DNA from: Chiloscyllium plagiosum
Lineage: Eukaryota
Reading direction: 5' to 3'
Assembly: GCF_004010195.1 (NCBI RefSeq)
Contig: NC_057719.1
Span: forward strand, 7,843,974 to 7,894,693
Length of the DNA: 50,720 nucleotides
Shown here: positions 1 through 50,720 of the stretch, piece by piece
Layout of the letters: each line of letters begins with the position of its first letter
How positions within the stretch are numbered: the stretch's first letter is position 1
Position numbers and translations under genes: made by a program
Notes under the pieces: model-generated
The model's database searches: none
Told to the model about the DNA's origin: nothing
The model's input: only the letters and a program-made list of their open reading frames with translations

Positions 1-354
1 ATGATAAAGGCCTTCTGCCTGTCAACAACTATATGATTGGCTCCCAGGTAGCTGAACAGTTTGAGGATGTTTGAGAAGAAGCCATCGGAGCTCTGGAAGT
101 GAATCTGCTGTCCTTCTTTCTGCAGTGAAGAAATACCTCGATTCTGAAGAAAGTAACTTTATTTTCCCTTAGTTGCTGTAAGCTGTTAATTTTAATCAGA
201 AATTTTAAGTAGTGACTCTGTGCCTCCTGCAAGTAAGTAAAAAGTACCTGGAGAAGGAAAATTGAGGAACAGCAGGTCTTGGCTGGCCAAAAGGATCATC
301 TTAGCAAACCCTGGGGTCAGGCACAGTTGACCTGCCTTGCCAGTCCATAACGCC

Positions 355-395
<41 letters not shown>

Positions 396-662
396 CACAC
401 AGGATTTTTGTAAGCAGGGTTAGAGTTTTAACTAGTGGAATTTAATATCAGTGTTTCATAATTGTGTACCTGTAGCTGGAATCCAATTACTTGTAGTAAA
501 TAGCAATCGTTAAGTACAGAAACCTGATCCATTTTTTCAGTTAACCTGGTTCAAAGGAACATAAATTTGGAAATTTGTGTACTTTTATAAGTTCTTTAAT
601 TTTGTGATTCATGCAGAGTAGTGAAAACTTAATTTCCAGTATGGTCCCCCATGAGGGTGGAA
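1..662. mobile_element. Possible degenerate solo-LTR-like repeat, cut by the window start
   Basis: Non-coding; composition and 3' part resemble the LTR-like insert at 43823-44466. No termini or TSD confirmed. Confidence 0.25.
360..390. repeat. (GT)n microsatellite, about 15 units
   Basis: Seen directly. Confidence 0.98.
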
Positions 663-1201
663 TCTCAACCTTGTTGAATCTGTGCTAAGTGTCATACTTC
701 AGCCGTTTGCTAGCCTGAGTGTTGAAATTAAATGTTTTTCAGGAGTGGAATTTGGACCTAGGTGTTCAATGTGCCTCAATTTTTTTTTACAACGTAGAAC
801 ACATTAATCAAATGGCAAAATTGTCTGTTTTTGCACTTTGTTTTGCTGTGATTGTGTGTGTAACACTCTCCCCTCTGACCCAAACACTGCTGGTGTTGAG
901 TCTTACTTTGTCTCCAAACCGAATGCAATGTGGAGGTAGTTGTTGCATTGCCTGAGGCCTCTCTTACAACTGAGACTGTAAACTGAAGCATCTCCAATTC
1001 TTAGGTAGATGTGGGAAACTCAGGGGCACAACATCAAAAATGAAAAGGGAGTATCCAGGCCACTATTTAACCCACAACCAGCATCTTAAAATAAATGATT
1101 ATCTGTTTGTTTATTTCATTGCTGTTTGTGGGACTTTGCTGTGTGCAAATCGACTTGCATTTTCCAACAGTGTGACTGTGACTAGGCTTCAATAGTATTT
1201 A

Positions 1202-1441
1202 CTGGATCAGTGGTGCTGGAAGAGCACAGCAATTCAGGCAGCATCCGAGGACAGGCAAAATCGACGTTTCGGGCAAAAGCCCTTCATCAGGAATAAAAGG
1301 AAAGGCTTTTATTCCTGATGAAGGGCTTTTGCCCGAAACGTCGATTTTGCCTGTCCTCGGATGCTGCCTGAATTGCTGTGCTCTTCCAGCACCACTGATC
1401 CAGAATCTGGTTTCCAGCATCTGCAGTCATTGTTTTTACCC
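1202..1441 (+). mobile_element. Palindromic PLE-derived mini-element (family A1): perfect 98-bp inverted arms plus 3' tail
   Basis: Arms 1202-1299 and 1306-1403 are exact reverse complements. 15-bp TSD cttcaatagtattta at 1187-1201 and 1442-1456. The same terminus flanks the GIY-YIG-coding element at 29757-31249. Confidence 0.9.
1315..1342 (+). ncRNA. Minimal hammerhead ribozyme motif (mirror copy on - strand at 1263-1290)
   Basis: CTGATGA-A-GGGC(TTTT)GCCC-GAAA-CG-TC: full core, 4-bp stem II, palindromic ACGT helix III, GUC site, short helix I attc/gatt. Confidence 0.78.
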
Positions 1442-2559
1442 CTTCAATAGTATTTAATTGAGTGTCAAGTTAGGGTTCGGGTTTGTGTCGGGTCATCTTG
1501 AAGTCATGAAAAGCGATGCATAAGTACAATGCTTTTTCTTTTCTTTTTCTTCATTTCCTTCAAGCTGACACTCAATACGAAACACCAGCAATAGAAATTA
1601 ATTGGTTTCAGTCTTTGAGCACGGCAATGGAAAATAGGACTGTTTTATTTGAATAGACATTGCTAATGGAGGTTGTGTGGAGGATATTTCCTTACTAGTT
1701 TGGCTGTCAGTTTTTATTAATTTGTGTCTTCATTTATGTTTTTTTTAAATTAAAGATATTGTGGAGAAACAATTGAGTTTGTAATCCTGCTGCTTTTATT
1801 TTCCATTTTGCCCTCTGCTTCAGAAGAAAGTAACCACCAGGGGTCACTTTATCTTCATTGCTGGGAGATTTGCTTCCTTTGGGCTTCTGTTGACTTATTC
1901 CAGCATTTTAATGCCCCCCCTCAAAAAAAGAAATTATCTCATACTTTTCAGTTAGTCAGCTTTTAAACAACAGTGGGAATACCTTATGAACTGACTTCTT
2001 GGGGGAAAAATGATGTGATGATACAGAATGCATATCAAATGCATGTGACATTAAATACAATGCCTTCTAAAGAAAATTGCAAAATTCCTTTTAAATACTG
2101 AACCAAATCCCAAAAGCTGTTGTGGTAAATTTTTTTTTGACAATGGTGCGTAGTTTATTAAAATGTGCTGTTATTCACCATTATGCAGTTTGAATGCAAT
2201 TGCAGAGCATTAGCTATTCAATGGAGACTTGTTCAGTAGCTTATTTAATGTTATAGCTGCATAGAATGGAATATTAATCTGTTATAAACCTTTAGCACAA
2301 TCGTACAATAAAAAAAAACTTCAGGTGTAGTATATTCTAGTAAGTGCTTCTTTTATCTTCAGTTAGAATAGGAATTTATGATCTCATATAATGAAATTAC
2401 AATAACTTTACAGCACTAATATGGCTATTTTATGAAGTAAAAAAAATCCAATAGAGAGCGCTCACTTCATTTAGAATAGCATTTTAAAAATGTCACATCT
2501 ATCTATATGGTGAAATGTATCAGAAGCCACAATTGAAGGGATGTAGTTCGTCGTAATGT

Positions 2560-2820
2560 AGGCGGAGATCACTGATAGGGAGGAACTTCAAAAGAAGAAT
2601 GATAATTAAAAATCAAGGCTTTGAGAGCTGATGTAGGCTAGTCCGAAGAGGGGGCGGACAATTGATAGAAAAGACTTGGTGTGAATGAGGATATGGGTGG
2701 CAGAGTGCTGGATGAGCTCAAGTTTGTGGAAGTTGGGAGCTGGCCAGATGGAAATTTGAACAGTAGAATCTAGAGGTAACAAAGCCATAGCTAAGGCTTC
2801 AGTGAGAGTTGAGCTTTTTC
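2560..2820 (-). mobile_element. Highly decayed L2-like LINE fragment
   Basis: Purine-rich + strand similar to the remnant at 8470-8880. Confidence 0.35.
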
Positions 2821-3624
2821 TCATTGATGGATGGTGCTAAGTGTTTCAGGTTGTCTTTTGGCCTGTTTCTCTTCCTGCTTCATTATTGCTCTGAACTATG
2901 GTTATGTTACTGGTCACAGTGTTCATTGACCTCCTGAGTTTTGTCCTTTTACCTCCAGCAAAACACCGTTTCTAAATGGTTTGCTTTTCTTGCTGGTCTG
3001 ATTTTTGTTTTGGCTCCAATTCCACTCTTCTTGGGAAGGTGGCAATTTGGTAGCTTCCTTTGACCTTTCGAACTCCTCTCATCATGAGTTTTTGCTGATG
3101 TACTCTAAGCAGCCCTGGTGATGTGGCTTCTCAAAACCACAACCAGATTTTGTGCCATAGGTATATTTCCTCATTTCTTGCTATATAACATCCTAGCAAA
3201 GTGAGACTCAAAGGGAAACGTGTGCCTTTAGTGTGGTATTCTTTCATATTTTATCTTGCAACCAGCCCTGAAGAAGCTTTTGCCAATCTTACCACTTGCA
3301 GCTTTCTCTTTCAACTCTTAGCTTTATTTATTCTGGTGTTTCTGTTCCCTTTGCTGTTGTTTTGAGTTAATAAAACTGTTTCCTTTGGTTCGAGAACTGG
3401 ACATATAAATGGAGCAGAGGTGGAGCAATTTCCCTCAAAGGAGTAGTGCTATGGGCAACTTTCCCTGTGAGTTGATGGAAATTCCTATTATACTGCGGTT
3501 GACCTTGTAACAATGAGGAAGAATTGGTGTTACACTAGGTAGTCAAATTCTGATTTCTAAACGACATTGAAAATGATCACAGCATATTATTATGGGATTC
3601 TGTGATTTTAAATTAGCACAGTCA

Positions 3625-3762
3625 GAGTCTAAGAGTGTGGTGCTGGAAAAGCACAGCATGTCAGACAGCATGTGAGAAGCAGGACAGTCGACGCATAAGC
3701 TCTTCATCAGGACCACACTCTTCGACTCTGATCTCCAGCATCTGCAGTCCTCTCTTGCTTCT
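3625..3762 (+). mobile_element. Older, internally deleted palindromic PLE mini-element
   Basis: Inverted agagtctaagagtgtggt / accacactcttcgactctg, tail atctccagcatctgcagtcc, decayed hammerhead on - strand. TSD aattagcacagtca (3611-24) vs aattagcatggtca (3763-76). Confidence 0.7.
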
Positions 3763-4301
3763 AATTAGCATGGTCATCCAATTTTGCAACTGATAGGATG
3801 GATTTGGGGAAAAATCATTCTGCAGACAACTCAAATGTCAATAGAATAATGAACTCATTGACTGTAAATATCATCATTGTAGGCAGAAATTCTCTTGGTT
3901 TGAAAATGTTCTCTCTTTAGTTTTTATTAATTCACAGTAAATCAATAGTTGACTACAGTAGGTGAGTCAAGGTGTTTTTTTATTCATGAAGCCATAAACC
4001 CCTCTTCTTTCCTCAGAACCTTGTTTGTGGGTCGTGATGTCCTTCAATCAGATTAATGCATGCTCAAAACAGCTCAGAAATTACTCTGGCAAACCTTTTC
4101 CTGGCAGTTGCCAAATCCCTTTGAATAATATAATTACTAGAGACTTCGAAACAGGAGGGAAGCCATTTAGCCTCTTAATCTCTTCTGCCATCCTTTCAGA
4201 TTACAGCTGTTCCAAATCTTAGTTCCATTTGTAGCCTCAATTCATTTTCTGGATATGGATCCTTCGACCCTAATTTATAAATGTTCAACTCATCCACCCA
4301 A

Positions 4302-4585
4302 AGAATCCCTACAGTATGGAAACAGGCCTTTCATCCCAACAAGTCCACACCGACCCTCCGAAGAGTAACCCACCCAGACTCATTCCCCTACATTTACCCC
4401 TGACTAATGTACCTAACCTGTACGTCTTGGGACTGTGGAAGGAAACCAGAGCACCTGGAGGAAACCCACGCAGACACGGGGAGAATGTGCAAACTCCACA
4501 CAGACAGTCACCCAAGCCTGGATTTGAATCCAGGTCCCTGGTGCTGTGAGGCAACAGTGCTAACCACTCAGCCACCGTGCCGCCC
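4302..4585 (-). mobile_element. HE1-like tRNA-derived V-SINE
   Basis: - strand starts gggcggcacggtggctgagtggttagcac and contains the V-domain tgtgtggagtttgcacattctccccgtgtctgcgtgggtttcc. Confidence 0.9.
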
Positions 4586-5119
4586 ATTCCCTTCCCCACT
4601 CCATCTCCATTCTGAACCTTAACAACTTATTGGAAGTGAGAATTCTATATTTTTCTGTGCAGATGTCCTTACTGGAAAACAGACTTCAACTTTAAGCTTA
4701 TAATTTTAAGGTTATAATCCCTTTTATTGGACATTCCCATCCCACCACCTCCAAGAAATATTATCTTTGCAATTACCAATCAACTACAATTAAACATCTC
4801 AATTAGATAATCTTTTCTGGAGCAAATGCAAGCTTAGTCTTTGTAACATCTCCTCAATGTCTAACCCTTTTAGCCAATATTGCTGTAGTTTTTTAATGGA
4901 AAGTTCAGATCTCTTGCTCAACAACTAGGGATTCCTTTCCTTTGAATTGCAATATGATCATTGTGTTAAATTATCTTGGTTGGAATTGTGTGTTAATAAA
5001 AGGAGTGTTTCCCCATGTGTTTTTTTCTTTCTGTTCCCTCCTTAAGCCTTTCATTCTCTTTCATTTCTTTTCACCCCATCAACATCATGCACTCAGTATT
5101 TTTCCTTCTTTAATTGTAC

Positions 5120-5275
5120 GAAGTAATCCTGTGAACTTAGCTATCAAGACATTCCAGGCTGGTGTTACCACTGTGTTGTCTTCAACAGTTGCCAGCTGGT
5201 CTCTATCAAAATTGCATGGTGTCCAAAATGCCAGCTACTGTATTTTGGACTGCTTTATGAGGGCTCAAGACTGAC
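5120..5275 (+). mobile_element. Decayed L2-like RT fragment
   Basis: SLSKLHGVQNASYCIL resembles the L2-type KLQLVQNAAARIL motif. Confidence 0.35.
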
Positions 5276-6967
5276 CTCATTCAATATTGCCTGAGACAGG
5301 AATAGGTGAGCAGAGACTTGTCTGCCTCTGCCCATTGACAGGACTTTATGGGGAAACCCTTTTACTCCTTTAATAACTAGTCAGGCTTTCCAGGAAGGAT
5401 TCCTGTTGATGTGAGTAGCTGCAGGTTTAGCTGTGATGTATCATGTGAGGATGGGACAGTTATGCTCATTACAGCAATGTTATCAAAAGATGAGGTGGAC
5501 AGTGTTATGGTTTGCAATTCAGTGACCCCTGCCAGATATCTATGTCACTTTGCAAGATGTTGATAGAACTCTTGTTTAATGCCCCAATTATTAAGTTGCC
5601 TACCGATGTTTCTAAAGCTCAAATGTGAAATATAATCATTTGAACAAGGTAGTGAAAGACACCCAGTACCTGTGGGGAATTACTTCAGTATGAGCAGTGT
5701 CTGCAGTGGCAGAAAAGAGAAAATCTTTTTGGATAAAATAAATAAGCAGTTTGTTCAGGTCAGTAACCACAGAGGAGCTATAATCCTGATCAGTTGTTGA
5801 GTGAGAGCAAAACCATTTATTTGCGTAATAGTGGTTTGCAATCCCGTCTGAGATTGCAATCGTAGGTAGATGTTTAATATTCCCCGGAGTAGTCGGTGCA
5901 TAGCTTCAGAAATGGACAAACAGCGGAGAAGGGAAAGAGGATTTCTCATTATCTGTACAAGTAGTACATGATGAAAAGAGACGGGTCTGGCTGCGTGCAG
6001 TGTTTATCACAATATGCTGTCTTGAAATACTTCATACCCAAAGGTTAGCAGACACGAACTGAATAAATCTTGGCCTCCAGTTAACAATAACTATTATATT
6101 ATTTCACTGACTAGAGAGGTGATGACCTTTCTGATTATGATATTTCCAACTCTGATCAATAATTATTAGGCTTTTTGGAGAGGTATTCCTACCCTTAGTT
6201 ATGGCCTGTGTAATTAGAATGATGAGAAATAATTGTTTTATCACTTCTCATTGTTTCAAAACCTGGCAGAGAAGCTGGTGATGAGAGACTGAAAATGAGA
6301 ATTTAAGAAACAATGATAGATCTGAAGTGAAGCAGATATGTACACTTGAGAATTGGGATTGGCATTGATTGTGAAGGTAATGCTCTCTTTGATCAATCAA
6401 AGTGACATGACTTAGGCAACTGTTTGCCATCTAGTTCTGTAGATAAGCAACATTAACATGAAATTCCTTCTCCAGGTAAGGAGTTGGGGATGTGAGAAAA
6501 TATTATCCCTGGAAGCATGCAGATAAAGAATAAAAACAAGGCCTAGTTTAGGATTTTTGACAGAATGCATCTTCAAGATGCATCTTTAAGTAAAATAAGT
6601 ATGCCGTGTCTCAAACTTTTAATCAGATTTAAGCAGTGCACCATTGATCCCATATCATTGAGTATTTCAGACTGAAACACTTAAACTCTTGTTCTAACCT
6701 GTTGGTTTTTTTTGTCTTTCTTTGATATAATGTTTATGCAATGTGTAAAAACAGTATATATGTGCATTATATATACAAACACAGTGAATTAAGGGTTTGT
6801 GGAGAAAGGACAGTGCTAGCGAAATTTTGTAAGGTTTCGCTTGAGATTTATTTATCTATGTTATTGTGAAGATTAGTCTTGCATCCATTTGGAAATAAAT
6901 CTTTGAAGCAATGCAGCTGCAAAAAGAAAGGTACAAAGTTGATTTTTATTTGGTATGCAGCATTTAT

Positions 6968-7772
6968 TTAGAGTCAGAGCTGTGCAGCTCAGAAATGGGC
7001 CCTTCAGTCCAACTTGTCCATGCCAATCAAATATCCTAAATTAATCTAGTCCTATTTGCCAGTATTTAGTCCATGTCCATCTGAGCCCTTTTTATCCACA
7101 TAACCATCCAGGTCCCTTTTAAATGTAATTGTACTGGCTGCCACCACTTTCTGTGGCAGCTCATTCCACACAAGCACCATCCTTTGTGTGAAAAAGCTGT
7201 CCCTTCGATCCCTTTTATATCTTTCCCCTCGCACTTTAAACCTAAGCCCTGTGGTTTTTGCCTACCCCACGAAAATGATCTTGATTACTTACCTTATCCA
7301 TGCCCCTCATAATATTATAAACTTCTATAAGGCCACACCTCAGCCTCTGCTTCAGGGAAAATAGCCCCAGCCTATTCAACCACTCCCTGTAGCTCAAACC
7401 GTCCAACCATGGCAATATTCAGGGTTCCTGAACCCATTCAAGTTTCATGACATATTTTCTTTGGCAGAGAGACCAGAATTGAATGCAATATTCAGAAAGT
7501 GGTCTTACCAATGTTCTGTACAGATGCAACATGACATCCTAACTTCAAAAACCATGCATTGACTAATGAAGGCAAGTCTACCAAAGCCTTCTTCACTACC
7601 CTGTCTAGCTGTGACTCCACTTTCAAGAAACTATTAACCTTCACTTCAAGGTCTCTTTGTTTGGCAACACTCCCCAGAACCCTACAATTAAGTATCTAAG
7701 TCCTACCCTGATTTGCCTTACCAAAATGCATCACCTCATATTTATCTAAATTAAACTGCATCTGCCACTCCT
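6968..7772 (-). mobile_element. CR1/HER1-type LINE, 3' portion
   Basis: RGERYKRD...FFTQRMVLVWNELP...TFKRDLD C-terminal ORF2 motif, followed by 3' UTR. Confidence 0.88.
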
Positions 7773-8168
7773 TTAAGAAGTGACATTAGTCACACCTGAT
7801 TGAGAGTTCTTAAAAATATAGCAACTTTTTGCAAATGTTTTAAGCTATTGAGATTATGCCTTTTGGAATTCATGTAAGGGTGTAAATATTTTTTTAACAA
7901 GTCTAAGATTAGGACCAGAAGCAGGTTGTGTATGTACCTGTCATATGGTATTTGCTATTTCTACAGGCCTGGGATGATACATCCCTATCTGGCAAAGACA
8001 TGAGAGGTTATATATTCTATTTATGCCCTCTGCCCAAGGCTTCTCTGGAGCAGTAATAACAAAATTTGACAGAGCTATATAAATTTGTTGAGCCAAGTGA
8101 CCAAACGTTTGATGAAAAAGATAGGTTTAAATAAAAGTCTTAAAAGAGGAGAGAAAGGAAGCGAGCTG

Positions 8169-8468
8169 AGATTAGATTCCCTACAGTGTGGAAACAGGTC
8201 CATCGGCCCAACAAGTCCACACTGACCCTCTGAAGAGTAACCCACACAGACCCATTTCCCTCAGACTAATGCACCTAACACTATGGGCAATTTAGCATGG
8301 CCAATTCACCTAACCTGCACATCTCTGGACTGTGGGAGGAAACCGGAGCACCCGGAGGAAACCCACGCAGACACTGGGAGAATGTGCAAACTCCATGCAA
8401 ACAGTCACCCAAGGCTGGAATTGAACCTGTAAGGCAGCAGTGCTAACCACTGAGCCACCTTGCCACCC
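8169..8468 (-). mobile_element. HE1-like V-SINE inserted in an L2-like remnant
   Basis: Same head and V-domain as 4302-4585; (aatct)n tail on - strand. Confidence 0.9.
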
Positions 8469-8469
8469 A

Positions 8470-8880
8470 GCTTGAGCTAGAGCGATTTAGGAAGGGAATT
8501 CTAGAGCTTTGGACCTACGCTTTTGCTGATATAGGCAAAAATGGTGGAATGAGGGAAATTTGGATGTGCAAGTGGTTGGAATTAGAGAGGTGCTGAGATC
8601 TCTCTGGGTTGCAGGTCAGGAGGAATTTGCAGGCTGGACAGCTGAGGCCATGGTAGGATTTGAAAACAAGAATGAAAATTTTAAAATTGAGGCTTCGGCA
8701 GACCAAAAGCCAATGTTGGTCAGTGAGTGCATCAACAAATAGGTCTTGGTATGCATTAGGGTACAGGCCGTGTCTCAGATGTGCTCAGGATTATAGAGGG
8801 ATGCAAGGTGGGAGGCCTGACTCTTGCCAATCTGTCTTTAACAGCATTGATACTGAGGAATGGAGTTGATGACTAGGCAT
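8470..8880 (-). mobile_element. L2-like LINE 3' remnant
   Basis: LNFKIFILVFKSYHGL matches the L2-type IDFKILLLVFKSLHGL motif. Confidence 0.65.
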
Positions 8881-11549
8881 CAAAACCTGTGGCACTTGAA
8901 TGCCAATAATAACTTTGACCCACTAATTTATATCTTGAATCAGGCAAGTAAGTTGACAATGTATGAATGAATGTCACGAGACAGAATGCTGCCATTGTAA
9001 GACAGAATAACTGAGAAGACTGCACAAATCAATAAATCCTTGTATCATAAACTGCAAATTTGGTTTGTAAAAACTGTAGATTATTGAGACTTGGCAGATG
9101 AAGCTGGTAAACTGTTTCATTGTGTTGGATAAAATATACTGTAAAATCTTAAAGCAATGTAATGGATCTTGATTCTGCTAAGTGAAAGTGCAAGTATGTG
9201 GTAGACCATTCGGTAACCTAGTTCTGAGCATAGAAAGAATGAGGAAATTCAGTGTTCCTTCTCTTCTATGTTATGATCTTCTACAGGTTAAAGGGATTTA
9301 TTTTTTGCTGTAATATATTTTCTATTTGTCAATCAATGTTCAGTTGTGCAGCACAAAGTTAGTATTTAAAGAATTCTTTAGCGAATCAAAGAAGGCCTCA
9401 TTATATTGCAAAATCCTTTCATTCATTTGATTTCTTTTTAATAACTAATAGCATTTATGTGTTCTGTGCCTGTACCATCTCTCAAACAGCAGTGACATGA
9501 GTGACCTGTTCTTCTGTCTTTTGAATGGTGTATGTGGATGAGCATTTTTAAGTATGCAGTTGGCACTTTGGACTGTGATGTGAGGGAAAGCCAGCCTCAG
9601 AACAGAACGTTATGGAGTAGAAGTTAGGCATCTTCAGACATTCTCAGATTTTAAATCTTTTTACTGTCAAAGGCCATTGCCTTGTGCTCAGATGGAGAAC
9701 CATTTAAGTATTATGACATTGCAAGGCTATTTGTCAGCAAGCTTCACAGACCAACATTGAACGTTTGGCTAGCTTTTCAACTTTGAGCTCAGGGTATGGT
9801 TCAAATTTTGTAAGTTCTGAGTTGCATTATGAAAGCAATACCAAAATGTAATAAAGGTAACCTTTGAGCCAATAAATGTTTTTTTTTTGCCATGCTTGAT
9901 ATATTAAGAAGTCTGTCTGCCTTGACAGGTGCTTACAGTAGCACTGCTGGTCCAAGCTGTTAAGTATTGATCAGTAGACGGAAAGTATGTTAGCTGCAGT
10001 TGAAAGCCATTAAAGTTTAAACATAAGAACTGTCTACAGCTGTTAGATCGCATTTTATTGTTAATGGATATAGTGCTGAGAGGACTAAGTTAGACAAGGA
10101 CATCTGTGCTGGATGTCAGAAATGCACAGTGTCTCGAAACAGACTAGTAGCAAAAGACAACTGTCATGTATGTGTATGTATGCAATATTTTAAATCTCCA
10201 TTTTCAGTAGGTTGATTGAGTGCAATGCGCAGGAGATCCCGTATTCAGTCACACACTGATGCATGTCGTTTTCTATGTCTGTGCTGTTGTGATCCCAGCT
10301 GATGTTAATCTGGACATGCCAGATCCCAGAATGAAACCTGCCTTAACTGATTCAACTTTGATATTTTAAAAAAAGAATGGAGGTCGGTTATTGGACATAC
10401 TCAAGAGGCTGCCGGTATACTTTTAACACGATAAGATGTTAAACGAGGAAAGAAAGCTCTTTTACGTTAGATTAAAAGAAAGTTTGGACATATTATAGAC
10501 TTCAGGAAAATACTCAAGTTCTCACTGCCCATTTGCCCAAACCTCAGCACAGAGTCACCACTCTGTTCTCACTCAGACTGGTACATCAGCAACTTGTTTC
10601 CTTTTGGTGAATTTCTGTCCAGTCACTACATATGTTTTTCCTTAATCTAAGAAACCTAAAGACATCTAAAGTCATTGTGACTTTAATTTCAGAGCAACTC
10701 CAAGTTTGTTAACCCCTCTCTGAGACCACTCTCTGGCTTACCCACTCTGATTGACTATCTGGATAATTGTTTACCTGTAGCACTAGCCTGTTGCTAGGCA
10801 ACAGTGCAGTTTTTATAAAACATTGAACAGTTAACCCTTCCCAAACCTTCAAGTCAAGGTTGTAAAACCTCATGAAAATGTATTTAAATAAACAGACCTT
10901 CAGACTCTTGTCACCACAGCCTCCCAGATGAAACTCTACAAGTAACCAACCATGTCCTTTCCTTCTTAAAACTCAAAATTCTAAATTTACATTTGACTTA
11001 TAGTTACATAGNNNNNNNNNNNNNNNNNNNNNNNNNNNNNNNNNNNNNNNNNNNNNNNNNNNNNNNNNNNNNNNNNNNNNNNNNNNNNNNNNNNNNNNNN
11101 NNNNNNNNNNNNNNNNNNNNNNNNNNNNNNNNNNNNNNNNNNNNNNNNNNNNNNNNNNNNNNNNNNNNNNNNNNNNNNNNNNNNNNNNNNNNNNNNNNNN
11201 NNNNNNNNNNNNNNNNNNNNNNNNNNNNNNNNNNNNNNNNNNNNNNNNNNNNNNNNNNNNNNNNNNNNNNNNNNNNNNNNNNNNNNNNNNNNNNNNNNNN
11301 NNNNNNNNNNNNNNNNNNNNNNNNNNNNNNNNNNNNNNNNNNNNNNNNNNNNNNNNNNNNNNNNNNNNNNNNNNNNNNNNNNNNNNNNNNNNNNNNNNNN
11401 NNNNNNNNNNNNNNNNNNNNNNNNNNNNNNNNNNNNNNNNNNNNNNNNNNNNNNNNNNNNNNNNNNNNNNNNNNNNNNNNNNNNNNNNNNNNNNNNNNNN
11501 NNNNNNNNNNNAATGAAGAAATGTTTTGTCATCTCAGTCCTCAATAGTT

Positions 11550-13194
11550 TATAAGAACTAAGAGCAGGAGTAGGCCATCTGGCCCTTCGAGCATCCTCTC
11601 CGTTCAATAAGATCAAGGCTGATCATTTTGTGGACTCAGCTCCACTTACCCACCCTCTCATCGTATCCCTTAATTCCTTTGCTGTTCAAAAATATCTATT
11701 TTAGCTTTAAAAACATTTACTGAAGTAGCGTCAACTACGTCACTGGCCAGGGAATTCCACAGATTCACAACCCTCTGGGTGAAGAAGTTCCTTCTCAATT
11801 CAGTCCTAAATCTGCTCCCCCTAATTTTGAGGCTATGCCCTCTTGTCCTAGTTTCACCCGCCAGTGGAAACATCCTCTCTACTTCTATCTTATCTATTCC
11901 TTTCAAAATTTTATATGTTCCTATAAGATCTCCCCATATTCTTCTGAATTCTAAAGAATATAATCCCTGTTCTTGTGTCCTTCTCATAAGCCAACCCCAA
12001 CAACTCCAGAATCAACCTAGTGAACCTTCTCTGTACCCCCTCTAATACCAGCAATAAGGAGACAAAAACTGCACCTAGTACTCCAGCAGGGCTCACCAGC
12101 ACCTTGTACAGCTGCAACATAATCTCCCTCTAGCAATGAAGGACAGAATTCCATTTACCTTCCTAATTGAATGTTGTACCTGCAGACCAACCTTCTGTGA
12201 TTCATGCATAAGGATACCCAGGTCCCTCCGCATAGCAGCATACTGCAACTTTTTACCATACAAGTAAAAGTCCTTTTTACTGTTACTCCTACCAAAACGG
12301 ATGACTTCACATTTATTAACATTGTATTCCATCTGCCATACCTATGCCCACTTATTCAAAGCATCTATGTTCCTCTGCAAAGTTTCCCAGTCCTCTGCAC
12401 AATCATCTTAGTGTCATCTGCAAACTTTGACACCCTACAAGTGATTCCCAGATGGGTGGCACAGTGGTTAGCACTGCTGCCTCATAGCGCCAGACACCTG
12501 GGTTCAATTCCAGCCTTGGGCAACTAACTGTGTGGAGTTTGCACATTCTCCCCGTGTCTGTGTGGGTTTCCTCCCACAGTCCAAAAATGTGCAGGTTAGG
12601 TGAATTGGCCATGCTAAATTGCCCATAGTGTTAGGTGTAGAGGTAAATGTAGGGGGTTGCTCTTCAGAGGGTTGGTGTGGACTTGTTGGGGCGAAGGGCA
12701 TGTTTCCACACTGTAAGTAATCTAATCTGTATAAATTGTTAATAATTGTGGTCCCAACACAGATCACTGAGGCATATCATTAGTTACTGCTTGCCAACCA
12801 GAGTAGTATTCATTTATCCCCACTCTTTGTTTCCTGTTAGTCAACCAATCCTCTATCCATACTTATATTTTACCTGTAATGCCATGCATCTTTATCTTAT
12901 GCAGCAGCCTCTTGTACGGCACCTTGTCGGAGGCCTTATGGAAATCTAGGTATACCACATCCACTGGGTCCCTGTTGTCCACCTTGCTCGTACTGTCTTC
13001 ATAGAATTCCAAAAGATTTGTTGAGCATAACCTACCCTTAATGAACCCATGCTGCATCTGCCCAATGGGATAATTTCTATCTAGATGCCTTGCTATTTCT
13101 TCCTTGATGATAGACTCAAGCACCTTCCCCACTACAGAAGTTAAACTAACCAGTTTATAGTTCCCCATCTTTTGTCTACCTCCCTTTTTTAAAC
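11550..13194 (-). mobile_element. CR1 LINE (RT to 3' end), split by a SINE; continues at 14921-15315
   Basis: NYKLVSLTSVVGKVLESII...QHGFIKGRLCSTNLLEFYE...VDVVYLDFHKA and RGHSLKI...RNFFTQRVVNLWNSL motifs; frameshifted. Confidence 0.92.
12454..12728 (+). mobile_element. HE1-like V-SINE nested in CR1
   Basis: tRNA-like head with B-box ggttcaattcc, V-domain, (aatct)n tail. Confidence 0.9.
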
Positions 13195-14918
13195 ATAGAA
13201 CATAAAAAAGTGCAGCACAGAACAGGCCCATTGGCCCATGATGTTGTGCCGAGGTTTAATCCTAATGTAAAATATAATAACAACCTAAGCACCCCTCAAC
13301 TCATTGCTCTCCAGGTGCCTGTCCAGCAGTCACTTAAATGTCCCTAATGATTCTGCTTCCACCATCACCGCTGGCAACGCATTCCATGCATTCACAACTC
13401 TCTGCGTAAAGAATCTACCTCTGACGTCTCCTCTATACCTTTCCCCTAATATCTTAAAGCTGTGACCGCTCATACCTGTCAGTCCTGCCCTGGGGAAAAG
13501 TCTCTGGCTATTGACTCTATCTGTTCCTCTCATTATCTTATATTCCTCGATGAGGTCTCCTCTCTTCCTCCTTCTCTCCAGAGAGAAAAGTCTGAGCTTA
13601 TTCAACCTTTCTTCATAAGACAAGCCCTCCAGTCCAGGCAGCATCCTGGTATACCTTCTTTGCACCCTCTCCAAAGCCTCTATATCTTTCTTATAGTAGG
13701 GCGACCAGAACTGGACACAATTTTCCAAGTGTGGTCTCACCAGGGACTTGTAGAGCTGTAGCAAAATGTCGCGGCTCTTAAACTCGATCCCACTGTTAAT
13801 GAAACCCAAAAACACCATATGCTTTCTTAACAACCCTATCCACTTGGGTGGCAACTTTGAGAGATCTATGTATTTGCACACCCAGATCCCTCTGTTCCTC
13901 CACACTGCCAAGAATCCTGTCTTTAATCCTATATTTAGTATTCCAAAATGCATCACTTTGCATTTATCCAGGTTGAACTCCATCTGCCATTTCTCAACCC
14001 AGCTCTGCATCCTGTCTATGTTGCGCTGCAACCTGCAATAGCCCTCGAAACTATTGACGACACCTCCAACTTTTGTGTCATCTGCAAATTTACTAACCCA
14101 CCCCTCAACCTCCTCGTCCAAGTCATTTATAAAAACTACAAAGAGCAGAGGGCCAAGAACAGAGCCTTGCAGGACCCCACTCAACATTGAGGAGAAAGTG
14201 AGGTCTGCAGATGCTGGAGATCAAAGTTGAAACTTTATTGCTGGAACAGCACAGCAGGTCAGGCAGCATCCAGGGAACAGGAGATTCAACGTTTCGGGCA
14301 CAGGCCCTTCTTCAACATTGACCTCCAGGCAGAATACTTTCCATCTACAGCCACTCTCTGCCTTCTGTCAGCCAACCAATTCTGAATCCAGAAAGCCAAA
14401 TCTCCCTGTATCCCATACTTCCTGACTTTATGAATGAGCCCACCATGGGAAACCTTACCAAATGCCTTGCTGATGAAGTCCATATACACCACATCCACTG
14501 CTCGACTGTCGTCGACCTGTCTTGACACCTCCTCACAGAACTCAATAAGATTTGTGAGGCATGACATGCCCCTCACAAGGCTATGCTGACTGCCTTTAAT
14601 CACACTATGCTTTGTCAAATAGTCATAGATCCTATCCCTCAGAATTCTTTCCAAACCTTTGCTGACCACAGATGTAAGACTGATTGGTCTGTAATTGCCT
14701 GGGATTTCCCTATTACCCTTCTTGAAAAGAGGAACAACATTCGCCTCCTTCTAATCCTCTGGTACGACCACCATGGAGAGTGAGGAGGCAAATATCCTCG
14801 CCAGTGGTTTAGCAAACCCCTTTCTCGCTTCCCGGAGCAACCTAGGATAAATCTGGTCTGGCCCTGGTGTCTTATCAATCTTAATGTTTTCCAAGATTTC
14901 CAGCACATCAACTTCATT
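13195..14918 (-). mobile_element. Younger 5'-truncated CR1 LINE nested in the older CR1
   Basis: SGVLQGSVLGPLLFVVFINDL...SKFADDTK RT motifs; closely similar to 19651-21685. Confidence 0.95.
14191..14311 (-). mobile_element. Solo PLE terminus (family A2), truncated within the hammerhead core
   Basis: 10-bp TSD tcaacattga at 14181-90 and 14312-21. - strand reads TGAAGAAGGGCCTGTGCCCGAAACGTTGAAT. The paralogous CR1 near 20701-20725 lacks the insert. Confidence 0.88.
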
Positions 14919-14920
14919 GA

Positions 14921-15315
14921 CGTAACATTTGCTGTTTCCAATCTGCTGAGATTGCCCCAGACTCCAGCGAAGTTTGAAAAATTCCCACAAGTGCACTTGT
15001 TATTTCTCCCGCCATCTCTTTTAGTACCATGGGATGCATTCCATGAGGGCCAGGAAACTTGACTATCCTTAGCTCCATTAGCTTGCCCAACACTAGCTCT
15101 TCTGTAATAATGATTGTTTCCAGGTCCTCACCTACTTTTGTCTCTTTGTCATTTACTGGCATGTTATTCATGTCCTCTGCTGTGAAGACCAACACAAAAT
15201 ATCTATTCAGTGCCTCGGCTTTTTCATCATATCCCATTACTAAATGCCCCTTCTCATCCTCTAAAGGAGCAATGTATATTTTAGCCAATCTTTTTCATTT
15301 TATATTTTTATAGAG
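14921..15315 (-). mobile_element. Continuation of the older CR1 (EN-RT linker region)
   Basis: AEALNRYFVLVFT...KFPGPHGMHPMVLKEMAGEI...ADWK motifs. Confidence 0.88.
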
Positions 15316-15344
15316 TATTTATATTTTGTCTGTATTCTGATACT

Positions 15345-15670
15345 GTGAGAGTGTGGTGCTGAAAACGTTTCGGGCAGGAGCCCTTCATCAGGAATGAGGC
15401 TTTTGGGCCCGTCTGTGGGGGGGCTGGAGCTGAAAGATAAATGGAGGGGGTGGGGCTAGGGCTGGGGGGTGAAGGTAGCTGGAAATGTGATAGGTAGATG
15501 AAGGTGGGGGGAAGGGAAGGTGATAGGTTGGCGAGGAGGGTGGAGTGGATAGGTGGGGAGGAAGGTGGACAGGTCAAGAGGGCGGTGCCAAGTTGGAGGC
15601 TTGGGAACTGGGATAAGGTAGGGGAGGGGAAATGAAGGAACTGGTGAAATCCAGTCCTCACTTTCTCCTT
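15345..15670. mobile_element. Rearranged PLE terminal fragment with - strand hammerhead at 15364-15391
   Basis: - strand CTGATGAAGGGCTCCTGCCCGAAACGTT, C-rich PLE 3' region on - strand, + strand tail cagtcctcactttctcc. Confidence 0.7.
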
Positions 15671-15747
15671 CTAATCTGAGACTGACCCTGGTTCTAATTG
15701 CCCAATCAGGGAAAACATTCTCTCATCATCTAGTCTGTCCAACCCAG

Positions 15748-15950
15748 TCACACAACAGCAGGTTATAGTCCAACAGGTTTAATTGGAAGCACACTAGCTT
15801 GCGGAGCGACGCTCCTTCATCAATCACCTGATGAAGGAGCGTCACTCCGAAAGCTAGTGTGCTTCCAATTAAATCTGTTGGACTATAACCTGGTGTTGTG
15901 TGATTTTTAACTTTGTACACCCCAGTCCAACACCGGCATCTCCGAATCAT
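15748..15950 (+). mobile_element. Palindromic mini-element of a second family (B), probably PLE-derived, inserted in a CR1 remnant
   Basis: About 75-bp inverted arms (15748-15822 / 15829-15903) plus a unique tail; same architecture as family A. No clear TSD. Confidence 0.78.
15828..15856 (+). ncRNA. Minimal hammerhead ribozyme motif, family B
   Basis: cac-CTGATGA-A-GGAG(CGTCA)CTCC-GAAA-GC-TA-gtg: helix I cac/gtg, palindromic AGCT helix III, CUA site. Confidence 0.75.
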
Positions 15951-15951
15951 G

Positions 15952-16190
15952 ACTAGAATTTTATAGGTTTCAATCAGATCCTCTCTCATCCTTCTAGACT
16001 CCAGTGAGTACAGGCTTAGTCGAAGCAATCTCTCCTGATGGGACAGTCCTGTCATCCCCAGTATCAGCTGAATGAACCTCCGCTGCATTTCCTTCTCTCG
16101 CAAATATATCCTTCCTTAGGGAGGGATACCAAAACTGCACTCAGTATTCCAGGTATGGTCTCATCAAGGTCTTGTATAAACTGCAGCCTC
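15952..16190 (-). mobile_element. CR1 remnant (continues at about 15672-15747)
   Basis: MQRRFIQLILGMTGLSHQERLLRLSLYSLESRRMREDLIETYKIL. Confidence 0.8.
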
Positions 16191-16341
16191 TACAATGTTG
16201 AAGGTCATGGGCAGCAGACATATTGAAATACCACACTTGCATGTTCCGTGCAAGCTTCATACTATCCTGAATGCTTTCAGTGCCGCTGGGCTAAAATTCT
16301 GGAACCACCTTCCTATCAGCACTGTTGATACACGTACAGTG

Positions 16342-16748
16342 CATAGAGACATAGAGATATACAGCACAGAAACAGACTCTTTGGTCCAACTCGTCCATGC
16401 TGACCAGATATCCTAAATTAATCTAGCCCCTTTTGCCAGCACTTTGTCCATATCCCTCTAAGCCTTTCCTATTCATATACCAATTCAGATGCCTTTTAAA
16501 TGTTGCAATTGTATCAGCCTCTACCACTTCCTCTGGCAGCTCATTCCATACACACACCACCCTCTGTGTGAAAAAGTGTGCCTTAGCTCCCTTTTAAATC
16601 TTTCCCCTCTCACCCTAAACCTATACCCTCTTGTTCTAGATTCCCCCGCCTCAGGGAAAATACCTTGTCTATTTACCTATCCATGCTCCTCATGATTTTA
16701 CAAACTTCTGTCAGGCCACTCCTCAGCCTCTGACGCTCCAGGGAAAGA
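16342..16748 (-). mobile_element. CR1/HER1 3' end
   Basis: Same 3' UTR family as 6968-7772, 39303-39603 and 50507-50720, with a short tandem tail. Confidence 0.88.
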
Positions 16749-16749
16749 C

Positions 16750-17261
16750 TGCATCATTTCATCTTGTCCAGACAATTATGTACATGGGATAAATGCTGGC
16801 ATATCTTGCCATACGTAATGAATACCTGGTATGGCAACTGTACCATTCAAGATCAGAGACGGTTACAGAGAGTGGTGAACTCGGCCCGGACAATCACAAA
16901 GGCCAACCTCCCATTTATAGAATCCATCTACCAGGCCCGCTGTCAAGGAAAGGCCGCCAGCATTCTCAAAGATCCATCCCACCCTGGCAATGTTTTTCTA
17001 CAACCTCTACCATCAGGGAGAAGGTACAGAAGCCTGAACACATGCACCAGCTGGTTTTGAAACAGTTTCTATCTGCCTCTTGTTAGAATACTGAATGGAC
17101 TCACAAACGTAGCATTCACCTGTACCAGTGCTTTTGTTTTTGCCACTGTTTACCTATTATTTGCTATCTATGCTATTTAACAATGTGATCTGCCTGTATT
17201 GCTCGCAAGATAAAGCTTTCCACTGTGCCTCTGTACACGTGACAATAAATTCAATTCAATT
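16750..17261 (+). mobile_element. Rex1/Babar-type LINE 3' end
   Basis: WYGNCTIQDQRRLQRVVNSARTI...AASILKDPSHPG...LPSGRRYRS motif; ends in aataaa plus (caatt)n. Confidence 0.8.
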
Positions 17262-19650
17262 GTTACTTAAGCTCTCACTTATAATGTTATTCTCCTGTTT
17301 TAAGGTCTTGATATTCTTTAGAAAGCTGTAAGCTGAACTTCTTAATTCTGTTATGTAATATAACGTACTAAAATTATTTACCACAACTTGTCTTTTTGAA
17401 CTGCATAGAAATTTTTTTGAGAAGCAGTAAATGATCCATATCAATACTGACACCCAAAATGGTTTTAGCTGATAGAATCATTTAGTGCCATGATATATTA
17501 GCAATCACTCGTGTGTCTGAGTGTGATTAATCCTTTCACTATTGCTGTAAATATCTTTGTCCAGAGTCTAGATGCTAAATAATTTCCTTGATGCTCTGTA
17601 CAATTCACAGCATAATCTTGTCACTGATCATTTTGTTTGTGACCTTAACCTGAGAAATATTCCAATTTGAATCCTATCTGGCAGTCTTTCTGTTCCATTG
17701 AAGTTGATCAATGATGGTAATGCTGTTGAAATACTGCTAATGATTAGGTACAAATGAGTGTGATTTAACTTGTTTAATATCATATTCTATGTTTACAAAA
17801 TTGCAGGGAACCTTACTCCTCATGAACACACAGTTTCACCTTGAATACCTACTTATGATTTTAATTTTATTCTCTAATTGCGAGGTTCGTAATTGGTGAG
17901 GGAAAAACCATTAGACTGTTTGAATAATAGGTTTTTTGTAATTTTGAAAAGCAAGGGAGTTCAATGTTAAGATTACTTAGATATATTTTGGATGAATAAA
18001 TGTTCTATACAAAAAGAAGCAGTGTGAGGAATTTATTTTAAAAAGTTGTCTCCAATGTTTCTAAAACTGAGATACCAAGGAAACCATGATGAGGACTGAC
18101 ATCTGGTGATAGAATATTATTTTTCTCCACCTTTAACAAAAGCTGTTTGAAATTTTTAAAATGTAATTTGAGGTTGACTGTGTAAGTGCAAAGGAAAATG
18201 CAATGCCTGCATATTGTAACTTTGGTATATAAATTATAAATGGTTACAGCCTTCGGGTAGCAGCATCCTAAACTGAGAGAGAAAATCCTTTATTATCCTA
18301 ATTTATTTATTTTTATTTTTATTTTTAAAAATAAGCTGTAGTTTGCAAGCTGACGGGTCTAGTATTTTACAAAAGCAATTTGGCTCAGACCACTAACTCT
18401 GTTTCTCTCTCCATAGATTTTGCCAAACTGGCTGAGTTTCTCCAACGCTCTTTGTTTTTATTTTTGTAATTATATGTTGTGATTTTAATTTCACAAACTA
18501 AAGTCTTCTACTCACTGGCACTCATAAGATGCAGACAGACACAGAGGCGGGGTCGAACTTACCAAAAGTCATCTAATTATCAATTTTGGCAAGATTCATG
18601 GAAGGTTACTCTACCATGAAGTCTAATGAGTTTTCTCACACTATTTTCCAAAAGGCCACTGCACCATACCACTAAGGTGCCCTGCTTGCATTCTCTCATT
18701 TGATGTCGGTGAAAATGCTTGCCACTGCCAGCTTATTCCAGATGGGCAGATGTGCATCAGGTTGAGCTCTGGCAGTCCAGCACTGTCCTGGACAGTTTGT
18801 ATTATTTGCTGTGGACATGGCAGACATGGGCAAGGTCCTGGTGAACAGAGTGTTGCAGAGGAGTGCCTCTTTCCCCAGGACTGGCAGGGGAGATCACAAC
18901 ACCAGACCCTGCCCGCCTTGCATGGGATTGTCACCTGGGTCCATGTGGTGTCAACTGTCTGGAGAAATACTCAAAATGCCACAGAAAGTCAATTACCTTC
19001 TCTGCTCTTTGAGAATAATTCTTCTCATTGCTACCAATGGTCTATCACTCTCAGTATTGCATGCAACATCTTCCCTCACTCACTGTAATCTATTCATGCT
19101 GCATGTTCTTTGTGCCTCCTCCTCATTCATTCAGGACGTTTGATCACCTGTTCCCTACTGGCACTAGCACGGACACTTCTTTCAGCCACTTTTAGTTCAC
19201 TCCATTCCTCTAATTGTCTTATTCCAGGATAAAATAGCATATTACAGGTTGGAGGGAGGCAGGATCAGTGGTGGGGAGCCTTACATTTGGCACCTTACAT
19301 CCCCATCTTCTCAGAGGAGAGGATCCTGATCCTGGCCCATGGGGACTTAGACTGCCCATCTGATGATGCTGAAACATCCATATCCTGGCAACCAAGGAAG
19401 AGGAATGATCCATTGCTGTGCATCTCTCCTGTTACTGTCACTGTGAATGTGCTGCTAACCAGCCTGGACTTCTGCTCCAAGTTTGCAATGCCTATTTTCT
19501 TTTGTCTCCTGTGGTCACCAATGAAATCTGCACAATTTCCCCCTTAAGGAGGCCAGCCCAGCAGTTCATCCTCTCCTCCACTTCTAGGGAAGAAGCTAAG
19601 ATCCCTCAGATAAAACACTGGCAAGATTTCCTCCAGCACCCTCCTCCAAC

Positions 19651-21685
19651 TAGATAGAACATAGAACGTAGAACATAGAACATAGAAAGATACAGCACAG
19701 AACAGGCACTTTGGCCCACGATGTTGTGCTGAGATTTAATCCTAACGTAAAATATAGTAACTTAACCTACGCACCCCTCAACCCACAGCTATCCATGTGC
19801 CTGTCCAGCAGTCACTTAAATAGCTATCCATGTGCCTGTCCAGCAGTCACTTAAATGCCCCCAATGACTTTGCTTCCACCACCACAGCTGGCAACACATT
19901 CCATGCATTCACAACTCACTGCGTAAAGAATCTACCTCTGACGTCTCCTTTATACCTTCCTCCTAATATCTTCAAACTATGATCCCTCGTACCAGTCAAT
20001 CCTGTCCTGGGGAAAAGTGTCTGGCTATTGACTCTATCTATTCCTTTCATTATCTTGTATACCTCGATCAGATCTCCTCTCTTCCTCCTTCTCTCCAGAG
20101 AGAAAAGTCCAAGCTTATTCAACCTTTCTTCATAAGGCAAGCCCTTCAGTCCAGATAGCATCCTGGTAAACCTTCTTTGCACCCTCTCCAAAGCCTCTGT
20201 ATCTTTCCCATAGTAGGGCGACCAGAACTGGACACAATATTCCAAGTGTGGTCTCACCAGGACTTGTAGAGCTGTAGCAAAACCTCGTGGCTCTTAAATT
20301 CGATCCCACTGTTAATGAAAGTCAAAACACCATATGCTTTCTTAACAACCCTATCCACTTGGGTGGCAACTTTGAGAGATCTATGTACTTGCACACCTAG
20401 ATCCCTCTGTTCCTCCACACTGCCAAGAATCCTGTCTTTAATCCTATATTCAGCATTCGAGTTCAACCTTCCAAAATGCATCACTTTGCATTTATCCAGG
20501 TTGAACTCCATCTGCCATTTCTCAGCCCAGGTCTGCATCCTGTCTATGTCGCGTTGCAGCCTGCAGTAGCCCTGTGCACTATCGACGACACCTCCAACCT
20601 TTGTGTCATCTGCAAATTTACTAAGGCACCCCTCAACCTCCTCGTCCACGTAATTTATAAAAACTATGAAGAGTAGAGGCCCAAGAACAGAGCCCTGCGG
20701 GACCCCACTCAACACTGACCTCCAGGCAGAATACTTTCCATTTACAACCACTCTCTGCCTTCTGCCAGCCAGCCAATTCTGAATCCAGAAAGCCAAATCT
20801 CCCTGTATCCCATACTTCCTAACTTTATGAATGTGCCTACCATGGGGAACCTTATCAAATGCCTTGCTGAAGTCCATATACACCACATCCACTGCTCGAC
20901 CGTCGTCGACCTATCTTGACACCTCCTCAAAGAACTCAATAAGATTTGTGAGGCATGACGTGCCCCTCACAAAGCCATGACTATGCTTTTCCAAATAGTC
21001 ATAAATCCTATCCCTCAGAATTCTTTCCACAACTTTGCTGACCACAGATGTAAGACTGACTGGTCTGTAATTGCCAGGGATTTCCCTATTACCCTTCTTG
21101 AAAAGACAAACAACATTTGCCTCCTTCCAAATCTCCGGTACGACTCCTGTGGAGAGTGAGGAGGCAAATATCCTCGCCAGCGGCTTAGCAACCTCCTTTC
21201 TCATTTCCTGGAGCAGCCTAGGATAAATCTGGTCTGGCCCTGGGGACTTATCAATCTTAATGTTTTCCAAAATTTCTAGGACATCAACTTCATCAATCTT
21301 GAACTGGTCAATACTGTATCACAGCTCCTCTAAGTTTTCATTTACAACAAGTTCCCTTTCCTTGGTGAAAACTGAAGCAAAAAACTCATTTAGGGCTTCC
21401 CTATCGGCTCGGACTCCGCGCACAAGTTCCCTCCGCTATCCCTGATTGGCCCTACCTTCTCCCTGATCATTCTCTCATTCCTCACGTATGAGTGAAATGC
21501 CTTTGGGTTCTCCCTAATGCTTCTTGCCAAGCCTTTTTCGTGCCCCGCTCCTGGCTCTCCTTAGTCCATTTCTGAGCTCCTTCCTAGTGAGCCTGTAATC
21601 CTCTAAAGCTGTGCTAGATCCTTGCTTCCTCCACCTTAAATAAGCTGCCTTCTTCCTTTTGACGAGAAGATATTGATACCTTGAT
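19651..21685 (-). mobile_element. Young 5'-truncated CR1 LINE, about 2 kb
   Basis: Near-continuous ORF2 (KSPGPDQIYPR, NYRPVSLTSVV, DFSKAFDKVPH, GVPQGSVLGP, KFADDTK); (tagaaca)n tail at 19651-19689. Confidence 0.96.
19787..19856. repeat. Perfect 35-bp tandem duplication inside CR1
   Basis: agctatccatgtgcctgtccagcagtcacttaaat occurs twice. Confidence 0.95.
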
Positions 21686-22419
21686 GGGTCTGTTAGGTAG
21701 ATTAGAGCTGAGAGCATCTGCTTCTGAGCACATCATTGCCATATCTCTGTATCAGGTTGAGGAAGAGGAGCTCCAATCTGCTGACACTCTGGCGACGTCG
21801 AAGATCAGGCACATGCTTAGCCCGAGGCAGAAGAGGATCCCAAAGTGTTGGCAGTTAGCAATTTCATAGAAATTTACAGTCAGACACAGCAGCTCGGGAA
21901 GGTTTGTCAGACTCACCTGGTAAACCGACACAACTGACTGCACCATGCTGTCTTTGGTGCATGTGCGTCTTGCTGCCTCTATGGCCGGGTTGGCAGCTGC
22001 GATGGAGATCCAGGGCTGGCATTCCAAATCTACAGGATGAATGCATGGGCTGGCACTCCATCGCTCCATGCATTGGTGCTCTGCACTAACAGCAAAGAAA
22101 CATGAGGACAAAGAACCTTGACCTCACTCCAGTTGGCTTTTAAGCTGAAGAAGATTGATAATCCTTCAGGTCAGGATACTCTTGAGACATAAAAATATCC
22201 AGGATCGGCTGTCAAGAAGAGATAATACCTGTCTTAATAAAATAATGTAAACTTGGTCTCTCCTTTATAGTAGAAGATTTGCTATTTTTTGTGGATTGAT
22301 TCCATGTAGCTGTTAGAATTCTTTAGGCAAGGAAGTGCTCTGCTGTCTTCCAAATGTTGCTTTCTTTTTAAGATTCTAACAGAAGTTATAATATTTGAAC
22401 ATTTGCTTTTTTTTAAAAG

Positions 22420-22503
22420 GAGTTGAGAAAACGCAATGGTAAAATTAATGAAATGGAAGAAATGAAGAATAAACTTTCCAGATCCGAAGGTGAGAAGTCC
22501 CTG
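22420..22503 (+). CDS. CEP128: Internal coding exon (84 nt, phase 0/0) of centrosomal protein 128-like gene: ELRKRNGKINEMEEMKNKLSRSEGEKSL
   Basis: Poly-T tract plus aaAG acceptor at 22418-19, GTAAGT donor at 22504, open frame. The peptide resembles recalled human CEP128 EALKKQEAKADEHEGAIKNKLRQTETEKNQ and splices in frame to the next exon. Confidence 0.82.
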
Positions 22504-22664
22504 GTAAGTTAATGTTCTGACTGATTGTGCCTCTTTGGCTGAGAAACAGTCACAATTTGGAAGCATTTAAAGATATTGAGTCATAAATATCACTGTCTGA
22601 AGAGCTTTATTTGTTTATATGTACAGAATTTTACAGTAAGAAACAAGCTTTTTGTCACTAAAAG

Positions 22665-23260
22665 TCAACACCATTCAAACCCACAACCACTTCCATCTGG
22701 AAGAACAAGGGCAGCAGATACATGGGAACACCACCACCTGCATGTTCCCGCAGTTGTGCCCTCATCTTAAAAATATCCCCGTAGTCTTGAATTCCTCCAT
22801 CCTAGGGAAAATAAACCTACCATTAACCCTATCTACACCCCTCATGATTTTATAAACATGCATAAGGTTACCTCTCAAACTCCCACACTTCAGTAAAAAA
22901 ATGTCCCAGCTTATCCACCCTTTCTTTATAACTCACACTCCCCATTCCCAGGAACATCCTGGTAAATCTCTTCAGAACCCTCTCTAGCTTAATAATATCT
23001 TTCCTATAACAGAGAGACCAGAACTCAACATGTACCATCTCAACATGACTTCACAACTCCCATACCCAAAGAATTGAGCAATGAAGGCAAGCGTGCCAAA
23101 TGCCTCAGTTTTACTTGGGCAAAATCGTGGAATTTTTGTCCCTAATAACAATGTGGGTCTACCTTCAACAGATAGACTCGTGTGGTTCAAGAAGGCAGCT
23201 CACTACCAGCTTCTCCACATGGGATAGACAACAAAGTAGTGACATCCATGACTGAATAGA
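22665..23260. mobile_element. 3' end of an old LINE family on +, with a nested - strand CR1 fragment at about 22770-23105
   Basis: Tail motif ggaagaacaagggcagcagatacatgggaacaccaccacctgc...ggttcaagaaggcagctcac, related to 16185-16340 and 36340-36880. Confidence 0.65.
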
Positions 23261-23264
23261 AAAA

Positions 23265-26250
23265 AGCCTTCCCCATGACAAATGTCAGGCTAACTGGCCT
23301 ACAGTTTCCTGCTTTTTAACCTTGCTTTTTTCTTGAACGGACGGGTTTTATTTGCTGCTTTCTAGTCGAATGGAACCCTTTCTGAATCTGACAAATTTTG
23401 GAAAATGAACATTCAATGCATCTATTATTCCATTAAGACCATAGGGTGAAGTCCATCAGGACCTTCTCTTGGGTCCTTAACTTTGCGTGGTTAGCCCAAA
23501 CTTTCATCAGTTTGCTTGGTACCATTTCCTGAATCAATGTAATTTTGTCAAGTTCCTGTCTTCCTTTAACCTGCTGATTTAGAGGTAGTACTGAGATGTT
23601 TTATTGTATCCTCTAGTGACGACAGATCAAAATATTTATTACTCATGTCTGATATTTCTTTCTGATCAACTGTGAACTCTTCTTTCTCCCCCTGTAGAGG
23701 ACCAACAGTTGTTTTGCTTTCTCTTTTTCTTTGTAGATACTGATAGAGTCTGTTGCTATTTGTTACATTTATGGCTTGCTTCCAGTCATGTTTTAATTTC
23801 TTTCTTTTGATTAATGTTTAGTAATTCTTTGTTTTTTTAAAAATTCTGACCGATTCTCCCATCTGCCACTTTTATGCAATTATACGCTTCTTCCTTAACT
23901 TCTTTAGTTGACCATGATGGTGGCTCCTCCCCTTGGAAATTTTCTTCATTATAAGAATGTATGTATTCTGAAATTTGATTTAAAGTTCTGCCACTGGTTC
24001 TCTACTAATCTATCCTCTAGCCTAATAGGCTAGTTCACTTCGGCTAGCTCAGCTTTCTGTGGACATCTTATTTAAGTTTAAGATACTAGTCTTAGACTCA
24101 CTCTTGTCCTTTTCAAATTGGATGTAAATTTCAATCCTGTTATGATCACTGCTACCATAGGGTCCCTTTAGACTATAGTAAGAGCAAAAGGGACGGGAGT
24201 ACGTAATTCAGCCCCTTGAGCCTGCTCTGCCATTTTATATGGTCACGGCTGATCTCATGTCGCACTCAATTCCACTTTCTTGCCCACTTTCCATCATCTA
24301 TTAACCTGTTATTAATTAAAAATTTGTGTATTTTCTCCTTATATTTACTCAATGTTCTGGCATCCATTGCACTCTGGAATAGTGAATTCTACAGATTCAC
24401 AACCCTTTGAGAGAAACAACTTCTTCTTATCTCCGGTCTTAGGATGGAAAATCATGTCTCACAAACTTGATTGAGTTTTTTGAAGAAGTAACAAAGAGGA
24501 TTGACGAGGGCAGAGCGGTAGATGTGATCTATGTGGATTTCAGTAAGGCGTTTGACAAGGTTCCCCATGGGAGACTGGTGAGCAAGGTTAGGTCTCATGG
24601 AATACAGGGAGAACTAGCCATTTGGATACAGAACTGGCTCAAAGGTAGAAGACATTTTAAAACATTTACTCTGAAGTAATTAATAAATCCTATCTCAGGA
24701 TTATGTAGTCCCGAGTCTAGTATGCTCAACTCTCTAGTTGGTCCCAGAAGGGCTTCTTTAAGAAGCTATTGAGAGCATCCAATGAAATCCATGTTAACGC
24801 TGCTATTGCCAATCTAAATTTTCCATTTTAGATATAAATTTAAGTCACCCATACTTATTGCCATTCATTTATCACAAACACCCAATATTTCTTCTTGTAT
24901 ATGTCTTTCTGTGTGGTGGTTTTTTTGATGGACCTGAAAATCTCTCTTATAAGTGACTTCTTTTCTATACTATTCCTCATCGCTACCTAAATCAATTCTA
25001 CATCTTGAACTCATGGACCAAGTAATCTCTAACTATTGTATCACCATCTTTGATTAGGAGTCCAATCCATCTGCATTTATTTAGCTTTCTATTCTTCATT
25101 AATGTCTCATACCCTACAATATTCAGTTTTCATTGTCCTGCTACAACATCACCGTAATGCCTATCCGATCATATTTATTCACCAAAGTGTGTGCTTTCAA
25201 TTTATTCACTTTGTTGTGACTGGTATGCGCATTCAAATACAGAGCCTTTAATATTGTTGTTTTGTTATCTTTGTAGCATCTAATCTTGACTGCTGCTACG
25301 TTCTCAGATTTAATACTCAGTTCCTTCCTGCCATTTTCTAAGCTTCATTTCTCATATCAGTACTTCATTCTGCTGCTGCAACTCTATCCCTTGTTGCTTG
25401 AACCCAAGCTTGAACCATCACCCATTTCATTTAATTTATAGCCTTTCTACCTTACTGTTTATGCAGTTCACAAGGACATGGATCAGGTGTCGACTGTCCC
25501 AATGGTACTGATCCCATTTAATCAAGAATTGGTGCATGCCCCAAGAAATGGAACCCACTTCTCCCACATCAGTCTTTCACTTGTCCACTCTTATACATCC
25601 TATTCAATTTGTAGCAACCCAAGAGATTATTACCTTTTTGAGATTTTGCTTTCTCATTTAGCACCTAACTTCTCATGCACCCTCAGCAAAATCTCTTTCC
25701 TTTTCTAACTCTGTCATTGCTACCAACATGCATCACAACCTGAGATCCCCTTTATTCCCAAGTTCTTCTCCATCCAGAGCTTGTATCCAGAGTCCTGGCA
25801 TCTGGTGGACAACACAGCCAACTGGACATATGCTCTTTGCTGCAGAGAGCTGTGTAAATTCCTCTTATTGTACTGCGCCTCCTACCACTAATTTCTCCTT
25901 GCTCTCCCTTTTTGAGTGGCTTCCTGTACCATGCTACAGTGTTCAGTTAGCTTAACCTTCCTGAAGCTCTTCCACCCAAACAAGTTGTGAAAATCGTAAG
26001 CAATTATTGAGATTAAGGCACCTGCCCTCTGGGTCCCCTTGCCTGCCTCACTTGCAGTCACACCTTCCTTTCCCTGACCACTGGTCCAAAGGGAAGATGT
26101 AACCCTAATAAAATATCCAGGTAGCTTACCCCTCCCTGATTGGCCTGCAGCTTGATAACTTTGAGCAGTAGTGCCTGTGGCCACAGCATTTAATTGTGTT
26201 TGCCCTGGATCAGAATCCAAAACCTCCCACGTTTTGCATCATAGCACTTC
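23265..26250 (-). mobile_element. Mosaic of old, decayed CR1 sequence, with a CR1 3' end at about 24170-24440
   Basis: Decayed motifs such as gtcaggctaactggcctacagtttcctg (reverse of NYRPVSLT) and gtgaagtccatcaggacc (reverse of GPDGLHP); no long ORF. Confidence 0.6.
24441..24652 (+). mobile_element. Well-preserved internal CR1 RT fragment
   Basis: KSCLTNLIEFFEEVTKRIDEGRAVDVIYVDFSKAFDKVPHGRL...WIQNWL. Confidence 0.9.
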
Positions 26251-26415
26251 ACCTACTCTGCCGATTCAAATATATGTTAATTATATTAGTAATTACTAAT
26301 TAATTTATTTATCGTCATTACAGCGTGCACTTCCTGAAGCATTTTCGCACTGCCAGTAAGCTTTGCAACACCAATTATAACAATACTGTACTTACTATGC
26401 TGATAAACTGTAGTT

Positions 26416-27561
26416 GCTCCCACGAGGAGGTTGAACAGTTCATCCACTTCACCAACACCTTCCACCCCGACCTCAAATTCACCTGGACAGTCTCAGATTC
26501 CTCCCTCCCCTTCCTCGACCTTTCTATTTCTATCTCAGGCGACCGAATCAACACGGACATCTACTACAAACCGACCGACTCCCACAGCTACCTGGACTAC
26601 ACCTCCTCCCATCCTGCCCCCTGTAAAAACGCCATCCCATTCTCCCAATTCCTTCGACTCCACCACATCTGCTCCCAGGAGGACCAGTTCCAAAAAAGCA
26701 CATCCCAGATGACCTCCTTCTTCAAGGACCGCAATTTCACCCCCGACGTGGTCGACGATGCCCTCCACCGCATCTCTTCCACTCCCCGCTCCTCCGCCCT
26801 TGAGCCCCGCCCCTCCAACCGCCACCAGGACAGAACCCCACTGGTCCCCACCTACCACCCCACCAATCTCCATGTACAGCGCATCATCCACCGTCATNNN
26901 NNNNNNNNNNNNNNNNNNNNNNNNNNNNNNNNNNNNNNNNNNNNNNNNNNNNNNNNNNNNNNNNNNNNNNNNNNNNNNNNNNNNNNNNNNNNNNNNNNNN
27001 NNNNNNNNNNNNNNNNNNNNNNNNNNNNNNNNNNNNNNNNNNNNNNNNNNNNNNNNNNNNNNNNNNNNNNNNNNNNNNNNNNNNNNNNNNNNNNNNNNNN
27101 NNNNNNNNNNNNNNNNNNNNNNNNNNNNNNNNNNNNNNNNNNNNNNNNNNNNNNNNNNNNNNNNNNNNNNNNNNNNNNNNNNNNNNNNNNNNNNNNNNNN
27201 NNNNNNNNNNNNNNNNNNNNNNNNNNNNNNNNNNNNNNNNNNNNNNNNNNNNNNNNNNNNNNNNNNNNNNNNNNNNNNNNNNNNNNNNNNNNNNNNNNNN
27301 NNNNTCTCCGCCCCCACTCCAGTCTGACCTATCACCCTCACCTTGACCTCTTTCCACCTATCACATTTCCGACGCCCCTCCCCAAGTCCCTCCTCCACAC
27401 CTTTTATCTTAGCCTGTTGGACAAACTTTCCTCATTCCTGAAGAAGGGCTTATGCCCGAAACGTCGATTCTCCTGTTCCCTGGATGCTGCCTGACCTGCT
27501 GCGCTTTTCCAGCAACACATTTTCAGCTCTGATCTCCAGCACCTGCAGACCTCACTTTCTC
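26416..27561 (+). mobile_element. 5'-truncated Penelope-like retroelement (RT C-terminal/thumb region, gap, family A2 terminus)
   Basis: FHPDLKFTW...LPFLDLSI...TDIYYKPTDSHSYLDYTSSHP..CKNAIPFSQFLRL is a PLE RT signature. 8-bp TSD ctgtagtt at 26408-15 and 27562-69. Confidence 0.92.
27438..27465 (+). ncRNA. Minimal hammerhead ribozyme motif at the PLE terminus
   Basis: CTGAAGA-A-GGGC(TTAT)GCCC-GAAA-CG-TC. Confidence 0.78.
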
Positions 27562-28184
27562 CTGTAGTTTGTATCAATACCACTTACTGATTCATCAGCT
27601 GCTCCTGCTCCAAAAACTTGGAAATCAAATGCTGGAGGCTGATAAAGTAAAAAATGAAAATGCCACCTCTGCACTCTTCACTGAACTCCTTACTCAGCAC
27701 ACTGTACTCCTTGGTGTGTAAACGTTACTTAAAGCACCTCTTTCCCCCATGCAACAAATTTGCATTTTGGACCAAATTTCCAGAAATAATTATTCAGCCT
27801 CTGTCTTACTAGGGCAAAGTCTCTTTGAGATGGATCATGCTCCAAAATTCTTTTTTTTTTTGTAGGACTGTGATACAAACATAGAAAATACATGCAGGAA
27901 TAGGCCATTTGGTCCTTCAAGCCTGCAATACCATTCACTATGATCATAGCTGATCATGCAGTTTCAATATCCTATGCCAACTTGCCTTCCACACTGTATG
28001 ATGAGTCACTCTCTATCTTAGCTTCCCATGATTTGAACTCATGAGCTTTGAGTTTCATTTCTAGGACTCTCACCACCGTTCCTCCACTTGCCAAAATCAT
28101 AATCATTGCCTTGTTGCACTGAGAGTTCATTTCTTAACTGTCTTCTTTTTCGGCTTCATCTCATTCGTTCTTCAGGAACTTGTG

Positions 28185-28530
28185 TGTGGTAGTAAAGTGA
28201 TTATGCTATTGGATTTGCATTCCATAGACCTAGACTAATGGTGTGATGAGGTGAGTTCAAACACCACCTCAACAAGCATTTTTAATTTAATAAAATAAAA
28301 AAATCTAACATTTGGTTCGTTCATGTACTTTTGCAAAAGAAATCTACCATCCTTATCTGGTGGGGCTTGAACTGTGATTCCAGACTCACAGCAATGTCAT
28401 GCACTCAATTTCTTTTTCATTAATCTATTTTTCTAATCAACCTGTTATTGCACACTTCTGGAGCAGGTGGGACTTGAACTCAGTTCTCTCAGTCCAGGGA
28501 TAGGGTCTCTACCTCTGCACCACAAGACCT
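28185..28530. mobile_element. Decayed tRNA-derived SINE remnants (+ at about 28185-28410, - head at about 28445-28530)
   Basis: A/B-box-like tggtgcagaggtag...gagttcaagtccc on -; gagttcaaacacc and decayed SINE body on +. Confidence 0.45.
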
Positions 28531-29756
28531 CCTTTGAGATGGTCTCAATTATGCACTTACATTAATTAATAGGCAACTGTGACCAATATCTAGGCTTGTC
28601 TCTAATCAATGTAATGTGTGCATTATCCAATTTTTTAATTACATGTGACAATGCCTGCATTGGGTGAGTAGGATTTGTCACACGTTTTGAGTTGTAATCT
28701 AGATATTTTGACTTGTTTCTCATTTTGAATATTTTGAGCATCAGAAGTCTTTATCAACATCTTAGAAAAGTCTCATGTATAGTGTGGTGTGTTTGGTTTG
28801 TGGGTATTGTTTTTACACTGAAAAATACTCCTTGTACAATATGTGCTGCAACTCATCTAAAGGTGCAGGAAAGGAAAGGAATGGGACATACAAACTGTCA
28901 ATGGAGTTATTGAGTAGATTAGTATTTTTCAGAGCGTTATGGCAATAGATTGCCAAAGACTAGATAATTAGAAAGTTGACGCGCCCTCACCAGAGCGCAT
29001 TGGTTGGAACAAATGCAGAAGGAAATTAGGTTGAAAGGGGCTATGAGTATGAGTGATGAGGAAATGGTAGGAAATAACCTTGCTTAGATTAAGATACTGG
29101 GAGTTAAGAGATCAAGGAGATGGCAAGAGATATGGAAAGGCTCTGAATTAGGGGAGCAGACATTAAGAGAGAACTGGAGTGCAATGAAATCATTTAAAAT
29201 GGGGCAAAGAAGGTTGTATATGATTAAAGCTGTTGAGGATGTGAAGTCAGTCAGTGCAGAGGCTGAGGGAGAATAAGTGAGGATATTTAGGTGAGAGAGT
29301 AAGTGGAGCTTAGATGGCAGAGAACAACAATTAGGATATTAGTCGGCAGAGTGAATAGATGAAGGAGAAAAATATTTTTAAATATGTTTGGCAAATACAT
29401 TTTTGGAAATTAATTACTTAATTGATTTGACACTGGGTTTCTTTTGCTAATACGAACACAGAAAGCTTTGAGATATTGTTTTTAAGGAAAATGTTAGCTG
29501 TCTTTAAAATATTCCATCTTGAGTTTCATTCAGTTGAGGGAGATGCTTGCCCTCTGGTTGAAGCCAAACATTTGTTTTCTGATATTTTGACTATACATTT
29601 TAGACTGAGGTAAATATAAGCCCATGAAATGCTGCTTTTTGCTTGAACTGGTGGAGGATTCTTGCTACTTAAGTAAGAAAGCCCACAGTTGTATGTAATC
29701 CTTTTGGCATTGTTGGTTACTCCGAGAGGTTAATGACACTACTAAGGATGGTGAAT

Positions 29757-31249
29757 CAACGAGGTAAAAACAATGACTGCAGATGCTGGAAACCAGATTC
29801 TGGATCAGTGGTGCTGGAAGAGCACAGCAATTCAGGCAGCATCCAACGAGCAGCAAAATCGACGTTTCGGGCAAAAGCCCTTCATCAGNNNNNNNNNNNN
29901 NNNNNNNNNNNNNNNNNNNNNNNNNNNNNNNNNNNNNNNNNNNNNNNNNNNNNNNNNNNNNNNNNNNNNNNNNNNNNNNNNNNNNNNNNNNNNNNNNNNN
30001 NNNNNNNNNNNNNNNNNNNNNNNNNNNNNNNNNNNNNNNNNNNNNNNNNNNNNNNNNNNNNNNNNNNNNNNNNNNNNNNNNNNNNNNNNNNNNNNNNNNN
30101 NNNNNNNNNNNNNNNNNNNNNNNNNNNNNNNNNNNNNNNNNNNNNNNNNNNNNNNNNNNNNNNNNNNNNNNNNNNNNNNNNNNNNNNNNNNNNNNNNNNN
30201 NNNNNNNNNNNNNNNNNNNNNNNNNNNNNNNNNNNNNNNNNNNNNNNNNNNNNNNNNNNNNNNNNNNNNNNNNNNNNNNNNNNNNNNNNNNNNNNNNNNN
30301 NNNNNNNNNNNNNNNNNNNNNNNNNNNNNNNNNNNNNNNNNNNNNNNNNNNNNNNNNNNNNNNNNNNNNNNNNNNNNNNNNNNNNNNNNNNNNNNNNNNN
30401 NNNNNNNNNNNNNNNNNNNNNNNNNNNNNNNNNNNNNNNNNNNNNNNNNNNNNNNNNNNNNNNNNNNNNNNNNNNNNNNNNNNNNNNNNNNNNNNNNNNN
30501 NNNNNNNNNNNNNNNNNNNNNNNNNNNNNNNNNNNNNNNNNNNNNNNNNNNNNNNNNNNNNNNNNNNNNNNNNNNNNNNNNNNNNNNNNNNNNNNNNNNN
30601 NNNNNNNNNNNNNNNNNNNNNNNNNNNNNNNNNNNNNNNNNNNNNNNNNNNNNNNNNNNNNNNNNNNNNNNNNNNNNNNNNNNNNNNNNNNNNNNNNNNN
30701 NNNNNNNNNNNNNNNNNNNNNNNNNNNNNNNNNNNNNNNNNNNNNAGAAATCTGAGTTCATCCCTTGTGGTTGGAGGGTTCCTAGGCGGAAGATGAGGCG
30801 CTCTTCCTCCAACCGTCGTGTTGCTATGGTCTGGCAATGGAGGAGTCCAAGGACCTGCATGTCCTTGGTGGAGTGGGAGGGGGAGTTGAAGTGTTGAGCC
30901 ATGGGGTGGTTGGGTTGGTTGGTCCGGGTGTCCCAGAGATGTTCTCTGAACCGTTCCGCAAGTAGGCGGCCTGTCTCCCCAATATAGAGAAGGTACAGAA
31001 GCCTGAATACATGCACCAGCTGGGTTTGAAACAGTTTCTACTCTACTGTTGTTCTTCAACCATGTCGTGAAACAAACTCGGTACTCTATGCTACTTTCTC
31101 CCCACCCCCACCCTCCTCTAGCTTATCTCTCCACGCTTCCGGCTCTCTGCCTTTATTCCTGATGAAGGGCTTTTGCCCGAAACGTCGATTTTGCTGCTCG
31201 TTGGATGCTGCCTGACTTGCTGTGCTCTTCCAGCACCACTGATTCAGAA
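29757..31249 (-). mobile_element. Penelope-like element (family A1): terminus, gap, GIY-YIG endonuclease C-terminal part (30746-30990), captured filler, inverted terminus (31081-31249)
   Basis: LYIGETGRLLAERFREHL...PMAQHFNSPSHS...RRLEEERLIFRLGTLQPQGMN. 14-bp TSD taaggatggtgaat at 29743-56 and 31250-63. Confidence 0.92.
31159..31186 (+). ncRNA. Minimal hammerhead motif (partner on - strand at 29861-29888)
   Basis: CTGATGAAGGGCTTTTGCCCGAAACGTC. Confidence 0.75.
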
Positions 31250-34200
31250 TAAGGATGGTGAATGTCTAACACACTTGAACTTGGCATTCTCGCATTGAAA
31301 ATTTATGACACTGGAGCTTTCACTTTAGTCAATTACAGTTTAATTGATGTGTGATTTATTAATCTGTACTAAAAATATTAAATTAGCTTATGGGATTTAT
31401 AAGGAGAAGTGAACTTTTCAGACTCTGATGAATAAGCATGCCTTTGAGTTGAAATAAGGATTGGTCAAACAATACATTCCAGCATTGCTTTGAATACAAT
31501 GTAAAATCAAAGGCCATGGTAGAAGTACTTCCCCAAATGTGATTCATAAGTAAGAGGGATAGAATGTCACACACACCCTCTCGAGAAAGCATTGTTGTTT
31601 AATAAAATGGTGGCTGATCCTTGATCTTAATTCCATTTTCCCTGCCAATCCCCACATTTCTTAACTCTCTTCTGAGTCCAAAACTCTCTTGATCTCAGCC
31701 TTTGATATACTCAACAACCCTCCACGGTTTGGAATTCGAAAGATTTGCAACCCTCTGAGAGAAGATAACATAAATATGAGCAATCTAGCTTTTATATGTT
31801 AATAATGACAAGTTGTCTAAAACTCAAATTGCTGTAAATTTATGATTAAAATCAAATTTTTGAGATTATCCCATAGGTTTCTTAATGGGTGTGATGTGAA
31901 TGCATTGTCATTTTCCATGAGTTGCCAATGATTCATGCAGTATTTCTACAATTCTAATGTAATCCAATTCAAAAGAACACATTGTACACTTTGGGCAATC
32001 ATTGCTATAATTGCTGTAGTTAGGCATATATATATTATTTTAAATACAAATTATGAAGAATGGATTCTTTGGAACTACAGACAATTAGCTCACAGTTGCA
32101 GACGTATTGGGGAACCGCAGTACACTGGCATTGTGTTTAAATAAAAAAAAAGTTATTTTCTGTGTTAATGGAGCTTTCAAGTTATGAAGCTTCCTCAATT
32201 TTTAAATGCAAGTAGAATATCAGAGCAATGATACTGCTGTTGCTTTTCTTTCACAAATGAACAAATTGTAATAATGTGAAATCACTGGAGGGATTATCTT
32301 TATTTTACGGCAATTGTTTCAACTGAATTTTAAAGTAATTGCCAAATAGAACTCATTGCCTATAACTTCCGGTTGGAATGAATCTAATGATGTCTGTGTT
32401 ACTTGGACCTGTTTGCACAGTTAGATTTTTAAAATGGTTTGGTGCTTTATATGTGACTTGATAATGTCTCTTGGAAGGAAATCTGGTGTCCAGCACTTGA
32501 GTGAATTAGACTCCTTAACCAATCAGATTAAAGGATTATAAAATTAGCAGTTAAAGAACTGATAGGCAAGAGTAAATTAAAATTGGCGAATTCAACGTTG
32601 TATCAGTTAGAGGAAGATAAATAGAGAGGTAATGAAAGTTTGATGAAAAATGAATCAACAAGCATTTTTTAAAAGGTTTTCTTTAATATTCTAAAATCTT
32701 TCCAACAACAACTAAAATTGGAACAAATGAGATCCACCCTTGCAATAATTAATTTATAGTGTCAGGGAGATTGGCTGGTCGTAAATACTACATCTTACTC
32801 CATTAAGACCATTCGGACTACTGCTTTTGTCTGTACCTGCTGTGCAAATATTGAAATTTCATATCATGCAATCATTTTGATGATGAGCTAGATCAATTGA
32901 TTTTGTTTTGATGAAGCTCACAGTGGAGTGGCACATTTCAGGTAGCAACCTTTGGATGTTCTCAACCTTACATTTGACCTTGTTTGAATATGCTTTGAAA
33001 TTTGTGTATAAATAATGTTGAGTGCTATCAGCTACATTGATTTTGACAACAAATTTTGAACCATAATATTAACCATGGAATGTGAATCGGCTGGAGTGGA
33101 GTTCATCTCATCAAGCATTCCCGACATCGTGTGCTCAATAAAAATTTGCAAACAAACAAGGAAACACTTTTTACAAAATAATTTTATTGTGAAAATGTTG
33201 CTGAATTTAGTAGGGGGCGGGGGAGGGGGTGAGTTGGGAATCTTAGTGGATGGAAATGGAACAGTTCTAGTACTTGATCATTGTTCACTTCCAGGCTGGG
33301 AAAGCTACTGCAACTCTACGTCAACACTGCTTTACAGCCCTGACCTCTTGAAAATGCTTTGCTACACCACAGACACTTATGTACACAACCATCTAGTGCT
33401 CCTACTGAATGATAGTGCCATTAATGACAATTGGGTGCATTTCATCAGACGTATGGCAACAATAGCAACTGGGTTGAAAACTGCCCAAATTCAATCCAAA
33501 TTCAAATCAAACCGGTAGACTGAAGAGACGCTCTTGTCTCAATCCGTCTAGACTTGATTCAATCCCATGCCTCCAAGAAAAGGATTGTGTCTAGCTGACT
33601 CATGTACTTTAATATTTATTTTCCCATCAGGTTTATTCCTAAAAGTGCAGAATGTGATTTTCATCAGGGAATATTAGTCAACTAATTGGTTGTCTCTAAA
33701 TGCCTTCTGAAGTGTTCTCAGCAGAATGTGAACTGTCAAAAGAATCATTGCAATGGCAACTTGGATTTATGTAGCACCTTTAATGTTAACACAAGGTTCC
33801 AAGGTGCTATGAAGCAGAAATGCCGTCATCGCTGTCTTGTATGTGTTTTGAGATGCTTAAAAACAAATTGGTAGCTTTGTCTAAAATGCAAGAATTTTTT
33901 AATGCATTTTTTAAAAAACTCAATATAGAGTTATATACTCTTATAGTTAGAACTTGAAAATCCTCCATTTCTGTGTAACTGTTCTGCCAGATGCTTTTTA
34001 TGAATTTCAAAATAGCCATTTTTTATTTCAAAATAAGGATATGATACTGGCCTGAAATAGACAACCTGTTAAAGTTGTGGTCTGACGTCAACAGTTTGAG
34101 TAGGCACAGTGGTCCTAGATTTTTCTGTTGAGAGAAGTGTATTATGAGGGGGGAACCAGTCAAGTCAAAAAGAAAGATCAGCAGTGCTCTGAACCACAGA

Positions 34201-34284
34201 GTTCAGAGCAAGTAACGCTACAGGAGGTTTACGGCATAATAACAACATTTGTATACTTATTTTTTCTTTGCATCATATATTAAG

Positions 34285-34359
34285 ATTGAACAAGAGCTTG
34301 ATCGTACACGCCGGAAGTTGGAGCAGTCAGAAGGAAGCCGAGAGACACTTGCCTGTCAG
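34285..34359 (+). CDS. CEP128: Internal coding exon (75 nt, phase 0/0): IEQELDRTRRKLEQSEGSRETLACQ
   Basis: AG at 34283-84 after a pyrimidine tract, GT at 34360. Strong match to recalled human CEP128 LEQELELSRRLLNQSEGSRETLLHQ. Confidence 0.92.
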
Positions 34360-34829
34360 GTATAGTGGAGAAATTACCTAATGCTCAGCTATTCCTGTGA
34401 AGTGAAGAAAGACATTTTTATTGTTCTCTTTTATCCTTAGGGGATTTATGTAGTTATAACTATTCTCACTGTGTAGAATAAAGCCTCTCCTCCCTAACAA
34501 TTGTGGCGAACAATACTAAAACTTGGACAGCAAGGTTTGCTGTAGCAACAGCATAAACATTGTTCAGTTACAAGTTGGACTTTCATGTATAAACAAGAAG
34601 CATAAGCTGTTTCAACAGCAAACTCTAACTTTAATATGTAATTTTGGCTGACAACTCTGTGCAGTGCAAACTGAAACCAAAAGCTTTCCAATTTATAAGT
34701 CTTTCCACTAAGGAGTAAAAAAAAAATCAATTTCTGATTCTTCAGAAAGAAAAACAAAAATTTTTTTTCAGTGTTTATTCACTTTGATCATAATACTTTA
34801 ACAATCCAAACAGATTCCCACGATGACAT

Positions 34830-35232
34830 GGAACATAGAACATAACAGCGCAGTACAGGCCCTTCGGCCCTCAATGTTGCGCCAATCTGTGGAACCAGCC
34901 TGAAGCCCATCTAACCTACACTATTCCATTCTTGTCCATATGCCTATCCAATGACTATTTAAATGTCCTTAAAGTTGGCGAGTCTATTACTGTGACCCTG
35001 TGAGTTTGCACATTCTCCCCGTGTCTGCGTGGGTTTCCTCCGGGTGCTCCGGTTTCCTCCCACAATCACAAAGATGTGCAGGTCAGGTGGATTGACCATG
35101 CTAATAGTGTTAGGCACATTTGTCAGGGGTAAATGTAGGGAAATGAATCTGGGTGGGTTACTCTTCAGAGGGTCAGTGTGGACTTATTCGGCCGAAGGGC
35201 CTATTTCAAAACTGTAGGGAATCTAATCTAAA
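34830..35232. mobile_element. CR1 3' end (-, about 34830-34995) abutting a head-truncated HE1-like SINE (+, about 34997-35232)
   Basis: gaacatagaacat tail and UTR; V-domain and aatctaatct tail. Confidence 0.82.
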
Positions 35233-35254
35233 AAAAATCTGCTTGGTATTGATC

Positions 35255-35575
35255 TCTCGTTCACTATCACCCCTGTGCTGGCTCACCTGCACTGGCTCCT
35301 AGTCCAGTAATGGCTCAGATTTAAAATTCTTATCCTTGTGTTTATATCCCTCTATGGCCTTCCCCTTCGTTGTTACTTTGTCCTCTGGATTTCCCTCCCT
35401 AAACCTCTGCTCTGGTCAGCTGCTCTTGCTCCTTTTGGAATGCCCATTAAAGTCTATTATGTGGACTGAGCTTTTGGTGATATCCTAATGCCTCCATATA
35501 TGGCTGTGTAAAATATTGTCTGAGCACTCTAGTGAAAGTTTTACAATATTAAATGTGCTACATAAATGCAAATAG
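35255..35575 (+). mobile_element. L2-like LINE 3' remnant
   Basis: ITPVLAHLHWLLVQ*WLRFKILILVFISLYGL; tail tgctacataaatgcaa. Confidence 0.7.
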
Positions 35576-36078
35576 TTGCTAAATGATGTCAGGCATTCTA
35601 ATGAAACTCTCTTGGATCCTGATGTATTTTTGTTTCCTGTGGTTTATTTTTCTGTTTTATGTTTGACCATAACTGGAATGCATTAATCTCAAAAAACATC
35701 TTTATTTTTGTTAATATTCTATCTCCTGCTGTTTTAGACACCAAATAACTGCAAGACTTTTACATGTAATTCATTTCCAGCTGTGTTTGCTTCACAGAAG
35801 CTAGCTGTGGTTCCTTGATTGAACCATTATTTGGCGTCTGTCACATTTTACTCCTGTATTGATGGAGTATATTCAAAACTATTTCTGAAAGAAGATGCCA
35901 GATAATATTTTTTATTTCTCCATTGTTCATTGCTCAAGTTATAAACTTGTTGCAATCTTCTATTTAACTGCTGGACACTTCTGCTGCTGAGCACAGAAAA
36001 CACATGCGTTTTGAAAAGATACGAAATGCAAAAATGGTAATGCTCTGCTGATCCACTGAGTCTTATCTGTGAATTTAG

Positions 36079-36205
36079 ATAGATGATTTGCGGTCTCAAC
36101 TGTTGAAGACTGAACAAGAACGAGCAACCTTGCAACATAGAATTTCAGAATCACAGCAACGAAGATATCGTGGCGTAGAGGAGGATGGCAGACTGAACCA
36201 AAGAG
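36079..36205 (+). CDS. CEP128: Internal coding exon (127 nt, phase 0/1): IDDLRSQLLKTEQERATLQHRISESQQRRYRGVEEDGRLNQR
   Basis: TAG acceptor with AG at 36077-78, GTAAGT donor at 36206. Resembles recalled CEP128 VEELRTQLTKAEGDRKGLQHQVSQ...EDWRFRR; phase matches both neighbouring exons. Confidence 0.9.
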
Positions 36206-36339
36206 GTAAGTGATAAGTCAGCCACATCTACCGCATTTTTCTCATTGATATATTTGCTGGTTTCTGCATCAGATTACAATGCAGTTTTTTCAGGTAGAAA
36301 TCAGTCAAAAATGAGTTTAAGCAGCACTTGATTTCAATG

Positions 36340-36880
36340 ATAGTGAGTATGAGACCATGACAGTATTGTGAGCTTTAGCAGAGTGATGGACTTTAGTCCA
36401 CTGCCTTAAACATTTACTCACTTGACCACCAGATGCTGTGTGTACAATCAATAAGATACACTGCAGCAGCTGTGGACAAGTCAGGCTGAATGAAGTCAGG
36501 CCCCTTCCTGGGTTGTAACTTTTCTGATTGAATGAACTTGCCAAAGCTCCTTCAGCGGCACCTTCTAAACCTCAGCATCTAGAAGAACAAGGTGGCAAGC
36601 ACATGAAAACCAACCATCAGCAAGTTTCTGTCCAAGTCAGACACCATCCTGCCTTGGAGATATATCGATGTCGCTTAATCATCACTGGGTCAAAATCATT
36701 GAATGTCTCGATGGGCAGAATGGCCTTACTTCTGCTCCTATGTCTTATGGTCTCCCCCCCCATCAGTATTGTTGGAGTATCTTTAACATGAGAAGTAAAA
36801 CGATTCAAATAGACAACTCATCATGATCTTGTCAGGGACTAGCAGTAATTACTAGCCTTTCAATGAAGTCCACACATGAT
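36340..36880 (+). mobile_element. Old LINE 3' remnant (same family as 22665)
   Basis: Decayed gtgtacaatc..aagatacactgcagca, ccaaagctccttcagcggcaccttc, tctagaagaacaagg motifs. Confidence 0.55.
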
Positions 36881-37615
36881 ATACAATTTTTAAAAATTAC
36901 TTAGTTTTGAATTTTGTCAAAGACACTATTTGTCTGGTGAAATTTTCTATTTATAGTATTTTGTAAGATTTATAAAACATTCTAATTTATAAAAAAATAA
37001 CATTTTGGAAGACATGATATAAGACATAAGTTATAGGAACAGACAGATAATCAAGATAAGTATACAAGCTCCCTTCAAAACTCAAATTTTTTATTTCCTC
37101 TTTTTTTGCTGTCTGGGAGACGTTTAGTTAAGTAAAACAATTCTTTCAAATGCTTTAATTTGCTTATTTAAGTTTGGTCTTCCTATGATCTTCGTTTTGC
37201 TTAACTAAACGTTATCTGAGCATAATGTGTTTATTTTGTTAGTAAGGTCTATCCCCAGCATTGCAGTTAATCTTCTTTAGTCTTCCTGAGCATTTCATTC
37301 AACCTAAGAAGACTCTGGGTTCCTTTCTCCAGTGTTGGATTGTCATGTTTGTGATGTGGTATAAACTGAATTGAATAATCCAATATTGTTGAGTAACATG
37401 GACCTTGGTTTTGCAATATCTAAGCACAACATTATCAGTTTGCACTCCACTGTAATACATTCTGTTTATTACCTTTTGCATGTTTTGATATTGAAAGTAT
37501 TGCATATATCTCTTTCCAAATATTCCAAAGCTTTGCATATTTTGGCTATTAAAAGGCAACAATAATTCAAATCTTCCACTTAAATTCACTCTACCATGTT
37601 TTATGTAATTAAGAT

Positions 37616-37939
37616 GGATGGCACGGTGGCTCAGTGGTTAGCCCTGTGCCTCATAGCACCAGGGACTCGGGTTCAATTCCCACCTTGGGCAGCTGTTTGT
37701 GTGGAGTTTGCACATTCTCCCCGTGTCCTCGTGGGTTTCCTCCCGGTGCTCCGGTTTCCTCCCACAATCCAAAGATGTGCAGGTTAGGTGAATTGGCCAT
37801 GCTCAATTGCCCATAGTGTTAGGTGGATTAGTCAGGGGTAAATTTAGGGTCTGGGTGGGTTGCTCTTCGGAGGGTTGGTATGGACTTATTGGGCCGGAGG
37901 GCTTGTTTCCACACTGTAGAGAATCTAATCTAATCTAAT
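37616..37939 (+). mobile_element. Full-length HE1-like V-SINE
   Basis: A-box tggctcagtgg, B-box ggttcaattcc, V-domain, (aatct)n tail. Confidence 0.93.
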
Positions 37940-38424
37940 GCAGTGTTATCCTAAGTGAAGGTTGCATTGTGTTGCTACCTTCCAAATGGGACGCTAGTTA
38001 GTTTTCATAAAACTGCTGGTTTGGGCATGTGTTGAAGTTGGTAGCACCATTCTCAGAAAATAAATTCCCAGAAGTTTTGCTGATTCTTCTTTAATGAAGA
38101 CCATCAGATAAGATTTAGTTATCTTATTGATGTGTCTTATTGATGTGTTTGAAATAATGCCTTGTGCAAAGTGGTCATCAGGATAACTCCCATCTGGCAC
38201 AGGGACTTATCTATTTTCACACTTTACAGACATGCTAACACCTCCTCCTTATGAACCTCAATCCCGTCTAGTCTAATAGCCTGTATCTCAGTATTCTACT
38301 TGACAACATTGTCTTTTTCCTGTGTGAATACTGGCGAAAAGTATTCATTTAGTGCTCCTCCTATCTCTTCGGGCTCCACACACAACCTCCCACTACTGTC
38401 CTCAACTGGCCCTATCTTACTCTA

Positions 38425-38967
38425 TTTTCTGGATCGGTGGTGCTGGAAGAGCACAGCAATTCAGGCAGTATCCGACGAGCAGCAAAATCGACGTTTCGGG
38501 CAAAAGCCCTTCATCAGGAATAAAGGCAGAGAGCCTGAAGCGTGGAGAGATAAGCTAGAGGAGGGTGGAGGTGGGGAGAAAGTAGCAATGCGCCAGCACC
38601 TAACCTCTCTACAATCTGCCCTTTAAACCAGCAGAGTTCGGACCCGAACAGGACAAACAGTACAGACTACAGATTCAAAAACACCATCAACAGTTCTCCT
38701 TCAAGATCCTTCGCTCCACGCTTGCAGCAATGCGCCGGCACCTAACCTCTCTACAGTCTGCCGTACTCTATGCTACTTTCTCCCCATCCCCACCCTCCTC
38801 TAGCTTATCTCTCCACGCTTCAGGCTCTCTGCCTTTATTCCTGATGAAGGGCTTTTGCCTGAAACGTCGATTTTGCTGCTCGTCGGATGCTGCCTGAATT
38901 GCTGTGCTCTTCCAGCATCACTGATCCAGAATCTGGTTTCCAGCATCTGCACTCATTGTTTTTACGT
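38425..38967 (+). mobile_element. Palindromic PLE element (A1) with about 160-bp arms and a 175-bp central filler
   Basis: Inverted arms, hammerheads at 38490-38517 (-) and 38841-38868 (+). TSD cctatcttactc at 38411-22 and 38968-79. Confidence 0.9.
38841..38868 (+). ncRNA. Minimal hammerhead motif with a G-U pair closing stem II
   Basis: CTGATGAAGGGCTTTTGCCTGAAACGTC. Confidence 0.65.
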
Positions 38968-40438
38968 CCTATCTTACTCCAGTCATTCTTTTATTTCTGA
39001 CATACCTATCAAAAGTTTTAGGGTTTTCCTTGATCCTACCTACCAATGACTTCTCATGTCCCCACCTGGCTCTTTTTAATTCTCTCTTTAGGTCTTTTCT
39101 GGCTAGCTTGTAACACTCAAGCACCCTAACTGAGCCTTCATGTCTCATCTTTATATAAGCCTCCTCCTTCCTCTTGACAAGAGATTCCACTTCTTTAGTA
39201 AACCACAGTTCCCTCTATTGACCACTTCCTCCCTCCCTGACAGGTGCATACTTATCAAGGACATGCAGTAGCTGTTCCTTGAATAAGCTGCACATTTCAA
39301 TTATAGAGTCAAAGAATCATAGAGATGTACAGCACAGAAACAGACCTCTCGGTCCAACTCATCCATGCGACCAGATATCCCAACTCAATCTAGTCCCACC
39401 TGCCAGCACCAGGCCCATATCCCTCCAAACACTCCATATTCATAAACCCATCCAGATGCCTTTTAAATATTGCAATTGTACTTCCTCTGGCAGCCCACTC
39501 CACACGCGCACCACTCTCTGTGTGAAAACGTTTTATATCTTTCCCCTCTCACCCTAAAATGATGCCCTCTAGTTCTGGACTCCCCCACCCAGTGTAAAGA
39601 CCATGTGTCCATCCCCTGCAGTTTCCTTTCCCATCCTATGCATCCTAAATCTTGCCTAATCGCCTCATAGTTGCCTTTCCCCCAGCTATATCTCTTGACC
39701 TGCGGTATATGCCTACCTCCAAATCTAACACCTGGCTTGGTTCATTACCCAGTACCAAATCCAGTGTGGCCTTGTCCCTTGTTAGTCTGTCTACATACTG
39801 TGTCAGGAAAGCCTCCTGCAAAAACTGACCCAACTAAAGTACTCAAACTATAGCGTTTCCAGTCAATTTTTGGAAAGTAACAGCTACCCTGTTACTTTCG
39901 CTCCTATCCAGAATCATCTTTGTAATCCTTTCCTCCATATCACTGGAACCTTTTGGAGCCCTATAAAAAACTCCCAACAGGGTGACCTCCTTTCCTGTTT
40001 GGAACCTCAGCCCATACTACCTCAGTAGATGAGTCATCATCAAATGTCCTTTCTGCCACTATAATACTGTCCTTAACTAACAATGCCACACCTCCCCCTC
40101 TTTTACCACCTTCACCGATCTTACTGAAACAGCTAAACCCCGGAATTTGCAACAACCATTCCTGTCCCTGCTCTATCCTTGTCTCTAAAATGGCCACAAC
40201 ATCGAAGTACCAAGTACCAACCAATGCTGCAAGTACCAAGTACCAACCCATGCCCACCTTATTCTGGATGCTCCTGGCGTTGAAGTAGATACACTTCAAA
40301 CCACCTGCTGGTATACTCCTGTGACCTTGAAACCTTATTCATGACCTCACTACTCTTAACCTCTTGTACACTGGGGCTACAATTCAGGTTCCCATCCCCC
40401 TGCTGAATTAGTTTAAAGCCTCCTGAAGAGCATTCGCA

Positions 40439-41090
40439 TAGATCCCTGAAAGTTGCCATCCAGGTTGATAGGGTTGTTAAGAAGGTGTACGGTGTATTAG
40501 TTTTTATAGGTAGAGGGATTGAGTTTTGGATCCATGAGGTCATGCTCAGCTGTACAAAACTCTGGTGCGGCCGCACTTGGAGTATTGTGTACAGTTCTGG
40601 TTGCCACATTATAGGAAATTTGGGGAAGCATTGGGAAGGGTGCAGAGGAGATTTACCAAGATGTTGCCTGCTCTGGAGGGAAGGTCTTATGAGGAATGGC
40701 TGAGGGACTTGAGGCTGTTTTCATTAGAGAGAAGAAGGTTAGGAGGTAACTTAATAGAGACATACAAGATGATCAGAGGGTTGGAGAAGGTGGACAGTGA
40801 GAGCCTTTTTCCTCGGATGGTGATGGCTAGCACAAGGGGACATAGCTTTAAATTGAGGGGTGATAGATATAGGACAGACGTCAGAGTTAGTTTCAGAGAG
40901 TTATAGGTGTGTGGAACGCACTGCCTGCAACAGTAATAGACTCACCAACATTAAGGGCATTTAAATGGTCATTGGCTAAACATATGGATGAAAATGGAAT
41001 AGTGTAGGTTAGATGGGTTTCAGATTGGTTCCACATGTTGGCGCAACATTGAGGGCCGCAGTACTGCACTGTAATGTTCTATGCTCTGTC
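40439..41090 (+). mobile_element. CR1 LINE 3' part, opposite in orientation to the adjacent 5' part
   Basis: RPHLEYCVQFWLPHY...VQRRFTKMLP...RGHSFKL; 3' UTR ends tgttctatgctct. Confidence 0.92.
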
Positions 41091-41489
41091 TTCAAAGTAA
41101 TTATGTCTAAAATGTCTTTGGAGAGATTGGATCCTGCAAAACAGATTTTAATTGATCTTAGATAGCATTATGTAGAATGTACATATATAAGCCGACCCAT
41201 GTCAAAGTTTATACACTACATGAGCTTCCTTCAACCTATCATTCGCATCACAATGAACTTAGTACTAGGTCAAGATGGTAGATAGTTAAAGCACCAAGTC
41301 ATATGGGTTTCAATAGCTTTCAGTATCAAATATCGAAATGGTGTGACATAATTTAATTTGTACTGAATTGTCATATTATAAATGGAAATGTTTTCATAAT
41401 TGCTGTATCTTAAACTTAGCTATTCTGAAATATGGTGAAACTTTAATTAACTTAAATAAATCATGTCCCTGAACAAATTTTGCCTTGGG

Positions 41490-42085
41490 CCTTGTTTCTT
41501 CATCCTGGCTTATGGTTATTTGAAGCTTGAGGTGATGGCTGTGGTTGTTGGAGACCAATCATCTCAGCCACAAGATATTGCTGCAGGACAGTGTGTGAGG
41601 CATGAACATTGTCAGCTGCTTCATCAATGGTCTTCCCTCCATCACAAATGCATACAAAATGAGCCACATGGCATGCTTTTACACTGTAATAATTCTGTGA
41701 TTCTGGGATGAGCTCAAGTGGGGATGTTCGCTGATGATTGCACACACACAATAAGTGACAATTAATATTCACCACATATTTAGACAAAGAAGGACTAAGA
41801 AAGTGAACTTAATCAGCTATATAGATACTAGGGTCACCTAAACAGGTGAAAGTGTTGGGTTTCTGGATTGTATAGCTTATGTCCTAATTCTTCAAACCCT
41901 GCCCACCACCTACAAGGCACAAGTCAGGCACAAGTCAGAACAAGCCTCCAATTTTTCGATGAGTGAAGTTCCAACTACATCCGAGATGCTTAACACTGAT
42001 CAGGACATAGCAGCCTGCTTGTTTGGTACGCTAAGCATCACCGCAAACATTCATTCCGTCATCTCTGCTACACAGTATGTCGCAG
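41490..42085 (+). mobile_element. Decayed LINE RT remnant
   Basis: MAVVVGDQSSQPQDIAAG..., SCFINGLPSI and VGMFADDCT motifs. Confidence 0.7.
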
Positions 42086-42239
42086 GTACAAGACACCAGC
42101 GTCTTTGTTGTTTGTGTAATTCTTGTACACTCATAAGTACTTGTGTGAGTGCTGCTCTTTAAGTTAATTAAAGTTTCACCACATTTCAGAATAGCTAGGT
42201 TTAAGATATAGCAATCATGAAAACGTTTCCATTCACAAT

Positions 42240-42680
42240 GTGACAATTCAGTTATGGAACCCCAAAAATCATTTCAAGATTATCAGTCAGACTTGTAATG
42301 GGGCTCGCTTATGCTTGTCAGAAGCTGCATATATTCTCACACAAAGCCTTGTTCTCTGTAAACAACAAGAACATATCCAGGCGTTGTGCTTTTTCCCTGA
42401 ACAAAGCTCGGGGGTGCAGTGTTTCCCTGGGGCATTTCCCATGGTGACATCTTACCCAATTACAATGACTTGCTGGTTTGAAATAAAATCTTAAGAAAAA
42501 CTGTTGCCCCTGTGCGTTCTCCATGGCAATAACTTGACATTTCAGAGTTCACTTGCCAACCATTCAACACCTTTTTGTCATGCAGTATAAATATTTCACA
42601 TTGAAATGTTGGTGTTCCTGTCATTCTGTCCTGATGAGCACAAGATGGAAAGCTTCTGTTGCATGCCTGTTTTTACAGAA
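42240..42680 (+). mobile_element. Old PLE 3' end of a third family (GIY-YIG C-terminus, UTR, decayed hammerhead-like motif at 42631-42656)
   Basis: FKIISQ...LSEAAYILTQSLVLCKQQEHIQALCFF resembles PLE endonuclease C-termini; gtc-CTGATGA-gcacaagatg-GAAA-GCTTC lies downstream. Confidence 0.55.
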
Positions 42681-42859
42681 ATAACCAGATTATGTGTTGG
42701 TGTAATAATGTTGGAGATGTTCAGGGATGTGTACGCTAGGTGGATTAGCCATGGAAAATGCAGGGTTACAGGGATAGGATGGGGACGTGGGTCTGGGTGG
42801 GATGCTCTTTAGAGAGTCTGTGTGGATTTGATGGGCTGAATGGGCTGATTCTATGGTGA

Positions 42860-43085
42860 GGTATCATTTTGCATACGTAAGATGCCTCAAATAAATAGAT
42901 AATGAATAAGTAAATTGGTTTCCTTATACATTGGTCAAGGTATAAATATTGATCGGGGAGAAATTCCCTTTTATCTTTAAAACAGTGCCATGGGACCTTT
43001 TTGGTCCATCTGAGGAGTATGTAGCTAAGATTTTGGATAATGTCTCACCACCAGTGCTGCATTCTGTATTGCACCTGGACTGTAT
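42860..43085 (-). mobile_element. Decayed DeuSINE fragment (a further tail fragment at about 49500-49610)
   Basis: taaatattgatcggggagaaattccc...cagtgccatgggacctttttggtccatctgag is the reverse of the Deu-domain region. Confidence 0.5.
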
Positions 43086-43249
43086 TATCAGTCAGACTTG
43101 CAATTATATGCATAAAATCCAAAGCAATAAAAGCCCTTTTGGGATCAAGCTTTCTACTCTTCTTTGTTTACCGAGCCACTTGTCTGATTCTCAGTTTTGG
43201 GAGGATTGTGTTGCTCTGATTCCTTCACAAAGATGTCTGTTACTACAGC

Positions 43250-45170
43250 GAACAAGGGACAAACCAGGAAAGTCCAGGCCAGTTGGTCTGATCTCAGTGA
43301 TGGAGAAACTATTGGAAGAAACTCTATGGGACGGAATTAATCTGTACTTGGAAAGGCAGGGATTAATCAAGAACAGTCAGCATGGTTTTGTTAATGGATG
43401 GTCACATCTGTCAATTTGATTGAATTTTTTGAAGCGGTGATAGGTATGTAGATGAGGGCACTGCATTCGATGTAGTCAGTTTGGACTTCAGCAAGGCTTT
43501 TCATAAGATCCCATGTGGGAGACTAATAGGGAAGGTAAGAGCCCATGGGATCACAGAAAATCTGATGAATTGCATCTGAGTGGCAGGAAAACCTGAATGC
43601 AGGAAGTAAGTTTGCAGATAATATGAAAATTGGTGAGGTGGTAAATAGTAGGGAGGATAGCCTTAGATTACAGGATGGGCTAGTCAGTTGGGCTGATCAG
43701 TAATAAACAGGATTCCATCAGGACAACTGTGAGGTGATGCACTTGGGCAGGAGAAACAAGGCAAGACAATGAATGATGAATGGTAAGATCGTGGGAAGCA
43801 CCAAGGATCAGAGGGACCTTCATGTTGTCACAAAGCTGGTCCCTTTTTTCTAAAAGCTGTTCCCTTTGTCAAAGATACTGTGTCCTTGGTTTTTTTTTAG
43901 AGGGGCCATAAACTAGCTCCCGGTTCTGATTGGACTGGTTTGGTATAGGGATTAAAGGGTATTGAGAGGCCTTTTTGTTTATATGTAAACAGATGAGACT
44001 TCAAGCCAAAGTGGTCATGTTTTAGAAGTGACCTGTATAATGAAAGGGGAGTGGTCAGCTCTCTAGCTGAGAAATTCAGTTCAGACCTAGTTAGGAGTTC
44101 AACAGTGAGCTGTGTGGAAACTCACTCCCTCTTTCTGCCCTTTTAACTTCAACCTGTAAGCATCTGTTCCATTTTTTTAACTGTGTTTTAAGGGGGTTTG
44201 CTTATTGGGACTGTTGTGTACATTCGAAACAGCATAATTAAGTCTAATTTGGATAGATTGAGTTCCCTAGAGGTTCTTTATTCTGTAGTTTGTGTTTCTT
44301 TCGTAATTCTATGAATAAATTTCTGTCTGTTTTTAAAACCTAGTGGTCTACTTAGCTCACGTACTCCGGGTAATTTTCACTGTCCACTTCCTGAAATAAA
44401 TTGCAAAGTTACAGTCTGGATTGCCTGCTCAAGAATGTTTAGAGTGGTCTGGCCTAGTCCATAATATTATGCATATTCAGTGGTTTTTAAGGTAGTGAGA
44501 CAGGTAGATAAAGTGGTCCAGAAGTCATTTGGGATACTTGGCTTTATTAGTGAGGCATAGAGTTTAAGAGCAGAAATGTTATGTTGGAACTGTATAAAAC
44601 ATTGTTGAGGCCTCAGCTGTTGTGTGCAGTTCTGTAATTCACCTTTTAGGAGGAATGTAATTGCACTGGAGAGGGTTCAGAGGAGATTTATTTAGACATT
44701 GCCTTGACTGCATAATATTAGTTATGAAGAGAGAGAGAGAAAGAAATTGGATAGACTGGGGTTGTTTACCTCAGAGCACTGGAGGCTGAGGTGGAACATG
44801 ACTGAGATGTATAAAACAATGAGGAGCATTAATAGTATAGACAGAAACTTTTTCTCTTCACAGAGGGACCAATGACCAGGTGTTATAGATTTTAAGATAA
44901 GGGGCAAAAGCTTTAGAGGAGATGTAAGGAGGAACTTTTTTCACCCAGAGGATGGTGGGAATCTGGAATTCACTGCCTGTAAGGGTGGCAGAAGCAGAAA
45001 CCCTCATAACATTTAGGAAGTATTTAGATGTGGGATGATGCCAAGGCATGCAAGGCTATGGGCCCAGTGTTAGAAAATGGGATTAGAATTGTTAGGTGGT
45101 TGTTTTGATTGGTATAGACTCAATGGGCTGAAGGATCTTTTGCTGTGCTATAGACCTGTATAATTCTCCT
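43250..45170 (+). mobile_element. Old CR1 LINE (RT to 3' end) interrupted by a 644-bp insert
   Basis: RDKPGKSRPVGLISVMEKLLE...SQHGFV, ggacttcagcaaggcttt, and the FFTQRMVGIWNSLP region. Confidence 0.88.
43823..44466 (+). mobile_element. Probable solo LTR inserted into CR1
   Basis: Non-coding insert between contiguous CR1 halves. Ends tgttgt...cataata (decayed TG..CA), TATAA at 44036, AATAAA at 44314. TSD not clear. Confidence 0.6.
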
Positions 45171-46111
45171 TTAGTTTGCACATTTCCCCTTCTCATGCGG
45201 ATTGATATGTCAGTAGGAATCTAGTCCACTTGTTCCACCTGTGGGGAGACTAGTCATATTTTTATTAGTTCTTATCTTTGGTTGTGGGAATTTTACACTT
45301 GTTGTCTACTCCTAAATTCATTGTAACCTTAAATATTGTTTACTTCAGTCGTAGTTGCACCATATATTAATTTGAAGACCAACATCAAGTCTTTAAAAGA
45401 AGTTTACTTACTCTGAAAGATCCGCTAATACAAATTTGAGGTCTTGGACTTTTCCTTCGTACATATCTGTGTTCTAGGCTAGTTACAAAGTTACTACGAC
45501 AACAGGAAATTCATCATCCTGTTGACAGCCGTCATTTGATTTAATCTGATTTCACCCAGTGAAGAGTATAAGTAAGATGATTAAGTTAGGAAGTCCTATA
45601 TGATGGAGTGTAGTACAAGCTGTTCCAGTCACAGGACATTATTTGAGCTTTTGCCAGACTTCTGTTTTAGACTCATGATTCAGAAATGGAGGTTGGGGAA
45701 ATTAAGTACATAAATAAGACACATTAAATCTGAAATAAAAAACAGCATTAGTTGTGGTTAATCATAAAATTACTGAAATTTCATCAAAGATTTATCTGGT
45801 TTGTAGTTTGAGGAGTTTCATATTGAAGTTAAGGAGCTGGAGTTTGAGCCATGGACATTGTGCAACATCAGAGAGTAGGAAAGTTACCTGGAAACTTCGC
45901 TTCAGGAGGCAGTCACTCCCTCAGACTAAACCATTCAAATTTGGTGTATGATCAGGTTAACCCGGCTTTCTGTCCACAGATGTTGCCAGACCTTCTGTGT
46001 TTTCCCAGCGATTTTCATTTTTGTTGATTGATTACTTGTTTTAAAAATATTAATGAAGTCACAGCAAAGTATGTGGTCCATTCGGTCAATAGTTGGGCTC
46101 CTGTAGTAGTA

Positions 46112-46312
46112 CTGAAAATGTGTTGCTGGAAAAGCGCAGCAGGTCAGGCAGCCTCCAAGGAGCAGGAGAATCGACGTTTCGGGCATAAGCCCTTCTTCAG
46201 GAATTGCGAAACGTTGATTCTCCTGTTCCTTGGAGGCTGCCTGACCTGTCGCTTTTCCAGCAACACATTTTCAGCTCTGATCTCCAGCATCTGCAGTCCT
46301 CACTTTCTCCTC
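46112..46312 (+). mobile_element. Palindromic PLE mini-element (A2) with an intact - strand hammerhead (46173-46200); + arm starts only at CGAAAC (46207)
   Basis: 14-bp TSD ctcctgtagtagta at 46098-111 and 46313-26; inverted arms. Confidence 0.9.
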
Positions 46313-46586
46313 CTCCTGTAGTAGTAGCTGACTACAGTGGAGGGGATGGACAATAAATCCCAGGCTTTTTTGCTTGACTGGCTTTGCTTCAGCAGCAGGG
46401 ATTGAGCACTTTGAAGCACTGTTATATGATGCAATTGGGCAGGTCTGCTAATTGTTAAAAAGAAGAATTCTGCTTGGAATGCAAACGTTATCATCTCATC
46501 AACATCTCATTGATCAATAGAACACAAGTAAACTGTAGAAAATGAAAAGGCCATTATTCATCTGAATTGGTGGTGTGTTTTTAGAG

Positions 46587-46860
46587 ATGGAAATGTGTTG
46601 CTGGAAAAGCGCAGCAGGTCAGGCAGCATCTAGGGAACAGGAGAATCGACGTTTCGGGCATTAGCCCTTCTTCAGGAATGAAGAAGGGCTAATGCCCGAA
46701 ACGTCGATTCTCCTGTTCCCTAGATGCTATTCCTGAAGAAGGGCTAATGCCCGTAACGTCGATTCTCCTGTTCCCTAGATGCTGCCTGACCTGCTGCGCT
46801 TTTCCAGCAACACATTTCCATCTCTGATCTCCAGCATCTGCAGACCTCACTTTCTCCTCA
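46587..46860 (+). mobile_element. Palindromic PLE mini-element (A2) with three hammerhead units: one on - (46648-46675) and two in tandem on + (46679-46705, 46733-46760)
   Basis: 13-bp TSD tgtgtttttagag at 46574-86 and 46861-73; internal direct repeat with a 55-bp period. Confidence 0.9.
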
Positions 46861-48565
46861 TGTGTTTTTAGAGGCCAGGCACTGATGTGTTCAAATCCAT
46901 ATTTATGCCACACAATGAATGATATCTTCCTGTTTATTTTTGATTTAATTTGATTTGAGTTTTAGTGAATAAATAATATCTAAGGAGAAAAAATGCTGGG
47001 CAACTGCTCTGGGAGTCTGAGTCCAGAGGCCCAATTATAACTGGGAGTGGTATGGATGGGTAAGGGTTAGGTGAATAGAATGAGCAGGAAATCTCTGCAC
47101 TGTTAACAAGATGAAAATGTTGGGATAGTGAGCAAGCAGCTCCCAAACTTTCATTAAAAGGAATGAGTGGAATGAGCATGAAGCCTCTATACTATTGTCA
47201 GGATAACAATATGAGGGAGAATGAATGTAAAGTTCCTGTTCTGTTACAAAGATAAAAATTAGCAGGAGACAGTGAATAGTCAATGCCCATATGGTAACCA
47301 ATGTTACTGTTGATGCTGTTCTGACTCCCGAACTTGCATGTCACTTGTTATGTAATCTCAGTTTCATGTGATTAGACTTTGCAATCATTTTGGGAAATGG
47401 ACAGCCCCATCTTTTTTCTCCACTCAGTCAAGAGTTTTCAGACTTTGTCATCAAAATGCTACAAGATAAATTTTCTGATGTCTTCCTGTAAGTCTTAATG
47501 AAAGGTTAGGGACTTCTAGAGAAACTCTGTTCCCCTGTGCTCACTGGAACAACCTAACAATCACCATCCAGCAGGCTAATGAGGAACAGTATCAATGGCA
47601 TCAGCCCTAGAACCTAGCTTAATTGTAGAATGAGATGCAGTGACTTCTGGTGCTGCGGGTAGGGGGTGGGGTCCACATCTTATCTGTCTCTACTGTATTT
47701 TTACCCCTTCAGGTCACTCAAGTTTTCCTTGTGTTCACTGCATCCTTCAGCATACAAATTATTACGAAGAATTTACAGCGTCCTAACAGGCCATTCAACC
47801 CAACATATCTATGCAATGGTTTATGTTCTGCAAGAACTTCCTTTCAATTGTCATCTGACTATATTAGGACATGCACCAATTCCTTTTTCCCTTTCTCCCA
47901 AATGTGTGTCAATGACCTCAAGCACTTTTGTTAGCATGTTCCATATTCTTAACTATAAATAAGTTTTGTCTGGATTTGTTAATTACAGTCTTGGGGGAGT
48001 GGAATTAATTACATACCTAGGACATTGGAATTAATTGTATTAATTACTCTTTGAAAGAGCAAGTACAACGAGGGTGGGCTGCATGGCTCCCGTCTGTGCT
48101 GTACTATGCTGTAATTCTATGACAGAGGTAGTTTTCATGTGTTTCTACTGTTCACTCATAATGTAACATCTTGAGGAATGTCTTTAAGAAATCTTCACTA
48201 TTAAGTTGTTTAATTGTTGTGCACAGATCTCCCATTGACTTTGCTCATGGTGGGTTGATGATTTTGTTGGAAACCGGGATGTTGATGAACCTGGAACCTG
48301 GGATGGATCTTTCCATTTTGAGATATTCACATAGTATTTTGAGAGGGTCCTCCAAGTTTTGTTTCACAATTTCTTTGTGTAGCTTTCAATCTCTGTTTTA
48401 AAGAAGTTACAAAAATGCTCAAAATAAAACATAAAACTTTTGGACTTTACAGCAAGCTTTGATTTAAGTTTTTGTAATATTATGGAGAGTTGGGTGATCA
48501 CTGGTAGATTTTCTTTTTGTTCTCTCTTTGTCTCCTTCTTAAATGTTAAGTTTCATGTCTTGCAG

Positions 48566-48726
48566 TGGCTGGGATTTCAGAGCATGAGAAACAGTTGTTG
48601 GAGAAGCAGATTTTGGAGCTCCGAGCACAGCTGAACTGTAATACTGTGCTTTCTGAGGTGGAAGAGCTAAAACGGTCCCTTGAGAGAAAAGACAAGGAGA
48701 AATCTCAACTTTCTGCACATATTGAG
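48566..48726 (+). CDS. CEP128: Internal coding exon (161 nt, phase 1/0): VAGISEHEKQLLEKQILELRAQLNCNTVLSEVEELKRSLERKDKEKSQLSAHIE
   Basis: TGCAG acceptor ending at 48565, GTAACT donor at 48727. Strong match to recalled CEP128 EREKQDLEKQMSDLRVQLNFSAMASELEEVKRCMERKDKEKAHLASQVE. Confidence 0.92.
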
Positions 48727-50506
48727 GTAACTTTAATGAGCTGAGTGAGTGATGAAGGAGTCTCTTAAAATCTCTGTTGCTGGAAATGCATTACAGAACT
48801 TTAATCAGTTGGATTGAATTTTTGTTTTTATAATTGCACTGTTACAGGTAAATGTAACATTAATTTGAAAAGTGCACTTATTCTGATCCAGTTTGAGGCA
48901 CAGATTTATTCACTGGAAATTACAATGTCATAGATTAATTGTCAGCAGATTTGTCACTCTGCAATGACACATGTCTCTTCCTTTTGAATTAAAAAGGTTG
49001 GATGATATTTGGTGTTTAGTTAATTTGCAAAACAACCCCCTCATGGTCCAACTTAGTGACTAATATTTCTTGCAACTTCCATCATGTGTTTGTAAAACAT
49101 CTTAACCTTTCTGTGTGACCATCAATGTAAAGGTTAGTATGACCCAGAAAGAATTTAACTTGTCATTTGACTATACTGAACACTTTACTCAGGAATAGCA
49201 GCCCTGTAATTTCTTTTAAGCTATAACCCAAATTTGAAGTTATCAATCTCCATTGCTGGAAGTTATTATTCATGTCTCCAGACTTTATGATGTGAAAATT
49301 TCGAGAAATAAAAATGTGGAAGTGTTATCACGCTGTGAACCTGAACACTGGAATTATCCTGAACCTAGCAAGGGTAAGATTTTAAAATTATATTTTGCAA
49401 CATGTACTGTATGTGCACTCAGTTGCATCTAAAGTTGTATAATCCTTCTTATAGTTGTGGTATGCTCAATAAATTTTTTGGTTGTGGCAGAAAAAAAACA
49501 GAGAAAGACTTAGATTTATATAATGCCTTCATGACTTCCGACATCTCAAAGCACTTTATAGCTTCAATGAAGTAATTTTAAGTGCAATCAACAGTGATGT
49601 TGTTGGAAACAATGATTAAATTTATTCTAATCTGGTACAGTACATGTCAGATATTGTACAGCGAAGGTAGAAATTGCTACTCCCGGTGGTATGACTGATA
49701 GGTGCAGTTTAATCCAGACAGTGGGGATCTAGCCCACTGGCTGGGTGCTGCTGAAAACCTCCTTTGGGTAAGACCTACTGTATTAAACCAGAAGCAGACT
49801 TTTCAAGCTTGCAGCTCTTCATTGTAGGTAGTGCCACTGGAAAAGGAATGTGGAAGCCTAACACTATGGAGTGGTTAATTAGATGTACTTGCCACTAGCA
49901 GGTTGCTATCATTCCAGAAAGATGTCCCTACTTACCACACAATTGAACAATGTATGACTTTCAGTGACTGTAATGTCAGGTATGCTAAATGTACCACCAA
50001 CTGGCAGATGGTATCAAATAGCATGTCCTGTTCTGAAGCCACTAGGCAAGTTGGTGCTGAAAATATGAAACTCCTGGCAGACAGTACCCCCAGCCCCGGA
50101 AAAAGGCTTCCCTATATAGGCAAAAGGATCACCAAAAGCTTGCTGGCTCATTTACTATTTCACTACACTATTTACCACTATTTATAGCACTATTTACAAT
50201 ATTGCTTATTGCCTCTCCACAGCTATTTTTCTCTCACGTTGGCTGATTGTGATTCACTCTGAGTCTGGGAACAACAAATGCGAGAGACAACTGCCTGGCG
50301 ACTGTAGGACTTGCTCCTCAGCAATACTTTCCATTCTGCTTCAAGAGGCAATTGGTCCTCAATCAGTCAAGCCCTTGATTAGATTTTCTCAGACATTCAG
50401 CAAGCTATCAGGGAGACTTTGCCCACCACCACTCCTTAGCATTTTTAGCACTGTCCCAAATATGACTTATCTATTAGGGTATACCAAAAGGGGCAGAGAT
50501 GCCTTG

Positions 50507-50720
50507 GTCATAGAGTCATGGAGTCATAGAGACGTACAGCACGGAAACAGACTCTTTGGTCCAACCTGTCCATGCCGACCAAATATCCCAACCCAATCTA
50601 GTCCCACCTGCCAGCACCCGGCCCATATCCCTCCAAACCCTTCCTATTCATATACCCATCCAAATGCCTCTTAATTATTGCAATTGTACCAGCCTCCACC
50701 ATTTCCTCTGGCAGCTCATT
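50507..50720 (-). mobile_element. CR1/HER1 3' end, cut by the window end
   Basis: (catagagt)n-like tail and the same UTR as 39303-39603. Confidence 0.88.

Follow-up and report, generated by a model that had tools for sequence, protein, structure and literature searches.

Insertions of endonuclease-bearing (EN+) Penelope-like elements (PLEs) carry an inverted, 5'-truncated copy of the pseudo-LTR (pLTR) and a tail of 30-40 bp at one side only, according to the accessible portions of the reports on Pen2a_Av (PMC3846280) and of a general scheme (PMC8557442). The pLTR holds an internal Inr promoter (PMC2377424). As far as those portions go, the formation of the inverted copies is either left open, the origin of inverted and tailed insertions being called unresolved in PMC8557442, or assigned to self-priming of antisense RNA, as proposed in PMC3846280. 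Pairs of PLE hammerheads on opposite strands, 100-700 bp apart, are described in the available part of PMC4209133, and cleavage of minimal hammerheads as dimers is credited to Lunse et al. in the available text of PMC6765202. In vitro, the anole PLE protein cuts and extends both target strands, starts reverse transcription at two internal sites and can dispense with hammerhead cleavage (PMC11167929). Here, we describe hammerhead-bearing repeats in a window of the Chiloscyllium plagiosum genome and in a genome-wide sample. We show that the repeats are the pLTR ends of EN+ PLEs, and we consider it probable that the palindromes among them are built anew from two cDNAs whose synthesis ends by run-off at the RNA's capped 5' terminus.

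The window is the whole stretch of 50,720 nt analysed from NC_057719.1. A 28-nt hammerhead motif, allowed up to 2 substitutions, matches it 13 times and has 0 matches in 50 shuffles; all 13 copies listed in the original prediction are present at their positions, with the loop II variants TTTT, TTAT, TAAT, CTGT and TCCT that it had reported. The first core C is absent from the copies at 14288 and 46679, those at 38841 and 46733 each have 1 substitution, and the copy at 29861 adjoins an N gap. The motif has the features of a hammerhead core (CUGANGA and GAAA, stem II, an extra base after A9, a palindromic helix III and an NUH triplet), in agreement with the minimal type I fold with a loop-less helix III that had been proposed. 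Three hammerhead families have this core in common and differ in their stems, helix III being ACGU or AGCU. Across the majority sequences of 7 subfamilies 0 of 23 core positions differ, a count that is partly circular because the copies were selected by the core itself. Helix I, which has 4-5 bp in minimal PLE hammerheads, is 4 bp in the CTGT subfamily and contains a U-U mismatch in the TTAT and TTTT subfamilies. Cofolding gives structures of lower energy than the hammerhead dimer as drawn (-13.3 and -9.5 kcal/mol), and an Rfam scan of the window returned no hammerhead family match, only chance miRNA-like hairpins.

Ten insertions were delineated in the window (Table 1), six of them short hairpins. 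The earlier view that each is a separate insertion holds; the independent TSDs adduced for it, of 8-15 bp, are found for 7 of the 10, and the insertions beginning at 15364, 15748 and 26397 are without a convincing one. Two palindromes, the older one at 3622-3756 and that of the second hammerhead family at 15748-15950, had been missed. The tandem pair at 46679/46733 has an incomplete first core.

Table 1. Hammerhead-bearing PLE insertions in the window and their parts
Feature	Position	Strand	Details
Short palindrome, TTTT subfamily	1187..1456	both	15-bp TSD at 1187 and 1442
Tail-less arm of 1187..1456	1202-1299	-	core 1267-1290
Tailed arm of 1187..1456	1305-1440	+	core 1315-1338
Older palindrome	3622..3756	both	tail-less arm (-), core partly deleted; short tailed arm (+); 8-bp TSD
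Single tailed arm, CTGT subfamily	14189..14314	-	starts at +1 (without C3); 10-bp TSD
Old TCCT copy	15364..15672	-	pyrimidine-rich 3' UTR; core 15368-15391; boundaries approximate; downstream arm partly deleted; no clear TSD
Palindrome, second hammerhead family	15748..15950		stem II GGAGC/GCTCC, helix III AGCU; complete core at 15828 (+); tail on + arm
5'-truncated PLE	26397..27563	+	RT C-terminal coding piece 26397-26897, N gap, 3' UTR; hammerhead 27438; tail end 27563
Long inverted insertion	29762..31250	both	tailed arm (-) 29762-29888, then N gap; GIY-YIG coding piece (-) ~30747-31000; tail-less inverted arm (+) 31081-31250; 14-bp TSD
Inverted pair, longer arms	38427..38968		5' ends at -70 and -78; arms enclose piece of PLE ORF N-terminal region; 12-bp TSD
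Palindrome	46112..46311	both	tail-less arm (-) ends exactly at -4; tailed arm (+) starts at +19; 14-bp TSD
Palindrome, TAAT subfamily	46583..46858	both	tail-less arm (-); tailed arm (+) from -4 (46729); 13-bp TSD
Snap-back piece, 50 nt	46679-46728		inside palindrome 46583..46858

The PLE origin proposed for the repeats is confirmed. Two window motifs are linked with PLE coding DNA, as had been noted (the RT and GIY-YIG pieces of Table 1); alone, these two fragments give no Pfam match, and they match the PLE ORFs of sampled loci at ~90%. The element is ordered as an ORF (RT, GIY-YIG), a pyrimidine-rich UTR, the hammerhead, the arm and a 36-nt tail. In sampled locus L135 the ORF, of 749 aa, matches Pfam RVT_1 (E 1.2e-8) and GIY-YIG (E 2.9e-4; 21.5 bits, just below the cut-off of 22.6), and the hammerhead lies 175 nt downstream of its stop. 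The same pLTR also stands 5' of the ORF in loci L227, L232 and L236, where pLTR and tail are followed 38 nt on by the ATG. The pLTR thus occurs at both ends, as seen through partial tandems; no full-length single copy was seen among the sampled loci. The two fixed 3' ends of the arms, near +90 and +126 relative to the core C3, and the one-tailed palindromes likewise conform to EN+ PLEs. Between RT and GIY-YIG the ORFs contain a Cys/His cluster, which the available text of PMC8557442 names as a Neptune feature common to Nematis too, and by this cluster they would fit the Neptune clade.

A census of 149 arbitrarily placed 10-kb genome pieces, with self-matches excluded and 2 palindromic references dropped, yielded 112 strict hammerheads (control 0), which extrapolates to ~270,000 genome-wide. 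Short head-to-head palindromes (median size 206 bp) account for 101 of 303 insertion units, one per 14 kb or ~240,000 by extrapolation, and single arms for 189, a class that includes short matches maybe from other repeats, as well as palindromes with a second arm of <25 nt. The hairpins had been taken for the main PLE product; because they make up 101 of 303 units, they are one third, not most. Their centring at the ribozyme, also predicted, is borne out by the 79 of 101 palindromes in which at least one arm ends within -12..+8 of C3; in ~31 neither arm reaches C3.

In the palindromes a tailed arm is paired with a tail-less one, and a single TSD encloses both. One tail is present in 92 of 101, both in 1 and neither in 8, against 50 (one) and 22 (both) expected if the tails were independent (p 6e-19). 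The TSD, identified in 60 of 101, varies from 8 to 17 bp. The arm reaching further 5' is the tail-less one in 43 palindromes and the tailed one in 10, and the loop II variant is identical in 25 of 32 arm pairs, the remainder being mostly single transitions. Single arms, with or without a tail, have the same starting place, and about half of the tailed arms stop short.

The original prediction placed the hairpins in a MITE- or retrozyme-like class; on that view they would propagate themselves as a non-autonomous family and be processed by their own ribozymes. MITEs have symmetric terminal inverted repeats, a fixed TSD length and a DNA-transposon parent, and the present insertions have asymmetric ends, variable TSDs and a retroelement parent. 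Non-LTR retrozymes, head-to-tail units each with a complete hammerhead, would give tandems, of which the 149 loci contain 1 close direct pair, and a self-propagating family would inherit its internal junction, whereas 99 of the 101 junction signatures are distinct. Furthermore, each strand of a hairpin carries one sense hammerhead, predicted to be locked in a ~100-bp hairpin (-209 kcal/mol for 1202-1440), and the palindromes in which no arm reaches C3 also count against this view. The great copy number, narrow size range and conserved ribozyme core would suit such a class, as would the transcription of arms within other RNAs, on both strands, and the PLE-derived retrozymes that the accessible part of bioRxiv 10.64898/2026.07.22.740005 reports in one chondrichthyan. 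On balance this reading is disfavoured and highly improbable, and a new element class does not hold: the stubs are very abundant pieces of known PLEs, not a new self-copying hairpin class.

The 5' ends of the family-1 arms are concentrated at the ribozyme, 139 of 278 lying within -12..+8 of C3 (6.6 per nt, against 0.3-1.8 elsewhere) and the other half elsewhere. The peak sits on an initiator-like A (-4) at the 5' edge of the ribozyme and not at the cleavage site. It is not an alignment artefact, because 11 of the 17 single arms that directly adjoin a TSD begin at -6..-2; these TSD-anchored singles also rule out divergent UTRs as its cause. A splice acceptor was rejected as well, the loci inspected sharing no upstream exon. 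Family 3 has no 5' pile-up at the ribozyme edge, and a start predicted for it at -1 failed (39 matches, 22 with G, 36 resembling point mutations).

Purines preceding the start were counted by hand in the first 100 matches listed per set. An extra G precedes the family-1 start at -4 in 77 of 100 (first 100 of 2941 matches) and in 75 of 100 of a second family-1 set (first 100 of 801), and the family-2 start at -8 in 89 of 100 (first 100 of 1295), with 41% expected in each. Control position -6 had G in 31 of 100 among the matches listed and, after cleaning, stood at 22:22 against 60:23 (p 0.02); control position +37 leans high too, at 58 of 100 among the matches listed (p 0.006 against -4). Many family-2 matches are TG, which may reflect fold-back microhomology.

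Could the pile-up mark a reverse transcriptase pause or nuclease block at a folded, protein-bound hammerhead, or ribozyme cleavage, instead of a transcription start? In favour of this, the peak falls on the 5' strand of helix I, G is elevated at +37 too, and breaks at the cleavage site, +28, number 470 against 258 at +32 and 392 at +37 (under different filters). Yet pausing would add no G, the family-2 peak, which likewise occupies an initiator-like A, lies upstream of helix I, and 5' ends have a local density of 1.75 per nt around +28, compared with 6.6 per nt at the edge; we therefore judge this explanation improbable. Of 30 loci retrieved for +28, about half are connected to the other arm via helix-I microhomology, which needs no cleavage, and several others are internal variants rather than true breaks; the +28 breaks are therefore not taken as evidence of cleavage, though it may contribute to them. 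Ribozyme cleavage has no clear genomic or RNA footprint. In a sample of ~2% of one poly(A) single-cell run, 1516 aligned reads reveal no site at which many molecules begin or end, which counts, as a weak test, against a fixed transcription start too, and the same library, a poor test in this respect, has no joints or end pile-ups as from circular or unit-length RNA.

A second alternative is that one cDNA folds back, or antisense RNA primes itself, and copies itself, endonuclease trimming then removing one tail. It would account for near-identical arms that mostly share their loop II variant, and it is in keeping with the short inverted repeats found at the edge of the ribozyme and with the snap-back pieces at some junctions. 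Nevertheless, at C2:44328392-44328460 (family 2) and C1:108917172-108917238 both arms end at the start plus G with one base between them, so the loop is too tight for fold-back. The extra G has sense-strand polarity, tailed and tail-less single arms start at the same place, and the longer 5' reach of the tail-less arm is also at odds with self-copying. Fold-back is thus unlikely.

These observations favour run-off of two cDNAs at the RNA 5' end. The initiator-like A would be a polymerase II start site and the extra G a copied cap, just as an untemplated G in L1 has been attributed to the cap (PMC9341517). The endonuclease would make a staggered cut of ~15 nt, and each nick would prime cDNA synthesis from either of two internal sites, which are assigned this role by analogy with the anole PLE protein in vitro. 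Priming in the 5' pLTR would lead to run-off at the RNA start after ~95 or 130 nt, and priming in the 3' pLTR to ordinary truncated copies. Microhomology or a short stretch of snap-back synthesis, the latter visible at some junctions (Table 1), would then link the two cDNA ends. Reverse transcription would act on uncleaved RNA, and the resulting stubs would be dead ends. The two arms may stem from one RNA or from two.

A wider claim has, in our estimate, an even chance of being right: that 'strong-stop'-like run-off at a capped start by the ribozyme edge, on both strands, from two sites and on uncleaved RNA, explains why all EN+ PLEs have an inverted pLTR and a tail at one side, and that the hammerhead is more a protein-binding or RNA-pairing fold than a template cutter. 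This genome may also be among the richest in hammerhead motifs reported. The end statistics lead to exact predictions: for two families they specify the base at which the RNA starts, and they further call for two RT start sites, a ~15-nt stagger, action on both strands and an uncleaved template. If the run-off reading is true, the genome preserves PLE integration intermediates as fossils by the hundreds of thousands. Separately, ~240,000 perfect hairpins of 150-250 bp would supply host transcripts with much double-stranded RNA. A search of the openly available literature found no description of cap run-off in PLEs or of shark PLE hairpins.

The PLE hammerheads of Cervera and de la Pena 2014 (PMC4209133), in the parts of that paper available, share with ours the extra nucleotide after A9, G10.1-C11.1 and the palindromic loop-less helix III, and are mostly single truncated copies; its results and discussion make no mention of sharks. 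The ~270,000 motifs extrapolated here compare with ~4,000 in coelacanth and ~9,000 in Xenopus in that paper, the descriptors being different. Poseidon of Anolis carolinensis (Frangieh et al. 2024, PMC11167929) resembles the present elements, as interpreted here, in that two internal RT starts define the tail, both target strands are cut and extended, hammerhead cleavage is dispensable and no RNA ends at the cleavage site. That study leaves inverted products and run-off at the start of the RNA aside, and its ORF begins inside the ribozyme, whereas ours begins ~165 nt after C3; the clade is likely different. Non-LTR retrozymes (Li et al. 2026, bioRxiv 10.64898/2026.07.22.740005), from what is accessible of the preprint, also derive from PLE pLTRs, have type I hammerheads and include one Chondrichthyes genome; they are head-to-tail tandems with a complete ribozyme per unit, in contrast to the head-to-head pairs or singles found here. 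There is also a close likeness to the Pen2a_Av/EN+ PLE scheme, as its accessible descriptions give it, with head-to-head inverted pLTRs, a tail at one end only, a TSD, an Inr-like motif in the pLTR and an ORF start close behind it. The inverted copy and one-sided tail were already published (PMC3846280, PMC8557442), but, unlike in that scheme, a third of the insertions here consist of the two arms only, in hundreds of thousands, and their 5' ends are fixed at one site with an extra G.

A single 38-mer of the hammerhead-bearing repeat has 9,139 occurrences, and a 32-place pattern spanning two subfamilies has 35,084. A structure-based descriptor applied to 149 10-kb samples of the genome, taken at round coordinates (1,434,319 non-N bases), recovered 112 hammerheads and none in a reversed-sequence control; this extrapolates to about 267,000 genome-wide (95% interval 220,000-322,000). 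Three hammerhead families are present, which differ in stems I-III, keep the core, and have ACGU or AGCU as the helix III palindrome. The third (L037, L048, L145 and other loci) has a longer stem II, U as the extra base, and longer arms. Across seven family-1 subfamilies, variation was seen at 0/23 core positions versus 3/4 in loop II, 6/16 just downstream and 4/32 further on, a comparison that is partly circular because copies were picked by their core. In the most abundant loop-II subfamilies (TTAT, TAAT, TCAT and TTTT) helix I contains a U-U mismatch, but in CTGT it is fully paired. The best-formed ribozyme appears not to be a requirement for a subfamily's success.

All 13 motifs of the original prediction were found at the positions listed for them, with no match in 50 shuffles; the first core C is absent in two and two others carry one substitution. 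That listing overlooked two hairpins, one belonging to the second family, which accounts for 33 palindromes in the samples. Of the ten window insertions, six are short hairpins, three have a single arm and the remaining one is a long inverted element; target-site duplications (TSDs) of 8-15 bp flank seven of the ten.

Features in and near Penelope-like element (PLE) copies; positions are in the window unless a locus is named
Feature	Position	Observation
Hairpin, second PLE hammerhead family	15748-15950	stem II GGAGC/GCTCC, helix III AGCU
Snap-back copy	46679-46728	50 nt, separates two arms
Captured ORF N-terminus pieces	38588-38762	between arms
PLE reverse transcriptase (RT) fragment	26397	70,955 first-look candidate matches genome-wide
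Decayed LINE-type RT fragments, many	11670-14750, 19916-21318, 40538-40906, 42946-43419	presumably CR1/L2-like
PLE stub	14189	within a decayed LINE-type RT fragment
Near-intact PLE ORF	L131, reverse strand, 2990-3500	opens with an internal segment of 120 bp present about four times in tandem, in frame

In the 149 samples, short palindromes of the head-to-head kind number 101, with a median length of 206 bp; there are also 189 singles, 13 long inverted pairs, and one close pair each in tail-to-tail and direct orientation. Hairpins thus make up a third of units, at one per 14 kb, and the proposal that they are the main PLE product, made from about one per 5 kb in the window, is not supported. 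Exactly one tail is present in 92 palindromes, two in one and none in eight (expected: one in 50, two in 22). TSDs of 8-17 bp, with a mode of 15, were found at 60 of the 101. Junction signatures are distinct in 99 of the 101, so the palindromes are not copies of masters, and short, snap-back-like templated duplications occur at many junctions. The proposed assignment to a MITE/retrozyme-like class fails on both sides: the distinct junctions speak against either membership, as do the variable TSD length for MITEs and the solitary close direct pair for retrozymes. A read-through RNA of a palindrome would contain one sense hammerhead, predicted to be buried within a long hairpin. Besides the captured ORF pieces, inverted pairs of ORF-internal sequence were seen, and together these (window 38588-38762, L218 and L216) suggest template switching within the PLE.

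In the parent element, 175 nt of pyrimidine-rich UTR separate the ORF stop from the hammerhead; the arm that follows extends to about +90, and from there a 36-nt tail runs to about +126 (numbered from core C3, with predicted cleavage at +28). The pseudo-LTR (pLTR) also lies 5' of the ORF in 3 of 30 loci retrieved with an N-terminal piece, with 38 nt from tail to ATG; a transcript of such a tandem would therefore have a pLTR at each end.

Arm ends concentrate at the 5' edge of the ribozyme. Half of family-1 arm ends (139/278) fall within -12 to +8, a density of 6.6 per base versus 0.3-1.8 elsewhere (1.75 around the cleavage site). Family 2 has a like peak centred slightly further 5', and the few family-3 copies in the samples show no pile-up at this edge. 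Of 17 singles that directly adjoin a TSD, 11 begin at -6 to -2. At the peak lies an A (-4 in family 1, -8 in family 2) in an initiator-like context. Were this A a capped start, an additional G would be expected from copying of the cap, as has been proposed for L1 (PMC9341517). Among genome-wide matches with a purine before the peak A, hand counts gave G in 77/100, 75/100 and 89/100 of the first matches listed in three sets, against 41% expected. A control at -6 gave G in 31/100 of the first matches listed, and 22:22 once an A-inflating junction class was removed; a confounded control at +37 gave 58/100 of the first matches listed, which weakens the contrast with the start site. A family-3 start predicted at -1 was not borne out. 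At two loci each arm ends at start+G with one base between the arms, a layout easier to reconcile with the joining of two cDNAs than with fold-back. Breaks at +28 outnumber those at +32 roughly twofold. Among the retrieved +28 examples, however, about half are joined to the end of the other arm through microhomology and several do not represent true breaks; the excess is no sign either way of ribozyme cleavage.

From these end statistics, PMC11167929 and PMC2377424, we infer a model of integration. In these papers, integration by the anole PLE protein in vitro involves cutting and extension of both target strands and two internal RT starts, with cleavage dispensable (PMC11167929), and the PLE pLTR contains an internal Inr promoter (PMC2377424). 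Transcription would begin at the 5' edge of the ribozyme; a staggered target cut would provide two primers, from which RT would start at +126 and +90, respectively. When primed in the 5' pLTR, both cDNAs would run off the capped RNA end, and when primed in the 3' pLTR they would extend into the ORF. Joining of the two cDNA ends would yield a palindrome, and survival of one arm only a single. The arm reaching further 5' is tail-less in 43 palindromes versus tailed in 10, as expected if the tail-less arm runs ahead on a shared template; the template may be one RNA or two. Evidence from RNA is weak, with 1516 reads on both strands, of which 93% continue into unrelated sequence, and no end pile-up among them.

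The literature searched, as far as its text was available, holds no account of shark PLE hairpins or of cap run-off in PLEs. Published work describes minimal PLE hammerheads, mostly as single truncated copies and also as opposite-strand pairs (PMC4209133), inverted PLE pLTRs with a tail (PMC3846280, PMC8557442), retrozymes in one chondrichthyan (bioRxiv 10.64898/2026.07.22.740005) and an expansion of PLEs within the introns of the whale shark (bioRxiv 10.1101/443036), with further background in PMC6765202, PMC6155905 and PMC4350176. The C. plagiosum repeats are real and abundant, and their value lies in end statistics from which a specific model of how PLEs integrate follows, one open to testing; they do not form a new class of MITE or retrozyme, and their element class and layout are those already known.
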